The notes under the pieces are model-generated. The model searched no databases. It saw only the letters and a program-made list of their open reading frames with translations, and was not told the origin of the DNA. This document shows positions 1 through 64,000 of a DNA stretch of 64,000 bases, piece after piece. Every line of letters begins with the position of its first letter. Position 1 is the first letter of the stretch. A program made the position numbers and the translations under genes. This DNA is from an uncultured Latescibacterota bacterium. Lineage in GTDB: Bacteria > Latescibacterota > UBA2968 > UBA8231. Location of the stretch: positions 5,055,739-5,119,738 of the forward strand of contig OX638377.1 of assembly GCA_951813615.1 (NCBI GenBank). Direction: 5' to 3'.

Positions 1-479
1 CAGAAGCGGTCAAGATGGTGATGGATCTCAACTATCTAAGCGCCGTCCTGCCCTCGCAGGCCGTGGGCCGCGTCTTCGCCGCTAAAGGCGATGGAGCGGT
101 CGTCAATATCACCTCCATCGGCGGGGGCTTGCCGCTGTCGCGGGCCTTGGCGTATTCCAATGGCAAGGCTGCGGCCGATAGTTTCACCCGCTGGTTGGCC
201 GTACACATGGCCACGACCTACGCGCCCAAAATCCGCGTCAATGCCGTGGCTCCGGGCTTTATGATTACCACGCAAAACCGCTTCCTGCTCCTCGATGAAG
301 CAAGCGGCGAGCTGACCGACCGCGGCGAGACCATTCTCAAGAACGTCCCCATGGCCCGCTTTGGCGATCCGCACGAGGTCGTCGGCGCGGCCCTGTGGCT
401 TTTTTCGGACGCCGCCACATTTGTCACCGGTGCCATCGTGCCTATCGACGGCGGCTTTTCCGCGTTTTGCGGCGTATAG
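1..479 (+). CDS. SDR-family oxidoreductase, 3' part (5' end lies outside the window)
   Basis: The frame is open to the window edge. It has the YSNGK (YxxxK) catalytic motif, NAVAPGF, and the C-terminal FVTGAIVPIDGG SDR signature. Confidence 0.85.
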   Translation, partial: EAVKMVMDLNYLSAVLPSQAVGRVFAAKGDGAVVNITSIGGGLPLSRALAYSNGKAAADSFTRWLAVHMATTYAPKIRVNAVAPGFMITTQNRFLLLDEASGELTDRGETILKNVPMARFGDPHEVVGAALWLFSDAATFVTGAIVPIDGGFSAFCGV

Positions 480-506
480 ACCAACTTATTCAATCAGGAG
501 TTCACT

Positions 507-2180
507 TTGCTACCCGATATCGAAATCGCCCGCCAGACCTCACTCCGCCCCATCGACGACGTGGCCCCCCAGCTCGGGGTCGGCTCCGAACACCTCGAAC
601 ACTACGGCCGCGTCAAGGCCAAGATCTCGCAGGAATTCTGTCAGCAGTTCGAAGACGCACCTACCACCGGCAAACTAATTCTCGTCTCGGCCATCAACCC
701 GACTCCAGCGGGCGAAGGCAAAACCACCACTACCATCGGCCTCGGCGACGCGCTCAACCGCATTGGCAAGCGCGCCACCGTCTGCCTGCGGGAGCCTTCG
801 CTGGGGCCTTGCTTCGGCATGAAGGGCGGCGGCGCGGGCGGCGGCTACGCTCAGGTAGCGCCGATGGAGGACATCAACCTGCACTTCACCGGCGACATCC
901 ACGCAGTCTCCGCGGCCCACAACCTACTCGCCGCGGCCCTCGACAACTACATCCACCACGGCAATGTGCGCCGCATTGATCCCCGCCGCATCGTCTGGAA
1001 CCGCGTCCTCGACATAAACGACCGGGCACTGCGCGATATCGTCATCGGGCTAGGGGGGACCGCCAACTCCTTTCCGCGCCAATCGGGGTTCGACATTGCC
1101 GTGGCCTCGGAGGTCATGGCCATCCTCTGCCTGTCCGAATCGCGGGCCGAGCTCAAAGAGCGGCTCGGTCGGATCGTCGTCGCCCAGACCCGCTCCCGCG
1201 AGACCGTTCGCGCCGAGGATCTAGCCGTCCACGGTGCCATGGCAGTGCTGCTCAAGGACGCCTGCCAACCCAACTTGGTACAGACCCTAGAGGGCAACCC
1301 GGCGTTAGTCCACGGCGGCCCTTTTGCCAATATCGCCCACGGCTGCAACTCCATCGCCGCCACCCGCCTGAGTACGCGCCTCTCCGAATACACCGTCACC
1401 GAGGCTGGCTTTGGCGCGGACTTGGGCGCGGAGAAATTCGCCAACATCAAGTGCCGCCAGAGCGGTCTAACACCCGACCTCGTGGTGTTGGTAGCCACGG
1501 TGCGCGCCCTCAAATTTCACGGCAGTGCTTCGCTCAAAAGCATCGCCAAGCCCAATGTCGGAGCAGTTGAACGAGGCGTCGAAAACCTCAAGAAGCACAT
1601 CGAAAATATTCGCCTCTTCGGCTTGCCCGTCGTCGTCGCGGTCAATGCCTTTGCCACGGATACCGATGCCGAAATCCAGTGCATCCGCGACAAGTGCGCC
1701 CACCTCGGCGTTGAAATCGTGCCCGCACATCACCACGCCCTCGGCGGCGCAGGAGCCGAAGACCTCGCCCGCACCGTAGTGCAGGTGGCCGAAAACACGC
1801 AGAGCGACTTCCGGCTGCTCTATCCCGACGACATGCGGCTGTGGGACAAGGTGCGCACCGTCGCCCAAGCGATCTACGGCGCCGACGACATCATGGGAGA
1901 CAAGTTACTGCGAGGCAAGTTCCGGCGGCTGGAGGACGAAGGCTACGGCAACCTGCCCGTTTGCATCGCCAAGACCCAGTACTCGCTCTCGACCGATCCG
2001 GGGCTCAAGGGGCGGCCGCACGGCTTTGACGTGCCAATCCGCGACGTCAAGGTCTCGGCCGGGGCTGGCTTTGTGGTGGTGCTGACGGGCGATATTATGA
2101 CGATGCCCGGCCTACCGAAGAAGCCCTCGGCCGAGTCGATTGATCTCGACGAAGCAGGACAAATCAAAGGGTTGTTCTGA
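507..2180 (+). CDS. fhs: formate--tetrahydrofolate ligase
   Basis: 557 aa. It has the P-loop [15 protein letters not shown] and is full-length FTHFS-like throughout (KTQYSLS near the C-terminus). AGGAG lies 6 nt upstream of the TTG start. Confidence 0.96.
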
Positions 2181-2208
2181 GCCCGCAAACTATATAGGAC
2201 GACGCACC

Positions 2209-3579
2209 ATGTCACTATCAAAGCACCTAGAATCGTGCTCGCTCGAACGCATCACCAAGATGAAAGATGTGGTAGTGCAGGAGATCGATAGAATCGACCG
2301 TCAGCTAGTCGAGCAAGAACAAGAACTCGGCGCAATGATCGAAAAGGTCGAAACGGTCAGTTTGGTCAAACGGCACGGCCAATACGAACTGAGTCTGGAT
2401 AAGGCGGAAGCGCAGATCACCAGATTGAACGACGAAAAAGAGAAATTGCAGGACAAGGTCCGCGTCATTGAGCAGGCGCGGCAAAAGAAACACCTGATGG
2501 ACGAGCAGGCCCGAGTACTGGGCAGCGACGCGAGGGTGAAAGTCAAAGACCTGATCATCTTTTTTCTCATACTTTTTCTGATCGCAATCCTCGGCATCGA
2601 CTTCCTCGGCATCGGGGCCACAGGTACCGGTGCTACGGCAAAAGCCGAAGTAGTAGAAGGCCGGATCCATCGAATAAACGTTCTGAACGGGGGACAAGGG
2701 TATGAGCGGGTGAACATTCACCTAGCGGATGCAGAGGGGTCTGGTGCGCTTGTTTCTGGACAGGTCGTTGAGGGCAAACTAACACAAGTGGACGTCATCC
2801 ACCTCGGCGAGAACTACACAAATCCCGTCGTGGAAATAGAACCCCATTTTTCCGTCGGCACGCTGTGGATATTCTGGATCCTCGACTTGATATGCTGTAC
2901 CATTTTCATGGCCAATTTCTTCTTTGAACACCGGCTTGCCGCTTCCAAAAAGTGGTACTGGAAAAACAACTGGATCGACTTCATAACGTCCATTCCGCTG
3001 CCCCCGGTACAAGTTATCGCCGCATCACAGGTCGGCGACCTAGGTATCGTTCGCTTGGGGCGTTTGCTCAGGGCCGTACGAATTTTACGGGCGCTGCGCT
3101 TATTCCGCATCGCACTGTTTTTCTGGCGGGGCATGGATCACTTGAGCACCACATTGGACGTGCGGCTGCTCAAGCGGTCCCTACTGTACGGCTTGTTATC
3201 GCTCGTGTTTGGGGCCTTCATTTTCATGGGCTTGGAGCGCATGGAGTCTGGTTCGGGATTCGGGGCGAGTCTCTGGTGGAGCTTTACGACGCTGGTCACC
3301 GGCGGGTACGCCGACATCCACAATCCCGAGACGGCTTCGGGCAAAATCCTCACCGTTTTTCTGGTGATTACGGGGATGGTGCTGGTGGGTGTTTTTACGG
3401 CGACGCTGACGAGCATCCTCGTCAGCGATGAGGATTCCTTGAAGGTCGAGGAGCTAGAAGAACAGGTCGGGATCGTAACGAAAATTCAAGAAGACGTAAA
3501 AGACGTGAACGAGCGGCTAGACCGACTGGAAGATACCATCCGCGAAATCCGGGACGCCGTAAAGACGCGGGATAACTAG
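2209..3579 (+). CDS. voltage-sensor-type cation channel (ion_trans family) with coiled-coil termini and a non-canonical pore
   Basis: An S4-like helix has Arg at every third position (RLGRLLRAVRILRALRLFR). The pore segment is WWSFTTLVTGGYADI. The termini are heptad-rich and charged. I chose the ATG at 2209 because the ORF-track start at 2140 overlaps fhs. Confidence 0.75.
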   Translation: MSLSKHLESCSLERITKMKDVVVQEIDRIDRQLVEQEQELGAMIEKVETVSLVKRHGQYELSLDKAEAQITRLNDEKEKLQDKVRVIEQARQKKHLMDEQARVLGSDARVKVKDLIIFFLILFLIAILGIDFLGIGATGTGATAKAEVVEGRIHRINVLNGGQGYERVNIHLADAEGSGALVSGQVVEGKLTQVDVIHLGENYTNPVVEIEPHFSVGTLWIFWILDLICCTIFMANFFFEHRLAASKKWYWKNNWIDFITSIPLPPVQVIAASQVGDLGIVRLGRLLRAVRILRALRLFRIALFFWRGMDHLSTTLDVRLLKRSLLYGLLSLVFGAFIFMGLERMESGSGFGASLWWSFTTLVTGGYADIHNPETASGKILTVFLVITGMVLVGVFTATLTSILVSDEDSLKVEELEEQVGIVTKIQEDVKDVNERLDRLEDTIREIRDAVKTRDN

Positions 3580-3584
3580 CGGCT

Positions 3585-5240
3585 TCAGACTAACTTTTCT
3601 CTCGCTTCCAAGACTTTTGCCACTACGACTTCGACGTCCTTTTCATCGACAAACGGCGACACGATAAAGGACTTCAGCGCGACAATCGGTTCTTGGTATT
3701 GGGTGTGCCGATAGCAGTCGGTCGAGGAAAGGACGACCCCGCGTCCGGCCATGGCTTCCGCATGTACGTAGTCGAAAATTTTGCGGTTGTAGTCGTTGTG
3801 GGCTAGCAGCGTTTCCCGATAGGCCGGGTCTTCAAGTTCTTGGCGCTTGATCGCAAAAGTATCCACGTCGGGCGGATACACCCGGAAGAGCGTTACGGTG
3901 CCAAAGTTGTCGCGGTTGAGCACGGTGATGGCTTCGTGTCCTTCGAGGTGCTCGCGCAAAAGCTGGGTCATCTCGACGGTGTGCCCCAATGCGACGCGCA
4001 ATCCCTGCTCGCCGAAAAAGCGAAAATTGGCCAGCGCAGTCAGCGGGCCGGTTCCGGCTCTAGACGTTTCGAGGGTGTACATACCGGGGCGGTGGTCGCC
4101 AAAGTGATAGAGGTACGGCATCTGCTCCGGGCTGCGTATCAGTAGGTGCAAATCCGTGCGATCTTTGACGAGGACGAGGCTGGAGATATACGGGGCAAAG
4201 CCGGTCTTGTGGAAGTCGATGCCCACGGAATCGGCCAGCGCCAGATGGCGGATGCGGCGGCACGCTCCGGCGAGGGCGCGCAGGGTCCGCGGGCGAAACT
4301 CCAAGGGGTTGTCTTGAAAATCGTAGTCATTGAACACCGACCACGCCCAGCCAATGACCGAATCGGCGTGGATGTGCGGGCGGTAGGAGAGTTGGAATTC
4401 ATCGACGAGCGAGTCGCGCAAGGCCACAATCGCCTGCAAGTCGTCCAAGCCGAACGCATCCGTAGTCCCCATGGTCGCAATAATGGCGGCGATCTTTTTG
4501 CCGCTATCCAAGGCTGCCCGCGCTGCATCCGCTAGCTGCGCGAGGTCGATTTCGTTCTCAGCTAACGTCGGAATGACGATCAACTGATCGGTGCCAATGC
4601 CGAGCCAGCCGACGATGTTGTGGGCGCAGTAGTGCCCGGCGTCGGAAACGAGGACCACTACATCGTTGGGTACACCTTGGTCCATGGCCCGGGGGCAGGC
4701 TTTTTCCAGGCCGATCTTTACCCCGTAGAGCGTGGTGCCGGTCCCGCCGAAGGTAAACGTGCCGCCAGCTTGTTGTGGGTCGTAGCCAACCATCCGCGCG
4801 GTGATGGCGACCGCTTCGACTTCGGCCAAGGCGACGAGGCGGCTGTATTCATCCCAAGCGATGTTGGGGTTGTGCAACGAGGCGAGTAAGACGCCGATGA
4901 GGCTGGGGATGGTCGGGGGCGCAATGACGTTTTGTTGGGTGTGGGGATGGCTGGAGATGGTTATGCCGCGCAGGTAGCTGACGAGATCGGAGGTAACTGC
5001 CTCGACCGACGACATCTCAGCGGGCAGCTCGGCGTTTTGCGCTTCAGCAAAGTCGCCAGCAACCACCGGACCAAGCGTCGGCAACTGCATTTTCAGCGCA
5101 TCGACTTGGTCGAGGGCGCGCATGATGGAATGCACGAAATACGAATCGTGAATGGGATCGGATACCGGTTGGGGGAAGGCGCGGCGGATGTGCTCTAGGG
5201 CGTCGCGGTATGATGTAGCCATGTCTTGCGTCCAATGCAT
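3585..5240 (-). CDS. PLP-dependent group II amino-acid decarboxylase family protein
   Basis: 551 aa. It has the PLP-lysine motif DFHKTG, a GGT/GTT glycine-rich region and an aspartate-aminotransferase-fold layout. The substrate cannot be inferred. An alternative start is at 5222. Confidence 0.82.
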   Translation of the reverse strand: MHWTQDMATSYRDALEHIRRAFPQPVSDPIHDSYFVHSIMRALDQVDALKMQLPTLGPVVAGDFAEAQNAELPAEMSSVEAVTSDLVSYLRGITISSHPHTQQNVIAPPTIPSLIGVLLASLHNPNIAWDEYSRLVALAEVEAVAITARMVGYDPQQAGGTFTFGGTGTTLYGVKIGLEKACPRAMDQGVPNDVVVLVSDAGHYCAHNIVGWLGIGTDQLIVIPTLAENEIDLAQLADAARAALDSGKKIAAIIATMGTTDAFGLDDLQAIVALRDSLVDEFQLSYRPHIHADSVIGWAWSVFNDYDFQDNPLEFRPRTLRALAGACRRIRHLALADSVGIDFHKTGFAPYISSLVLVKDRTDLHLLIRSPEQMPYLYHFGDHRPGMYTLETSRAGTGPLTALANFRFFGEQGLRVALGHTVEMTQLLREHLEGHEAITVLNRDNFGTVTLFRVYPPDVDTFAIKRQELEDPAYRETLLAHNDYNRKIFDYVHAEAMAGRGVVLSSTDCYRHTQYQEPIVALKSFIVSPFVDEKDVEVVVAKVLEAREKLV

Positions 5241-5320
5241 GCAAAGGAATGAGATACAAAAGGCCGAGTACCCAAACAGGTACTCGGCCTTTATAACTTA
5301 GGATTGCCTTTCGGCGTTCC

Positions 5321-7927
5321 TTAGCGACTGTAGCTGTATTTCACGTACCAGAATGCGCCGCCAAAGCCGAATGGGCTGAACTGGCTGTACTTGTTGCCGG
5401 TCCGATCGGCGGCTAGTTCATGTTCGTCGGGATAGGTGTTGAGAATATTCTGCACGCCAATGGCGATGGCGGATTGGGCCTCGTCAAACGAGATGCTGGT
5501 TTCAAGGTCAAACAGCACCTTGCCGCTATAGGTCTGATCGTCTTCAGAGTCGTACCATTCGCCGTAGTAGCTGGCGCGACCTAGACCACTCCAACGCTCG
5601 CTCAGAGCTTGGGTCAGCGTCAAATTCCCGCGCTGCTTGGGCAGATTCTCCTCCAATTCCCGCAGCCGGAGCGCGTCTAGAACGTCCGGGTTGTGGTCGG
5701 TGACTTCGGAGCTCGTGTAGTTGTAGGCGAGGCTCAGCATCCCCGAACCTACCGGTGCCGACACAACGAGGTCAATTCCGTTGGTGGCGGAGTCGAAGTC
5801 ATTGGTGAAGAAGCGGAATTCCTGCAAGCCGGCCGCGCTGGTTAGACCCTCGTCGATTAGCTGCTGTTTCTGCTCATCGCTCAGCGCGAAGTCTTGCGAA
5901 ACCGTCAGGCGATCCTCCACCTTGATGTTGAAATAGTCGACCGTCGCACTAACGGCACCCATCTTGACGACGACGCCTCCGGAGAGGTTGACCGAATTTT
6001 CAGGTTTGAGCGCCGGCCCACCGCCATCTAAACCGAGGACCAGCCCAACTGCGCGGCTGGTCGAAGGCACGGTGCCGTTGTTGACTAGGTCGTTCTTCTC
6101 GAAGTTGAACTCGGTCGTTATGTTGAAGGCATTTTGCTGGCCAGGCGTCGGTGCCCGGAAGCCGGTGCTATAACTACCGCGCAGCTTCAGATCATCCGTA
6201 ACAGCGAAGTTAGCGGCTCCCTTGTAGTTGGTAGTGCTGCCAAAGTCGGAGAAATCCTCCGAGCGCAGGGCCAAGGAAAGCACCAGCGGATCAATCGGCT
6301 CAAAATCCGCCTCCACGTAAATGGCCGTGTTGGTGCGATCCCAGCGGCCCGCGGCCACTTTGCTGAAGCCCGAGAAACCATTAGTAGCGGGCTGGAATCC
6401 TTGGCTGGCCAACGGCTGACCGATCAGGTAGGACTCGATCTGTCCCTCCACGATCTCAAATGCTTCATTGCGACGTTCCGCCCCCGCAGCCAAAAACAAC
6501 TGGTCGCTGACCGGGTACGTAATGTCGAAGTTTAAGTTGACGTCCGTCTGGATATAGTCTCCAGGGTTGAACGATGTCGGCGTATCGGGGCCCATCGAGG
6601 CATTCACGGTGTTGAAGATGAAGTAGTCCGCGTGGTGGCGGCCATAAGATGCGCTCAAGCTCCAACCCAACGTCTCGGCCGCAAATCCCTTCAGGCCCAG
6701 AAGGAGGGATTCATCCGTGGTGAAACCGCCGAAGCGAGGCGTGAAACCACCGGGGAACATTTTTAGGAACGAGAAGCAATTGGGATCGTCGCGGACCTGT
6801 AGCCAAGCCTCCTGGTCCGGCTTGTTGTCGATTATGGGTACTGGGACGCATTCACTGCCCTGACCCACGCCGTCCAAATCGCCCACTAGCAGGGATGGAG
6901 TCCCGTCCTCGAGTTCCGGCCCCTTGAACACGCCGCTGCGGGTGTGGGGATTGCGGAAATAGAACCCGCCTTCCGTTTCCTTACTGGCGTAGTTGGCGTG
7001 ACCATAGAAGTCGAGGTTCTCGCTCAGATTGGCACCGTAGTTGGCGAAGAACTTCAGATCGTCGCGGATGAAGGGCTGCCCCCAGATTTGGGCGGGATTG
7101 GCCACATTCGTATTGCCCGCGGCAATCAGGCCCGCGGCATCGTTGCGCTGCACCGAGCGGATGGTTTCGCCCGCGTTGCCGTATTCCAAGCTGAGATTGG
7201 CCCACGCATTCTCGTTGCCCAAACCGAGATTGCCAGCGATAGAAAACAACTCGCCATCGCCGAGGATGCCATCGCCGTCTTGGAAGCTGCCGACTTTGGT
7301 CTCAATCGACAGACCATCGGAACGGTTCTTGAGGCGGAAGTTCAACACGCCGGCAATGGCATCTGAGCCGTACTGGGCCGACGCGCCGTCGCGCAGGACT
7401 TCCACTCGATCGAGCGCGATGGCCGGGATGGGCGCCAAGTCGGGGCCTTGCGCGCCATCGGCGACGCCATTGCCCAGCCAGTGAATCACCGCAGCGCGAT
7501 GGCGGCGCTTGCCGTTGACCAAGACCAGCGCGTGGTCGGGGGCCAACCCTCGCATGTTGGGCGGCCGGACGACCGTGCCCGCATCGCTGATCGGCTGGGT
7601 ATTGACGTTGTACGAAGGCACGACATTCCGAATCAGGTCTGCCAGATCCGCTCCGCCTTGCTTGGCAAACTCGTCGGCGGAAATGACGTCAATGGGCACG
7701 GGTGAGTCGGTTACGGTGCGCGATTGAGCACGCGAACCGGTCACCACCAGTTCTTCAACGTCCACAATGCCTTCGAGCATTTCTTCGTCTTCTTGCTCTT
7801 CTTCCTGCGCCGTCGCCCCGGACACAGTGCCTAGAGAAAGTGGCACAGCGATGCCAAGGGCCAAGGCGATTGGCTTAAAGCCAGATCTCCGCAGCGTAGA
7901 GAGCATGTGCAATATCATTTCGGTCAT
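5321..7927 (-). CDS. TonB-dependent outer-membrane receptor
   Basis: It has a signal peptide, a plug-domain region (VVTGSRAQSRTVTDSPVPIDVISADE), a long Gly/Asn/Tyr/Phe-rich barrel and an aromatic-rich C-terminus. AAGGAGG lies 5 nt upstream of the ATG at 7927. The ORF track extends to 7969. Confidence 0.9.
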   Translation of the reverse strand: MTEMILHMLSTLRRSGFKPIALALGIAVPLSLGTVSGATAQEEEQEDEEMLEGIVDVEELVVTGSRAQSRTVTDSPVPIDVISADEFAKQGGADLADLIRNVVPSYNVNTQPISDAGTVVRPPNMRGLAPDHALVLVNGKRRHRAAVIHWLGNGVADGAQGPDLAPIPAIALDRVEVLRDGASAQYGSDAIAGVLNFRLKNRSDGLSIETKVGSFQDGDGILGDGELFSIAGNLGLGNENAWANLSLEYGNAGETIRSVQRNDAAGLIAAGNTNVANPAQIWGQPFIRDDLKFFANYGANLSENLDFYGHANYASKETEGGFYFRNPHTRSGVFKGPELEDGTPSLLVGDLDGVGQGSECVPVPIIDNKPDQEAWLQVRDDPNCFSFLKMFPGGFTPRFGGFTTDESLLLGLKGFAAETLGWSLSASYGRHHADYFIFNTVNASMGPDTPTSFNPGDYIQTDVNLNFDITYPVSDQLFLAAGAERRNEAFEIVEGQIESYLIGQPLASQGFQPATNGFSGFSKVAAGRWDRTNTAIYVEADFEPIDPLVLSLALRSEDFSDFGSTTNYKGAANFAVTDDLKLRGSYSTGFRAPTPGQQNAFNITTEFNFEKNDLVNNGTVPSTSRAVGLVLGLDGGGPALKPENSVNLSGGVVVKMGAVSATVDYFNIKVEDRLTVSQDFALSDEQKQQLIDEGLTSAAGLQEFRFFTNDFDSATNGIDLVVSAPVGSGMLSLAYNYTSSEVTDHNPDVLDALRLRELEENLPKQRGNLTLTQALSERWSGLGRASYYGEWYDSEDDQTYSGKVLFDLETSISFDEAQSAIAIGVQNILNTYPDEHELAADRTGNKYSQFSPFGFGGAFWYVKYSYSR

Positions 7928-8315
7928 CTCGACCTCCTTAGAATTTGGTGGGAACACAACATGCAGCACATTTTATGGGGAGGGTTGTCTTCCATTGCGT
8001 CTTGGACCACCGCCTGAAAGGCCAAAGGCAAACACAACGGTAGTAGGACTTTTTTTATCGGATCTTCCTCCTTCAGAAGGAGACCGCGCTAAAGATGTTA
8101 AATAATCTGTCTCAAGTCAATATGTATTATCCATAGTGTTGGACTGGCTACAACATATTGTGTTATGTGTAATTATCCCTATAATTTGGGCTGTGGCGAT
8201 TTCGCAGTCAAAATAAAATTATTATTCTTAAATTCTATGTCAAAAACAGTGGGTTTTCTTGGTCAATTCTGCGTCCTTGTACTCGTAGTGTCATAAACTG
8301 GAAACAACCGGTCTC

Positions 8316-9239
8316 ATGCTGAATAAATTTTTCAACAAAGTAAAACAGGGATTGGCGCAGACGCGGCAGGCGATGACCGATGTGATCGCTGGCAATTCCC
8401 GTTTGGACGACGACGCCATCGACGATATCGAGGCCGCGCTGATCGGCGCTGATATGGGGCTGGAGACCGCCACTGAACTCGTCGATGAGCTGCGCGAGCG
8501 GCTCCAGAGTGGGCAAATGGCGGACGGGTCGGACGGCGTGATGCAGGTGCTGGAGGAGCAAGTCGCCGCGATGATGACCCTCGGCAATGGCGCGTCCTTG
8601 CCTCTGGCGGGCGAGCTGCCGGGCAAGCCGTTTGTCGTGCTGATCGTCGGCGTCAACGGCACCGGCAAGACGACGACGGTCGGCAAGCTGGCCAAGCAAT
8701 ACGCCGATGCCGGCAAGAAGGTGGTACTCGCTGCCAGCGACACGTTTCGGGCCGCGGCCATTCCCCAGCTCGCCATCTGGGCAGAGCGCGCCGGAGCCGA
8801 CCTGATACGCACGCAACAAGGAGCGGACCCGGCGGCCGTGGCCTTCGACGCGCTCGCTGCGGCCAAGTCGCGCGGAGCCGACGTGCTGCTGGTGGACACG
8901 GCCGGCCGCTTGCATAACAAGGTCAACTTGATGGAGGAGCTCAAGAAGATCTGCCGCTCGCTGGCCAAGCAAGACCCAACGGCCCCACACGAAACCCTGC
9001 TGGTCCTCGATGGCACCAGCGGCCAGAACGCCCTGTCGCAGGCGACCGCGTTCAACCAAGCCACCGAATTGACCGGGCTCGTGCTCACTAAGCTGGACGG
9101 GACGGCTAAGGGCGGGATCGTCGTCGCGCTGCGGCGGCAGATGGATCTGCCAGTGAAGCTGATTGGGGTGGGCGAGGGAGTGGACGATTTGCAGCCGTTT
9201 GACGCGGCAACATTCGCCCGCGCGTTGTTCGCCGAGTGA
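8316..9239 (+). CDS. ftsY: signal recognition particle receptor FtsY
   Basis: SRP-GTPase motifs are present: GVNGTGKTTTVGKLA, DTAGRL, TKLDGTAKGG. Confidence 0.95.
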   Translation: MLNKFFNKVKQGLAQTRQAMTDVIAGNSRLDDDAIDDIEAALIGADMGLETATELVDELRERLQSGQMADGSDGVMQVLEEQVAAMMTLGNGASLPLAGELPGKPFVVLIVGVNGTGKTTTVGKLAKQYADAGKKVVLAASDTFRAAAIPQLAIWAERAGADLIRTQQGADPAAVAFDALAAAKSRGADVLLVDTAGRLHNKVNLMEELKKICRSLAKQDPTAPHETLLVLDGTSGQNALSQATAFNQATELTGLVLTKLDGTAKGGIVVALRRQMDLPVKLIGVGEGVDDLQPFDAATFARALFAE

Positions 9240-9243
9240 GGGG

Positions 9244-10356
9244 TTACAGCGCAGCTAGCGCGTCTTCTAGTTCCCCTCGCACTTCTGCATCTTCTTCTAT
9301 TTCTAAGCGCCGTTCGAGCGCCCCTTTTGCCTCATCGCCCCCGAGTTGACCCAGTGCCCACGCCACGTGGCCGCGCACGAGCGACTCTTCGTCGTCGAGC
9401 GCACTGATCAGGGCTGGCACCGCGGCCTGCATACCCGAATTGCCCAAGGCCACGGCGACGTTGCGCAAAAAGCCCCGGCGCTTCGGGCGCTTGACCGGAT
9501 TGCGGCGAAATAGGGCGTTGAAGGCTGCGCGGTCGAGTTGGATCAGGTCGAGGAGCGCCGGGCTGTCGAGGCCGGCGCGGCTCTTGTACGCTGGCTCTGG
9601 GGCTGGCTCGGCCTTGCGGTTCCACGGGCACACCTCTTGACAGATGTCGCAGCCAAAGATCCACTGGCCCATGCCTTGGCGCAGGTCGCGGGGAATCGAT
9701 CCCTTGAGTTCGATGTTGAGATAGGAGATGCAGCGCTGAGCGTCGAGCACGTACGGCTCGGGGAAGGCGTCGGTGGGGCAGGCGTCTAGGCAGCGCGTGC
9801 AGGTGCCGCAGTGGTCTGGGGCGGGTTCATCGTAGTCGAGTTCGAGGTCGGTGATGATTTCGGCCAAAAAGAAATAGGAGCCTCGGCGCTTGTCGATCAG
9901 GCAGGTGTTCTTACCCCACCAGCCCAAACCCGCCCGCTGGGCGAGTTCGCGCTCTAGGACCGGGGCCGTATCGACAAAATAGCGGCCTTTGGTCTGCTCC
10001 CCAGCCTCGGCCAGCACGAATTCCCACAGCGCTGCCAAGCGCTTTTTAACGATGTCGTGATAGTCGTCGCCGCGGGCGTAACAAGCGATCTGGCCGCGCA
10101 GGGGGTCGGGGGCTGCTGTCGTGGGTTGATAGTAATCCATGCCGAGGCAGATGGCGGTCTGGGCACCGGGGACCATCTGGCGCGGATCCTCGCGCTTGTC
10201 GAGGTGGCGCTTGAGGTAGTCCATCTGGCCGGCGTAGCCCAAGGCCACCCAGCGGGCGTAAAACTCGGCCCCTTTTAGCGGGTCGGCCGGAGCGAAACCG
10301 ACCGAGGTAAAGCCCAAGGCGCGGGCCTTGTGGCGAATTTGTTCGGTCAGCGACAT
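9244..10356 (-). CDS. queG: tRNA epoxyqueuosine(34) reductase
   Basis: Two 4Fe-4S motifs are present (CGTCTRCLDACPT and CDICQEVCPWN), followed by C-terminal HEAT-like repeats (VRGHVAWALGQLG). Confidence 0.92.
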   Translation of the reverse strand: MSLTEQIRHKARALGFTSVGFAPADPLKGAEFYARWVALGYAGQMDYLKRHLDKREDPRQMVPGAQTAICLGMDYYQPTTAAPDPLRGQIACYARGDDYHDIVKKRLAALWEFVLAEAGEQTKGRYFVDTAPVLERELAQRAGLGWWGKNTCLIDKRRGSYFFLAEIITDLELDYDEPAPDHCGTCTRCLDACPTDAFPEPYVLDAQRCISYLNIELKGSIPRDLRQGMGQWIFGCDICQEVCPWNRKAEPAPEPAYKSRAGLDSPALLDLIQLDRAAFNALFRRNPVKRPKRRGFLRNVAVALGNSGMQAAVPALISALDDEESLVRGHVAWALGQLGGDEAKGALERRLEIEEDAEVRGELEDALAAL

Positions 10357-10377
10357 GCCGAACCGCGCAAGCAGCTA

Positions 10378-11688
10378 CTAGAACATCTCCGCGATGCGGC
10401 GGAAGACCATCTGATTGAGGTCGTTGAACGTGACAAACACCATGATTAACAGCATCATGGCCAAGCCGATCTGCTGAAAGACCTCGCGCTGGCGCAGCGA
10501 GAGCGGTCGGCGCATGATGGCCTCTAGCGTGAGGAAGGTCAGGTGGCCGCCGTCGAGCACGGGGATGGGCAGGAGGTTAATAATCGCCAAGTTGACGCTG
10601 AGTATGGCGAGAAAGCGGACGAAGGAGTCCAAGCCCTGCTCAGCGGTCTGTCCGGCTAGCTGGGCAATGCGCAGCGGGCCGCCCAATTCGTCGGTCGAGC
10701 GGTCGCCTTGGAAAAGCTCGCCCAAAAAGTCGAGGATCAGCCAAGAGGCATTGTACACGCCCAGCCCCCCCAGCACCACGGCTCGGCCCAGCCCAACGGT
10801 ATGGCGCGAGTCCTGCGGGCCGATGCCAATGCGCCCCACGAACGCGTCCCCCTCGGGGTGGGCCGCCGGGGTGATTAGCTGCTCCATGCGCTGGCTGTCG
10901 CGTTCCCAAACCAACGGAATCGTCGCGCCCGGATAGCGGCGGATTTCCTCGCTCATCTCGGCCCAGCTCACAACCGGCGCTTGGCCGACGGCGCGGATGA
11001 TGTCGCCCACTTGCAAGCCGAGGCTGTCGGCGGGCGTCCCGGGTTCAACGTGTCCCACGGTCGTGGGGCGCATGAGTTGCACGCCGTAGCCCTCGTCTCC
11101 CGCGGGCGGCAGGTCGAAGGCGAAGAGGATGCCATCGCGTTCGACTTCGAGTCTAGCACCGCTGCTGGCGATCTCGTCCAAGGCGCTGGCCAGTTCGTAG
11201 GCATTGTCGACGGACGTGCCTCCTACGGTGCGCACGCGATCGCCGCGCACCAGACCGACCTCGGCGGCGAGGGAATTCTCTTGGGGAGCGACGCGAGTGC
11301 TATCGAAGGAGTCGATCCCGTAAACGCTGAAGAGAAAAATCATCGCTGCGAAGGCGAAGAAGAAGTTCATCGCTGGGCCAGCGGCGATGACCGCCATGCG
11401 GATCCCCACCGACCTAGAGGGAAATTCCCAGTGCGCGCCGGTGGTTTCCTCAGTCCCCACATCGGCCATGCCAGCTACCTTGACGTAACCGCCAAAGGGA
11501 ATCCAAGAGATGCAGTACTCGGTTTCGCCGCGGGTAAAGCCGATCATTTTGGGCGGGTAGCCCAACGAGAAGCGCTCGACGCGGATGCCCGCCCATTTGG
11601 CGACCAGAAAGTGGCCCAGCTCGTGGACGAAGACCAAGACGCCTAAGGCGACGAGAAACGAGGCAATAGTAGTGAGGGTATCGAGCAT
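10378..11688 (-). CDS. rseP: RIP (site-2) zinc metalloprotease, M50 family
   Basis: It has HELGHF (HExxH) in the first TM helix, PDZ-like middle regions and a C-terminal NLLPIPVLDGG motif. Its position after uppS-cdsA is the classical gene order. Confidence 0.92.
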   Translation of the reverse strand: MLDTLTTIASFLVALGVLVFVHELGHFLVAKWAGIRVERFSLGYPPKMIGFTRGETEYCISWIPFGGYVKVAGMADVGTEETTGAHWEFPSRSVGIRMAVIAAGPAMNFFFAFAAMIFLFSVYGIDSFDSTRVAPQENSLAAEVGLVRGDRVRTVGGTSVDNAYELASALDEIASSGARLEVERDGILFAFDLPPAGDEGYGVQLMRPTTVGHVEPGTPADSLGLQVGDIIRAVGQAPVVSWAEMSEEIRRYPGATIPLVWERDSQRMEQLITPAAHPEGDAFVGRIGIGPQDSRHTVGLGRAVVLGGLGVYNASWLILDFLGELFQGDRSTDELGGPLRIAQLAGQTAEQGLDSFVRFLAILSVNLAIINLLPIPVLDGGHLTFLTLEAIMRRPLSLRQREVFQQIGLAMMLLIMVFVTFNDLNQMVFRRIAEMF

Positions 11689-11701
11689 ACTCTAATCCAT
11701 C

Positions 11702-12538
11702 TCAGGAAAAAACGGCCAACACATCCACGTAGAGATACGCCAGCGGGAAGGCTAAAAAATAGGAGTCAAAGCGATCGAGCAGACCGCCGTGGCCTGGAAT
11801 TAGCATCGGCGCGTCCTTGATGCCCATGTCGCGCTTAAAGGCCGATTCCACCAAATCGCCCACCTGCGCACCAATGCCCACGACGAGCAAAAGCCCCAGC
11901 AGCGACGCCGTAGAAAAGGAGGGCAGCAAAAAGCCCAAGGGCAGGGGCAGGGCGCTGCCGATTATGCCGCCGATGCATCCGATCCGCGTCTTATTGGGGC
12001 TAATCGCCGGGGCCAGCTTGACCCGGCCCCAAAACCGACCGCTGAAGTACGCGCCGGAATCCGTGAGCCAGATGCAGAGAAAGAGCACGGCCACCAAGTG
12101 GTGAGCCTCCTCGCCCCGACCAGCCGCCTGAAAAAGCAAAAGCGGCGCACTGCCCAAGACGCCGAAGAAGAACACGCCGCCCAACGTCAGAAAGGCATTG
12201 GCCGCATAGCGCTCTGTGCCTTGAAACAAGGCCCACACCACAACGAGCAAGATGGCCGCCATCAGCAACGCGGCGAGGTCATCGCCTGTGCCCTGACGCC
12301 AGAAGTAGCTGCACAGACCCAAGACCAACAAGCTGCCCGGCAGGCGAATGGGCCGGTAACCTGCCTCCTCTAAGATGTGGTGATATTCCCACGAGCAGCG
12401 CACGGCCACGGCCAACACCAAGAGGAAGAGTCCCCAGCTAGCCCCTTCGACCAGCAATAGGATCACTGGGACGAAGACGACAGCCGCGAGGACGCGCTGC
12501 CGCAGGCCGGAGGATTCTGCCGCGGTGTCAGCCGCCAA
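11702..12538 (-). CDS. cdsA: phosphatidate cytidylyltransferase
   Basis: It is a polytopic membrane protein with the C-terminal CTP-transferase signature SAFKRDMGIKDAPMLIPGHGGLLDRFDS. The start is uncertain. The ATG at 12613 would overlap uppS by 86 nt. A TTG at 12538 overlaps the uppS stop by 11 nt and gives 278 aa. Confidence 0.85.
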   Translation of the reverse strand: MAADTAAESSGLRQRVLAAVVFVPVILLLVEGASWGLFLLVLAVAVRCSWEYHHILEEAGYRPIRLPGSLLVLGLCSYFWRQGTGDDLAALLMAAILLVVVWALFQGTERYAANAFLTLGGVFFFGVLGSAPLLLFQAAGRGEEAHHLVAVLFLCIWLTDSGAYFSGRFWGRVKLAPAISPNKTRIGCIGGIIGSALPLPLGFLLPSFSTASLLGLLLVVGIGAQVGDLVESAFKRDMGIKDAPMLIPGHGGLLDRFDSYFLAFPLAYLYVDVLAVFS

Positions 12539-13334
12539 AGCGTCTCTGCCGTTGTTGATAGGCGGCAATGGCTTCGTACAGGTGCTGGCGGCGAAAATCC
12601 GGCCAATGCACATCGCCGATAAAGCAAATCTCCGTATAGACCATTTGCCAAGGTAGGAAGTTGCTCAGCCGCATTTCGCCGCTGGTGCGGATCAACAAAT
12701 CCGGGTCGGGTAAGTCGGCGGTATAGAGAGCGCCGCTGATTTCTTCCTCGTCGATGTCCTCTGGGTCCAGCCGACCCGCCGCCACTTCGACGGCCAGCTT
12801 GCGGAAGGCATCGACTAGCTCGCTGCGGCCCCCGTAGTTGAGCGCTAAATTGAGCTTGAGGCCGGTGTTGTTTTGGGTCTGAGCGAGGGCGTGCTCTAGG
12901 GCCAATTGGATGGTTGGCGACAATGCGTCGGTGCGGCCGATGGAGTTGAGCGATACGTTGTTTTCGTGCAGTTCCGACACTTCGTCGCGCAGCGACTCGT
13001 GCAGCCACTGCATCAGCTCTGCTACTTCCGCTTCGGGCCGGGACCAGTTCTCCGTTGAGAAGGTGTACAGAGTCAGCGCCTCGATCTGCAGTTGGCCGCA
13101 GGCGCGGACAATGTCGCGCACAGACTCGCGGCCAAAGCGATGGCCCTCGGTCTTGGGCAGATTGCGCTCGACGGCCCAGCGCCTGTCGCCGTCCATGATA
13201 ATGGCGATGTGTTGCGGCAGGTTTCCCCCGTCCTTGAGGCGCTGTTGGATGCGGAAGTCCTCTTCGGGGTGGAGGGGTTTTACCGGGTGGTATTCGCGGG
13301 GAGAAATTTCCAACGGCAGAGCCTGAGCACTCAT
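12528..13334 (-). CDS. uppS: isoprenyl transferase (undecaprenyl-diphosphate synthase)
   Basis: The motifs HIAIIMDGDRRWA, TLYTFSTENWSRP and IRTSGEMRLSNFLPWQ are present. Confidence 0.95.
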   Translation of the reverse strand: MSAQALPLEISPREYHPVKPLHPEEDFRIQQRLKDGGNLPQHIAIIMDGDRRWAVERNLPKTEGHRFGRESVRDIVRACGQLQIEALTLYTFSTENWSRPEAEVAELMQWLHESLRDEVSELHENNVSLNSIGRTDALSPTIQLALEHALAQTQNNTGLKLNLALNYGGRSELVDAFRKLAVEVAAGRLDPEDIDEEEISGALYTADLPDPDLLIRTSGEMRLSNFLPWQMVYTEICFIGDVHWPDFRRQHLYEAIAAYQQRQRRFGG

Positions 13335-13494
13335 AACGTAACGGTATAATTCGGTGGGTTTATGTGGCGGCCATCCACGGCCACTGTCGATAGATTTGGG
13401 CGCGTTTCGCCTTGAGAAAACAAGGCCGCACGTATCTTGGTCAATCTAGGGGAAAGGCTCATATTCGTCAAGCAATCCTAGGTGCCACACGCGC

Positions 13495-13523
13495 TTGACG
13501 CCCTTTATAGGTGCCAGTATTAT
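13495..13523 (+). promoter_or_regulatory. candidate sigma-70-type promoter (TTGACG-N17-TATTAT) for the MTHFS operon
   Basis: The -35 TTGACG is at 13495-13500, followed by a 17-nt spacer and the -10 TATTAT at 13518-13523. The predicted TSS at about 13530 would make the ATG at 13531 leaderless. Confidence 0.3.
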
Positions 13524-14127
13524 GGTACTTATGAAGAAGGAGGCGACGCGCGTCTGCAAAGAACGGCTCAGAAAGCACGTTATAGCTGTGCGCACGGGTT
13601 TGGACCGCAGCCAAGCGGAAGTCAGCGGGCAAGCCATATTAGCACATATCTTGGGCTTGGAGGCGTACCGCCGGGCCAAGCTCGTCCACACCTATGTCTC
13701 TAGCAAGGAAAACGAGGTCGATACACGCGCGTTGATTTGCACTTGCTTAAATCAGGGCAAGCGCGTGGCCGTGCCGGTGGTGATGTCGGGCACAAAGACG
13801 CTAGCCCACGCGCTGATCGACGGCCTAGACCAACTCGTCGTCGGCCCGTGGGGGCTGGCGCAACCCGATCCGGCCGCGGCCACTTGGCTGCCCGCAGAAG
13901 CTCGGATCGATTTGGTCGTAGTACCGGGCCTTGCCTTTGACCGGCGCGGACATCGCATCGGCTGGGGCGGTGGCTACTACGACCGCTTTCTCGCGCAAGT
14001 GCAAGCTGTCAAAATAGGGCTGTGCTACGACGCGCTAGTCCTAGACTGCATTCCCGGCGAGCCGCACGATGTGCCCGTGGACATGGTCGTCGCCGAAACC
14101 GCCATTTACCAAGGAGAATTTGCATGA
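13522..14127 (+). CDS. 5-formyltetrahydrofolate cyclo-ligase
   Basis: The motif VPGLAFDRRGHRIGWGGGYYDRFL is present. The start is ambiguous: TTG at 13495, ATG at 13522 or ATG at 13531. The stop overlaps the next start (ATGA). Confidence 0.88.
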   Translation: MVLMKKEATRVCKERLRKHVIAVRTGLDRSQAEVSGQAILAHILGLEAYRRAKLVHTYVSSKENEVDTRALICTCLNQGKRVAVPVVMSGTKTLAHALIDGLDQLVVGPWGLAQPDPAAATWLPAEARIDLVVVPGLAFDRRGHRIGWGGGYYDRFLAQVQAVKIGLCYDALVLDCIPGEPHDVPVDMVVAETAIYQGEFA

Positions 14128-14438
14128 TCTACGAATTGCGCATCTACCGCTTCCACAAGGGAGCCGACAACAAAAAGAAATTCCGCGCCGGCTTTGCCAA
14201 GGCGCGCCGCTTTATGTCCAAGTACGGCGTGACGTTTGTCGCCGCGTGGGAAAATCCCGACCGCGACGACGAGTTCATCTGGATTCGCTCCTTCCCCAAC
14301 GCCAAGGCCCGCGACAAGGCGATTGAAGCCTATTACGGCAGTCCGGAATGGGCCAAGATCGTCGATCAGATCCGGCCGCTAATCCGCCGGCGGGAAGTGC
14401 GGGTGATGAAAGCATTGCCCTATTCGACCCTGAAATAA
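14124..14438 (+). CDS. NIPSNAP family protein
   Basis: It is about 104 aa and begins MIYELRIYRF, typical of the NIPSNAP dimeric alpha-beta barrel. AAGGAG lies 7 nt upstream of the ATG at 14124. The upstream part of the ORF-track ORF overlaps MTHFS in another frame. Confidence 0.82.
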   Translation: MIYELRIYRFHKGADNKKKFRAGFAKARRFMSKYGVTFVAAWENPDRDDEFIWIRSFPNAKARDKAIEAYYGSPEWAKIVDQIRPLIRRREVRVMKALPYSTLK

Positions 14439-15433
14439 TGTTCCGCATCGGCCCAATAACCGCTGATCCCGGCATCCTGCTAGCGCCCATGGAGGATGTT
14501 TCCGAGCTACCATTCCGCCTGATTTGCAGGGAAATGGGAGCCGACATCGTCTATACTGAATTCGTCAATGCCGAGGGGCTGCTGCGCGAAGACCCCAACG
14601 GGCCGCGCCGCGCTTTTCGCAAACTGCGCTTTGCAGAGGCCGAGCGGCCCTTGGCGATTCAGCTCTACGGCGCGGCTTCGCTGTCTATGGAGAAAGCCGC
14701 CGAGATCGCCAGCGCGCAGCATCCAGACTTCATCGACATCAACTGCGGCTGCTGGGTGAGCAATGTGGCGCTGCGCGGAGCCGGGGCCGGGCTATTGCGC
14801 GACTTGCCGCAGATGAAGGAGGTCGTCGCGCGCGTCATCGGCGCGACGCACCTGCCGGTGACCGTGAAGACGCGCCTCGGCTGGGACCAGCAGAGCATCC
14901 GCATCGTCGAGGTAGCCCAGATGCTCGAAGACCTAGGCGTGCAGGCACTAGCTATTCACTGCCGCACCCGCGCACAAGGCCACAAGGGCGCGGTGGACTA
15001 CGAGTGGATTCCCAAGGTCAAGGCCGCGGTCTCTATACCGATCATTCTCAACGGCGACGTGACCTCGCCGCAGATGGTCAAAGATGCCTTTGACAGCACG
15101 GGGTGCGACGGAGTGATGATCGGTCGCGGTGCCATCCGCCACCCGTGGATTTTCCGCGAATCCCAGCACTACCTAAAGACGGGTGAACTCTTGCCCGAAC
15201 CAAGCGGGCAGGAGCGCGCCGAACTGTGCCTCAAGCACCTGCGACTGGCCGTTGAGCACGACGGCCCGCAAGGGGCGCTGATCGGCGTGCGACGCCACTA
15301 CGCCGGGTACTTTCGCGGTCTGCGTGGCGCGGCACAGCTCAGAGCCGAACTGGCCAGCTACAAGGAGCTAGCTCCCTTGTTGGATCGCCTCGCGGAACTG
15401 CACGACACCGATCCAGAGCGCCTCGCCGCCTGA
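14438..15433 (+). CDS. dus: tRNA-dihydrouridine synthase
   Basis: The motifs LAPMEDVSELPFRL, INCGCW and HCRTR place it in the Dus family. The ATG at 14438 overlaps the NIPSNAP stop (TAATG). Confidence 0.92.
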   Translation: MFRIGPITADPGILLAPMEDVSELPFRLICREMGADIVYTEFVNAEGLLREDPNGPRRAFRKLRFAEAERPLAIQLYGAASLSMEKAAEIASAQHPDFIDINCGCWVSNVALRGAGAGLLRDLPQMKEVVARVIGATHLPVTVKTRLGWDQQSIRIVEVAQMLEDLGVQALAIHCRTRAQGHKGAVDYEWIPKVKAAVSIPIILNGDVTSPQMVKDAFDSTGCDGVMIGRGAIRHPWIFRESQHYLKTGELLPEPSGQERAELCLKHLRLAVEHDGPQGALIGVRRHYAGYFRGLRGAAQLRAELASYKELAPLLDRLAELHDTDPERLAA

Positions 15434-15595
15434 TTCCCACCTCTCTGCAATTTCCGTCCCCGTCCCGTTTAACCGTGTACGATTCATAAATTTTTTCTAT
15501 TAATTACATAGTAATAATCAATTTGCCCAATGAATAGAACGCTCTACTTTATTCTGCGGCGAATGACATAACTCTTCCATACAAAGGAGACTCCT

Positions 15596-16909
15596 GTGAA
15601 CCAACCTGAATCCATCGCTCCGGCCACGGGCAAACTCGGCGTCCTCATTCCCGGCATGGGCGCTGTGGCCACCACGGTTATCGCCGGCGTCGAAGCCATC
15701 AAAGCCGGCATTGGGCAGCCCATCGGCTCGCTGACCCAGATGGGCACCATCCGCTTGGGCAAGCGCACCGAAGGACGCTCGCCGCTCATCAAGGACTTCG
15801 TGCCTTTGGCCGACATCGACAGTTTGGTCTTCGGCGGCTGGGACGTCTTTCCAGAAGATGCCTATGACTCGGCTATCCACGCCGGCGTCTTGGACCAAAG
15901 ACTGCTCGACCAGATCGCGGATCCGCTCAAGGCCGTCAAGCCGATGCCCGCGGTTTTTGACCGCAACTACGTGCGCCGCCTCGAAGGCTCCAACGTCAAA
16001 AGCGCCAAGAGCAAGTGGGATGCCGTGCTGGAAGTGCGCGAAGACATCCAGCGCTTCAAGGCCGACAACGGCGTCGAACGGCTAGTGATGATCTGGTGCG
16101 GCAGCACCGAGATTTTCATGGAGCACCACGAAGTACACGACACCATCGAGGGACTCGAAAAAGCCATCCAGGAAAACCACCCGGCCATTCCCCCGAGCAT
16201 GATCTACGCGTACGCCGCGCTACAGGAAGGCGTGCCCTTTCTAAACGGCGCGCCGAATTTGACCGTGGATGTCCCGGCCATGGTCGAACTGGCGAAGCAA
16301 AAGGGCGTGCCCATCGGCGGCAAGGACTTCAAGACCGGCCAGACCCTGATGAAGACTCTGCTAGCCCCGGGTCTCAAGGCGCGGATGCTCGGCGTGCAGG
16401 GCTGGTTTTCGACCAACATCTTGGGCAACCGCGACGGCGAGGTGCTCGACGACCCCGATTCGTTCAAGACCAAGGAAGTCAGCAAGCTCGATGTGCTGGA
16501 GTTTATCTTGCAGCCTAGCCTCTATCCCGAGCTCTACGGCGATATTTACCACAAGGTGCGGATCAACTACTATCCGCCGCGCGGCGACGAAAAGGAGGGC
16601 TGGGACAATATCGACATCTTCGGCTGGATGGGCATGCCCATGCAGATCAAGGTCGATTTCCTCTGCCGCGATTCGATTCTCGCCGCACCGCTGGTTTTGG
16701 ACTTGGTGCTGTTTGCCGATTTGGCGCAGCGCGCGCAGATGGGGGGGATCCAAGAGTGGCTGTCGTTTTACTTCAAGAGCCCGATGACCGCGCCCGACCT
16801 CTATCCCGAGCACGACCTCTTCATCCAGCTAATGAAGCTCAAGAACACGCTGCGCTTCTTGCGGGGCGAAGATCTAATTACCCACTTGGGTCAGGAGTAC
16901 TACGACTAG
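15596..16909 (+). CDS. ino1: inositol-3-phosphate synthase
   Basis: 437 aa with bacterial/archaeal MIPS-type sequence (GVLIPGMGAVATTVIAG and a GKDFKTGQT region). AAAGGAG lies upstream of the GTG start. Its stop TAG shares the palindrome CTAG with the stop of the convergent regulator. Confidence 0.92.
   Translation: MNQPESIAPATGKLGVLIPGMGAVATTVIAGVEAIKAGIGQPIGSLTQMGTIRLGKRTEGRSPLIKDFVPLADIDSLVFGGWDVFPEDAYDSAIHAGVLDQRLLDQIADPLKAVKPMPAVFDRNYVRRLEGSNVKSAKSKWDAVLEVREDIQRFKADNGVERLVMIWCGSTEIFMEHHEVHDTIEGLEKAIQENHPAIPPSMIYAYAALQEGVPFLNGAPNLTVDVPAMVELAKQKGVPIGGKDFKTGQTLMKTLLAPGLKARMLGVQGWFSTNILGNRDGEVLDDPDSFKTKEVSKLDVLEFILQPSLYPELYGDIYHKVRINYYPPRGDEKEGWDNIDIFGWMGMPMQIKVDFLCRDSILAAPLVLDLVLFADLAQRAQMGGIQEWLSFYFKSPMTAPDLYPEHDLFIQLMKLKNTLRFLRGEDLITHLGQEYYD
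16880..16909 (+). repeat. att-like 30-mer, copy 1 (functional 3' end of ino1)
   Basis: ACCCACTTGGGTCAGGAGTACTACGACTAG recurs at 60055-60084 and 62679-62708. Confidence 0.85.
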
Positions 16910-19900
16910 ACGCCTTTAATACCCAACTTTCTCATTTTGCCGTACAGCGTCGAAGGCGGCACTCCCAGCAGAGCCGCCGCTCCTTGTGCGCCCTTGATCC
17001 GCCAGTTAGTGGCGTTGAGTACTTCGAGAATATAGCGGCGTTCAAATTCAGGGAGAGGCATTATTTCGCGGCCTTGAGAAACGGATAACGCCCTTGCTTT
17101 AAGGCCAACAGTGGGGTCTGTAATGTCAAAACCGCACTGCATGAGATCGGTCGTGCCGATTTGAGAACCATTGCAGGCTATGACTACCCGCTGCATGAAA
17201 TGCTCCAGTTCCCGCACATTCCCCGGCCAATCGTAGGTTTGCAGCATTTCCATAACCTCGGAACCCAAGGAGGCGGGTTCCTTGTCCAGGTAGGCTGCCA
17301 TGCGATTCTTGAAAAACTCGACTAGGGCCGGGATGTCCTCCTTGTGCTCGCGCAAGGGCGGGATGTACAGCGGAAAAAGCTGCAGGCGCGAATACAGTCC
17401 CTCGCGAAAAACACCAACCTGCACCATCTTCTGCAGGTCGCGACTAGTCGCGGCTACAATGCGCGTCTGCGCAGTTAGCGTCTGCTTGCCGCCAACTCGC
17501 TCAAACGTGCGCGCTTCCAATAAGCGCAGGATCTTGTCCTGCGTTTCCAGCGTCATCTCGCCGATTTCGTCCAAAAACAGGGTGCCGTCTTTGGCTAGTT
17601 CCACCTTGCCTACTTCGCTAGTAGAAGTCTTGTTTTCGCACCCAAAGAGTTCACTGTCGATCAACGCTTGGGATGAGGCCCCGCAGTTGACAGATATAAA
17701 AGGGCCGTTGCCATAGGCACTCAACGCGTGTAACACCCGTGCCACTGACTCCTTACCCACACCCGTTTCGCCTAGAATCAGTACGGTCAGATCGGTGGGT
17801 GCCACCTCCGTGAGTTTGGTTTGAAGCTGGCGCAAGCCCTTGGTCTGTCCAATCCATTGGTTACCCCCACAAAATGCGGCCTCCGGTTTTACCGCAAGCT
17901 GCACCTGCGCCGTCTCCGAGTAATTGAGATCCCGATCTATCGCCCGGACTTGAAAAGTGTAATCGCCCGGCGGCAGGTTTCGATAACAGGCTTGCATCTC
18001 TCGGGTCGCGGGCCCCCAGTCGAGGTCGTAGCCCTGCAAGCGATAGACATAGAGCATGTCGCGGGGATGGGTGGAAAAACTCAGGCCCTTGTACTCGAAA
18101 ACCACCGGCTGTCCCACCGTGGAGGAACAGACTTCCGCTAGGTTCTCATAGACCTGATCGGTGGTAACTCGGATGAGACGAATCAGGGGTGGCGTTTGCT
18201 GCGGCCGGTAGCGTATGATGGAACCCACGACCGTGCCGAACCAGAAGGTGCCGTCGCGATCTTCGAGGATGCGGCAAACGGGTCCTATATGAGGAGACTT
18301 GATCGTCTGGAAAAGCCGACCATCGTACTGAGCCACCCCTCGGTCGGTGCCGATCCAGAGGTGACCGCGCGTATCCTCCAACAAACAGCGGATGCGGTTA
18401 CTCGGCAGCCCGTCTTCGGTCGCGAAGGTGCGGAAGGTGCTGCCATCAAAGCAACTGATACCACCCCGCGTAGCGACCCATAGGTTACCCTGGCGGTCTA
18501 CTAGTAGGTCATTGACATGGTTGTCTATCAGCCCGTCTTCGACTCCATACCATGTAAGTCCGTCTTCAGGATGCCAGCGGGCGAAGCCGGTGCCGCTCGC
18601 TAGGCCATCGCTACTGGTCAAATGGAAATAGATTTCATTGTTGCGCGTGGCAATCACCGTGCCAATGCGGCTGTACGGTGTTTTTTTGCTATCCTCCGTA
18701 AAAATGGTTTGGCACTGCTCGCCTTGTTGGTACACGATCTGTAATGGACTGGCCAGAAGCTTCTTTCGTTCGCGTATGGTGTAGTGTTCCCAACAGCCAA
18801 AAATGAATCGTCCTTGCCGATCTTGCGTGATGCTGCTGATCCCCCCTGCGTCTACATCGACCGCTATGTTCTCCTTTTTGAGCGTCTGCCCGTCATAGCG
18901 GAATAGACCTCTTCCACCGCCGAACCATAGGTGCCCCTCAAGGTCTTCGTAGATGGAAAAACAGTTGCCGATACTAAGACTTTTCCCATCGGATACGAAT
19001 GTAAAGTGCTCGCCATCAAAGCGGGCGACGCTCTTGTTATAAACGGGGAGACGGGGCGATACATACCCGATCCATATATCACCTTGCCGGTCTTGCGCGA
19101 TCTGTGAGACTTCATTCGGGTTCTTAGGATAGTTCGCACGAAAGTCAAAAACGCTGATGCTATGCGCATCGTATAGCCCAACGCCGTTCCAAGTGGCGAA
19201 CCAAAACTGATCCTCGCGATCGTGGAAAACGGCTTTGACGGAGGAATGGGGTAGGCCATCGGCCGCGGTAAATCGGCTGAACCCGTCATCGTCTTGGTAG
19301 AACACGCCATCCAACGTGCAAAACCACATCCGGCCTTCCCGGTCGCACATAATCCAGCGCAGCCAACAATTCAAACCGACCTTAACATCCTCGAAGGTGT
19401 TATTGGCGTAGAAATGGAATCGGCCTTTCCGAATCCAACCGATCCACACCTTGCCGGTAGGGTCCTGGCCCACCGCATAACCGTGCTTGTCTCGGGGAAA
19501 ACCCTCATCCGCTTCGTAGCGGTGGAATGATCTGCCATCGTAGCGGACGAGGTTTTCAAAGCCAAACCACAAGTGGCCTTGTGGGTCTTGGACAATGCCC
19601 CGACAAAAGGAGGAGAGCTCCTTCGCAGAAAAAAGCTCCTGGTACTGCTGAAGGTAGAGCGGAGTCAAGTCGTGGAAAGCCGTGCCGTCGTAATACCCCA
19701 AGGTCTCAGTGCCACCGCACCAGATACGACCCTGACGATCCTCGTAGATGAACTGCACAGCCCGGCCGGCAATGCCGTCGTCTTCCAAGGGATGGAAGTC
19801 GGCTCCGTCGTACCAGCAGACCCCCTTTGATGTACCAAACCACAACCGCTCCTGACGATCCGGCTGAATAAAGGAAACTTGGTCGTCAATAAGACCGTCC

Positions 19901-20076
19901 TGTGTAGTGAAATTCTGGAACGCATCGCCGTCAAAGCGGCTGGCTCCGTTATCCCATGTGGCGAACCAGATATACCCTGCGCTATCCTCGGCGATGTGTT
20001 CAATGCGCAGCGATGGCAGGCCATGATCTATGTCATAGGTTTTCCAAGTACCTATGCGGCTCAGTGACTTGATCAT
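16906..20076 (-). CDS. cytoplasmic beta-propeller (Reg_prop/Y_Y_Y-type) sensor fused to an AAA+ sigma-54-interaction-type ATPase and a Fis-type HTH
   Basis: 1056 aa with no signal peptide or TM helix. About 700 aa consist of repeated W/F-G-T..G propeller blades. These are followed by a YYY-like domain (YRLQGYDLDW), Walker A GETGVGKE, Walker B TLFLDEIG, R-finger ERVGG, WPGNVRELE and a C-terminal HTH (AAALLGVPPSTLYGKMRKLGI). The GAFTGA loop is absent. Confidence 0.9.
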   Translation of the reverse strand: MIKSLSRIGTWKTYDIDHGLPSLRIEHIAEDSAGYIWFATWDNGASRFDGDAFQNFTTQDGLIDDQVSFIQPDRQERLWFGTSKGVCWYDGADFHPLEDDGIAGRAVQFIYEDRQGRIWCGGTETLGYYDGTAFHDLTPLYLQQYQELFSAKELSSFCRGIVQDPQGHLWFGFENLVRYDGRSFHRYEADEGFPRDKHGYAVGQDPTGKVWIGWIRKGRFHFYANNTFEDVKVGLNCWLRWIMCDREGRMWFCTLDGVFYQDDDGFSRFTAADGLPHSSVKAVFHDREDQFWFATWNGVGLYDAHSISVFDFRANYPKNPNEVSQIAQDRQGDIWIGYVSPRLPVYNKSVARFDGEHFTFVSDGKSLSIGNCFSIYEDLEGHLWFGGGRGLFRYDGQTLKKENIAVDVDAGGISSITQDRQGRFIFGCWEHYTIRERKKLLASPLQIVYQQGEQCQTIFTEDSKKTPYSRIGTVIATRNNEIYFHLTSSDGLASGTGFARWHPEDGLTWYGVEDGLIDNHVNDLLVDRQGNLWVATRGGISCFDGSTFRTFATEDGLPSNRIRCLLEDTRGHLWIGTDRGVAQYDGRLFQTIKSPHIGPVCRILEDRDGTFWFGTVVGSIIRYRPQQTPPLIRLIRVTTDQVYENLAEVCSSTVGQPVVFEYKGLSFSTHPRDMLYVYRLQGYDLDWGPATREMQACYRNLPPGDYTFQVRAIDRDLNYSETAQVQLAVKPEAAFCGGNQWIGQTKGLRQLQTKLTEVAPTDLTVLILGETGVGKESVARVLHALSAYGNGPFISVNCGASSQALIDSELFGCENKTSTSEVGKVELAKDGTLFLDEIGEMTLETQDKILRLLEARTFERVGGKQTLTAQTRIVAATSRDLQKMVQVGVFREGLYSRLQLFPLYIPPLREHKEDIPALVEFFKNRMAAYLDKEPASLGSEVMEMLQTYDWPGNVRELEHFMQRVVIACNGSQIGTTDLMQCGFDITDPTVGLKARALSVSQGREIMPLPEFERRYILEVLNATNWRIKGAQGAAALLGVPPSTLYGKMRKLGIKGV

Positions 20077-20262
20077 AAAAAATGTCCTACTCCCGAAAAC
20101 AGCTTTGAAGAAGGCGGTGTTCAGTTAGCGAAAAAAGCTTGACGCCAAACTTGAGACTTGAAAGAATGTAAGAGGTGATGTGGTAAATGTACCTCCTAAA
20201 AAGTATAGCGACACATTGGGTGATTACACAAATCATCTGTCATTAAAAGTCATTTTCATAAA

Positions 20263-20329
20263 AGACCATATATAGTCTAAAATTCATAAAAGACCATATA
20301 TAGTCTTTTATGTCCGACTAAAAATACCC
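20263..20329 (+). promoter_or_regulatory. two 28-bp-phased palindromic boxes (AGACCATATATAGTCT) plus the conserved 15-mer CGACTAAAAATACCC
   Basis: The box cores start at 20266 and 20294. The 22-mer CATAAAAGACCATATATAGTCT is repeated exactly (20257 and 20285). The 15-mer at 20315-20329 is identical to 37286-37300. Confidence 0.6.
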
Positions 20330-20362
20330 TGACGTAAGGCTTCAGAATTCCAACCCAATAAA

Positions 20363-20426
20363 TCATCAATAAATCACCAATAAAGACCTACAAGTCACCC
20401 AAATATCACCGACAAATACTTATTAT
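20363..20426 (+). promoter_or_regulatory. TCACC direct-repeat module (4 boxes) plus a -10-like TATTAT
   Basis: Boxes start at 20363 (TCATC), 20374, 20395 and 20406, giving spacings of 11, 21 and 11 bp. TATTAT lies 10 nt after the last box. The module is homologous to those at 22682 and 34404. Confidence 0.55.
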
Positions 20427-20657
20427 AGATTATAGAACGCGATTTATTACCGGCGGTGTGGGATACCAATATTCTTCCGCGACCATAAGCCTTCCGAGCC
20501 CGTGTAGTAGGATATCCATGTGCCGCTCGGTTGGCGACTACTCGGGCGAGAAACAACGTGCCGAGCCGCCTTGAGGTATGCGTTGTCGAGCCGCGTTGAG
20601 GGTCCGCGTTGGACCTTACGAGGCTATCAACCAACAATAAGGAGCTTATAGAAAAGC

Positions 20658-21383
20658 ATGATTTGTCGTCTTACCATCCTGCTGCTGGGCTTCGCCGCGC
20701 TGTTCGTTCTTTCCGGCCCGGCGCAAGCCCAGACCACGATCTGGTCGGCCACGCTGACGCCGAAGTCTTTCTCGAATTCGGTGGGCTGCGACAACGCCCA
20801 ACTTCAACAGTCTAGGAAATGCAGCAACAGCAACAGGCTGAGCGAGGACGATTTCACCGATGACGGTACGAGTTACCGGGTCAGAAAAATCGTTGGCAAG
20901 AATAATGGAGACCTGAAATTCCAGCTCACTGCGCAGGCCACTACCGCCACCCAGACACTGACACTGATGATTGGCGGCGCGTCATACGCTCTGGCGGACG
21001 CCGCTCACACGACCCCCAGCAACAGGAGTACTTGGAAGTGGAGTAACGCCAACCTGAGTTGGAGTGCCGACACCGACGTCGCCGTGTCGCTCGTTGCGAT
21101 CGACGCCACCGCCACCGGCCAGCCGAGGATTTTCGGCGCGCCACAGGTGGGCAAGACGCTGACCGCGCTGATCGACGACATCGAAGACGGCGCGGGACTA
21201 CCGGCTGGGCTATCAGCTAACCCTGTTGAAGGATGCCGCCGTACGCTTCGAACTAGGAGTCGATGCCACGCGCCGCGAGGCCCTGCGCCAAGGCGAGGAG
21301 GACCATCGCGTTCTGGGCCGCATCACGACGCGCTGGTAAACGCCACGGATCCTAGGGTGGAAGGTAACGGACGTATCCTATGA
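20658..21383 (+). pseudogene. deletion remnant of an autotransporter-type giant adhesin gene (signal peptide plus first modules fused out of frame to the last ~47 barrel codons)
   Basis: The N-terminus is MICRLTILLLGFAALFVLSGPAQA|QTT. The motif GQPRIFGAPQVGKTLTALIDDIEDGAG matches the PTISGAPQVGELLTADTSGIEDTDG modules of the giant genes. From about 21196 a different frame reads DYRLGYQL...DHRVLGRITTRW*, which resembles the barrel end ARLGYRL...DHFVGMRAGMRW*. The current ORF may still yield a 241-aa secreted product. Confidence 0.55.
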
Positions 21384-22510
21384 GGAAGTGGGTCTGTGTA
21401 GTTTTGATGTTGTCTGGTATGAGTGTAGTATGGGTAGCTTGTTCGGTGGATCATCCGGTAGCCCCTTTGGGGCCAGCGGCAAAAATGACCACGAACGATT
21501 CGTCTGAGCGGCACTATATCCACTGGACCTGTGGTGCCAACGAATGGTCCCTACCAGCCGACTCCGTGTGGACGATCTTCTATGGCTCCAATCGGTTCTA
21601 CACGGATGGGCAGCGCGTCCAGATCTCCGAGTATCTCACCCCCAATTCCAGGCGCGTCTATTGGGCCGCTGAGACGGCCAGTGAACGATACAAGCGCGCC
21701 AGCGCTGGCTTGGTGCTGTCCGATAACACCTGCGCCCTTTGGAGCGACCTGATTGACCGGGACACCTCTGTGGTCCGCATCTATCGCGGTGAGGTCAAAT
21801 GGCACTACCGGGACTATCCGGATCATTCTCAATACGCGCTGGTAGAAAACGAGGAGACCTACCGCATCGCCTATGTCCGGGACAGCTTGGTGGTTCACCG
21901 AGATTTTGACTACTGGTTCGACCGCGATCCACACCCGACGGCCTTGGGCGACGCCCAGGCGTACTATCCTTTCAACTTCAGTCAGACCGCCATAGACACT
22001 CTGCCGAACGTGCCCGAAGATGACCGGCCCTACTTGCTTGATGTGGTGTGCGTCGGCGACGAGCTCCCTGAGTTCTTACGGCCAACGGCGACGCAGACGA
22101 CGGTGCGGTCTGCGGGTGGAGGAGGTGATGACAGCTACATTGGTGTTCAGTCCTCTGAAGAGGCGGAGGATCTTACTCCGGTGGCAATAGATTGTGGCTC
22201 GGTCCCGCAAGAGGTTCTCGATTCCCGCGGTTTGTTAGATGAGCTTCAAGAAAATCGCGACGAAAATCATGCTGTTTGGGCGGAGGAAGTGCAGGCTTTT
22301 ATCGAAAGTCTTGGTATCGAAGAGCTAAAGGAATGTCTTGTTCCGTTGAGCTATGAGCCTCTTACGTATCGCTATGACCCTCCTTGTACAGAGCATAATG
22401 AAGCATATGTTGCGCATAAGGAAACGGACCATCTGTTTAACGCTGCGCAAAGAGCTTTGGAGCAACTGGAAGAAGAGCATGGAATTGCTCCTGAATGTCG
22501 ATCTTTGTAG
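21380..22510 (+). CDS. hypothetical lipoprotein (orphan)
   Basis: It has a signal peptide with a lipobox-like VWVAC. I recognise no known motifs. The C-terminus is acidic and helical. The start overlaps the preceding stop (ATGA). Confidence 0.6.
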   Translation: MRKWVCVVLMLSGMSVVWVACSVDHPVAPLGPAAKMTTNDSSERHYIHWTCGANEWSLPADSVWTIFYGSNRFYTDGQRVQISEYLTPNSRRVYWAAETASERYKRASAGLVLSDNTCALWSDLIDRDTSVVRIYRGEVKWHYRDYPDHSQYALVENEETYRIAYVRDSLVVHRDFDYWFDRDPHPTALGDAQAYYPFNFSQTAIDTLPNVPEDDRPYLLDVVCVGDELPEFLRPTATQTTVRSAGGGGDDSYIGVQSSEEAEDLTPVAIDCGSVPQEVLDSRGLLDELQENRDENHAVWAEEVQAFIESLGIEELKECLVPLSYEPLTYRYDPPCTEHNEAYVAHKETDHLFNAAQRALEQLEEEHGIAPECRSL

Positions 22511-22681
22511 TTGACGCCCAAGGCTTATAGGTAGTCAGCCGCCGCTAACTGTCCCCAAAAGCGCGACCCCAACGTACCATCCCGGAACACGCCGCCCACA
22601 CTCCCTTGCGGCTCCTACGCCATCTATCGCCGGTCTGCCCAATGGCCCAGCTAGGGCCAATTATGCCGTATGGGCAAAATG

Positions 22682-22768
22682 TCACCAATAAATCACCGGA
22701 AATGTCACCAATAAATCACCGAACCAGACCTGCAAGTCACCCAAATATCACCAATAATTTTGTAGTTT
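22682..22768 (+). promoter_or_regulatory. TCACC direct-repeat module (6 boxes) plus a -10-like TAGTTT
   Basis: Boxes start at 22682, 22693, 22705, 22716, 22737 and 22748, giving spacings of 11, 12, 11, 21 and 11 bp. An A/T hexamer lies 10 nt after the last box. Confidence 0.55.
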
Positions 22769-22815
22769 AAAAGGCAATGTTGTGGGGTCCCAAGACGGAG
22801 GCATGTGGAGAACTT

Positions 22816-25800
22816 ATGAAACACGCAGGGCGTTATTCCCTTCCGAGTAATCCTGAATCTACCGCGAGGCCATCGGGCCGTCTGCGGCTGTGGTGCGGGC
22901 TGGCTGCCGGGCTGTTGCTGTGCGCCGCTACCGTCCAGGCGGGTCCAGCCACCGGCAAGCCCACCATCTCCGGCGCGCCGCAGGTCGGCGAGCTCCTGAC
23001 CGCAGACACCAGCGGCATCGAGGATACCGACGGCCTGGGCACGTTCAGCTACCAATGGATCCAAGTGGACGACCTCACCGAAACGAACATACTGGGTGCC
23101 ACGAGTAGCACGTACACGCCAGTAGCGGCGGATATAGGGAAAACCCTCAAGGTGAAGGTGAATTTCACTGACGGTGAGGGCAATGCCGAGACACTGACCA
23201 GCGACGCCTATCCGTCGGCGGGCTACCCCGTAGTAGCCATCGTGGCGGCGAAGACGACATGCCCTACCGACAGCGACTGGTGCGCGGAGCTAGGGGTGGG
23301 ATACCAGGGAATCTTCTCCGTGGGGGGGACTGACCTATATCTCGGTTACGATGTAGGATCTGGCGAAGGACACCTCGGGACACTCAGTGACACGGACGTC
23401 AGCCATGGTGAGTCCACCTACGCGTTTGCATCGATCAAATTCGTTTCTCGCTCGGGTATCTCCTACGTTCAGGTGAAGCTCGACGGACCCATGCCGATGG
23501 GGACGGTCTTCAATCTGGGCGGGACCACGTTCACAGCAAATCCTGTAGACTGGACATATCTTAGTCCCGGCAATGGAGAGTATAAATTTATAACGCCCTC
23601 CGGCTTCGGCATGGTCGAAGGCCAGAAGATGACGGTGAGTGTGAACTTCCCCGCCGACGTGACCGATAACAGCGGCGACGTCATTGATCCACCGATTAGT
23701 AGTCGTACACGTGCAGTCAAAGCTGCAATCGTTGCCGCAAGTGGCGTACAGACCGCCGCCGCCGTAACCGCTGAACATCTGGCTAATATCACAACGTTGG
23801 ACCTGAGCGAAAAATCAATCACGTCGTTGACTGCCGGCGACTTCAATGGACTCACCCAACTGGTACAGCTCGATCTGAACAACAACGATTTGAGCTCTTT
23901 ACCATCGGGTATCTTTAGCGAGTTGACCGCATTAAAGAACCTTGATCTATCCGATAACCGCTTGAGTGCTTTGCCGGCGGGCCTCTTTGACGACGCTACT
24001 GCACTGAGGGAGGTTCAACTGCAGTTTAACGAACTGAGCACTTTGCCAGCGGGAATTTTTAAAAATAGCAGTGAATTGAGGGATTTTGATGTGGAGCAAA
24101 ACAATCTGACCTCTTTGCCGGCGGATATTTTTCAAGATACTCCCAAATTGTACAGACTTTTTATGAGGCAAAACGAATTGGAGTCCGTGTCGTCGGACCT
24201 CGTTAGTGGTCTCTCCAACTTGTTCCTGTTCCATATAGGCTTCAACAACTTGGACTCTTTGCCGGCGGGTTTCTTTGTCGGACTCACCAATCTGAAATGG
24301 CTGTATGTGATGGGGAGCACCTCCTCATACACGACGCCCTTTACTGTGTCCTTAGAGAAGGTCGAAGACGGGAAAGTCAAGGCAGTCATCCGGGAGGGTG
24401 CGCCGTATGACATCCAAGTACACGTCACTGTTGAGAACGGTAGCCTCGCCGACGATGCGACCCTGATCGCGATCCCCCAAGGCGTGGTCGAAAGTGAAGC
24501 TATTGCCGTAACGCGTACCCCAGGAACAACGGGTGCCGTCACCGTGGATATTGAAAGGTATGGAGTTACCCTCCCTACTGGACTGCCGGTGCATCGGGGA
24601 TTCGAACTCGTGAAGCCAACCACGGGACTGCCGGTCGAAATCTATGCGGAGGTGGCGCTGTCGCTGAGCACGAGTTCGGTGGACGAGGATGCCGGGGCGA
24701 CTTCAATCACGGTTACCGGTACGCTGAACGGGACAACACGCACGGCGGACACGCCGGTGACGGTGGCGGTGGGCACCTCCAGCGACACCGCGACCGAGGG
24801 TACGGACTATGCCACAGTCAATGACCTCACACTGACCATTTTGGCAGGCGAGACCTCGGGCACCGCGTCGTTCACGCTGACCCCCACCGACGACGATGTG
24901 GACGAGGCGGACGAGACCCTGTCAGTCTCGGGCACCACCACGGCAACGGACCTCAGCGTAACCGGAACGACGGCGACCATCGTGGACGACGACGAGCGGG
25001 GTGTAGAGGTGTCGGCGACGACGCTGAGTGTGTCGGAGGGCGGTACGGCCACCTACACAGTGGCGCTGGAGTCCAAACCGACGGATACGGTGACGGTGGC
25101 GCTGTCGGCAAGCGGCGATGCAGACGTGACGGTGAGTCCCTCGTCGCTGAGCTTCATCACCGAAAACTGGTCCACGGCGCAGACGGTGACGGTATCGGCG
25201 GCGCCGGACGCCGCCGCGCGGGGAGACAGGGCAATGATCGCGCACGCGGCGTCCGGCGGGGACTACGGCTCGGTGTCGATAGACGCCGTGTCGGTGACAG
25301 TCGCACCGGGTCAGGTGACGGGAGTGACGGTAAGCGCAGGCATCGAAGAGTTGACAGTGACTTGGGATGCGGTCAGCAATGCAGACGGCTACAAGGTGCA
25401 GTGGAAGTCGGGCAGCGAGACATTTGCCAGCGCGGCCACCGACAACCGGGAAGCGACGATAGCTTCGGGCACGACGACTAGCTACGCGATCACGGGGCTG
25501 ACCAATGGTACGGCCTACAGCGTGCAGGTCATTGCGACCCGGGCCAACTCAGACGACGGGACGGCGTCGGCACCGGCAACGGCGATGCCCGTAGCACAGG
25601 CGAGGATCACCAGCGTCGAGTTCACCAACGTACCGTCGAGCGGTGTATACGGCTTGGGCAGCACGATTGAGGTGAGCGCGAGGTTCGACGCCGCGGTGGA
25701 GGTGACTGGGATGCCACAGATTCAATTGACTTTCCCCAGTACAACGATGTCCAACAAGTACGTCCACTACGACGACGCGGCGAGCACGGATAGGGTCTTG

Positions 25801-28800
25801 GTCTTCAAGCGTCTTGTGACCGGTGACGACGACGAGGAGGAGAGCGGCATACGCGTCGACACAAACAGTCTTGAGTTGAACGGTGGGACGATCAAGAGCA
25901 AGGGCACCTCGGTAAATGCAGACATCAGCCATAGCTACGTGACCGGCCCAAATGCCAAGACGCGGTGGGTCGAGAGCATCGCGGTGACCTCGGAGGCGGC
26001 GGCGGGCCGGGTTTACGGCCCTGACGAGAAGATCGAATTCACAGTAACCTTTGAATCCCCGGTCTATGTCGATCAGACAGGCGGCAATCCCCAACTGTTT
26101 TTTCAAGCCCGCAACTCCTCAACAACGCACGCTGCGGCATATGAAAGCGGCACGGGTACGAAGGAACTGGTGTTTGCGTGGACGGTACCGGCCGCAGTCG
26201 CGGACGACGGTGCCGACCTTGTTGTTCCCTCGAATGTCTACAATCTCTCGGCCGGGGTTGGATTGCACAACGACCGCGGCCTAGTACTGAATGGCGGAGC
26301 GATCGAGAACCGCAGCGGGATCGCAGTGAACATCCGCCACGAAGAGCACGATTTGGGCGTGCAAGTGGACACGACGACGCCGGTGCTTGCCAGCGGTGCC
26401 GACGGCGCGACGGTGGATGGCACGACGCTGGTGCTGACGTTCCAGAATCCGAATAACAGCAATCTTCCAGATCAGTTGGACGAAAATTCAGTGCCGACAC
26501 CGACCGACTTTGCGGTCACAGTGGCGGGTTCCGCTCAGACGGTGTCGAGCGTGGACGTGAGCGGTGCTACCGTGACGCTGAGCTTGGCTTCGCCGGTGGG
26601 CTATGCCCAGACGGTGACGATGGGCTACACACCGGGGACGAATCCGGTCCAGGACCTAGCGGGCAACGACGCGGCTTCGATTGCGGATCATTCCGTGCGC
26701 AACGATAGCCCGCAGCCGTCGCTGTCGATTCAAGATGCGACAGTGGCCGAGGACGCCGGCACGGCTGCCTTTACAGTGACACTAGACGTGGCGAGCGGTG
26801 AACTGGTCGCGGTCGATTACGCAACCGCAGACGGGACGGGTGCCGCAGGATCAGACTATACCGCGGCGAGCGGCACCCTGACCTTTGCGGCGGGCGAGAC
26901 GACCGGGACCATCGAGGTGGCGGTGGCGGACGACGCCATCGATGAGGAAGATGAGAGCTTCACGGTGACGCTCAGCAACCCCGTCACCGCCACCATCGCC
27001 AGCGCTACCGCCACGGGCACGATCACCGACGACGACACGGCTTCGACTGAGGCGACGCTGTCGGTGAGTCTGGTGGCGATGAGTGAAGACGCGGGTGCGA
27101 CGACCGTGACGGTTACGGCCGAACTGGACGAGTCGGCACGGACCTCGGCGACGGAGGTGACGGTATCGGTAGGTGATTCGGGCGACGGTGCGACAGAGGG
27201 CACGGATTATGCGACGGTCAGTGACTTCACGTTGACGATTGCAGCGGGTCAGACTACGGGCACGGCGACGTTTACGTTGACGCCAACCGATGACGATGTG
27301 GACGAAGAGGACGAGACGCTGACGGTGGACGGCACGGTGCAGGGTCTGACGGTGACGGCGACGACGCTAACCATCGAAGATGATGACACCCGGGGGATCG
27401 CGCTTTCGCCCACTAGTCTGACGGTGGCTGAGGGTGGAAGCAAGTCCTACGCGATAGTGTTGGAGAGTCAGCCGACGGCTGACGTGACCGTGAGTGTGAC
27501 CGTGCCGTCGGGCACGGAGGTGTCGGTGGATAACACCGCGCTGACGTTTACGACGAGCAACTGGGATCAGGTGCAGACGGTGACGGTCTCGGCGGCACAG
27601 GACGCTGACGCGGAGGACGGTGTTGCGACCATAACACACGCGGTATCCGGCGGCGACTACAGTACGATGACGGCCGACGACGTGGCGGTGACCGTCAACG
27701 ACGATGAGACGGCTTCGACTAAGGTGACCCTGTCGGTAAGTCTGGCGTCGGTGAGTGAAGACGCGGGTGCGACGACGGTGACGGTGACGGCGGAGTTGGA
27801 TGAGGCACCACGGGTCGATGACACCAGCGTGACCGGGACGGTGGGGGCGTCCGGCGACAGTGCGACGGAGGGGACGGATTACGCCACGGTAAGCGACATC
27901 ACGCTGACCATCGCGGCGGGTCAGACGAGCGTGACAGCGAGCTTCACGTTGACGCCAACGGATGACGCCATCGCTGAAGAGGACGAGACACTGACGGTGG
28001 ACGGCACGGTGCAGGGTCTGACCGTGACGGCGACGACCCTGACCATCGAAGACGACGACACGCGTGGGATTGCGGTTTCGCCAACCAATCTGACGGTGGC
28101 CGAGGGTAGAAGCAAGTCCTATACGGTAGTGCTGTCGTCGCAGCCGACAGCCGACGTGACGGTAACGCCGAGCGTCAGCGGTGATTCGGACGTGACCGTG
28201 GCTCCCTCGAAGCTGACGTTCACAGAGGACAACTGGGATCAGCCGCAGACGGTGACGGTCTCGGCAGCGCAGGACGCCGATGCGGAGGACGCTTCTGCAA
28301 CCATAGCGCACGCGGTGTCCGGCGGCGACTACGGCTCGATCGCGGCCGAGGACGTGGAGGTGACGGTCACCGACGACGAGATAGCTTCGACTAAGGTGAC
28401 CCTATCGGTGAGTGCGACATCGGTAGATGAGGACGCGGGCAGCACGAGCGTGACGGTTACGGCCGAACTGGACGAGTCGGCACGGACCTCGGCGACGGAG
28501 GTGACGGTATCGGTAGGTGCTGTGGGAGACGGTGCGACAGAGGGCACGGATTACGCCACGGTCAGCGACTTTACACTGACCATCGCGGCGGGTCAGACTA
28601 CGGGCACGGCGAGCTTCACGCTGACGCCGACGGATGACGCCATTGATGAAGATGACGAGACGCTGACGGTGGACGGCGCAGTGCAGGGGCTTTCGGTGAC
28701 GAGAACGACGCTGACCATTGAAGACGACGACACGCGCGGGATTGCGGTTTCGTCAACGGACCTGACCGTGGACGAGGGCGCAGGCAGTTCGACCTACACG

Positions 28801-31551
28801 GTGGTGCTGGAGAGCCAGCCGACGGGCACGGTCACGGTGACGCCGAGTGTCAGCGGTGATTCGGACGTGACGGTGGCTCCTTCGACGCTGACGTTCACAG
28901 AGGACAACTGGGATCAGCCGCAGACGCTGACGGTCTCGGCGGCGCAGGACGACGATGCGGACGACTCGTCTGCGACCATAACGCACGCGGTGTCCGGCGG
29001 CGACTACGGTTCGGAGACAGCGGACGATGTAGAGGTAACGGTCACCGACAACGATGTAGTGGCGATTCATACAGCTTCGATCACACTGTGCGGTGCCACG
29101 CTAGGGTCGACGACGGGCGTTGCGTATGATTCATCAGTGGACATATGCTGGGACACCGAGGGGCCGATCCCCATGGGCAGCGACGTGGTGATCGAGGAGC
29201 GCGTCAAGAAATTCCAGGATTACCCCGATCCGTTTTCCTCGTGGCAGGAAATCGCGCGCGGCAACAACTTCACGCCGTGCTCCTCGGACGACAACAGTTG
29301 CGTGAAATACACGCGCACCGGCTTGATGCGGGCAGAGTCTTTCACGCAGGAGTTGCGCATCCGCCGAGGTAGCGATGTCTTGGGGACCTCGCCACAACTG
29401 GAGGCGGCCGCACCCAACAGCAACGAGAACGGGTTGCAGGCGCAGCTATCGCAGGCCATAGACGAGGACACTTGGGCCTTTATCGAAAAGCCAACGGGGC
29501 CGTTCGTGGTAGGGCTGGTATTCAGCGAGCCTGACTTGGGCGCGCTGTATTCAGAAGCTGTGCGTGGCCTTAAGACGGACGACTTTCGGATGACCAACGG
29601 CACCGTGACCGCCATCGAAGGCTGGAACGGCGGATCCTACAAAGTCCGCGTTACGCCAACCACGCTGGGCGAGCCGGTGACGATCAAGCTGAAGGCAAAA
29701 ACGGTCCGGGGCGTTGGTGAAGGCATCACGGATGCCGGCAAGAACGCCTTCACGCGCAGGAACACCGGATCGAACAAGGTCGTGCAGCAAACCGCTGCCG
29801 CCGCTGGGAAGGTGACCGCCACGCCGGGGCTGTCGGTGGCCGACGCCGAGGTGGATGAAGGCCCGGACGCGACGCTCTCGTTCCAAGTAACGCTCAGCCG
29901 AGCGGCCTCGGGTTCAGTGGCCGTGGACTGGGCGACGGCGGACGGCACGGCGACGGCGGGGCAGGATTACACCGCCGCCCGTGGCACGCTCACCTTCGCC
30001 AGCGGCGAGACATCACAGACGGTGACCGTGACCGTGCTCGACGACGCGCACAACGAGGGCACGGAGACCCTCACCCTCACGCTCTCGAATCCGTCGGGCG
30101 CGCGGATTACCGACGGCACGGCGACCGGTACGATTATAAACAGCGACCCGATGCCCCAAGCATGGCTGGCGCGGTTCGGGCGCACAGTGGCGGACCAAGT
30201 GCTGACGTCAGTGAACAATCGAGCGCGGACGGCGCGGGCGCCGGGCTTCGAAGCCCGAGTCGCCGGACAGCGGCTTGAGGGCCTATTGGCGTCAGACGAA
30301 GAAGAGGAGCCGGAGGCGGCACGCCACCAGAAGGTGGACGGATACTCCAGCAAACGCGACGAGCGGGGAACGTGGTTGCGAGAGGTGACGGCACGTGACT
30401 TCGTCACCGGCTCCTCCTTTGCGCTGACGGGCGAAACGCAAGAGAGTGGCTTGGGTTCGCTGTGGGGACAGGGAACCCTCGCACGCTTCGACGGGCGCAA
30501 GGGCGACCTCTCGCTCGACGGCGAGATTCTGAGCAGCTTGTTGGGTGCGGACTGGACGAGAGGACGTGGGATCGCGGGAGTCTTACTCTCGCACGCACAG
30601 GGCAAGGGCGACGGGGATGGCGCGATGGAATCGACGCTGACCGGCCTCTATCCCTACGGGCACTATGCCATAGACGATCACCTGTCGGCGTGGAGCGTTT
30701 TCGGCTACAGTCGCGGCGAGCTGGCGCTGGTACCGACAGGCGGGACAACGCTGGAGGCCGGCATCGGCTTGGCCATGGCCGCAGCAGGTGCCCGGGGTAC
30801 GGTACTCGACGGGGACCGCAACGGGCTGACGTTGGCGCTAATCTCGGATGGGATGGCGATGCGGACGACCTCGGAGGCGGTTGAGGGCTTGGTGTCGTCG
30901 GAGGCGGATGTGACGCGGCTCCGACTCGGGCTTGAAGGATCGCGACCGCTACGGCTCGAAGGCGGGTCGGTGCTGACGCCCGCCATCGAGATCGGCGCGC
31001 GCCACGACGGCGGCGATGCAGAGACCGGCTACGGTGCTGACCTCGGGGCGGCGCTGGCGTGGTCGTACCCCAAACGCGGTCTGAAGGCCAAGGTCCAAGG
31101 TCGCGGGCTGGTTGCCCACCAAGACAGCGACTTCCAGGAGTGGGGCTTCGCCGGCTCGCTCGCTTGGGACCCGACGCCAGCCTCCGAGCTCGGGCCGTCG
31201 TTTACGCTCCAAGAGACCGTAGGAGCGGCGGCGACGGGCGGGATGCGGGCTCTGATGCAACGAGATTCCCCAGCGGATCTGACGACGAACGAGGTTCGCG
31301 GCGGCGGGCGGGTCGAAGCTGAGATCGGCTATGGCCTGCCAGTGTGGCGCGGGCGATTCGCCGGCATTCCCTCCTTCCGGTTCGGCTCTGCCGGCGGCGG
31401 CCGGACTGCTCGGCTCGGTTACCGGCTGAGTCCAATCAGTGCCGAGGGCTGGCAACTCAAACTGGCCGTCGAGGCCATGCGCCGAAAAAGCGCCAACGCC
31501 AACCGGCCGACCGACCACTTTGTCGGAATGCGCGCTGGGATGCGCTGGTGA
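22816..31551 (+). CDS. giant secreted multidomain adhesin-like protein (2911 aa): LRR, Calx-beta, FN3 and SwmB-like modules with a C-terminal autotransporter-type beta-barrel
   Basis: GGAG lies 5 nt upstream of the ATG at 22816 (the ORF track starts at 22777). The signal peptide ends LLLCAATVQA. Repeated EGTDYA..LTI.AG.TSGTASFTLTPTDD units are Calx-beta modules. GYKVQWKSG marks an FN3 module. The protein ends ...GMRAGMRW. Confidence 0.9.
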   Translation: MKHAGRYSLPSNPESTARPSGRLRLWCGLAAGLLLCAATVQAGPATGKPTISGAPQVGELLTADTSGIEDTDGLGTFSYQWIQVDDLTETNILGATSSTYTPVAADIGKTLKVKVNFTDGEGNAETLTSDAYPSAGYPVVAIVAAKTTCPTDSDWCAELGVGYQGIFSVGGTDLYLGYDVGSGEGHLGTLSDTDVSHGESTYAFASIKFVSRSGISYVQVKLDGPMPMGTVFNLGGTTFTANPVDWTYLSPGNGEYKFITPSGFGMVEGQKMTVSVNFPADVTDNSGDVIDPPISSRTRAVKAAIVAASGVQTAAAVTAEHLANITTLDLSEKSITSLTAGDFNGLTQLVQLDLNNNDLSSLPSGIFSELTALKNLDLSDNRLSALPAGLFDDATALREVQLQFNELSTLPAGIFKNSSELRDFDVEQNNLTSLPADIFQDTPKLYRLFMRQNELESVSSDLVSGLSNLFLFHIGFNNLDSLPAGFFVGLTNLKWLYVMGSTSSYTTPFTVSLEKVEDGKVKAVIREGAPYDIQVHVTVENGSLADDATLIAIPQGVVESEAIAVTRTPGTTGAVTVDIERYGVTLPTGLPVHRGFELVKPTTGLPVEIYAEVALSLSTSSVDEDAGATSITVTGTLNGTTRTADTPVTVAVGTSSDTATEGTDYATVNDLTLTILAGETSGTASFTLTPTDDDVDEADETLSVSGTTTATDLSVTGTTATIVDDDERGVEVSATTLSVSEGGTATYTVALESKPTDTVTVALSASGDADVTVSPSSLSFITENWSTAQTVTVSAAPDAAARGDRAMIAHAASGGDYGSVSIDAVSVTVAPGQVTGVTVSAGIEELTVTWDAVSNADGYKVQWKSGSETFASAATDNREATIASGTTTSYAITGLTNGTAYSVQVIATRANSDDGTASAPATAMPVAQARITSVEFTNVPSSGVYGLGSTIEVSARFDAAVEVTGMPQIQLTFPSTTMSNKYVHYDDAASTDRVLVFKRLVTGDDDEEESGIRVDTNSLELNGGTIKSKGTSVNADISHSYVTGPNAKTRWVESIAVTSEAAAGRVYGPDEKIEFTVTFESPVYVDQTGGNPQLFFQARNSSTTHAAAYESGTGTKELVFAWTVPAAVADDGADLVVPSNVYNLSAGVGLHNDRGLVLNGGAIENRSGIAVNIRHEEHDLGVQVDTTTPVLASGADGATVDGTTLVLTFQNPNNSNLPDQLDENSVPTPTDFAVTVAGSAQTVSSVDVSGATVTLSLASPVGYAQTVTMGYTPGTNPVQDLAGNDAASIADHSVRNDSPQPSLSIQDATVAEDAGTAAFTVTLDVASGELVAVDYATADGTGAAGSDYTAASGTLTFAAGETTGTIEVAVADDAIDEEDESFTVTLSNPVTATIASATATGTITDDDTASTEATLSVSLVAMSEDAGATTVTVTAELDESARTSATEVTVSVGDSGDGATEGTDYATVSDFTLTIAAGQTTGTATFTLTPTDDDVDEEDETLTVDGTVQGLTVTATTLTIEDDDTRGIALSPTSLTVAEGGSKSYAIVLESQPTADVTVSVTVPSGTEVSVDNTALTFTTSNWDQVQTVTVSAAQDADAEDGVATITHAVSGGDYSTMTADDVAVTVNDDETASTKVTLSVSLASVSEDAGATTVTVTAELDEAPRVDDTSVTGTVGASGDSATEGTDYATVSDITLTIAAGQTSVTASFTLTPTDDAIAEEDETLTVDGTVQGLTVTATTLTIEDDDTRGIAVSPTNLTVAEGRSKSYTVVLSSQPTADVTVTPSVSGDSDVTVAPSKLTFTEDNWDQPQTVTVSAAQDADAEDASATIAHAVSGGDYGSIAAEDVEVTVTDDEIASTKVTLSVSATSVDEDAGSTSVTVTAELDESARTSATEVTVSVGAVGDGATEGTDYATVSDFTLTIAAGQTTGTASFTLTPTDDAIDEDDETLTVDGAVQGLSVTRTTLTIEDDDTRGIAVSSTDLTVDEGAGSSTYTVVLESQPTGTVTVTPSVSGDSDVTVAPSTLTFTEDNWDQPQTLTVSAAQDDDADDSSATITHAVSGGDYGSETADDVEVTVTDNDVVAIHTASITLCGATLGSTTGVAYDSSVDICWDTEGPIPMGSDVVIEERVKKFQDYPDPFSSWQEIARGNNFTPCSSDDNSCVKYTRTGLMRAESFTQELRIRRGSDVLGTSPQLEAAAPNSNENGLQAQLSQAIDEDTWAFIEKPTGPFVVGLVFSEPDLGALYSEAVRGLKTDDFRMTNGTVTAIEGWNGGSYKVRVTPTTLGEPVTIKLKAKTVRGVGEGITDAGKNAFTRRNTGSNKVVQQTAAAAGKVTATPGLSVADAEVDEGPDATLSFQVTLSRAASGSVAVDWATADGTATAGQDYTAARGTLTFASGETSQTVTVTVLDDAHNEGTETLTLTLSNPSGARITDGTATGTIINSDPMPQAWLARFGRTVADQVLTSVNNRARTARAPGFEARVAGQRLEGLLASDEEEEPEAARHQKVDGYSSKRDERGTWLREVTARDFVTGSSFALTGETQESGLGSLWGQGTLARFDGRKGDLSLDGEILSSLLGADWTRGRGIAGVLLSHAQGKGDGDGAMESTLTGLYPYGHYAIDDHLSAWSVFGYSRGELALVPTGGTTLEAGIGLAMAAAGARGTVLDGDRNGLTLALISDGMAMRTTSEAVEGLVSSEADVTRLRLGLEGSRPLRLEGGSVLTPAIEIGARHDGGDAETGYGADLGAALAWSYPKRGLKAKVQGRGLVAHQDSDFQEWGFAGSLAWDPTPASELGPSFTLQETVGAAATGGMRALMQRDSPADLTTNEVRGGGRVEAEIGYGLPVWRGRFAGIPSFRFGSAGGGRTARLGYRLSPISAEGWQLKLAVEAMRRKSANANRPTDHFVGMRAGMRW
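23780..24315 (+). other. leucine-rich-repeat block (about 8 repeats) inside the 2911-aa protein
   Basis: It shows a 24-aa periodicity of the form L..L.L..N.L..LP.G.F, for example LDLNNNDLSSLPSGIFSELTALKNLDLSDNRLSALPAGLF. Confidence 0.85.
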
Positions 31552-31565
31552 GGCGTTGATCGGCA
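27700..31565 (+). repeat. segmental paralogy with 55450-59366 (3' ~3.9 kb of both giant genes plus 14 nt beyond the stop)
   Basis: The two segments align collinearly by eye. The barrel part is almost identical and upstream modules are progressively more diverged. Similarity ends at TGAGGCGTTGATCGGC. The boundaries are approximate. Confidence 0.8.
30148..31548 (+). other. autotransporter-type linker helix plus beta-barrel translocator domain
   Basis: A PMPQAWLARFGRTVADQVL helix is followed by about 440 aa of alternating-hydrophobic strands rich in G, A, L and Y. The terminal residue is the aromatic W. Confidence 0.7.
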
Positions 31566-31570
31566 GAAGT

Positions 31571-31605
31571 GACCCTCGTGCTATGCTCCCCATGGCGCGA
31601 GGGTC
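31571..31605. terminator. hairpin between convergent genes (possible bidirectional terminator)
   Basis: The 8-bp stem GACCCTCG / CGAGGGTC has a 19-nt loop and only a weak T-rich tail. It lies between the stops at 31551 (+) and 31652 (-). Confidence 0.3.
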
Positions 31606-31651
31606 GCTTGTGTATAACGGACCTCCGTCACCTCGTCTCCCGTTCCAGTTA

Positions 31652-34036
31652 CTATCCTTTTGGCATTCGGTAGCCGACGCGAGGCTCGGCAAAGATGTAC
31701 GTGGGGTTACTCGCGTCGTCGCCCAGCTTGCGGCGGAGTCTCCGGACGAGGGTGCGGAGCACCCGCACATCGCCGGAGCTAGTCAGGCCCCATACCCTGC
31801 GCAGCAACTGGGCGTGGGTCAACACCCGTCCGGCGTTGACCGACAGCTCAAAGAGCAGTTCGTACTCCGCGGCGGTCAGTTGCACCGGCTGGCCAGCTAT
31901 CGTCACGTAGCGCTTGGCATAGTCAATGGTCAGGCCGTCCAGCACGTAGGGTTCCGACGGCTCGGCCTGATATGGATTCGTCTGCCGGCGCAGGGCCGCT
32001 CGGACCCTCGCTACTAACTCCGTTGGCGAGAAGGGCTTGACGATGTAATCGGTGGCCCCCTGCTCAAAGGCCCGTGCGATGACTTGGTCCTTGCCGTACC
32101 CAGAGACGAAGATGATCGGCACATCGGCAGTACGGCGGATGGACTTCATCAGGTCGATTCCGTCGGAGTCGGGCAGCACTAGGTCGAGCAAGACCAAGTG
32201 GGGCCTTTTCTCCTCTGTGAGAAGAAGCGCATCTTGGGGGTCCGGGGTCACTATCGACGTGAAGCCCCCCTCCGAAAGCGCGTCCCGGATGTACCTCAGC
32301 GCTTGGGGGTCGTCGTCCACCACCAAAATGCAGGCATCCTCGCTCTTTTCCTGCTCCGGGTGGGTGGCGAGCTGAGGAGACTGGGTTGTTGCACTCGTCC
32401 CGGCCTCTTCGACCACCGGGATGGTGAAGGTAAACCGCGCGCCGAGGCCCAGCCCGCCGCTCTCAGCCCAGATGCGGCCACCGTGCGCCTCTACGATCCC
32501 CTTGCAGATGGCAAGGCCCAGACCCGAACCGCCCGTTTCGCGTTTCCGGTCCTCGCCGTCGATCTGGGAAAACTTCCTAAACAGGTGCGGCAACCGATCG
32601 GCGGGTATCCCTCTGCCCGCGTCGGTGACGGAGATCGCCACGTAGAGCTCCTCCCGCACGACGGCCACCTCAATGGCGGACGACTCCAGCGAGTGCCTTG
32701 CCGCGTTGGCAAGGAGGTTATCCAAGACTTGGACGATGCGTTGTCGGTCTGCCATGACCAAGGGCAGGTCTGGTGCGAGGTCGAGATTGAGAGCGTTACT
32801 CTCGCTGCCACTTAGAAAGGTGTTCCTGGCTCGGTCCACCAAGCTGGCAACCTCCGCTGGTTCGGGATGGACCGGCAAGGTGCCCGTCTCGATGCGCGCC
32901 ACGTCCAGCAGATCGCCGATCAGCCCGCGCATGTGGTCGACCTGCTGGACGATAATCTGGTGAAACTGGCGCGACTCGGCGGGGTCCAAGTCGGCTGAGG
33001 CCTCCAGCAGAGTGGTTGCAGAGCCTTTAATAGAGGTCAGCGGGACGCGCAACTCGTGGCTCACCATTCCGAGGAACTCGGCTCGCAGTCGCTCCAGTTC
33101 CTCCAGCGGTGTCATGTCCTGTAGCGTGACGATGACCGACTCGACCTCGCCGTCCTCCGAATGGATGGGCGTGGCGTTTACCAGCGTGGTCACCGACCGG
33201 CCGTCAGGGGCCTGAATGACGATCTCCTCGGTGCGGACGACCTCGCTGCTACTCAACACCTGCGCGAGGGGAAAATCGCCCAGAGCTATCTCGCTCCCAT
33301 CCGCACGTCGGATGGTAACCATATTGATGAGCTGCTCTATAGAGTCTCCTGGCATCCGCAGGTCTTTTATAATCCTTCGGGACTCCCGGTTGAGGGATAT
33401 CGGTACGCCCGTCTGGGCGTCGAAGACTGCCACGCCTACAGGAGAGGTGTTGATTAAGGTTTCTAGGTCGGCTCTGGCCCGTCGCTCGTCGCGGTACTTG
33501 CGGGCGTTGGAGATGACCAGCGCCGCTTGGGATGCAAACATGACCAAGAGCTCCTCGTCTTCGCGGGTGAACTCTTGCCCGAGACCCCTCTTTCCCAAGT
33601 AAATGTTGCCCGTGTTCTCGCCTTGGTAGTGGATCGGGGCCCCTAGGAAGGCGCTTACGCTCAGCTCAGCGGGGAGGGCAAACTCGGGAAGGCCCTGCGA
33701 TCTACTGTAGCTGGTAAAGTCCCGGACTCTCAGCGGTCCCGAAATGTTGCTTAGGCGTTCTAATAACTTATCCCCTTCGGGAACCTCCCATAACCGTTGG
33801 CTCTCCTCGACCGTCAGGCCAGAGGCCAAGAAATCTTCCACCTGCCTTGAATCGTCCAAGGTGATGATCACGCCGTACCGGGCGTCGGTCAACGACCGGG
33901 CGCTGTCCAAGATCCCCTGCAATACCGTGTCGAGGTCGAGGCTTTCGTTGATGCGGAGGCTGGCCTCGCTCAGCTTGGAAAGGCGGTTTTGTAGTGTCTC
34001 TATCTTCTGTTGGTCACGCTCGTCAGCGTTCTTCAA
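31652..34036 (-). CDS. single-polypeptide two-component system: GAF-PAS-HisKA-HATPase-REC-OmpR/PhoB-type winged helix
   Basis: 794 aa with no TM helix. The H-box is SHELRVPLTSIKG. The G-boxes are DAGRGIP and GGSGLGLAI. The receiver has ILVVDDDP...LVLLDLVLPD...KPF. The wHTH region has LTAAEYELLFEL...VRRLRRKL...VGYRM. GGAGGAG lies 5 nt upstream of the TTG start. Confidence 0.9.
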   Translation of the reverse strand: MKNADERDQQKIETLQNRLSKLSEASLRINESLDLDTVLQGILDSARSLTDARYGVIITLDDSRQVEDFLASGLTVEESQRLWEVPEGDKLLERLSNISGPLRVRDFTSYSRSQGLPEFALPAELSVSAFLGAPIHYQGENTGNIYLGKRGLGQEFTREDEELLVMFASQAALVISNARKYRDERRARADLETLINTSPVGVAVFDAQTGVPISLNRESRRIIKDLRMPGDSIEQLINMVTIRRADGSEIALGDFPLAQVLSSSEVVRTEEIVIQAPDGRSVTTLVNATPIHSEDGEVESVIVTLQDMTPLEELERLRAEFLGMVSHELRVPLTSIKGSATTLLEASADLDPAESRQFHQIIVQQVDHMRGLIGDLLDVARIETGTLPVHPEPAEVASLVDRARNTFLSGSESNALNLDLAPDLPLVMADRQRIVQVLDNLLANAARHSLESSAIEVAVVREELYVAISVTDAGRGIPADRLPHLFRKFSQIDGEDRKRETGGSGLGLAICKGIVEAHGGRIWAESGGLGLGARFTFTIPVVEEAGTSATTQSPQLATHPEQEKSEDACILVVDDDPQALRYIRDALSEGGFTSIVTPDPQDALLLTEEKRPHLVLLDLVLPDSDGIDLMKSIRRTADVPIIFVSGYGKDQVIARAFEQGATDYIVKPFSPTELVARVRAALRRQTNPYQAEPSEPYVLDGLTIDYAKRYVTIAGQPVQLTAAEYELLFELSVNAGRVLTHAQLLRRVWGLTSSGDVRVLRTLVRRLRRKLGDDASNPTYIFAEPRVGYRMPKG

Positions 34037-34190
34037 TTCATCTCCTCCATCGGGATGCGGAATGTGTGGTTATAGGATCATTGAGGTTTTTAAACCAGAA
34101 AAAGCTACCTGTTTGGTGGACATACAACGTCGTCTGTCATACGACTGAATCGAGCAGATTGGAGAATTTTAGAACAGTCTTTATTAGGGG

Positions 34191-34236
34191 CCATATATGG
34201 TCTTTTTTAATTAAAGGGCTATATATGGTCTTTTTT
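34191..34236 (+). promoter_or_regulatory. two 28-bp-phased palindromic boxes (CCATATATGGTCTTTTTT / CTATATATGGTCTTTTTT)
   Basis: The cores start at 34191 and 34219. They lie in the AT-rich region between the divergent HK-RR gene and the 34685 gene. Confidence 0.6.
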
Positions 34237-34403
34237 CAGCTATCATTTTATCGATTTCTATTTGTTAATTAATTTTTTATTCATCCTAAACAATAATTAA
34301 AAGATTGTGAGGCGCAAATGCCAATGAGCTAACCATAGGCGACAGACGAGTGATACCAAGCCGAGGCAACGCGGAGGACTTCTTGGGAAAGGGACCCATA
34401 AAA

Positions 34404-34467
34404 TCACCAAGAAATCACCGAAACAGACCTGCATGTCACCCACAAGTCACCAAGAAATTTTTAATAT
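34404..34467 (+). promoter_or_regulatory. TCACC direct-repeat module (4 boxes) plus a -10-like TAATAT
   Basis: Boxes start at 34404, 34415, 34436 and 34447, giving spacings of 11, 21 and 11 bp. TAATAT lies 10 nt after the last box. Confidence 0.55.
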
Positions 34468-34684
34468 AGTATTGTTGTGTTGTGGGGTGCTAAGAATGTC
34501 TCCAAAGATCATAAGCCTTCCGAGTCCAGCAGGATAACCGTGTGACGCTCGGTTGGCGGCCACTTTGTCGGGATGAGGGCGAGAAAGGGAGGAGTGGGCA
34601 CGGGAACGGATCACCGAATCAGGATCGGAATGCTGCTGCTCTCAAAAGGAAAGAAAAGCGAGAGGTAGAGCATACAGGAATAAA

Positions 34685-34921
34685 TTGATGGGTATTTCAA
34701 CGATGAGACGAATGGGGCGTCGCCACGAGCCTAGTGCTGGTCGGCACGAAGAGCGAGGGCAGGATAACCAGCCGGCGCTTGCACGGGCCGCGTCTCCAGC
34801 CGGGTCCCTTCTGGTGTTCCTTGCCCTGTTCGCCTGCGTCGCCATGATGGCCCCCCAGCCGCCCACGCGCAGACGGACAGCGACACGATTCCCACCGCGA
34901 GGCTCAAGAGCCTCACGGTGA
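34685..34921 (+). CDS. 5' segment encoding the signal peptide of the downstream ORF, separated from it by a frameshift in a C6 tract
   Basis: This frame encodes ...GSLLVFLALFACVAMMAP and then runs into Arg-rich nonsense. One extra C at 34851-34856 would read MMAPPAAHA|QTDSD... straight into the 34918 ORF. Confidence 0.6.
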   Translation: MMGISTMRRMGRRHEPSAGRHEERGQDNQPALARAASPAGSLLVFLALFACVAMMAPQPPTRRRTATRFPPRGSRASR

Positions 34922-36984
34922 CGCCGGTCACCGGCAGCCTCGTCTGGTTCAAGCCGGCGTTCCGCAAGGGACACCGGGGTCCCTACACCGCCTGGGTGAC
35001 GCACGACGCGACCGAGGTGACCCTTGATGCGGTGGCGACATGGGAACAGGCCCGGGTGGAGATGCCGGACGACGTGAACGGCATCGAAGGCACGCAGATC
35101 GAGGTACCGGCGGACGCGAGGAAGGTCCGTCTGATCAAGGTGTTCACCGGCCCCGAGGACCAACCCTGCCGGGAGGACTTGAGGCTGTGCTATTCCTATT
35201 CGCTCATCGTCAAGCGCCCGGGCAGTGCGCTGACGGGCGAGCTGGAGAAGCGCCCGTCGGTGACCGACGGCGGGTCGCTCCGCTACCGCTTCAGGGTCAA
35301 GCTAAGCGCGCCGGTCGAGCTCTCGCTCTCGGAATGGCAGAGCGACGTATTCACCGTCACCAACGGCACGATCACTGCCGCCAAGCACGTCGGCGGCGTG
35401 GGGTCGGGCCCCAACGGCGAACCGCTGGCCAAGACCTGGGACCTGACGGTGAACCCGACGGCCAACAGGACGGAGGTCGAGTACACGAGCAAGTCGAGTT
35501 GCACCGTGACCGGGGCGGTGTGCACGGTGGGCGGGCTGAAGCTCGGCAGCTTGAATTCGCTCACTTTCCGTAGAGGGGCGGATGGTGTGCCGAATGTCTC
35601 CATCGCGGACGCGAGCGCGATCCCGGAGGACGGGGAAATCGTGTTCACCGTCAGCATGACCAAGGCCTCGGACCATTACGCATATGTCGGCTTCCGAACC
35701 ATCGACTCCGGCGACGGAATGGGCACCGCCACGCCGAGCGAGGACTACCGGCCGCAGACCACTAAGCTCGTCATCCCCCCCGGAAAGACAGAGGTGAGCG
35801 CGGGCGTCGCCCTCATCACGGACCCGGAGGCCACCACCGAGAAGACGATCGAGGTGCAAATCGAGAACGCGAGGCTGGTCAACGGCAACCAAACGCTCTA
35901 CACGCTCCCGATCGATCGGGGCACGGCGACGGGCAGGATCGACTGTCGCGCCACGACCCGCACCCACTGCGGCATCGAAGTGGGCGAATCGGTCATCGGC
36001 AGGCTCGCCAGCACTTCCGACCGGGACTGGTACAGAGTGACGTTCGAAGCGGGAAAGGCCTACAGGATACACATGCCGGCAGGGATCGTCGATCCGCACT
36101 TCCATGGTGTGTACGACGATGGTGGCACGCTGATCGACGGCACGGCGAACGACGACGCCAGCGATGGCGACCTCGCAAGTACGGTCCATTTCCAGCCGAC
36201 GCGGAGCGGCGTTTACTACCTCTCGGCAGGGTCCAGCATCGGCGCCGGTCGATACAATCTCACCGTGACAGAGCTTGTCGATGACTGTTCTGCCAATACG
36301 GGCACCACCTGTTCGGTCACCGTGGGCGGTTCAGCCAGCGGGGAGATTCAGTTCGTTGGCGACCGGGATTGGCACGAGGTGCAGTTCGTATCGGGAACGG
36401 AGTACCGGATCGATCTGAAGGGTGAGGATGAGGACGCCTCCTTGACGCTGCCCGATCCGTACTTCCACGGAATCTACGACGACAGCGGCAATGTCATCAG
36501 CAATACGGAGAACGACGACGGCCTTGGTTCCAATGCAGGCAGCCGGGTCACGTACACGGCGACTCGGACCGGCGCCCACTATCTTTCCGCGGGTAATTTC
36601 GAGAGTGACGACGTACACCCGGATGATGCCGTCGGCACGTACAAGCTCGAGGTGACCGACACGAACTCTGGAAAGGTGGTGGTGGACGACCCGCTGGCCC
36701 TGCCCGACCGCCCTCAGTTGGCGCAGAACGCACCCAATCCATTCAACAGTCAGACAGTGCTGGCTTACTTCTTGCCCGCGGCCGGGCCAGTGCGCTTAGA
36801 CGTGTTTTCGTTGACCGGACAGCGAGTGGCCGTCTTGCAGCACGGGCTGCAACAGGCCGGCTATCACCAACTGCGCTGGCAGGGCCGCGACGACGCAGGG
36901 CATCCCCTCGCCAGCGGCATATATCTGTATCGACTAGTGACCTCAGAAGAGATTTTGACCCGCAAGCTCATCCTGCTGCGATAG
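34918..36984 (+). CDS. secreted protein with cadherin-like, Calx-beta and 2x PPC (pre-peptidase C-terminal)-like modules and a T9SS-type C-terminal sorting domain
   Basis: LKSLTVTP... indicates a cadherin-like beta sandwich. EDYRPQTTKLVIPPGKTEV indicates Calx-beta. DRDWYRVTFEAGKAYRI and DRDWHEVQFVSGTEYRI indicate PPC modules. The C-terminus is LAQNAPNPFNSQTVLAYFL...SGIYLYRL...KLILLR. The real N-terminus probably lies in the 34685 ORF. Confidence 0.85.
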   Translation: MTPVTGSLVWFKPAFRKGHRGPYTAWVTHDATEVTLDAVATWEQARVEMPDDVNGIEGTQIEVPADARKVRLIKVFTGPEDQPCREDLRLCYSYSLIVKRPGSALTGELEKRPSVTDGGSLRYRFRVKLSAPVELSLSEWQSDVFTVTNGTITAAKHVGGVGSGPNGEPLAKTWDLTVNPTANRTEVEYTSKSSCTVTGAVCTVGGLKLGSLNSLTFRRGADGVPNVSIADASAIPEDGEIVFTVSMTKASDHYAYVGFRTIDSGDGMGTATPSEDYRPQTTKLVIPPGKTEVSAGVALITDPEATTEKTIEVQIENARLVNGNQTLYTLPIDRGTATGRIDCRATTRTHCGIEVGESVIGRLASTSDRDWYRVTFEAGKAYRIHMPAGIVDPHFHGVYDDGGTLIDGTANDDASDGDLASTVHFQPTRSGVYYLSAGSSIGAGRYNLTVTELVDDCSANTGTTCSVTVGGSASGEIQFVGDRDWHEVQFVSGTEYRIDLKGEDEDASLTLPDPYFHGIYDDSGNVISNTENDDGLGSNAGSRVTYTATRTGAHYLSAGNFESDDVHPDDAVGTYKLEVTDTNSGKVVVDDPLALPDRPQLAQNAPNPFNSQTVLAYFLPAAGPVRLDVFSLTGQRVAVLQHGLQQAGYHQLRWQGRDDAGHPLASGIYLYRLVTSEEILTRKLILLR

Positions 36985-37055
36985 CTTGACAGCGCGCTTC
37001 GAAGCAATACCCCCACGCCACGCACGACGGTAGCGAGTTTACCTTTTGTACGCAG
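36695..37055 (+). repeat. duplicated T9SS-CTD coding end plus ~70-bp 3' flank (partner 59646-59996)
   Basis: The CTD codons are roughly 85-90% identical by eye. The flank TAGCTTGACAGCGCGCTTCGAAGCAATACCCCCACGCCACGCACGACGGTAGCGAGTTTACCTTT is identical. Confidence 0.85.
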
Positions 37056-37181
37056 TAGCACTCTATCTTGGGGTGTATCGAAAACTGTGACCCAAGACCT
37101 ACGCCTTCAAGCCGTCCGACAATTCTGAGTTCCCCCTTTTCCTCCTTCAGATTACAGCTAGACAATCTTTCTTCAAAAAGA

Positions 37182-37300
37182 CCATATATGGCCCTTTTTA
37201 TAATTTATACCATATATGGTCTTTTTGTTATTTTATATCATATATGGTCTTTTGATTTATTTTTTGTTTTATATGGTCTTTTACTCGACTAAAAATACCC
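37182..37300 (+). promoter_or_regulatory. four 28-bp-phased palindromic boxes (CCATATATGGTCTTTT) plus the conserved 15-mer CGACTAAAAATACCC
   Basis: The cores start at 37182, 37210, 37238 and 37267. The 15-mer is at 37286-37300. The array lies about 180-300 nt upstream of the giant-gene ATG. Confidence 0.65.
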
Positions 37301-37328
37301 CAATATAAATAATTATTATTGTAGTATC

Positions 37329-37357
37329 TTGACAATTTTTTATTCCTTAAATAAATT
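37329..37357 (+). promoter_or_regulatory. candidate sigma-70-type promoter TTGACA-N17-TAAATT for the 7291-aa gene
   Basis: It has a perfect -35 hexamer at 37329-37334 and a 17-nt spacer. The -10 at 37352-37357 matches 4 of 6 positions. This would give a leader of about 113 nt. Confidence 0.3.
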
Positions 37358-37476
37358 TTTGATTTTATGTGATTATGGTGCGGCTTCTTTGTCGGGATGA
37401 GGGATGAGGTGTTGATTGGCCGAACTCTATTTCCAAAACGCAGCGAGTGTTATCGCATCTTTCCGAAAGGCGATCT

Positions 37477-40400
37477 ATGTCCAAAGCCAAGCCCTTTTAC
37501 GTGTATGATTTGCTATCCTTTTGTTCCGTGTCGGCCCGTTCGGTGTCGACGCTCTTCCTCGCCTTCGCCGCGCTGCTGACCGCGGCGGCACCCGCCCAAG
37601 CACAGACCGAAGTTCCGAGCAACTGGCCACTCATCCCTTCCGGTTTGAGCGCCGGCGATCAGTTCCGTCTGCTGGTGGTGGTGGAGGAAGCGAGGGACGC
37701 CACCGCAACCGACATCGCGGAATACGACAGCTTCGTTCAGACGGAAATCAGCCAGAACGGCCACGCGTCGATCCGGGACCATTCCAGCATTTTCAAGGTT
37801 CTGGGCTCGACGGCGACCGTCGACGCCAGGGATCATACGAACACGACCTATACCGCGTCGGACACCGGCGTGCCCATCTACTGGCTCAATGGCTCCAAGA
37901 TCGCCGACGACTACGACGATTTCTACGACGACGACTGGGACGGCAACAGCAAGGCAAATCCCCGATACGAGGACGGCAGCGCCGTCAACCCAGCCAACTC
38001 CTTCCGAATCTGGACCGGATCGTTTAATGACGGCACGACCTTTACTAATCAGGGCGGCCAGCCGTTGGGAGGAAACGGTGACGGCACCGGGAAGACGCGA
38101 ACGGCACGACCCACCGGGGGGACGGGCACACTCAACAACGGCCAGCGTGACGTCGCCACAGAGGTCCTCCCTGTCTTCGCCCTTTCCGGCGTCTTCGAAG
38201 TCGGCACCTCTTCCGCCGCCACCGTTTCGAATATTCAGATCACCTCCACCAACGGCGGCGACGGCGAATACGTGGCCGGCGACGAACTGGAATTCACCGT
38301 CACCTTCAGCGAAGCCGTCACCGTCACCGGCTCGCCGCAACTGAATTTCGTCACCAACGACACGGGTGGATCGTCCCCGGAAACGAGGCAGGCCACCTAC
38401 GACTCCGGCGCCAGCACCGGCACGGAACTGGTGTTCAACTACACGATAACGAGCGGGGATTTCGACGAGGACGGCATTGAATTGCCGAGAGACCCGATCG
38501 ATCTCAACGGCGGAACCATCGTCTCGCAGGCATCGAGCGATAACGCGGACCTGGCGTTCGCGGGCCGCTCCGACCAGGCGGCGCACAAGATCCACATTAA
38601 GCCAAAGCTCGTATTATCGAGCGTCAGCGTGGTTTCCGATCCTGCGTCGGCGGCAAACGGCTATGTGACCGGTGAAACCATCCGCATCGCCGTGACCTGG
38701 GACAAGATGGTCCGGGCGGTCACCAATCCGGTGGGCACGAGCAGCGACCCGAACTACCTGCCCGGCGGCGCTTCGCAAGTCACCATCAAGTTCGATTCCG
38801 ACGACGGCCTTGCCGCCTACTCCGAGGCGAGCGACGACTATACGCTGCACTTCGACTATGTCGTCCAGCCCGACGACTGGGACGACGGGGGATTGGTGAC
38901 CAACAGCTACCTCGTCCGCAACGGCGGCGCGATCACGCGCAAGGAAGTGACCGATGGCGTCGCAAGATTCGTGCGGGCTGCCGAGACCGGCCTGGCCCTG
39001 CCGCAACAAATCGCGCACAAGGTCAACGTAAACCGGCCCAAATTCAGCAGCCTCGCCGTCACCTCCTCGCCGGCCACGGGCGACACCTACCAGACCGGAG
39101 AAACCATCAAGGCCGAACTCACCTTCGACCAGACGGTGACCGTGGACGAGACCGGCGGCACGCCTCGGGTCACGATAGAATTGCAATCCGAGGGCGTTGG
39201 CGCCCCGGTCGAGCACTATTTCGATTATGCCAGCGGCAGCGGTACGGCGACGCTGGTGTTCGAATACGTGGTCCAGGCCGGGGACTCCGATGACAACGGC
39301 ATCACGATCCCTGCCAAGGCGCTGAAACTCAACGGCGGCACCATACGCTCTGCCAACGGCACCGACCTGCATTTAGAGGGTGGCGTGCCGGACGGCGGCA
39401 CCGATTACTCCGGCCACAAGGTCGACGGTGGCACCGTGGTCGCAGTGACCGTCTCCTTCGACGCCGCCACGTACACCGCCAGCGAGGAAGGCGCGGACGC
39501 CACCGTGACCGTCAACCTGAGCGCCGACCCCGAACGCGACGTCGTCATTCCCATCGTTGCGGAGGGTGCAAACGGCGGCAGCGCGAATGACTTCACGCTC
39601 ACCTCCCAGACCGTCACCATCGCCAGCGGGGCAACCTCCGGCACCTTCAAGGTCAGGGCGACCGACGACCTGATCGACGACGACGGCGAGACCGTCGCGC
39701 TCAGCTTCGGCGGGCTGCCGACCGGCGTTACCGCCGGCGCCCAGGCCACCGCCAGCGTCTCGATCACGGACGAGGACACGCGCGGCGTGATCTACAGCAG
39801 CCAGTCCGTCCGCGTCCCCGAAGGGCTTATTACGACTGCCGACGTGTTCACGATGAAGTTGGCCACGCAGCCGAGCAACGACGTTCGCGTGACTTTCGCC
39901 GAGGACCCCGATCAACAACTCGACATAACCCCTTCCCTGAATTTCACTCCGAGCAACTGGGGCACGCCGCAGCCTGTAAGTGTAGTGTGGGCCGCCAACG
40001 CCAGCCCGGACGAGAATATCGTGATCACGCTCACGCCCGAGTTCCAAGGAAGCGATTACCGCGACCTGGTGACTCCGGCAACCGTGACGCTCACCATCTT
40101 CGACCGGAGCCGACCAAGGCTGGAGAGCGCGACAGTCGACGGAACCAGCCTGGTACTGACCTACAATCAGGACCTCGACGACACCTCCGTGCCCGCGCAG
40201 GGCGACTTCGAGGTGACGGTTGATGGCGCGGACGTCTCGGTCAGTAGCGTCTCGATCGGCAGTAGCGTCTCGATCGACGGCGCAAAGGTTACCCTGACGC
40301 TGGCGACCGCGGCGGTGATGGGGGATGAGGTCGAGGTTTCCTATACGGTCCCAACCACCAATCCCATCCAGGACGAGGACGAGAACAAGGCCGGGGCGCT

Positions 40401-43400
40401 AACCGACCGGGCCGTGACCAACAACTCGCCCGACACCACCGCACCGAGCTTCAGTTCGGCGACCATCAACGGCGATATGCTGGTCCTCACGTACGATGAA
40501 GACCTGGACACGGGTTCGACGCCTGCGTCGGGTGCCTTCGAGGTGACGGTGGATGGCGCGGACGTCTCGGTCAGTAGCGTCTCGATCGGCAGTAGCGTCT
40601 CGATCGACGGCGCAAAGGTTACCCTGACGCTGGCGACCGCGGCGGTGATGGGGGATGCGGTCGTGGTTTCCTACACGGTCCCGGCCAACAATCCCATCCA
40701 GGACGAGGCGGAAAACATGGCTGCGGCGTTCAGCAACGAGTCGGTGACCAACAACACCGGGGAAGATTCGGACGCCACGCTCAGCGCCCTCACCCTCACA
40801 GAGACGGACGGCACGGCCATATCGCTGAACCAGACGTTCGCCTCCGGCACAACGAGCTACACGGCCATGGTTGCGGTCGGTATCGAGCAGGTCACCATCG
40901 TCGGCACGCCAACAAGCAGCGCCGCAAGTGTGGCCTACACGCCTTCGACCGACGCTGACCCGAACGAAGACGACCACCAGGTCGATCTGTCCTTCGGCGA
41001 GAATACGCTCAAGATCGTGGTTACCGCCGCCGACGCAACCGAGGAAACCTACACGGTCACGGTCGAGCGCGAAAAGCCGGTTGTTGAGATCATGGGCATA
41101 CAGGTTGCCGAAGGCGATGCCTCGGCGAGCCTCGGCGTTTCTCTCACGCCTGCGGTCAACGAGGAGGTGGTCGTGAACTACGAGACCCGGGACTACCCGG
41201 ATACAGGTAGTCCGGATCACGCATATGCCGGCTACGACTACACCGCGGTTTCCGGCAGCCTGACCTTTGCGGCCAACGAAACCGCCAAAACCATCGAGGT
41301 GGAGATTCTGGAAGACGACCTCTACGAAGGGGGAGGGGAGGTAGACGGAGAAACATTTTGGGTGTATCTCGCATTGCCTGCGGGGGCGAAAAACGCGAAC
41401 GTGGGTGTTCCGGGCGCAGTGCTGATTCGCGATAACGACGACCCGCCCACGGTCAGCATCGCCGACGCGAGCGCGGCAGAGGGCGACCCGGTCTCGTTTA
41501 CGGTGAGCCTGTCGGAGGTGAGCGGCCTCGACGTGACCGCCTCCTATACGACCTCGGTCAAAAGCGACGACACGGCGATTTCGGACACCGATTTCACTGC
41601 GGTAACCGGCGGAACCGTGACAGTCGCCGCCGGGAGCACGACCGCCACGGCGGATGTGGTTACCGTCGAGGACACCCACTACGAGGCCGACGAGACTTTC
41701 ACCGTCACCCTGAGCGCGCCACCGGCGGGCACGCACTTGAACGCGACCCTGTCCTCGGATCCGGTCGTGACCGGGACCATCACCAACGACGACGTTCTCG
41801 AACAGGTCACCGGGGTCACCCCGACGGTCGGTAATGCGAAGCTCACCATCAACTGGACCGCGGTGGTCGGCGCGGGCGGCTACAAGGTGCAGTGGAAATC
41901 CGGCACCGAGGACTACAGCGACTCGGCCACCCCCAGCCGTCAGGCGACGATTTCATCCGGAACCACCACGTCGTATGAACTCACCGGCCTGACCAACGAT
42001 GTCGAATACACCATTCGCGTCGCCGCCACGCACAGTGCCGCCGATGATGGTGCATGGTCCAGTGAAGTCTCGGCGACGCCCCGCACGCCGAACTCGCCTG
42101 CGGGGGGCGAGCCGACGATTTCGGGCGAGGCGCTTGTGGGCGAGGAATTGACCGCCGATGCCAGCGGAATCACCGATGCGAACGGCACGACCACGGCGAC
42201 CTACGCCTATCAATGGATTCGGGTGGACAGCGACGGCGTCAGCAATGCAACCGACATCGCCAACGCAACCGGCAGCACGTACACCCTAATCGCCGACGAC
42301 GAGAACAAAAAGATCAAGGTCAAGGTGAATTTCACCGACGACGCGGAGTATGAGGAGGAGCGAACGAGCGCGGCCTATCCCGCCACCAGTACGGTCGGTC
42401 CTGCCCGGAGCGACGACGCCACGCTCAGCGCCCTCACCCTTGCAGAGACGGACGGCACGGCCATATCGCTGAACCAGACGTTCTCCCCCGGCACAACGAG
42501 CTACACGGCCGAAGTCGCGGACGACGTCGCCCAGGTCACGATCGCCGCGACCGCCAACCATTCCGCCGCCAGCGTCGCCTACACGCCTTCGACCGACGCC
42601 GACACGGAAGAAGACGGCCACCAAGTCGATCTGTCCTTCGGCCAGAATACGCTCACGGTCGTGGTGACCGCCCAGGACGAAAGCACGGAAACCTACACGG
42701 TCACGGTCACGCGCAAGAAGAGCGACGACGCCACGCTCAGCGCCCTCACCCTTGCAGAGACGGACGGCACGGCCATATCGCTGAACCAGACGTTCTCCTC
42801 CAACAGAACGAGCTATACGGCCGAAGTCGAGGCCGACGTCCCTCGGATCACGATCGCCGCGACCGCCAACCATTCCGCCGCCAGCGTCGCCTACACGCCT
42901 TCGACCGACGACGACACGGAAGTAGACGGCCACCAGGTCGATCTGTCCTTCGGCCAGAATACGCTCACGGTCGTGGTGACCGCCCAGGACGAAAACACGG
43001 AAACCTACACGGTCAGGGTCATGCGCAAGCCGGTGACGGTTGGATTAGCCACGACAGGACATCAGACCACCGAAGACAACACGTCCCTTGAATTCACGGT
43101 AACGCTCAGCCCTGCGGTCGACGAGGCCGTGACGGTGGACTACCAGACTGTTTCAAATCCACCCGAAGACTATCCAGATGCCCCCGTCGCAGGCGAGGAC
43201 TACGTGGCGGCGTCCGGCAGCCTTACCTTTGCGGCAAACGAAACGTCGAAGATCATCGAGGTACGTATCCTGGAGGACCTGGCGGACGAAGAGGACGAGA
43301 ACTTCTGGCTGCAGCTCCTCGAGCCTGCGGACGCCACGAACGTGGATATTCCTACGAACAAAGTGTGGGCGACGATCCTCATATTCGACGACGACGATCC

Positions 43401-46400
43401 ACCTACCCTCGGCATCGCCGACGCCAGCGGGGACGAAGGGAATCCGGTTTCCTTCACCGTGAGTCTGTCGGCGGCCAGCGGCAAGGAGGTTTCCTTCCGC
43501 TACAAGACTTCAGTCGAAAGCGGCGACGACGCCACCTCGGGCACGGATTTCACTGCGGAATCCGGCCAGGACGTTACCATCGAACGCGGAAACGCGTCCG
43601 TCACGCTGGACATCGCTACGATCGAAGACACCGACTTCGAGGCGGACGAGACCTTCACCGTCACCTTGAGCGAGCATTCCTCGGTCACGGAAATGAACGC
43701 GACCCTGGAATCGGATCCGACCGCGACGGGGACCATCGTCGACGACGAGGAGCTCGCACAGGTCACCGGCGTCACGGCGACCGCTGGCAACGGCAAGCTC
43801 ACCGTCGAGTGGACCGCGGTGGCCAACGCCCAGGGCTACAGGCTGCAATGGAAGTCGGAAAACGACACGGACTACAGCAATTCGGCCACCGACAACCGCG
43901 AGGCGACGATTTCGTCCGGGACGACCGTTTCCTACGACCTCACCGGATTGACCAACGGCGTCGAATACACCGTTCACATCGCCGCCACCCACAACCTCGC
44001 CGGTGACGGCGCATGGTCCACCGAAGCCTCGGGGACGCCCTTCGTCCCGGACACCAGCATGCCGACCCTGACGCTGGCCACCGTCAGCGGCAACATGCTG
44101 GCGCTGACCTACGACAAGGACCTAGACGAGGACTCCGTGCCGGCGGCAAGCGATTTCACCGTGACCGTGGCGGGTTCGTCCGTCGCCGTGAACGACGTCT
44201 CGGTGAGCGGCAAGGCGGTTACCCTGACGCTGGCCACCGCCGCCGAGCACGGTAACACGGTGAGTCTGAGCTACACGATCCCGGCCAACAACCCCATCCA
44301 GGATACTTCCGGAAATGACGCGGCCGCCCTGAGCGCGCAGACCGTGACCAACAACACGCCCGATACCACCGCGCCCGCGTTGAGCAGCGCCGACGTCCAC
44401 GGCGCATCGCTGGTGCTGACCTACGACGAGGACCTGGACGGCAACTCCACGCCGGGGGCAAGCGATTTCACCGTGACCGTGGCGGGTTCGTCCGTCACCG
44501 TGAGCAACGTCTCGGTGAGCGGCAAGACGGTTACCCTGACGTTGGCCGCAGCCGTCGAGCACGGGAACACGGTGAGCCTGAGCTACACGATCCCGGCTAC
44601 CAACCCCATCCAGGACGCTGCCGGGAACGATGCGGCCGCCCTGAGCGGGCAGGCGGTGACCAACGACACGCCCGACACCACTGCGCCGGTGCTTGACACG
44701 GCGACCGTCAACGGCACATCGCTGGTGCTGACGTACGACGAGGACCTGGACGAGGACTCCGTGCCGGCGGCAAGCGATTTCACCGTGACCGTGGCGGGTT
44801 CGTCCGTTGCGGTGAGCGGGGTTGAGATAAGCGGCAAGGCGGTTACCCTGACGCTCGCCGCCCGCGCCCCATACGGCGACACGGTGAGCCTGAGTTACAC
44901 GGTTCCCGCCAGCAACCCGATCCAGGACGTTGACGGAAACAATGTGATGGGCCTGAGCGGGCAGACCGTAACCAATATCACGACGACGACGGCGGTGGCG
45001 CTGAGTGTGGATCCTGCGTCGGTGGACGAGGACGCCGGGGCGACGACGGTGACGGTGACGGGGACGCTGGACGGCGCGCCGCGCACGGTGGACACGGAAG
45101 TAACGGTAGCGGTGGGTGCGTCGGGCGACGCGGCGACCAGTGGGACCGACTACGCTGCGGTCGCCGATCTGACGCTGACGATTGCCACGGGCGCAACCTC
45201 CGGGACGGCCACGTTCTCGCTGACGCCGACGGACGACGACGTGGACGAAGCGGACGAGACCCTGTCGGTGACGGGCGCGACCACGGGCCTGACGGTGACC
45301 GGGACCACGGTGACAATCACCGACGACGAGGCGCGCGGGGTCACGGTCTCGGCAACCACGCTGAGCGTGCCCGAGGGCAGCACGGCCACCTACACGGTGG
45401 TGCTGACCTCGGAGCCGACAGCCGACGTGACGGTGACGCCGTCGGTGGCCTCGGGTTCGACCGATGTGACGTTCAGTCCGGAGTCGCTCACCTTCACCTC
45501 GGACAATTGGGGGACAGCCCAGGAGGTGACGGTGTCGGCGGCGCACGATTCCGATATCGACGACGACGAGGAGACGATAGAACATGCGGTGTCCGGCGGC
45601 GACTACGGGGCCAACAGCGTGACGGCCTCCGACGTTGCGGTGACCGTGACCGACGACGACACCGCTCCGGCGATCATTGCGGGGGGCGTGGAGGTCGCCT
45701 CCTACTCTCTGGCGACCTACAACACCTATGGCGTGGACGAGATCATTGCGGTCAGCGTGACGTTCGACAGGGACGTGAATGTAACCACGGCCGGCGGGAC
45801 GCCCTACGTCAAGGTGGAGTTCAAGAACGAGGACGTCAACGCCGTCGCTACCGAAAAGCATTTTAGCTACGCGAGCGGTTCCGGTACGCCCACGCTGCTG
45901 TTCGAGTACGAGGTGCAGGCCGCCGACCGGGACGACGACGGGATCAGGATCGAGAGTAACGCGCTGGTGCTGAACGGCGGCGTCATCCAGGATACCGACA
46001 GCCGGGACGCCCTGCTCACGCATGCCGCGGCCGGCAGGCAGCAGGCACACCGGGTCGACGGGAGCGAGGTGGTCGGGCCGGCGGAGCTGACGGGCTTCAA
46101 CCTCCGCCTGGCAGGCCTCAATAGCTCTGTGTCGTTCAGCCCGAGTTTCGATCCGGAGATCACGGCCTACACGGCTTCGGTCGACTACGGTGTCACACAC
46201 ATTACAGTGCGGGCAACCGCGGAGGAGGGCGGTGATGTGACCTATGCGGCCGAGGTGGTGGAAGGTTTCCAGTCTGGGAGACTGGTAGTTGCCCTAAGCG
46301 CGGGTTCGAACGAAATCAGGATCACGGCGAAGCGGCGCGGCATCCCCAATCGGGTCTATACCCTTACCGTAACGCGGGGGAGGCCGACCGTCACCATCGC

Positions 46401-49400
46401 CGCATCCGAATCCTCCACGACATACCGTCTCGAAGACGTGTCCTTCACGGTGACCCATGATCAGGTGGCTTTCAGCGATGAGATGGACGTGGACGTGGCG
46501 TTCGAGCAGGACCAGACCTTCCTTCCGGCATCGGATCTGTCGCGCACCGTGACCATCCCGGCCGATGAATCTTCGGTCACGCTGACCCTCGGAATCGGCG
46601 CCTTCACCGGCGGGGCCACCGCGAACGGTACTTTCACCGCGGCCATCGCCCAGAGCGACGGCTACGCCATCGGCACTGCCGGTTCCGCAAGCGTGGATTT
46701 CGTTGTGGCGGATCCGGCGCTCACGGTGCGCTTCGACAACGTGGCCTACGAATTCTTCGAGGATGACGGCGACGTCACGCTCGACATCGTTGCGGAGACG
46801 GCGCCGGATGTGGTGCTATCGGATGCGTTTTCCGTGACCGTCCAGACGAGGGGCCGCGATGACTCCGCGGTCATCATCACCGACTATATCTTCACTGGCG
46901 GCGGCGTGACCTTCGAGGCGGCCGACTTCGCCGCGTCGGACGGCGCTCTGGCGGCAACCAAGTCGATCGAGCTGCAGCTGGTCGACGACAGCGTCACGGA
47001 AGGGGAGAAATCGTTTTGGATCGAGCTCTCCGCGAACAATTTCCCCCCGGCGGCTACCCTGCTTCAGGGCGACGGAACCGCTTGCTCCGGCACATGCCGT
47101 TCGAAGGTGACCATCGTCGACGACGAGAGCCCTGGCCAGGTTACTGGCGTGGAGCTCGATCCGGGCGCCGGTGCGTTGACCGTGGACTGGACCGCCGTGG
47201 TCAGCGCGACCGGGTACAAGGTGCAGTGGAAATCCGGCACAGAGACGTTTGCGGATGCGGCGACCGACAACAGAGAGGTGACCGTAACGCCCGGATCGAC
47301 CACCAGCTACACCATCACCGGACTCACCGACGGCACGGACTACACGGTGCGGGTGATCGCCACGAGGACCGATTCCCCGGACGGACCGGCCTCCGCCGAG
47401 GTCACCGGCACGCCGGGACTGCCGACGCTGACGATTGCGGACGCCACGGCGACGGAAGGGAATGCGGTGGAATTCACGGTGACGCTGAGTCCGGCGGCGG
47501 ACATGGCGGTGTCGGTGGAGTACGCCACGAGCGACGGCACGGCGACGTCGGACGCTACGCACGAGGACGGGGCGGACTACACGGCGGCGCCGGACGACGA
47601 GGCATTGGTGATATTGGCGGGTGAGACGAGCGCGACGATCAGCATCGAGACCGGAGACGATACGGTGGACGAGGACGACGAGACCTTCACGGTGACGCTG
47701 TCGTCCCCGACGTCGAATGCGGTGCTCGGCACGGTCGTGGCGGCGACCGGAACCATTGAGGACAACGACACGGACCCGGCCGAGGTCACCGGCGTTGCGT
47801 TCGAGAACGCGCCTGCAAACGGCGAGTACGCGCTGGGCGATGAGATCGAGGTGAGCGTGACCTTCGACACGGCGGTGGAGGTGACGGGCGAGCCAAGGGT
47901 CCGGCTGGAGATGCCCGGCACGGAGGCCGCAAGCTACGCGGACTACGACGCGGACGAGAGCACCGATACGGTGCTGGCGTTTTTCTACACCGTGACGGCG
48001 GACGACGACGATGCGGACGGGATTTCCGTGGTCGCGAACAGCCTGGAGCTCAACAACGGCACCATCTTCAACAAGGAGACGACAGTGGTTGCGGCGCTGG
48101 CGCACGACGCGGTGCAGGGCGGAAACATCCGCACGCGCTCGGTCGAGAGCATCGCCATCACGTCCGATCCCGAGGTGAGATCGCCTGCGCCGGAGGGAAT
48201 TTACGGTCCCGGCGAGGTGGTGGAATTCACGGTAACGTTTGCGGCGGCGGTTACGGTGGATAACAACGACGGGAATCCGAAACTGGTCTTTGCGGCAAGC
48301 GACGGCGCCCGGCAGGAGGCCGCCTATGTGAGCGGTACGGGCACCACGGAGTTGGTATTCGAGTGGACGGTGCTAGCGGACGTGCCGGGCGAGGAAGGCG
48401 CAATCGATATTCCGGCGAATACGACCGGCGGGGGCACGTTGCTCACCGACGGCGGCCTGGTGCTGAACGGCGGCACGATCGAGGACGCGCAGGACCGGGG
48501 CGTGAACATCCGCCATGGAGAATATGCGACCGAATCGGAGGTGGATACCACGCCGCCGGTATTGGCCAGCGGCGCGGAAGGCGCGACGGTCGATGGGACG
48601 ACGCTGGTGCTGACATTCGAGCGGGCAAGCGGGGTTGCGGACCATCTGGACGGGAGCTCGGTCCCGGCACCGGAGAAGTTTATAATCATTGCGGCGGGGA
48701 GCGCGCAGCAAGCGTCGGCGGTGGAGGTGGACGGCGCGACGGTGACGCTCACGCTTGGTTCGGAAGTGGGCCACGCGCAGGATGTGAAGATGCAGTACCA
48801 GGGGAGCGACGAGAACCCGATCCGGGACCTGTGGGGCAACGACACGCCTCCGTTCAGAGATCGCGCGGTGCGCAACGATAGCCCGGAACCGGAGCTTTCC
48901 ATCACCGACGTGACGGTGGCCGAGGACGCTGGCGAGGCCACGTTCACGGTGACGCTGAATGTGGAGAGCGGCGAGGAGGTGACGGTGGAGTACGCCACCA
49001 GCGACGACACGGCGAAGGCGGATTCGGACTACGAGGAAGCCACCGGCACGCTGACGATTGCGGCGGGTGAGACCAGCGGTACGTTCGATGTGACGGTGAA
49101 CAACGACGTGGTCAGCGAGAGCGACGAGGCATTCACCGTCACGCTGTCCGGCGCGGTAGGTGCGACCATCGCCACGGCGACGGCCACGGGCACGATTACC
49201 GACGACGAGGAGGTCCCGACGCTGACAATTTCGGACGCTACGGCGACGGAAGGGAGCGCGGTGGAATTCACGGTGACGCTGAGTCCGGCGGCGGACCAAG
49301 CAGTGACCGTGGCGTACGCTACCACCGACGGCACGGCGACGTCGGACGCTGCGCACGAGGACGGGGCGGACTACACGGCGGCGGCGAGCGACGCGGAACT

Positions 49401-52400
49401 GACGATTGACGCTGGGGAGACGAGCGCGACGATCAGCATCGCAACCGGGAACGACGCGGTGGACGAGGACGACGAGACCTTCACGGTGACGCTGTCAGAC
49501 CCGTCGTCGAACGCAGTGCTCGGCACCGACCAGGCGGCGACCGGTACCATCGTAGACAACGACACCGACCCGGCCGAAGTCACCGGCGTCGCATTCGAGA
49601 ACGCGCCGTCGAGCGGCGAGTACGTGCTGGGCGACGTGATCGAGGTCAGCGTGACCTTCGACACGGACGTGGAGGTGACGGGCGCGCCAAGGGTTCGGCT
49701 GTCAATGTCCGGCACGGCGGCCAGCACCAGCTACGCGCACTACGACGGCAACGAGAGCACCGACACGGTGCTGGCGTTTCGCCACACGGTGACCGCGGAC
49801 GACGACGACGCGAATGCAATCTCCGTGGCTGCGAACGGCTTGGAGCTCAACGGCGGCACGATCAACAACAAGGGGACGAGCGTAGCCGCAGTCCTAGATC
49901 ACGACGCGGTGCAGGGCGGAGACATCCGCACGCGCTGGGTCGAGAGCATCGCCATCACGTCGGAGCCTGAGGTGGGGGAATTGGTGCCGGAGGGGATTTA
50001 CGGTCCCGGCGAGGAGGTGTCGTTCACGGTAACGTTCTCGGCGGCGGTCACGGTGGACGACAGCGGTGGGGACCCGGTGCTGATCGTCGCGGCGAGCGAT
50101 GGCACCCGGCAAGAGGCCGCCTATGCGAGCGGCTCGGGCACCACGGCGCTGGTATTCGAGTGGACGGTGCCTTCGGACGTTTCGGGCGAGGAAGGCGCGA
50201 TCGAGATTCCCGCGAACACGACCGGCGGCGGCACGCTGCTCACCAATGGCGGTCTGGTGCTGAACGGCGCGACGATCGAGGACGCGAGCAGCCGGGCCGT
50301 GAACATCCGCCACGGGGCGTACTCGACCGGGTCGGAGGTGGATACTACGCCGCCGGTGGTGGCCAGCGGTGCGGGCGGTGCGACGGTCGATGGGACAAAG
50401 CTGATGCTGGCGTTCGAGCGGGCGAGCGGGGTCGCGGACCACCTGGACGAGAGCTCGGTGCCGGCGGCGACGGATTTTGTGGTCACTGTGGCCGGGAGCG
50501 CACAGACGGTGTCGGGGGTGGCGGTGGACGATGCAACGGTGACGCTCACCTTGCAGTCGCCGGTGGGCCACGCGCAGACGGTAACGGTGAACTACTCGCC
50601 GGGCACGGACCCGATCCGGGATATGTGGGGCAATAACGCGGTCGCGTTCAGCGATCGTGCGGTGCGCAACGACAGCCCGGAGCCGGAGCTTTCAATTGGG
50701 GACGTGACGGTGGCCGAGGACGCCGGCGAGGCCACGTTCACGGTGACGCTGGACGTGGTGAGCGGCGAGGAGGTGACGGTGGACTACGCCACCAGCGACG
50801 ACACCGCAGAGACGGATTCGGACTATGACGAAGCCAGCGGCACCCTGACGATTGCGGCCGGGGCAACGAGCAACACGTTCGATGTGACGGTGAATGACGA
50901 CTCCGTCGGCGAGGGCGACGAGACCTTCACGGTGACGCTGGCCAGCGCGGTGAACGCAACCATCGCCACGGCCACGGCCACGGCCACGATCACCGACGAC
51001 GAGACCCCGACGCTGACGATTGCGGACGCCTCGGCGACGGAGGGGAATGCGATGGTGTTCACGGTGACGCTGAGTCCGGCGGCAGACGAGGCCGTGACCG
51101 TGGCGTACGCCACCAGCGACGGCACGGCGACAGCGGACGCCACGCACGAGGACGGCGCGGACTACACCGCGCCGGCGAGCGACGCGCAGTTGACGATCGC
51201 GGCTGGCCAGACCAGCGGCACGATCAGCATCGCAACCGGGAACGACGCGGTATTCGAGGGTGACGAGACCTTCACCGTGACGCTATCAGACCCGTCGTCG
51301 AACGCGGTGCTCGGCACCGACAAGGCGGCGACCGGTACCATCGAGAACAACGATGCTGCGTCAACCGATGCGGCACTGAAGTCGCTGGTGCTGAAGGTCG
51401 GTGGCAGCGACGTGGACCTGACGCCCGTCTTCACCGCCACCACGTACAGCTACGAGGCGGATGCTGCGAACATCGCCGCAACCGTAGAGGTGGTGGCCGA
51501 GTCGAATCACGCCAAGGCAACCATCGCGATCAGCGGGGACGACGACACCACATCCCCCGGCGAAGCGGCGTTGCCTTTGGCGTTCGGGGAGAACACGCTC
51601 ACCGTGACGGTGACGGCGGAGGACGGCAACGCGACGCAGACCTACACGGTGAAGGTGACCCGGGGCTTGCCCGTACTGAGTTGGAAGCATGGCCTACTTG
51701 TTCTCATCGAGAACGTCGGCGAGGTGACGCTCACCGCCACGCTGACGCCCGCGAGCATCGACGAAGTGACGGTTGACTATGCGACGCAGGCCGCCGGCGC
51801 CACGCCCGGCGAGGATTTCATCGAAACCAGCGGAACGCTGACCTTCGCGGCGGGCGAGACCGAGAAGACGGTCAAGGTCACGATCCTGGACGACAATCTG
51901 TACGAGCCCGGCGGCGCGAGTGACGTCAACGTGATTTTGACCGATCCGACCGGCACCGCGGTGCTGGGATCGGGCCTGGGTAACAAATCGATACTCAGAC
52001 TTACCGACAATGATGATCCGCCAACGGTGACGATGGAGAACGTCACGGTCGATGAGGACGCGGGGACGATGGAGTTCACGCTGTCGCTCAGCCACGGGGT
52101 GGAAACGGACGACCTGGAGTATGAAGTCGCATCGAGTGGGGTGGGTGGCACCGCCACTTCCGGGTCCGACTACGAGTCGTTTATCTCCGGCTCCAGCGCC
52201 ACCCTCGCGGTTCCTTCGCGTGCGACCTCGGCGACGTTCAGCGTGTCCATTCTCGACGACGACATTGACGAGGATGACGAGACGATCACCCTGCAGTGGA
52301 GGCAACTCAGCCTCACCCAGTACGTGGCGGAAGCCTCGCAGTCTATTGACGTCACTGGCACGATCACCGACGACGACACCCGAGGCGTGACGGTCTCGGC

Positions 52401-55400
52401 GACGACGCTGACGGTGCCCGAGGGCGGCACGTCCACCTACACGGTGGTGCTGACCTCGGAGCCGACAGACGACGTGACGGTGACGCCCTCGCTTGCCACC
52501 GGGTCCAGCTCCGACGTGACGTTCAGTCCGACGTCGCTGACCTTCGGGACCACGGACTGGGATACCGCGCAGACGGTGACAGTCGCGGCCGGCCACGACG
52601 ACGATGCGGTCGCGGACGCGGCGACGATCGAGCATGCCGCGACGGGCGGAGACTACGCCTCCGCGCCAACCGGTGAGGTATCCGTCAGCGTGACCGACGA
52701 CGATCAGGCGTCGACGGCGGGGGCGCTGGCGGTGGAGGGGACGTCGGTGGACGAGGATGCGGGGGCGACCACGATCACGGTGACGGGCACACTCAACGGT
52801 GGAACCATCGCGACGGCAACCGACGTGACGGTGTCGGTGGGTGCCTCCGGTGACGCGGCGATGGAGGGGACGGACTACACCACGGTTGCTGACTTCACGC
52901 TGACCATCGATGCGGGCGAGACCTCCGGGACGGCCACGTTTACGCTGACGCCGACCGACGACGACATCGACGAAGCCGACGAGACCCTGTCGGTGACGGG
53001 CACGGTGACGGGTTTGACGGTGACCGGAACGACGCTGACCATCGCAGACGACGACGAGCGCGGCGTGACGGTGACGCCAACGGCGCTGGATGTAACAGAA
53101 GGCTCAAACGCAACGTATACGGTGGTGCTGACCTCGGAGCCGACGGACGATGTGACAGTGACCCCGTCGCGAGCCTCGGGCTCCACCGATGTGACGTTCA
53201 GCCCGGCGTCGCTCACCTTCACGTCGGAAGATTGGGACACCGCGAAGACGGTGACCGTGGCGGCGGCGGAGGATGCGGACGCGGAGGACGACGAGGCAAC
53301 CATCTCGCACGCGGTGTCCGGCGGCGACTATGGGGCCAACAGCGTGACGGCCTCCAGCGTTGCGGTGACGGTTGACGACGACGAGACGGCTTCGACGGCG
53401 GTGGCGCTGAGCGTGAGCCCGGCGTCGGTTGCCGAGGACGCGGGGGCCACCACCGTGACGGTGACGGGCACGCTGAATGGCGCACCTCGGACATCTGCAA
53501 CGGCAGTGACGGTGGCAGTAGGCGCATCTTCTGACGCGGCGACCGAAGGCACCGACTATGCGACGGTGACCGATCTGACCCTGACCATCGATGTCGGCGA
53601 GACTTCGGGCACGGCCACGTTTACGCTGACGCCGACCGACGACGACATCGACGAAGCCGACGAAACCCTGTCAGTTACCGGCACGACCACCGGCCTCAGC
53701 GTGACGAGCACCACGGCGACGATCACCGACGACGACACCCGCGGCGTGACGGTCTCGGCAACCACGCTGAGCGTGCCGGAGGGCAGCACGGCCACCTACA
53801 CGGTGGTGCTGACCTCAGAGCCGACGGCGACCGTGACGGTGACCCCGTCGCGGGCATCGGGTTCTACCGATGTGACCTTCAGCCCATCGTCGTTGAGCTT
53901 CACGACGGACGATTGGAAAACCGCACAGACGGTGACCGTGGCGGCAGCCGACGACGACGATGCCGACAACGACACCGCGACGTTGGCGCACGCGGTCTCC
54001 GGCGGCGACTACGGGACCAACAGCGTGACAGCCTCCGACGTTGAGGTGACGGTCTCTGACGACGAGACGGCTTCGACGACGGTCGCGCTGAGTGTGAATC
54101 CGGCGTCGGTGGCTGAAGACGCGGGGGCCACCACTGTGACGGTGACGGGCACGCTGGACGGGACAGCTAGGACCACGGACACGTCGGTGACGGTGGAGGT
54201 GGGCGCCTCTTCCGATGCGGCGATGGAGGGCACCGACTACACCACGGTTGCTGACTTCACGCTGACCATCGATGCGGGCGAGACCACCGGCACGGCCACG
54301 TTTACGCTAACGCCGACCGACGACGACCTCGACGAAGCCGACGAAATCCTGTCGGTCACCGGCACACACATGACAATCGACATCGATACCGATCCCGCCA
54401 ACCTTGAGGAACTGACGGTGACCGGGACCTCGGCCACCATCACCGACGACGACACCCGCGGCGTGACGGTGACGCCGACGGCGCTGGATGTAACAGAAGG
54501 CTCAAACGCAACGTATACGGTGGTACTGACCTCGGAGCCGACGGCGACCGTGACGGTGACCCCGTCGCGGGCCTCGGGCTCCAGCGATGTGACGTTCAGT
54601 CCGGCGTCGTTAAGCTTCACGGCGGACGATTGGAACACGGCGAAGACGGTGACAGTGGAGGCGGCCGACGACGACGATGCCGACAACGACACCGCGACGC
54701 TATCGCACGCGGTGTCCGGTGGCGACTATGGGACCAACAGCGTGACAGCCTCCAGCGTTGAGGTGAAGGTCGACGACGACGAGACGGCTTCGACGGCGGT
54801 GGCGCTGAGTGTGAGCCCGGCGTCAGTGGCTGAAGACGCGGGGGCCACCACCGTGACGGTCACGGGCACGCTGAATGGCGCACCTCGGACATCTGCAACG
54901 GCGGTGACGGTGGCGGTGGGCGCACCCGGTGATGCGGCGACCGAAGGCACCGACTACACCACGGTGACCGATCTGACCCTGACCATCGATGCCGGCGAGA
55001 CCTCCAGCACGGCCACGTTCTCGCTGACGCCGACCGACGACGACATCGACGAAGCCGACGAGACCCTGTCGGTGAAGGGCACGACCACGGTGACGAGTCT
55101 CAGCGTGACGGCAACCACGGCGACCATCGCAGACGACGACGAGCGCGGCGTGACGGTGACGCCGACGGCGCTGGATGTAACAGAAGGCTCAAACGCAACG
55201 TATACGGTGGTACTGACCTCAGAGCCGACGGCGACCGTGACGGTGACCCCGTCGCGAGCCTCGGGCTCCAGCGATGTGACCTTCACCCCGGCGTCGGTCA
55301 CCTTCACGTCGGAAGATTGGGACGCCGCGAAGACAGTGACGGTGGCGGCAGCCGACGACGACGATGCCGAGGATGACACGGCGACGCTATCGCACGCGGT

Positions 55401-58400
55401 CTCCGGCGGCGACTACGGCTCGGAGACAGCGGACGATGTGGCGGTGACGGTCACGGACGATGAGACGGCATCAACGAAGGTGACGCTGTCGGCGAGTGCG
55501 ACATCGGTAGATGAGGACGCGGGCAGCACGAGCGTGACGGTGACGGCTGAGTTGGACGAAGCAGCGCGGACCTCGGCGACAGAGGTGACGGTGGTGGTAG
55601 GTGCGTCGGGGGACGGTGCGACGGAGGGGACGGATTACGCCACGGTCAATGACTTTACACTGACCATCGCGGCGGGTCAGACCTCGGGTACGGCGAGCTT
55701 CACGCTGACGCCAACGGATGACGATGTGGACGAGGAGGACGAGACACTGACGGTGGACGGCACCGTGCAAGATCTGACCGTGACGGCGACGACGCTGACC
55801 ATTGAAGACGACGACACGCGCGGGATTGCGGTTTCGCCAACCAATCTGACGGTGGCCGAGGGTAGAAGCAAGTCCTACACGGTGGTACTGTCGTCACAGC
55901 CGACAGGCGCAGTGACGGTCACGCCGAGTGTCAGCGGTGATTCGGACGTGACAGTGGCTCCCTCAAAGCTGACGTTCACAGAGGACAACTGGGATCAGCC
56001 GCAGACGGTGACGGTCTCGGCGGCACAGGACGCCGATGCGGAGGACGCTTCTGCAACCATAGTGCACGCGGTGTCCGGCGGCGATTACGGCTCTGAGACA
56101 GCAGCCGATGTATCGGTGACGGTCACGGACGATGAGACGGCATCAACGAAGGTGACCCTATCGGTGAGTGCGACATCGGTAGATGAGGACGCGGGCAGCA
56201 CGACCGTGACGGTTACGGCCGAACTGGACGAGTCGGCACGGACCTCGGCGACGGAGGTGACGGTATCGGTAGGTGCTGCGGGAGACGGTGCGACAGAGGG
56301 CACGGATTACGCCACAGTGAGCGATGTCACCCTGACCATCGCGGCGGGTCAGACGAGCGGGACAGCCAGCTTCACGCTGACGCCAACGGATGACGACGTG
56401 GATGAACAGGCTGAGACGCTGACGGTGGACGGCACGGTACAGAGTCTGACGGTGACCGGGACGAGCCTGACCATCGAAGACGACGACACGCGCGGGATCG
56501 AGGTCTCGTCAACGGACGTGACAGTAGCCGAGGGCGCAGGCAGTTCGACCTACACGGTGGTACTCGAAAGCCAGCCGACAGCCGACGTCACGGTGACGCC
56601 GAGTGTGAGCGGCGATTCGGACGTGACGGTGGCTCCTTCGACGCTGACGTTCACAGAGGACAACTGGGATCAGCCGCAGACGGTGACCGTGTCGGCGGCG
56701 CAGGACGCCGATGCGGACGACTCGTCTGCAACCATAGCGCACGTGGTGTCCGGCGGCGACTACGGTTCGGAGACAGCGGACGATGTAGCGGTGACGGTCA
56801 CCGACGACGATATAGCCGTGTCGGCGGCGACGCCTTCGACCTCTTCGACCGCGACGTCGGTAGGCTCGATCTACCTGTGCGGTGCCACGGTCGGGACGAC
56901 GACGGGCGTGGCCTATGATTCGTCGGTGGACGTGTGCTGGGACACCGGGAGTTCGATCCCCACGGGCAGCGACGTGGTCATCGAGGAACGCAGCAAGGAC
57001 TATTGGAACTCCCCTAATTCGTTTTCCTCATGGCAAGAAATCGCCCGTGGCAACACCTTCACGCCGTGCTCCGAAGGCGACGATAGCTGCGTGCAATACG
57101 CACACACCGGCTTGAGGCGAGCAGGAACCTTCACGCAGGAGCTACGCATCCGCCAAGGTAGCAACGTACTGAAGACCTCGCCGCAACTGAAGGCCGCCGC
57201 CCCCAACAGCAACGGGAAAGGATTGCAGGCGCAGCTATCGACGGCTATGGACGAGGACACCTGGGCCTTTATCGAAAAGCCAACAGGGCCGTTCGTGGTA
57301 GGGCTGGTATTCAGCGAGCCGGACCTGGGTGCGACCTACGCAGAGGAGGCCGTGCAGGGCCTCGGGACGGACGACTTTCGGATGACCAACGGCACCGTGA
57401 CCGCCATCGAAGGCTGGAACAGCGGAGGCTACAAGGTCCGCGTTACGCCGACCACGCTGGGCGAGCCGGTGACGATCAAGCTGAAGGCAAAAACGGTCCA
57501 GGGCGTGGGTGAGGGCATCACGGCGGCTGGCACGAACACGTTCACGCGCAGCAACACCGGATCGAACAAGGTTGTGCAGGAGACTGCTGCCGCCGCCGGG
57601 AAGGTGACCGTCACGCCGGGACTCTCGGTGGCCGACGCCGAGGTAAACGAAGGCGCAGACGCGACGCTCTCGTTCCAAGTAACGCTCAGCCGAGCGGCCT
57701 CGGGTTCGGTGACCGCGGACTGGGCGACGGCGGACGGCACGGCGACGGCGGGGCAGGATTACACCGCCGCCCGTGGCACGCTGACCTTCGCCACGGGTGA
57801 GACATCACAGACGGTGACCGTGACCGTGCTCGACGACACACACGACGAGGGCACGGAGACCCTCACCCTCACGCTCTCGAATCCGTCGGGCGCGCGGATT
57901 ACCGACGGCACGGCGACGGGTACGATTATAAACAGCGACCCGATGCCCCAAGCATGGCTGGCGCGGTTCGGGCGCACAGTGGCGGACCAAGTGCTGACGT
58001 CAGTGAACAATCGGGCGCGGACGGCGCGGACGGCGCGGGTGCCGGGCTTCGAAGCCCGAATCGCCGGACAGCGGCTTGAGGGCCTATTGGCGTCAGACGA
58101 AGAAGAGGAGCCGGAGGCGGCACGCCACCAGAAGGTGGACGGACCCTCCCGCAAACGCGACGAGCGGGGAACGTGGTTGCGGGAGGTGACGGCACGTGAC
58201 TTCGTCACCGGCTCCTCCTTCGCGCTGACGGGTGAAACGCAAGAGAGTGGCTTGGGTTCGCTGTGGGGACAGGGAACCCTCGCACGCTTCGACGGGCGCA
58301 AGGGCGACCTCTCGCTCGACGGCGAGATTCTGAGCAGCTTGTTGGGTGCGGACTGGACGAGAGGACGTGGGATCGCGGGAGTCTTACTCTCGCACGCACA

Positions 58401-59352
58401 GGGCAAGGGCGACGGGGATGGCGCGATGGAATCGACGCTGACCGGCCTCTATCCCTACGGGCACTATGCCGTAAACGATCACCTGTCGGCGTGGAGCGTT
58501 TTCGGCTACAGTCGCGGCGAGCTGGCGCTGGTGCCGACAGGCGGGACCGCGCTGGAGGCCGGCATCGGCTTGGCCATGGCCGCAGCAGGTGCCCGGGGCA
58601 CGGTGCTCGACGGGGACCGCAACGGGCTGACGCTGGCGCTAATTTCGGATGGGATGGCGATGCGGACGACCTCGGAGGCGGTTGAGGGCTTGGTGTCGTC
58701 GGAGGCGGACGTGACGCGGCTCCGACTCGGGCTTGAAGGATCGCGACCGCTACGGCTCGAAGGCGGGACAGTGCTGACGCCCGCCATCGAGATCGGCGCG
58801 CGCCACGACGGCGGCGATGCAGAGACCGGCTACGGTGCTGACCTCGGGGCGGCGCTGGCGTGGTCGTACCCCAAACGCGGTCTGAAGGCCAAGGTCCAAG
58901 GTCGCGGGCTGGTTGCCCACCAAGACAGCGACTTCCAGGAGCGGGGCTTCGCCGGCTCGCTCGCTTGGGACCCGACGCCAGCCTCCGAGCTCGGGCCATC
59001 GTTTACGCTCCAAGAGACCGTAGGAGCGGCGGCGACGGGCGGGATGCGGGCTCTGATGCAACGAGATTCCCCAGCGGGTCTGACGACGAACGAGGTTCGC
59101 GGCGGCGGGCGGGTCGAAGCTGAGATCGGCTATGGCCTGCCAGTGTGGCGCGGGCGATTCGCCGGCATTCCCTCCTTCCGGTTCGGCTCTGCCGACGGCG
59201 GCCGGACTGCTCGGCTCGGTTACCGGCTGAGTCCAATCAGTGCCGAGGGCTGGCAACTCAAACTGGACATCGAGACCATGCGCCGAAAAAGCGCCAACGC
59301 CAACCGGCCGACCGACCACTTTGTCGGAATGCGCGCTGGGATGCGCTGGTGA
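37477..59352 (+). CDS. giant secreted multidomain adhesin-like protein (7291 aa): Calx-beta, cadherin-like, SwmB-like and FN3 modules with a C-terminal autotransporter-type beta-barrel
   Basis: The ORF is uninterrupted over 21.9 kb. The ATG at 37477 gives MSKAKPF...LTAAAPAQA|QTE (the ORF track starts at 37447). It contains dozens of beta-sandwich modules. The last ~470 aa are nearly identical to the end of the 2911-aa protein and finish ...GMRAGMRW. Confidence 0.9.
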   Translation: MSKAKPFYVYDLLSFCSVSARSVSTLFLAFAALLTAAAPAQAQTEVPSNWPLIPSGLSAGDQFRLLVVVEEARDATATDIAEYDSFVQTEISQNGHASIRDHSSIFKVLGSTATVDARDHTNTTYTASDTGVPIYWLNGSKIADDYDDFYDDDWDGNSKANPRYEDGSAVNPANSFRIWTGSFNDGTTFTNQGGQPLGGNGDGTGKTRTARPTGGTGTLNNGQRDVATEVLPVFALSGVFEVGTSSAATVSNIQITSTNGGDGEYVAGDELEFTVTFSEAVTVTGSPQLNFVTNDTGGSSPETRQATYDSGASTGTELVFNYTITSGDFDEDGIELPRDPIDLNGGTIVSQASSDNADLAFAGRSDQAAHKIHIKPKLVLSSVSVVSDPASAANGYVTGETIRIAVTWDKMVRAVTNPVGTSSDPNYLPGGASQVTIKFDSDDGLAAYSEASDDYTLHFDYVVQPDDWDDGGLVTNSYLVRNGGAITRKEVTDGVARFVRAAETGLALPQQIAHKVNVNRPKFSSLAVTSSPATGDTYQTGETIKAELTFDQTVTVDETGGTPRVTIELQSEGVGAPVEHYFDYASGSGTATLVFEYVVQAGDSDDNGITIPAKALKLNGGTIRSANGTDLHLEGGVPDGGTDYSGHKVDGGTVVAVTVSFDAATYTASEEGADATVTVNLSADPERDVVIPIVAEGANGGSANDFTLTSQTVTIASGATSGTFKVRATDDLIDDDGETVALSFGGLPTGVTAGAQATASVSITDEDTRGVIYSSQSVRVPEGLITTADVFTMKLATQPSNDVRVTFAEDPDQQLDITPSLNFTPSNWGTPQPVSVVWAANASPDENIVITLTPEFQGSDYRDLVTPATVTLTIFDRSRPRLESATVDGTSLVLTYNQDLDDTSVPAQGDFEVTVDGADVSVSSVSIGSSVSIDGAKVTLTLATAAVMGDEVEVSYTVPTTNPIQDEDENKAGALTDRAVTNNSPDTTAPSFSSATINGDMLVLTYDEDLDTGSTPASGAFEVTVDGADVSVSSVSIGSSVSIDGAKVTLTLATAAVMGDAVVVSYTVPANNPIQDEAENMAAAFSNESVTNNTGEDSDATLSALTLTETDGTAISLNQTFASGTTSYTAMVAVGIEQVTIVGTPTSSAASVAYTPSTDADPNEDDHQVDLSFGENTLKIVVTAADATEETYTVTVEREKPVVEIMGIQVAEGDASASLGVSLTPAVNEEVVVNYETRDYPDTGSPDHAYAGYDYTAVSGSLTFAANETAKTIEVEILEDDLYEGGGEVDGETFWVYLALPAGAKNANVGVPGAVLIRDNDDPPTVSIADASAAEGDPVSFTVSLSEVSGLDVTASYTTSVKSDDTAISDTDFTAVTGGTVTVAAGSTTATADVVTVEDTHYEADETFTVTLSAPPAGTHLNATLSSDPVVTGTITNDDVLEQVTGVTPTVGNAKLTINWTAVVGAGGYKVQWKSGTEDYSDSATPSRQATISSGTTTSYELTGLTNDVEYTIRVAATHSAADDGAWSSEVSATPRTPNSPAGGEPTISGEALVGEELTADASGITDANGTTTATYAYQWIRVDSDGVSNATDIANATGSTYTLIADDENKKIKVKVNFTDDAEYEEERTSAAYPATSTVGPARSDDATLSALTLAETDGTAISLNQTFSPGTTSYTAEVADDVAQVTIAATANHSAASVAYTPSTDADTEEDGHQVDLSFGQNTLTVVVTAQDESTETYTVTVTRKKSDDATLSALTLAETDGTAISLNQTFSSNRTSYTAEVEADVPRITIAATANHSAASVAYTPSTDDDTEVDGHQVDLSFGQNTLTVVVTAQDENTETYTVRVMRKPVTVGLATTGHQTTEDNTSLEFTVTLSPAVDEAVTVDYQTVSNPPEDYPDAPVAGEDYVAASGSLTFAANETSKIIEVRILEDLADEEDENFWLQLLEPADATNVDIPTNKVWATILIFDDDDPPTLGIADASGDEGNPVSFTVSLSAASGKEVSFRYKTSVESGDDATSGTDFTAESGQDVTIERGNASVTLDIATIEDTDFEADETFTVTLSEHSSVTEMNATLESDPTATGTIVDDEELAQVTGVTATAGNGKLTVEWTAVANAQGYRLQWKSENDTDYSNSATDNREATISSGTTVSYDLTGLTNGVEYTVHIAATHNLAGDGAWSTEASGTPFVPDTSMPTLTLATVSGNMLALTYDKDLDEDSVPAASDFTVTVAGSSVAVNDVSVSGKAVTLTLATAAEHGNTVSLSYTIPANNPIQDTSGNDAAALSAQTVTNNTPDTTAPALSSADVHGASLVLTYDEDLDGNSTPGASDFTVTVAGSSVTVSNVSVSGKTVTLTLAAAVEHGNTVSLSYTIPATNPIQDAAGNDAAALSGQAVTNDTPDTTAPVLDTATVNGTSLVLTYDEDLDEDSVPAASDFTVTVAGSSVAVSGVEISGKAVTLTLAARAPYGDTVSLSYTVPASNPIQDVDGNNVMGLSGQTVTNITTTTAVALSVDPASVDEDAGATTVTVTGTLDGAPRTVDTEVTVAVGASGDAATSGTDYAAVADLTLTIATGATSGTATFSLTPTDDDVDEADETLSVTGATTGLTVTGTTVTITDDEARGVTVSATTLSVPEGSTATYTVVLTSEPTADVTVTPSVASGSTDVTFSPESLTFTSDNWGTAQEVTVSAAHDSDIDDDEETIEHAVSGGDYGANSVTASDVAVTVTDDDTAPAIIAGGVEVASYSLATYNTYGVDEIIAVSVTFDRDVNVTTAGGTPYVKVEFKNEDVNAVATEKHFSYASGSGTPTLLFEYEVQAADRDDDGIRIESNALVLNGGVIQDTDSRDALLTHAAAGRQQAHRVDGSEVVGPAELTGFNLRLAGLNSSVSFSPSFDPEITAYTASVDYGVTHITVRATAEEGGDVTYAAEVVEGFQSGRLVVALSAGSNEIRITAKRRGIPNRVYTLTVTRGRPTVTIAASESSTTYRLEDVSFTVTHDQVAFSDEMDVDVAFEQDQTFLPASDLSRTVTIPADESSVTLTLGIGAFTGGATANGTFTAAIAQSDGYAIGTAGSASVDFVVADPALTVRFDNVAYEFFEDDGDVTLDIVAETAPDVVLSDAFSVTVQTRGRDDSAVIITDYIFTGGGVTFEAADFAASDGALAATKSIELQLVDDSVTEGEKSFWIELSANNFPPAATLLQGDGTACSGTCRSKVTIVDDESPGQVTGVELDPGAGALTVDWTAVVSATGYKVQWKSGTETFADAATDNREVTVTPGSTTSYTITGLTDGTDYTVRVIATRTDSPDGPASAEVTGTPGLPTLTIADATATEGNAVEFTVTLSPAADMAVSVEYATSDGTATSDATHEDGADYTAAPDDEALVILAGETSATISIETGDDTVDEDDETFTVTLSSPTSNAVLGTVVAATGTIEDNDTDPAEVTGVAFENAPANGEYALGDEIEVSVTFDTAVEVTGEPRVRLEMPGTEAASYADYDADESTDTVLAFFYTVTADDDDADGISVVANSLELNNGTIFNKETTVVAALAHDAVQGGNIRTRSVESIAITSDPEVRSPAPEGIYGPGEVVEFTVTFAAAVTVDNNDGNPKLVFAASDGARQEAAYVSGTGTTELVFEWTVLADVPGEEGAIDIPANTTGGGTLLTDGGLVLNGGTIEDAQDRGVNIRHGEYATESEVDTTPPVLASGAEGATVDGTTLVLTFERASGVADHLDGSSVPAPEKFIIIAAGSAQQASAVEVDGATVTLTLGSEVGHAQDVKMQYQGSDENPIRDLWGNDTPPFRDRAVRNDSPEPELSITDVTVAEDAGEATFTVTLNVESGEEVTVEYATSDDTAKADSDYEEATGTLTIAAGETSGTFDVTVNNDVVSESDEAFTVTLSGAVGATIATATATGTITDDEEVPTLTISDATATEGSAVEFTVTLSPAADQAVTVAYATTDGTATSDAAHEDGADYTAAASDAELTIDAGETSATISIATGNDAVDEDDETFTVTLSDPSSNAVLGTDQAATGTIVDNDTDPAEVTGVAFENAPSSGEYVLGDVIEVSVTFDTDVEVTGAPRVRLSMSGTAASTSYAHYDGNESTDTVLAFRHTVTADDDDANAISVAANGLELNGGTINNKGTSVAAVLDHDAVQGGDIRTRWVESIAITSEPEVGELVPEGIYGPGEEVSFTVTFSAAVTVDDSGGDPVLIVAASDGTRQEAAYASGSGTTALVFEWTVPSDVSGEEGAIEIPANTTGGGTLLTNGGLVLNGATIEDASSRAVNIRHGAYSTGSEVDTTPPVVASGAGGATVDGTKLMLAFERASGVADHLDESSVPAATDFVVTVAGSAQTVSGVAVDDATVTLTLQSPVGHAQTVTVNYSPGTDPIRDMWGNNAVAFSDRAVRNDSPEPELSIGDVTVAEDAGEATFTVTLDVVSGEEVTVDYATSDDTAETDSDYDEASGTLTIAAGATSNTFDVTVNDDSVGEGDETFTVTLASAVNATIATATATATITDDETPTLTIADASATEGNAMVFTVTLSPAADEAVTVAYATSDGTATADATHEDGADYTAPASDAQLTIAAGQTSGTISIATGNDAVFEGDETFTVTLSDPSSNAVLGTDKAATGTIENNDAASTDAALKSLVLKVGGSDVDLTPVFTATTYSYEADAANIAATVEVVAESNHAKATIAISGDDDTTSPGEAALPLAFGENTLTVTVTAEDGNATQTYTVKVTRGLPVLSWKHGLLVLIENVGEVTLTATLTPASIDEVTVDYATQAAGATPGEDFIETSGTLTFAAGETEKTVKVTILDDNLYEPGGASDVNVILTDPTGTAVLGSGLGNKSILRLTDNDDPPTVTMENVTVDEDAGTMEFTLSLSHGVETDDLEYEVASSGVGGTATSGSDYESFISGSSATLAVPSRATSATFSVSILDDDIDEDDETITLQWRQLSLTQYVAEASQSIDVTGTITDDDTRGVTVSATTLTVPEGGTSTYTVVLTSEPTDDVTVTPSLATGSSSDVTFSPTSLTFGTTDWDTAQTVTVAAGHDDDAVADAATIEHAATGGDYASAPTGEVSVSVTDDDQASTAGALAVEGTSVDEDAGATTITVTGTLNGGTIATATDVTVSVGASGDAAMEGTDYTTVADFTLTIDAGETSGTATFTLTPTDDDIDEADETLSVTGTVTGLTVTGTTLTIADDDERGVTVTPTALDVTEGSNATYTVVLTSEPTDDVTVTPSRASGSTDVTFSPASLTFTSEDWDTAKTVTVAAAEDADAEDDEATISHAVSGGDYGANSVTASSVAVTVDDDETASTAVALSVSPASVAEDAGATTVTVTGTLNGAPRTSATAVTVAVGASSDAATEGTDYATVTDLTLTIDVGETSGTATFTLTPTDDDIDEADETLSVTGTTTGLSVTSTTATITDDDTRGVTVSATTLSVPEGSTATYTVVLTSEPTATVTVTPSRASGSTDVTFSPSSLSFTTDDWKTAQTVTVAAADDDDADNDTATLAHAVSGGDYGTNSVTASDVEVTVSDDETASTTVALSVNPASVAEDAGATTVTVTGTLDGTARTTDTSVTVEVGASSDAAMEGTDYTTVADFTLTIDAGETTGTATFTLTPTDDDLDEADEILSVTGTHMTIDIDTDPANLEELTVTGTSATITDDDTRGVTVTPTALDVTEGSNATYTVVLTSEPTATVTVTPSRASGSSDVTFSPASLSFTADDWNTAKTVTVEAADDDDADNDTATLSHAVSGGDYGTNSVTASSVEVKVDDDETASTAVALSVSPASVAEDAGATTVTVTGTLNGAPRTSATAVTVAVGAPGDAATEGTDYTTVTDLTLTIDAGETSSTATFSLTPTDDDIDEADETLSVKGTTTVTSLSVTATTATIADDDERGVTVTPTALDVTEGSNATYTVVLTSEPTATVTVTPSRASGSSDVTFTPASVTFTSEDWDAAKTVTVAAADDDDAEDDTATLSHAVSGGDYGSETADDVAVTVTDDETASTKVTLSASATSVDEDAGSTSVTVTAELDEAARTSATEVTVVVGASGDGATEGTDYATVNDFTLTIAAGQTSGTASFTLTPTDDDVDEEDETLTVDGTVQDLTVTATTLTIEDDDTRGIAVSPTNLTVAEGRSKSYTVVLSSQPTGAVTVTPSVSGDSDVTVAPSKLTFTEDNWDQPQTVTVSAAQDADAEDASATIVHAVSGGDYGSETAADVSVTVTDDETASTKVTLSVSATSVDEDAGSTTVTVTAELDESARTSATEVTVSVGAAGDGATEGTDYATVSDVTLTIAAGQTSGTASFTLTPTDDDVDEQAETLTVDGTVQSLTVTGTSLTIEDDDTRGIEVSSTDVTVAEGAGSSTYTVVLESQPTADVTVTPSVSGDSDVTVAPSTLTFTEDNWDQPQTVTVSAAQDADADDSSATIAHVVSGGDYGSETADDVAVTVTDDDIAVSAATPSTSSTATSVGSIYLCGATVGTTTGVAYDSSVDVCWDTGSSIPTGSDVVIEERSKDYWNSPNSFSSWQEIARGNTFTPCSEGDDSCVQYAHTGLRRAGTFTQELRIRQGSNVLKTSPQLKAAAPNSNGKGLQAQLSTAMDEDTWAFIEKPTGPFVVGLVFSEPDLGATYAEEAVQGLGTDDFRMTNGTVTAIEGWNSGGYKVRVTPTTLGEPVTIKLKAKTVQGVGEGITAAGTNTFTRSNTGSNKVVQETAAAAGKVTVTPGLSVADAEVNEGADATLSFQVTLSRAASGSVTADWATADGTATAGQDYTAARGTLTFATGETSQTVTVTVLDDTHDEGTETLTLTLSNPSGARITDGTATGTIINSDPMPQAWLARFGRTVADQVLTSVNNRARTARTARVPGFEARIAGQRLEGLLASDEEEEPEAARHQKVDGPSRKRDERGTWLREVTARDFVTGSSFALTGETQESGLGSLWGQGTLARFDGRKGDLSLDGEILSSLLGADWTRGRGIAGVLLSHAQGKGDGDGAMESTLTGLYPYGHYAVNDHLSAWSVFGYSRGELALVPTGGTALEAGIGLAMAAAGARGTVLDGDRNGLTLALISDGMAMRTTSEAVEGLVSSEADVTRLRLGLEGSRPLRLEGGTVLTPAIEIGARHDGGDAETGYGADLGAALAWSYPKRGLKAKVQGRGLVAHQDSDFQERGFAGSLAWDPTPASELGPSFTLQETVGAAATGGMRALMQRDSPAGLTTNEVRGGGRVEAEIGYGLPVWRGRFAGIPSFRFGSADGGRTARLGYRLSPISAEGWQLKLDIETMRRKSANANRPTDHFVGMRAGMRW
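40201..40700 (+). repeat. two 330-bp SwmB-like modules with a ~122-bp near-identical core, each containing an 18-bp internal tandem duplication
   Basis: 40207-40328 and 40537-40658 differ at about 1 nt. AGTAGCGTCTCGATCGGC / AGTAGCGTCTCGATCGAC lie at 40243-40278 and again one period later. Confidence 0.85.
42409..43032 (+). repeat. two tandem 312-bp cadherin-like modules, near-identical
   Basis: AGCGACGACGCCACGCTCAGCGCCCTCACCCTTGCAGAGACGGACGGCACGGCCATATCGCTGAACCAGACGTTCTCC occurs at 42409 and 42721. Confidence 0.85.
47422..51360 (+). repeat. tandem ~1.79-kb (598/597-aa) supermodule, 2 full copies plus a partial third
   Basis: Copy starts CCGACGCTGAC(G/A)ATT are at 47422, 49216 and 51007, giving periods of 1794 and 1791 nt. 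Each copy begins PTLTI(A/S)DA(T/S)ATEG..V(E/V)FTVTLSPAAD. Confidence 0.85.
52372..56810 (+). repeat. tandem array of ~670-715-bp two-module units (Calx-beta plus an LTFT..NW..QTVTV module), about 6.5 copies
   Basis: Unit starts GACGACGAC(ACC/GAG)CG.GG are at about 52372, 53047, 53725, 54440, 55135, 55808 and 56478. Long stretches are identical between non-adjacent units. Confidence 0.8.
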
Positions 59353-59366
59353 GGCGTTGATCGGCG
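55450..59366 (+). repeat. segmental paralogy with 27700-31565
   Basis: See the partner entry. It contains an extra 9-bp unit, ACGGCGCGG x2, at 58031-58048, versus x1 at 30229-30237. Confidence 0.8.
57940..59349 (+). other. autotransporter-type linker helix plus beta-barrel translocator domain
   Basis: The sequence features are the same as at 30148-31548. The two nucleotide sequences are almost identical by eye. Confidence 0.7.
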
Positions 59367-59478
59367 GCGCATGGAGTACCGCCCTGCCGGTGCCGCTGTA
59401 ACGGATTGGGCACGGACGTGTTAGAGTGACTACTATCCGCAGGACTTCACGATCTACTTTGTACCGGAGCAGACCACG

Positions 59479-59934
59479 GTGAATGCGGGCGTGGCCTTGC
59501 TCCCGGATACGGTGACCGACGACGGCGGGACGATCAATGTCCGCATCAGTAATGCCCGGCTGACGACGGATAACTGGGAACGGACGCTGACAATCACCAC
59601 GGCGGAGGCGACGGGGATGATCCACAACAGCGGTGGCAAGCCGGTCGCTCTGCCGGACCGACCCCAGTTGGCGCAGAACGCACCCAATCCATTCAACAGT
59701 CAGACGACGCTAGCCTATTTCTTGCCCGCGGCAGGGCCAGTGCGCTTAGAAGTGTTCTCGTTGAGCGGACAACGGGTGGCGGTTCTGCGCCACGGGCTGA
59801 AACAGGCCGGCTATCACCAACTGCGCTGGCAGGGCCGCGACGACGACGGTCGTCGGGTCGCGAGCGGCATATACCTATACAGGCTGATGACGACCGAAGA
59901 GGTCTTGACGGGCAAGCTCATCCTGCTGCGGTAG
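59479..59934 (+). pseudogene. 3' relic of a T9SS-CTD protein gene, paralogous to the end of 34918..36984
   Basis: It encodes half a Calx-beta module plus a complete CTD (LAQNAPNPFNSQTTLAYFL...KLILLR). Upstream in the same frame, decayed Calx-beta sequence (EYRPAGAAVTDWARTC*SDYYPQDF) contains a TAG at 59422-59424. There is no signal peptide or start context. Confidence 0.65.
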
Positions 59935-59996
59935 CTTGACAGCGCGCTTCGAAGCAATACCCCCACGCCACGCACGACGGTAGCGAGTTTACCTTT
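59646..59996 (+). repeat. duplicated T9SS-CTD coding end plus 3' flank (partner 36695-37055)
   Basis: See the partner entry. Confidence 0.85.
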
Positions 59997-60054
59997 GCGT
60001 TGCGCTTTGATGAGGAAATCTCGATCAGCTATTTGACTCGTCCATCTCACCATC

Positions 60055-60333
60055 ACCCACTTGGGTCAAGAGTACTACGACTAGCTTACCAGAGCGTGTA
60101 CCCGCCATCGACGACCAAGTCGTGGCCGGTCGCGTAGGAAGAGGCGTCCGAAGCGAGGAAGACGACGGCACCCTGATAGTCGGCAGGAACGCCTAGACGG
60201 CCCATCGGCGTGTTGGCGAGCCAGGCGTTTTTCATGTCGTCTTCGGCGTGCGCGGTCATGGGGGTAAGCGTGTGACCGGGGCTGATGGAATTGACGCGGA
60301 CGCCTTGCGCGGCCCACTCTGCAGCGCACACTC
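60055..60333 (+). repeat. direct repeat, copy 1 (ino1 3' relic plus SDR 3' fragment)
   Basis: It is collinear and near-identical to 62679-62957. It begins with an ino1-end relic encoding ITHLGQEYYD*. Confidence 0.85.
60086..60333 (-). pseudogene. duplicated 3' fragment of the SDR gene at 62709..63476
   Basis: The last ~82 codons (CAAEWAAQGVRVNSISPGH...DLVVDGGYTLW) are nearly identical to the intact copy. Homology stops abruptly at about 60333. The N-terminal two-thirds of the enzyme are missing. Confidence 0.85.
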
Positions 60334-60491
60334 CCAAGCTCAAAATCAACAGGTGCTTGACACAGGGAGTGGTCGTACTCATATATGTAAACTCATACAT
60401 CGCAACCATATGCTACTAGGCGAAAGCACGACTCCTGTTAGAAGGCCGAGTAACCCGAACTCACGTTATTCAAAGGAGAGGCGGCGGCGTT

Positions 60492-62627
60492 ATGAAGACA
60501 GCAATCGGATGGTTCGTCGGATTAGTTTTAAGCGTCCCCATGTCGGCGGAGCCACTGCTTGAAGGGCGGGTGCGATTGGAATCTGGGGAGCCCGTGGTCG
60601 ACGCGCAGGTGCGAATCTTCGATTTGAGCGACCTGCGGCAGGGAGCCATTGCCCGAGCGATAACCGATGGCACGGGATATTTCACACTGCCGTTAGCCGC
60701 TCTGACGGGGCAGGTGCTGCCAGAGCGGTTCGCGTTGGGGCCGAATTATCCCAATCCATTCAATCCCTCGACGATCATTCCCTATCAACTGGCGGCTTCG
60801 GCTCAGGTGCGGCTGGAGGTGTTCAACCTGTTGGGGCAGCGCATTGCGACGTTGGTGGATGGGGAGCGTGTGGCGGGCTTTCACAAGACGACGTGGCACG
60901 CGGTGGATAGGGCGGGTCGTGCGGTAGGAGCGGGGGTATACATCTACCGAATGACGGTGGGGGTGGAGAGCCAGACGGGTCGGATGGTGCTGCTTGACGG
61001 GCACGCGGGTGTCTCGGCTGGTGGAGCCGCTTCTGTTTGGTCTGGTGCGTCTGGTGTCGGCGGGTCGGATGGGGAAGGTGCGCAGGTGTATGGGTTGGTT
61101 GTTTCGGGTCGTGGGTTGGTTCCCTATGTGGATTCGGCCTTTCGGGTTGAGTCGGGCATGGCCCCGGTGGAGTTGGTGGTGTCGTCGGGACCGCATTCGG
61201 CGGGCAAGGCCACAGAAGACGACTGTTTCTTTTGCAGCTTTTTCGGCGGGCTTGAGAGTTCGGAGGGACCGGACCTGATCGTCCAGTCTCCTTCGGTCAG
61301 CGCCGTCAGGCTGACGCCGGGGCAAGCGTTCATCTTGCAGGTCACCGTGCATAACCAAGGCGACGGGCAGGCCGCGGCGGCGACGCTGCACTACTATCGC
61401 TCCAACAAGGCGACGATTACTGCTAGCGATACGAAAGTGGGTACCGACGCAATAGATGCACTGGACGCCTCGGCCACCCGTGCGGCGTCGATTAGCCTAA
61501 CGGCCCCCTCTCCCGGTACCTACTACTACGGGGCCTGCGTGGAGTGGAAGAGCGGCGAGAAGGCCGGGAATAACTGCTCTACTGGCATACGCGTGATCGT
61601 CGAAAATTGGGTTCCCAGCAACGGAGGCTCCGTGACCAGCATCACGGGGCTCACTGGAAAGACGACGCTGACGGCACACCCGAATCCCGGATACGACTTC
61701 CAGCAGTGGACCAAGGGCGGCGAAACGCTATCGACCGATACCACCTATGTCGCGGAAGCCATCGACGCGCAGGAGCTCTTGGCCCACTTCTTGGTCAACC
61801 AGGACCGAGGGAAGTGGAACGTGGGGCAGACATACTCTTGGTACACATTCCCGGAGGGCGAATACGAGAGCTTAGAGTGGACGTTCATGTCTGTGGCCGA
61901 TCCATCGGAGAGCCTGAGCAAAGAGGGCCTTCTTCACTACTACGCCTACAGCTTCTTCTTGGTCGACTACACCGAAGACGGCGGCAAAGGGTATGCCGGA
62001 TTTCAGTCTGACGGCCGCTTCCGCCGCGCCAAGACGTTCACCTACGAGCCGCAGGGAAAGGTCATCAACTACGCGATCTGGGGCTCAAACGGCGGCAAGA
62101 CCGACGGGTTGCATCAACCCTACAACCTGGAAAGCGGGGGTCATCAGATCATGTACCCGTTCGAGTGGATCGAGGGGCAGGCCTATCGGTTCGAGTTGCG
62201 CGAGGGGCCAAGCGGATTGGACGACCGCGGGAAGTGGTGGGGACTGTGGGTTGAGGATGTGGCGACCGGATCGGTCACCTTCGTCGGAGAGCTGCGGGTG
62301 CCGACTAAGATCAACGGGCGAGACGCCACGATGTGGAGTTCGCTCACGTACGTGTTCGGGGAAGACCTGCACTGGTGGCGTGCCTCTAGGGGCGAGTACA
62401 TCTGCAGCGACTTTCAGCCGTCGTCGATGGCCGTATTAGATGTAACAGCGGGTGCCAACCGAGCCCAGCCTCAGGTCAGCTACAACGTCAATAGCGGCGA
62501 AGGCTATACTTGGCCGAATGGACGCAAGACGACCAACTGCCACGTGACCATGTTCGCGAACGAACAAGGCGACACGCAGCATAACCTCGGATTCTGGCCC
62601 GAGCCTCCACCGAATGTGCTGGATTAA
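60492..62627 (+). CDS. secreted multidomain protein: CarboxypepD_reg-like domain, internal T9SS-type CTD, CARDB-like domain, InlB-B-repeat-like domain and an unknown ~300-aa C-terminal domain
   Basis: It has a signal peptide. EGRVRLESGEPVVDAQVRIFD indicates the CarboxypepD_reg-like domain. PDLIVQSPSVS...VTVHNQGDG indicates CARDB. GYDFQQWTKGGETLS indicates the B-repeat. The C-terminal domain with GYAGFQ is only tentatively DUF3472-like. Confidence 0.8.
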   Translation: MKTAIGWFVGLVLSVPMSAEPLLEGRVRLESGEPVVDAQVRIFDLSDLRQGAIARAITDGTGYFTLPLAALTGQVLPERFALGPNYPNPFNPSTIIPYQLAASAQVRLEVFNLLGQRIATLVDGERVAGFHKTTWHAVDRAGRAVGAGVYIYRMTVGVESQTGRMVLLDGHAGVSAGGAASVWSGASGVGGSDGEGAQVYGLVVSGRGLVPYVDSAFRVESGMAPVELVVSSGPHSAGKATEDDCFFCSFFGGLESSEGPDLIVQSPSVSAVRLTPGQAFILQVTVHNQGDGQAAAATLHYYRSNKATITASDTKVGTDAIDALDASATRAASISLTAPSPGTYYYGACVEWKSGEKAGNNCSTGIRVIVENWVPSNGGSVTSITGLTGKTTLTAHPNPGYDFQQWTKGGETLSTDTTYVAEAIDAQELLAHFLVNQDRGKWNVGQTYSWYTFPEGEYESLEWTFMSVADPSESLSKEGLLHYYAYSFFLVDYTEDGGKGYAGFQSDGRFRRAKTFTYEPQGKVINYAIWGSNGGKTDGLHQPYNLESGGHQIMYPFEWIEGQAYRFELREGPSGLDDRGKWWGLWVEDVATGSVTFVGELRVPTKINGRDATMWSSLTYVFGEDLHWWRASRGEYICSDFQPSSMAVLDVTAGANRAQPQVSYNVNSGEGYTWPNGRKTTNCHVTMFANEQGDTQHNLGFWPEPPPNVLD
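60729..60998 (+). other. T9SS-type (FlgD-Ig-like) sorting domain located internally (aa ~80-169 of 711)
   Basis: FALGPNYPNPFNPSTIIPYQL...VRLEVFNLLGQRIATLVDG...GAGVYIYRMTV...GRMVLLDG matches the C-terminal domains at 36695 and 59646. Here it reads on for a further 540 aa. Confidence 0.7.
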
Positions 62628-62678
62628 CAAACGGGGGCATTGTGACGCGCAAGCTCACTCCGCTGCGTTGAGCATGCT

Positions 62679-62957
62679 ACCCACTTGAGTCAAGAGTACT
62701 ACGACTAGCTACCAGAGCGTGTACCCGCCATCGACGACCAAGTCGTGCCCGGTTGCGTAGGCTGAAGCGTCCGAAGCGAGGAAGACGACGGCCCCCTGAT
62801 AGTCGGCAGGGACGCCTAGACGGCCCATCGGCGTGTTGGCAAGCCAAGCGTTTTTCATGTCGTCTTCGGCGTGAGCGGTCATGGGGGTGAGCGTGTGGCC
62901 GGGGCTGATGGAATTGACGCGGACGCCTTGCGCGGCCCATTCTGCGGCGCACACTCT
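62679..62957 (+). repeat. direct repeat, copy 2 (ino1 3' relic plus 3' end of the intact SDR gene)
   Basis: It is collinear and near-identical to 60055-60333. Confidence 0.85.
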
Positions 62958-63476
62958 AGTTAGCTGGTAGGCACCCGCCTTGGCCGCGTTGTAGTGGCCG
63001 TGCAGTTGAGGACGATTGACGGTGTGGGACGAGATCGAGACGACGTTGATGATCGAACCAGAGCCTCGTTGCAGCATGGCGCGGCCCTCGGCCTGACAGC
63101 AGAGGAAAACGGCTTTGAGGTCAAGGTCGAGGACTCGGTCCCAATCGGCCTCGCTGATGTCCTCCATGGGGCCGCGCAAGGCAATGCCGGCGCTATTGAC
63201 GCCGACGTCCAACCGATCCCAAGTGGCGAGAACGGTATCGACCATGTTTTCGACTTGGTTCTTGGCGGTTACATCTGTAGGGATAGCTAGAGTCCGGCGA
63301 CCGAGGTTTTCAATCCGAGCACAGGTGTCAGAAGTGCCAGCGGCGTCGATGTCGGCGATGGCCACGTCCGCACCGGCTTCGGCAAGGGCGACGGCGAGGG
63401 CCTGCCCAATGCCAGAGCCGCCGCCGGTGACCAGCGCCTTGCGGTCGAGGAGGGAGAAGCGGTCGAGGATGCCCAT
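62709..63476 (-). CDS. SDR-family oxidoreductase (FabG-like)
   Basis: The motifs TGGGSGIGQALA, NSAG, YNAAKAG and the C-terminal DLVVDGGYTLW are present. Confidence 0.92.
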   Translation of the reverse strand: MGILDRFSLLDRKALVTGGGSGIGQALAVALAEAGADVAIADIDAAGTSDTCARIENLGRRTLAIPTDVTAKNQVENMVDTVLATWDRLDVGVNSAGIALRGPMEDISEADWDRVLDLDLKAVFLCCQAEGRAMLQRGSGSIINVVSISSHTVNRPQLHGHYNAAKAGAYQLTRVCAAEWAAQGVRVNSISPGHTLTPMTAHAEDDMKNAWLANTPMGRLGVPADYQGAVVFLASDASAYATGHDLVVDGGYTLW

Positions 63477-63503
63477 TGGCGATTTATCTATCCGTGCGCG
63501 CCG

Positions 63504-64000
63504 CTACAGAGCTGAAGGGGTGAGCCGCGTCCCCGAGTGCTTTTCAATCCCTTCGTCATTCCAAGCAACACCCAAGCCAGGCTGGTCGGAGATGGTCAGG
63601 AAGCCTTCCTCGTCGAGGGAAAAGGGTGCGCTGACGAGATCCTCAATATAGGGGGCCGGGGTGATGTATTCTACCCAGCGGGCCGTCGGCACGGCCGCCA
63701 CTAGCTGCAAGTCGGCCGCCAGTCCGACGGCGGTGTTCCAGCCGTGGGGGACGAAGAGAATCGAGTGGTCATAGGCGTACATCGCAATGCGGAATTCCTC
63801 GGTGAGGCCGCCGACCTTGGTGACATCGGGTTGGATGTAGTCAACCGCGCGGCGCTCGATCCACGGCAGAAAGGACTGCCGGCGCGTCAGCACCTCGCAG
63901 CCCGTAATCGGCAGGGGCGCGTGCTCAGTGAGTTTGATGTACCCTTCGATATCGTCGGGGCGCAGGGCCTCCTCGAACCAAGTGACATCGTAGTTGGCGA
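63504..64000 (-). CDS. enolase-superfamily (mandelate racemase/muconate-lactonizing, acid-sugar dehydratase-like) enzyme, 3' part; the 5' end lies outside the window
   Basis: The C-terminal barrel segment reads VDYIQPDVTKVGGLTE...VPHGWNTAVGLAADLQL. The frame stays open to the window edge. Confidence 0.8.
   Translation of the reverse strand, partial: ANYDVTWFEEALRPDDIEGYIKLTEHAPLPITGCEVLTRRQSFLPWIERRAVDYIQPDVTKVGGLTEEFRIAMYAYDHSILFVPHGWNTAVGLAADLQLVAAVPTARWVEYITPAPYIEDLVSAPFSLDEEGFLTISDQPGLGVAWNDEGIEKHSGTRLTPSAL

What the first reader, a model, noticed from the sequence alone, without database searches (positions are those of the whole stretch)
37477..59352. 7291-aa passenger made of Ig-like/Calx-beta-type modules attached to a C-terminal autotransporter-type barrel
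A single uninterrupted 21.9-kb ORF encodes the following, in order:
- a signal peptide (..AAAPAQA|QTE);
- a ~200-aa N-terminal domain I cannot name;
- dozens of beta-sandwich modules. These include repeated ~110-aa units (..EFTVTFSEAVTVTGSPQL..), SwmB-like, cadherin-like (DATLSALTL..), FN3 (GYKVQWKSG) and many Calx-beta units (EGTDYA..LTI.AG.TSGTA.FTLTPTDDD);
- a ~470-aa tail (57940-59349) with a linker helix AWLARFGRTVADQVL, amphipathic strands and a terminal ...GMRAGMRW.

That tail pattern indicates a type Va translocator. Classical Va passengers are beta-helices. Long Ig-like arrays are normally exported by inverse (type Ve) autotransporters with N-terminal barrels, or by T1SS. This passenger/barrel combination and the passenger length are therefore atypical. 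The eukaryote-like module set (Calx-beta, cadherin, FN3) suggests host or matrix adhesion.
Basis: partly seen in the sequence, partly recalled or inferred. Interest (0 to 1): 0.7.

Follow-up and report, generated by a model that had tools for sequence, protein, structure and literature searches.

The report
Giant adhesin with enlarged autotransporter-like anchor
A single 7,291-residue bacterial surface protein, made of about 60 animal-like adhesion modules, ends in an unannotated outer-membrane barrel distantly related to autotransporter barrels but predicted to be larger, and thousands of similar proteins occur in sponge-symbiont genomes, which may explain how those bacteria display their "eukaryote-like" adhesins.

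Summary
An uninterrupted ORF (37477-59352, +) encodes, in order:
- a signal peptide;
- a conserved but unnamed ~200-aa head;
- about 60 beta-sandwich modules (Calx-beta, SWM, cadherin-like, fn3);
- a 470-aa C-terminal tail.

The type Va reading is only partly right.
- The tail itself matches no Pfam, NCBIfam or PDB sequence.
- A few relatives at 43-47% identity match PF03797 above threshold, but only over profile positions 1-207. These map to tail residues 108-296.
- A confident AlphaFold model (pLDDT 82) shows a 27-residue helix, a variable linker, and about 18 wall strands rather than 12.
- The nine extra strands are amphipathic, and the family ends in a terminal W or F.

The tail defines a very large unannotated family.
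- It has 5,098 clusters (50% identity) at E<=1e-30, named "hypothetical protein" where a name exists.
- The tail is always C-terminal and almost always preceded by a Calx-beta unit.
- It has no conserved partner gene.
- It occurs in sponge-associated MAGs of at least eight phyla, with cross-phylum nearest neighbours.

Best reading: a self-exporting, type-V-like adhesin with an expanded autotransporter-derived barrel. This is a new variant of a known kind. The strand count and the export route are predictions, not demonstrations.

The parts
37477..59352 (+). Whole gene, 7,291 aa from the ATG (an alternative GTG lies at 37447); the stop codon is 59350-59352.
   Evidence: ORF list and translation with no internal stop. 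Pfam domains are spread along the whole frame.
37477..37602 (+). Sec-type signal peptide, residues 1-42, ending AAAPAQA|QTE.
   Evidence: Read from the sequence. Homologues have a hydrophobic leader ending just before the conserved QTEVPS. No signal-peptide predictor was run.
37603..38196 (+). Conserved N-terminal head domain of unknown fold. As the distal tip of the fibre it is the likely ligand-binding end.
   Evidence: 35 homologues at E<=1e-3, with conserved FRLL..., GH..I, VPIYWLNG..ADDY.DFYDG.W motifs. No Pfam or PDB sequence match, even with a profile.
38269..57915 (+). Array of about 60 beta-sandwich modules of 80-110 aa each: Calx-beta (most, especially residues 4743-6441 in ~225-aa double units), SWM repeats, cadherin-like, three fn3, and ~17 unnamed 'EFTVTFSEAVTVTG' units.
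   Evidence: Pfam, self-built HMM map, and DNA repeat families with 672-681-nt spacing at 61-95% identity.
57625..57915 (+). Membrane-proximal Calx-beta unit (residues 6717-6813), directly upstream of the tail. It is proposed to fold first outside the cell, as the counterpart of an autochaperone.
   Evidence: Calx-beta match at the start of the 520-aa C-terminal query and in the HMM map. In 190 of 204 family members a Calx-like unit ends within 25 aa of the tail. The role is inferred.
57943..58023 (+). Conserved linker helix (tail residues 2-28, AWLARFGRTVADQVL...).
   Evidence: AlphaFold helix with pLDDT 86-94. R9, F10, G11, R12, V14 and R25 are nearly invariant in 121 sequences.
58024..58215 (+). 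Segment between helix and barrel (tail 29-92): a small conserved hairpin (36-46), a variable charged stretch predicted disordered (50-80), and a short helix (85-90).
   Evidence: AlphaFold model 2. Columns 47-72 are gap-rich in the family alignment.
58216..58827 (+). First part of the barrel: a short strand (tail 93-99) plus wall strands 1-9 (tail 105-292). Tail 108-296 is collinear with positions 1-207 of the 255-position autotransporter profile PF03797.
   Evidence: PF03797 matches in relatives, mapped onto the window's tail through alignment A3. pLDDT is 87-97. BrkA beta-domain is 20-21% identical in the fold search.
58828..59349 (+). Second part of the barrel: nine further wall strands (tail 297-469), one long loop with a short helix (363-389), and the terminal ...GMRAGMRW. 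It stands where a classical autotransporter has only two strands.
   Evidence: AlphaFold model 2, pLDDT mostly 73-90 apart from the loop 363-389 (39-53). Strong two-residue hydrophobic alternation. Covariation is higher between adjacent strands. No PF03797 signal. 257 of 270 family tails end in W or F.
22777..31551 (+). Paralogue in the same window: 2,924 aa with LRR, fn3, SWM and Calx-beta modules and the same tail (30139-31548).
   Evidence: Translation and Pfam. The last 3.9 kb of the two genes are 78-99% identical at DNA level, 95-99% over the tail, and similarity stops at the stop codon.

Best explanation
The gene encodes a giant cell-surface adhesin that exports and anchors itself by a type-V-like (autotransporter-like) route. 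It uses a C-terminal barrel that descends from the classical autotransporter barrel but is expanded to about 18 strands.

Proposed steps:
1. The signal peptide takes the chain through Sec (inferred from sequence).
2. [quoted passage not shown]
3. The conserved helix AWLARFGRT... and the segment after it lie in or under the barrel lumen and connect the barrel to the passenger (predicted, position not verified).
4. The passenger is threaded outwards starting from its C-terminal end. The Calx-beta unit next to the tail folds first, and sequential folding of about 60 beta-sandwich modules pulls the rest out. This mirrors what is shown for Ig-like domains of inverse autotransporters, but in the opposite direction (inferred).
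5. The product stays attached as a fibre, roughly estimated by me at a few hundred nanometres, with the unnamed head domain at its tip.

The module set (Calx-beta, cadherin-like, fn3; LRR in the paralogue) is the 'eukaryote-like' set enriched in sponge symbionts. The family occurs in sponge-associated MAGs. The likely role is therefore attachment to sponge matrix or cells, or to other bacteria.
For: Architecture:
- Signal peptide, beta-sandwich array and C-terminal tail lie in one frame.

Barrel nature of the tail:
- AlphaFold model with pLDDT 82 and pTM 0.75, showing helix 2-28 and 18-19 long strands.
- All fold matches are outer-membrane barrels.
- The strands are amphipathic.
- Adjacent strands covary more than non-adjacent ones, 2.9 against 1.8 +/- 0.6.
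- 257 of 270 family tails end in W or F, and 264 of 270 end exactly at the protein's C-terminus.

Link to autotransporters:
- PF03797 matches above threshold in relatives that align end to end with this tail at 43-47% identity.
- The match starts at the LWG.G motif, tail residue 108.
- BrkA is 20-21% identical in the structural alignment.

Self-sufficiency:
- No downstream gene is conserved among 80 loci.

Conserved junction:
- A Calx-like unit abuts the tail in 190 of 204 members.

Cell envelope:
- The window encodes a TonB-dependent receptor, so the organism has an outer membrane.

Context:
- Family loci come from sponge-associated MAGs.
- Calx-beta, fn3, cadherin and LRR proteins are enriched in sponge symbionts across phyla (PMC9531527, PMC11706023, PMC8163846).
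Against: - The tail itself matches neither PF03797 nor TIGR01414 nor any PDB sequence.
- A profile-profile comparison with four E. coli autotransporter barrels was not significant.
- The predicted barrel has about 18 strands, not the 12 that define type Va. No fold match exceeds a TM-score of about 0.56.
- The helix is about 75 residues away from the first wall strand, unlike classical autotransporters.
- I could not inspect model coordinates, so barrel closure and what fills the lumen are unverified. Covariation could not resolve closure.
- No experiment shows export, surface exposure or expression.
- The window's own source is unknown. Sponge association rests on relatives.
Confidence: 0.6

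Rival explanations
1. It is a classical 12-stranded type Va autotransporter barrel. The last ~140-175 residues would be an extra appended or inserted domain that AlphaFold wrongly wove into a larger barrel.
For: The first, shallower model (43 sequences) had 12 confident strands, with the rest at low confidence. Its best fold matches were 12-stranded autotransporter barrels (BrkA, TM-score to target 0.59-0.64). The PF03797 match in relatives is collinear from strand 1.
Against: With 121 sequences the C-terminal strands became confident, and matches shifted to larger barrels. The C-terminal strands have the strongest lipid-facing alternation of all. They covary as hairpins. They carry the terminal W/F that marks the last strand of a barrel. 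PF03797 positions 208-255 are never matched.
Confidence: 0.12
2. The barrel is only an outer-membrane anchor or pore. The passenger would reach the surface by another machine, for example a TamAB-dependent or still unknown route, or the neighbouring type IX system. In that case this is not autotransport in any sense.
For: The barrel is not a recognised translocator family. Three neighbouring genes carry type IX sorting domains, so the organism has another surface-display route. An ~18-stranded barrel has no precedent among type V translocators (PMC6555100).
Against: The giant protein has no type IX C-terminal domain; its C-terminus is the barrel. A chain that is covalently continuous with a barrel inserted from the periplasm must cross the membrane at that barrel or at its seam with BamA. 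No partner gene is conserved next to 80 family loci from many phyla, many of which are not known to have type IX secretion.
Confidence: 0.13
3. The 21.9-kb frame is an assembly artefact: repeat-driven expansion, or a chimera of the two paralogues joined through their 95-99% identical tails. The real gene would be shorter or split.
For: There are many internal repeats, some adjacent copies reaching 95% identity (42408/42720). A 1.4-kb near-identical tail lies 27.8 kb away. Many database homologues of the head domain look truncated or frameshifted.
Against: The frame stays open for 7,291 codons with recognisable domains throughout. Most repeat copies are only 61-87% identical. Family members of 4,000-5,546 aa exist in other assemblies. 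A tail swap between the paralogues would not change the architecture.
Confidence: 0.05

Closest known systems
Classical (type Va) autotransporters, e.g. BrkA, NalP, EspP, Ag43 (Pfam PF03797)
   Same: Sec signal peptide, passenger N-terminal to a C-terminal outer-membrane barrel, a helix before the barrel, a terminal aromatic residue, and no partner gene. The first nine wall strands are collinear with the PF03797 profile in relatives, and BrkA is 20-21% identical in structural alignment.
   Different: About 18 predicted wall strands instead of 12. The tail itself is below detection for PF03797 and TIGR01414. A ~75-residue segment separates the helix from the first wall strand. The passenger is a beta-sandwich array with a Calx-beta unit at the junction, instead of a beta-helix with an autochaperone.
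Inverse (type Ve) autotransporters: intimin, invasin and long Ig-repeat members
   Same: A long array of Ig-like modules displayed from a single barrel. Export is probably driven by sequential folding of those modules (PMC6555100).
   Different: There the barrel is N-terminal and 12-stranded, and the passenger C-terminal. Here the order is reversed and the barrel is larger.
Giant type I secreted adhesins (LapA, SiiE and MpIBP type)
   Same: Size, tandem Ca-binding-type beta-sandwich repeats, and a ligand-binding domain at the far end.
   Different: Those proteins lack a Sec signal peptide, carry a C-terminal secretion signal and an N-terminal retention module, and need an ABC transporter, a membrane fusion protein and TolC (my background knowledge). 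This protein has a signal peptide and a C-terminal barrel.
Eukaryote-like proteins of sponge symbionts (cadherin, fn3, LRR and Calx-beta classes)
   Same: The same domain set. The family occurs in sponge-associated MAGs of many phyla, with signs of lateral transfer (PMC8163846, PMC9531527, PMC11706023).
   Different: Those studies count domains. In the papers found, none describes the C-terminal barrel or an export route. PMC8163846 states that few sponge MAGs encode known secretion systems.
Sponge aggregation factors (host proteins rich in Calx-beta)
   Same: Long extracellular arrays of Calx-beta domains (PMC5400394, PMC11670116).
   Different: These are host-encoded proteoglycan components with no membrane barrel. 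Any mimicry or binding relation is speculation.

Membership tests
Type Va autotransporter | N-terminal Sec signal peptide | tested here: met
   A hydrophobic leader ends AQA|QTE and is conserved in head-domain homologues. No dedicated predictor was run.
Type Va autotransporter | C-terminal domain matching the autotransporter barrel models (PF03797 / TIGR01414) | tested here: not met
   No hit for this tail at E<=1. 3 of 43 relatives match PF03797, best E 7.9e-12 within that alignment and 6.9e-13 for P0109 outside it, over profile positions 1-207 only. TIGR01414 scores 12.8-13.1 bits in relatives, below its cut-off of 16. Homology is therefore supported transitively, but membership by the models is not.
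Type Va autotransporter | 12-stranded barrel | tested here: not met
   The AlphaFold model built on 121 sequences has 18 long wall strands (tail 105-469) plus a short strand at 93-99. Fold matches shift to 18-22-stranded barrels. This is a prediction only, and the coordinates were not inspected.
Type Va autotransporter | Alpha-helical linker running through the barrel pore | tested here: inconclusive
   A conserved 27-residue helix is predicted with pLDDT 86-94. It lies ~75 residues before the first wall strand, and its position relative to the lumen could not be read.
Type Va autotransporter | C-terminal aromatic residue (signal for barrel insertion) | tested here: met
   The tail ends ...GMRAGMRW. 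257 of 270 family tails end in W or F.
Type Va autotransporter | Beta-helical passenger with autochaperone region (typical, not obligatory) | tested here: not met
   The passenger consists of Calx-beta, SWM, cadherin-like and fn3 modules. A Calx-beta unit sits at the junction.
Type Va autotransporter | Passenger actually translocated through or beside its own barrel | not testable with these tools
   This needs surface-exposure experiments.
Type Ve inverse autotransporter | N-terminal barrel followed by a C-terminal Ig-like passenger | tested here: not met
   The barrel is at the C-terminus, and the N-terminus carries a signal peptide and a soluble head.
Type Vb/Vd (Omp85-type translocators) | POTRA domain(s) plus a 16-stranded Omp85 barrel | tested here: not met
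   No POTRA, ShlB or Omp85 Pfam match in the tail or passenger. BamA, FhaC and CdiB are poor fold matches.
Type I secreted giant adhesin | No signal peptide, a C-terminal secretion signal or RTX repeats, and an adjacent ABC/MFP/TolC system | tested here: not met
   A signal peptide is present and the C-terminus is a barrel. None of the neighbouring genes scanned is a type I component.
Type IX secretion cargo | C-terminal sorting domain (TIGR04183) | tested here: not met
   It is absent from the last 520 aa of the giant protein but present in three neighbours.
Eukaryote-like proteins of sponge symbionts | Bacterial protein carrying cadherin, fn3, LRR or Calx-beta domains, in a sponge-associated genome | tested here: inconclusive
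   The domains are present. The relatives' records are sponge-associated MAGs. The window's own source is not known.

The most novel reading that the evidence does not exclude
The tail defines a distinct, so far undescribed subclass of type V secretion. It would be an autotransporter-derived barrel enlarged to about 18 strands, always coupled to a Calx-beta junction, and specialised for exporting long beta-sandwich arrays. It would spread by lateral transfer among sponge symbionts of many phyla. It would then be the missing display route for their cadherin, fn3, LRR and Calx-beta 'eukaryote-like' adhesins.
Probability: 0.45. Interest if true: 0.8.

Novelty: new variant of a known kind. Interest (0 to 1): 0.68.

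Why it matters
For protein secretion: classical autotransporters are defined by a 12-stranded barrel and mostly beta-helical passengers (PMC6555100). A family of thousands that pairs an enlarged, autotransporter-derived C-terminal barrel with Ig-like arrays of up to ~7,300 residues would widen that definition. It would also allow a natural comparison with inverse autotransporters, because the passenger fold is the same but the threading direction is opposite.

For symbiosis: sponge-microbiome studies report strong enrichment and lateral transfer of cadherin, fn3, LRR and Calx-beta proteins. They also note that few symbiont genomes encode known secretion systems, so how these proteins reach the host is open (PMC8163846). 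A self-contained export and anchor module that current annotation calls 'hypothetical' makes that question testable. A tail HMM can be scanned against symbiont and seawater genomes, and the tail can be tested for surface display.

Tried and rejected
- **Direct matches for the tail.** I searched Pfam, NCBIfam and PDB sequences, as a single sequence and as a 43-sequence profile. Nothing was found.
- **Profile-profile comparison.** I compared the family alignment with four E. coli K-12 autotransporter barrels (Ag43, YfaL, YpjA, YcgV). Probability was 1.6%, so it was uninformative, probably because the reference alignment is too thin.
- **Mean-field coupling analysis for barrel closure.** The first run was dominated by gap artefacts. 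A second run with gap imputation and 316 sequences (effective number ~190) recovered adjacent hairpins only on average. It could not show or exclude pairing of the first and last strands.
- **PF03797 in the last ~180 aa.** I looked in nine family members and found nothing; only weak generic OMP_b-brl hits appeared.
- **Conserved partner gene.** I looked downstream of 80 loci and found none. The largest cluster covered 10 loci and looked like spurious high-GC ORFs.
- **N-terminal head.** By eye it recalled endostatin/DUF1554-type domains to me. Pfam scans of the 33 members and a PDB profile search gave no such match, so I dropped the idea.
- **Source contig of the window.** Exact look-up of a window protein found nothing. 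The best tail hits in the protein and genome collections are only ~48-54% identical, so the source genome is not in those collections.
- **Type Ve, type Vb/Vd, type I and type IX memberships.** I considered each and rejected it on architecture (see the membership table).
Full report
**1. The observation.** The window holds an open frame at 37447/37477-59352 on the + strand. There is no internal stop. The N-terminus reads MSKAK...LLTAAAPAQA|QTEVPS. Pfam finds SWM_repeat, Calx-beta (20 stretches), Cadherin-like, fn3 and fn3_6 across both halves of the protein. HMMs built from the protein's own units tile residues 265-6813 with about 60 modules of 80-110 aa: about 36 Calx-like, 17 of the unnamed 'EFTVTFSEAVTVTG' unit, 7 SWM and 3 fn3. 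DNA repeat families with 672-681-nt spacing underlie the Calx-beta block and are mostly 61-87% identical.

**2. The tail is not a textbook autotransporter barrel by sequence.** The last 470-520 aa match nothing in Pfam apart from the end of the preceding Calx-beta unit. They also match nothing in NCBIfam or among PDB sequences, even at E<=1-10. A 43-sequence family profile also finds no PDB sequence.

**3. It is still related to autotransporter barrels.**
- A protein search with the tail returned at least 961 clusters, the best 43-52% identical over the whole 470 aa.
- Three of 43 aligned relatives match PF03797, and P0109 and P0107 score E 6.9e-13 and 7.9e-12, above the gathering score. The match covers only profile positions 1-207 of 255.
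- Mapped through the 121-sequence alignment, profile position 1 falls on tail residue 108, the LWG.G motif that resembles the '(V/I)WLR..GG' first strand seen in the aligned E. coli autotransporters. Position 206/207 falls on residue 295/296.
- The last ~180 aa of nine family members give no PF03797 signal.
- TIGR01414 reaches only 12.8-13.1 bits in relatives, against a cut-off of 16. This explains why the one named member found is called 'hypothetical protein'.

**4. Structure prediction.**
- *First model.* With 43 sequences the model was mediocre (pLDDT 66). It had a helix, 12 confident strands and a poorly defined C-terminal third. The best fold matches were the BrkA, NalP, EspP and Hbp beta-domains.
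- *Second model.* With 121 sequences it improved to pLDDT 82 and pTM 0.75. It shows a helix at tail 2-28, a small hairpin at 36-46, a low-confidence variable charged stretch at 50-80, and a short helix at 85-90. A short strand follows at 93-99. Then come 18 long strands from 105 to 469, interrupted only by one long loop (363-389) that holds a short helix.
- *Strand numbering.* The autotransporter profile starts at residue 108, so the strand at 105-121 is the counterpart of autotransporter strand 1. This gives 18 wall strands, an even number, as a bacterial barrel with both ends in the periplasm requires.
- *Fold matches.* These now include 22-stranded TonB-dependent receptors (TM-score to query 0.42-0.46) and 18-stranded OprD/Occ and MOMP porins. 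BrkA remains (21% identity, TM-score to target 0.55). No known structure matches well overall.

**5. Independent support that the extra strands belong to the membrane barrel.**
- Family-averaged hydropathy alternates with period two in strands 10-19. The difference between faces is 1.3-4.1, at least as strong as in the autotransporter-like part.
- Coupling scores are higher between sequence-adjacent strands than between others (mean 2.9 against 1.8 +/- 0.6). The four C-terminal hairpins score highest, at 3.7-4.3.
- The tail ends exactly at the protein's C-terminus in 264 of 270 members, and in W or F in 257 of 270. This is the usual mark of the last strand of an outer-membrane barrel.
- What I could not do is look at coordinates. 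Barrel closure, shear and the contents of the lumen remain unverified, and covariation was too weak to show the closing pair.

**6. The family.**
- A full HMMER scan of 1.84 billion representatives with the family profile gives 10,331 clusters at E<=1e-3 and 5,098 at E<=1e-30. Proteins among the best 150 range from 727 to 5,546 aa. The window's 7,291 aa is the longest seen here.
- In 190 of 204 members with enough upstream sequence, a Calx-like unit ends within 25 aa of the tail. The consensus runs ...ATGTI.N.D.MP.AWLARFGRTVA.QV....
- No gene is conserved downstream of 80 loci. The module therefore looks self-sufficient, as autotransporters are.

**7. Where the family lives.**
- In one genome per species (GTDB r232), at least 439 stretches encode a relative, and the best 80 are all MAGs.
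- They carry labels from Alpha- and Gammaproteobacteria, Binatia, Gemmatimonadota, Latescibacterota, Entotheonella, Nitrospirales, Vicinamibacteria, Thermodesulfobacteriota and Spirochaetia. Many sit on megabase contigs or complete chromosomes.
- Several record names point to sponges: 'Entotheonella', 'Porisulfidus', and bins named APA_, COS4_, IRC3_, RHO3_ and SB06xx. To my knowledge these are sponge-species prefixes.
- UUID-named MAGs with OZ/CBD accessions are of the kind released with sponge genome notes of the Aquatic Symbiosis Genomics project.
- Several genomes hold many copies, for example at least six loci on OY763326.1.
- For 27 of 67 loci, the most similar tail among these 80 loci lies in a different class or phylum, at up to 87% identity (Binatia chromosome against Alphaproteobacteria). 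This fits lateral transfer. One 100% pair (L003/L005) is probably the same contig binned twice.
- The window's own organism is not in the collections. Its formate-tetrahydrofolate ligase is 86% identical to proteins of MAGs labelled Gemmatimonadetes and Latescibacteria. Three neighbouring genes carry type IX sorting domains, and a TonB-dependent receptor shows it has an outer membrane.

**8. What it most likely does.** The best explanation is a self-exported, surface-anchored giant adhesin. The proposed sequence is Sec export, BAM-mediated insertion of the C-terminal barrel, and threading of the passenger from its C-terminal end. The junction Calx-beta unit would fold first, and sequential folding of the modules would drive the rest out. 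This is how Ig-like passengers of inverse autotransporters are thought to be secreted, but in the opposite direction (PMC6555100). All of these steps are inferred. Only the architecture, the homology and the predicted fold are shown. The unnamed head at the far tip (35 homologues, no Pfam or PDB match) is the likely binding end.

The module set matches the 'eukaryote-like' classes enriched and laterally transferred in sponge symbionts (PMC8163846, PMC9531527, PMC11706023). Calx-beta arrays are also the main component of the sponge's own aggregation factor (PMC5400394, PMC11670116). Attachment to host matrix is therefore plausible, but untested.

**9. Rivals.**
- *A true 12-stranded barrel with an appended domain.* This is favoured only by the shallow first model. 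The evidence in section 5 argues against it.
- *A mere anchor with export by another machine.* This cannot be excluded without experiments. However, it needs an unidentified partner that is not conserved next to the genes.
- *Assembly artefact.* This is unlikely given domain-filled coding sequence throughout and family members of up to 5,546 aa elsewhere. The exact repeat number should still be checked with long reads, because a few adjacent units are 95% identical and the paralogue's tail is 95-99% identical.

**10. Comparison and novelty.**
- It works like a type Va autotransporter and is distantly homologous to one. It fails two defining tests: the family models and the 12-strand count. It also lacks the usual passenger fold.
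- It is not type Ve (the barrel is at the wrong end) and not type Vb/Vd (no POTRA domain).
- It is not a type I adhesin (it has a signal peptide and a barrel) and not type IX cargo (no sorting domain).
- I found no paper describing this tail.
- I rate it a new variant of a known kind, with moderate to high interest. The reasons are the size of the unannotated family, the predicted enlarged barrel, and the explicit open question of how sponge symbionts display their eukaryote-like proteins (PMC8163846).
- The main caveat is that the strand count and the mechanism rest on prediction.

Noticed in passing
window 22777-31551 (+): A second giant gene (2,924 aa) carries a signal-peptide-like N-terminus, leucine-rich repeats, fn3, SWM and Calx-beta modules, and the same C-terminal tail. 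The window therefore holds two members of the family with different passengers.
   Followed up: partly
window 27650-31551 versus 55450-59352: The last ~3.9 kb of the two giant genes are 78-99% identical at DNA level. Identity rises to 95-99% over the tail and drops to background exactly at the stop codon. This suggests gene conversion or a recent partial duplication confined to the 3' part.
   Followed up: partly
window 34918-36984, 59479-59934 and 60492-62627 (+): Three neighbouring ORFs carry type IX secretion sorting domains (TIGR04183 above cut-off). The 151-aa ORF is little more than the sorting domain and is 84% identical in DNA to the end of the 688-aa gene (36691-36990 against 59641-59940), so it looks like a remnant. 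In the 711-aa ORF the sorting domain sits at residues 86-166 rather than at the C-terminus, which is odd and may mean two genes or a frameshift.
   Followed up: partly
window 31652-34036 (-) and 16906-20076 (-): A hybrid histidine kinase/response regulator with GAF, PAS and a DNA-binding output lies between the two giant genes. A sigma-54 activator with propeller (Reg_prop/Y_Y_Y) sensor domains lies upstream. They are possible regulators; this was not examined.
   Followed up: no
window 20658-21383 and 21380-22510 (+): Two overlapping ORFs (241 and 376 aa) directly upstream of the first giant gene have no Pfam or NCBIfam match.
   Followed up: partly
window 60086-60409 (-) and 62709-63476 (-): A 107-aa ORF matches only the C-terminal part of a short-chain dehydrogenase. 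A full-length gene of the same family lies 2.3 kb away. The short ORF is probably a gene fragment left by the rearrangement that also duplicated the type IX tail.
   Followed up: no
window 37603-38196 (+); proteins P0281-P0315: The head domain forms its own small family (35 hits). Most database members are short (127-347 aa), and many end in arginine-rich, low-complexity sequence. They look like giant genes broken by frameshifts or by contig ends in other assemblies.
   Followed up: partly
loci L021, L047, L066, L078 (downstream flanks): Some family loci are followed by ORFs that, judged by eye only, resemble integrase, excisionase or conjugation-like proteins. This hints that mobile elements carry these adhesin genes between phyla.
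   Followed up: no
loci L003 and L005: Two contigs with identical tails and identical match coordinates are deposited in MAGs labelled Binatia and Gemmatimonadetes. This is probably one contig binned twice, which warns against trusting phylum labels of short contigs.
   Followed up: no
tail residues 288-297 (window 58801-58830): An almost invariant motif R-H-D-G-G-D-A-E-T-G sits at the turn where similarity to the autotransporter profile ends. Its role is unknown; metal binding or contact with the linker helix are possibilities.
   Followed up: no
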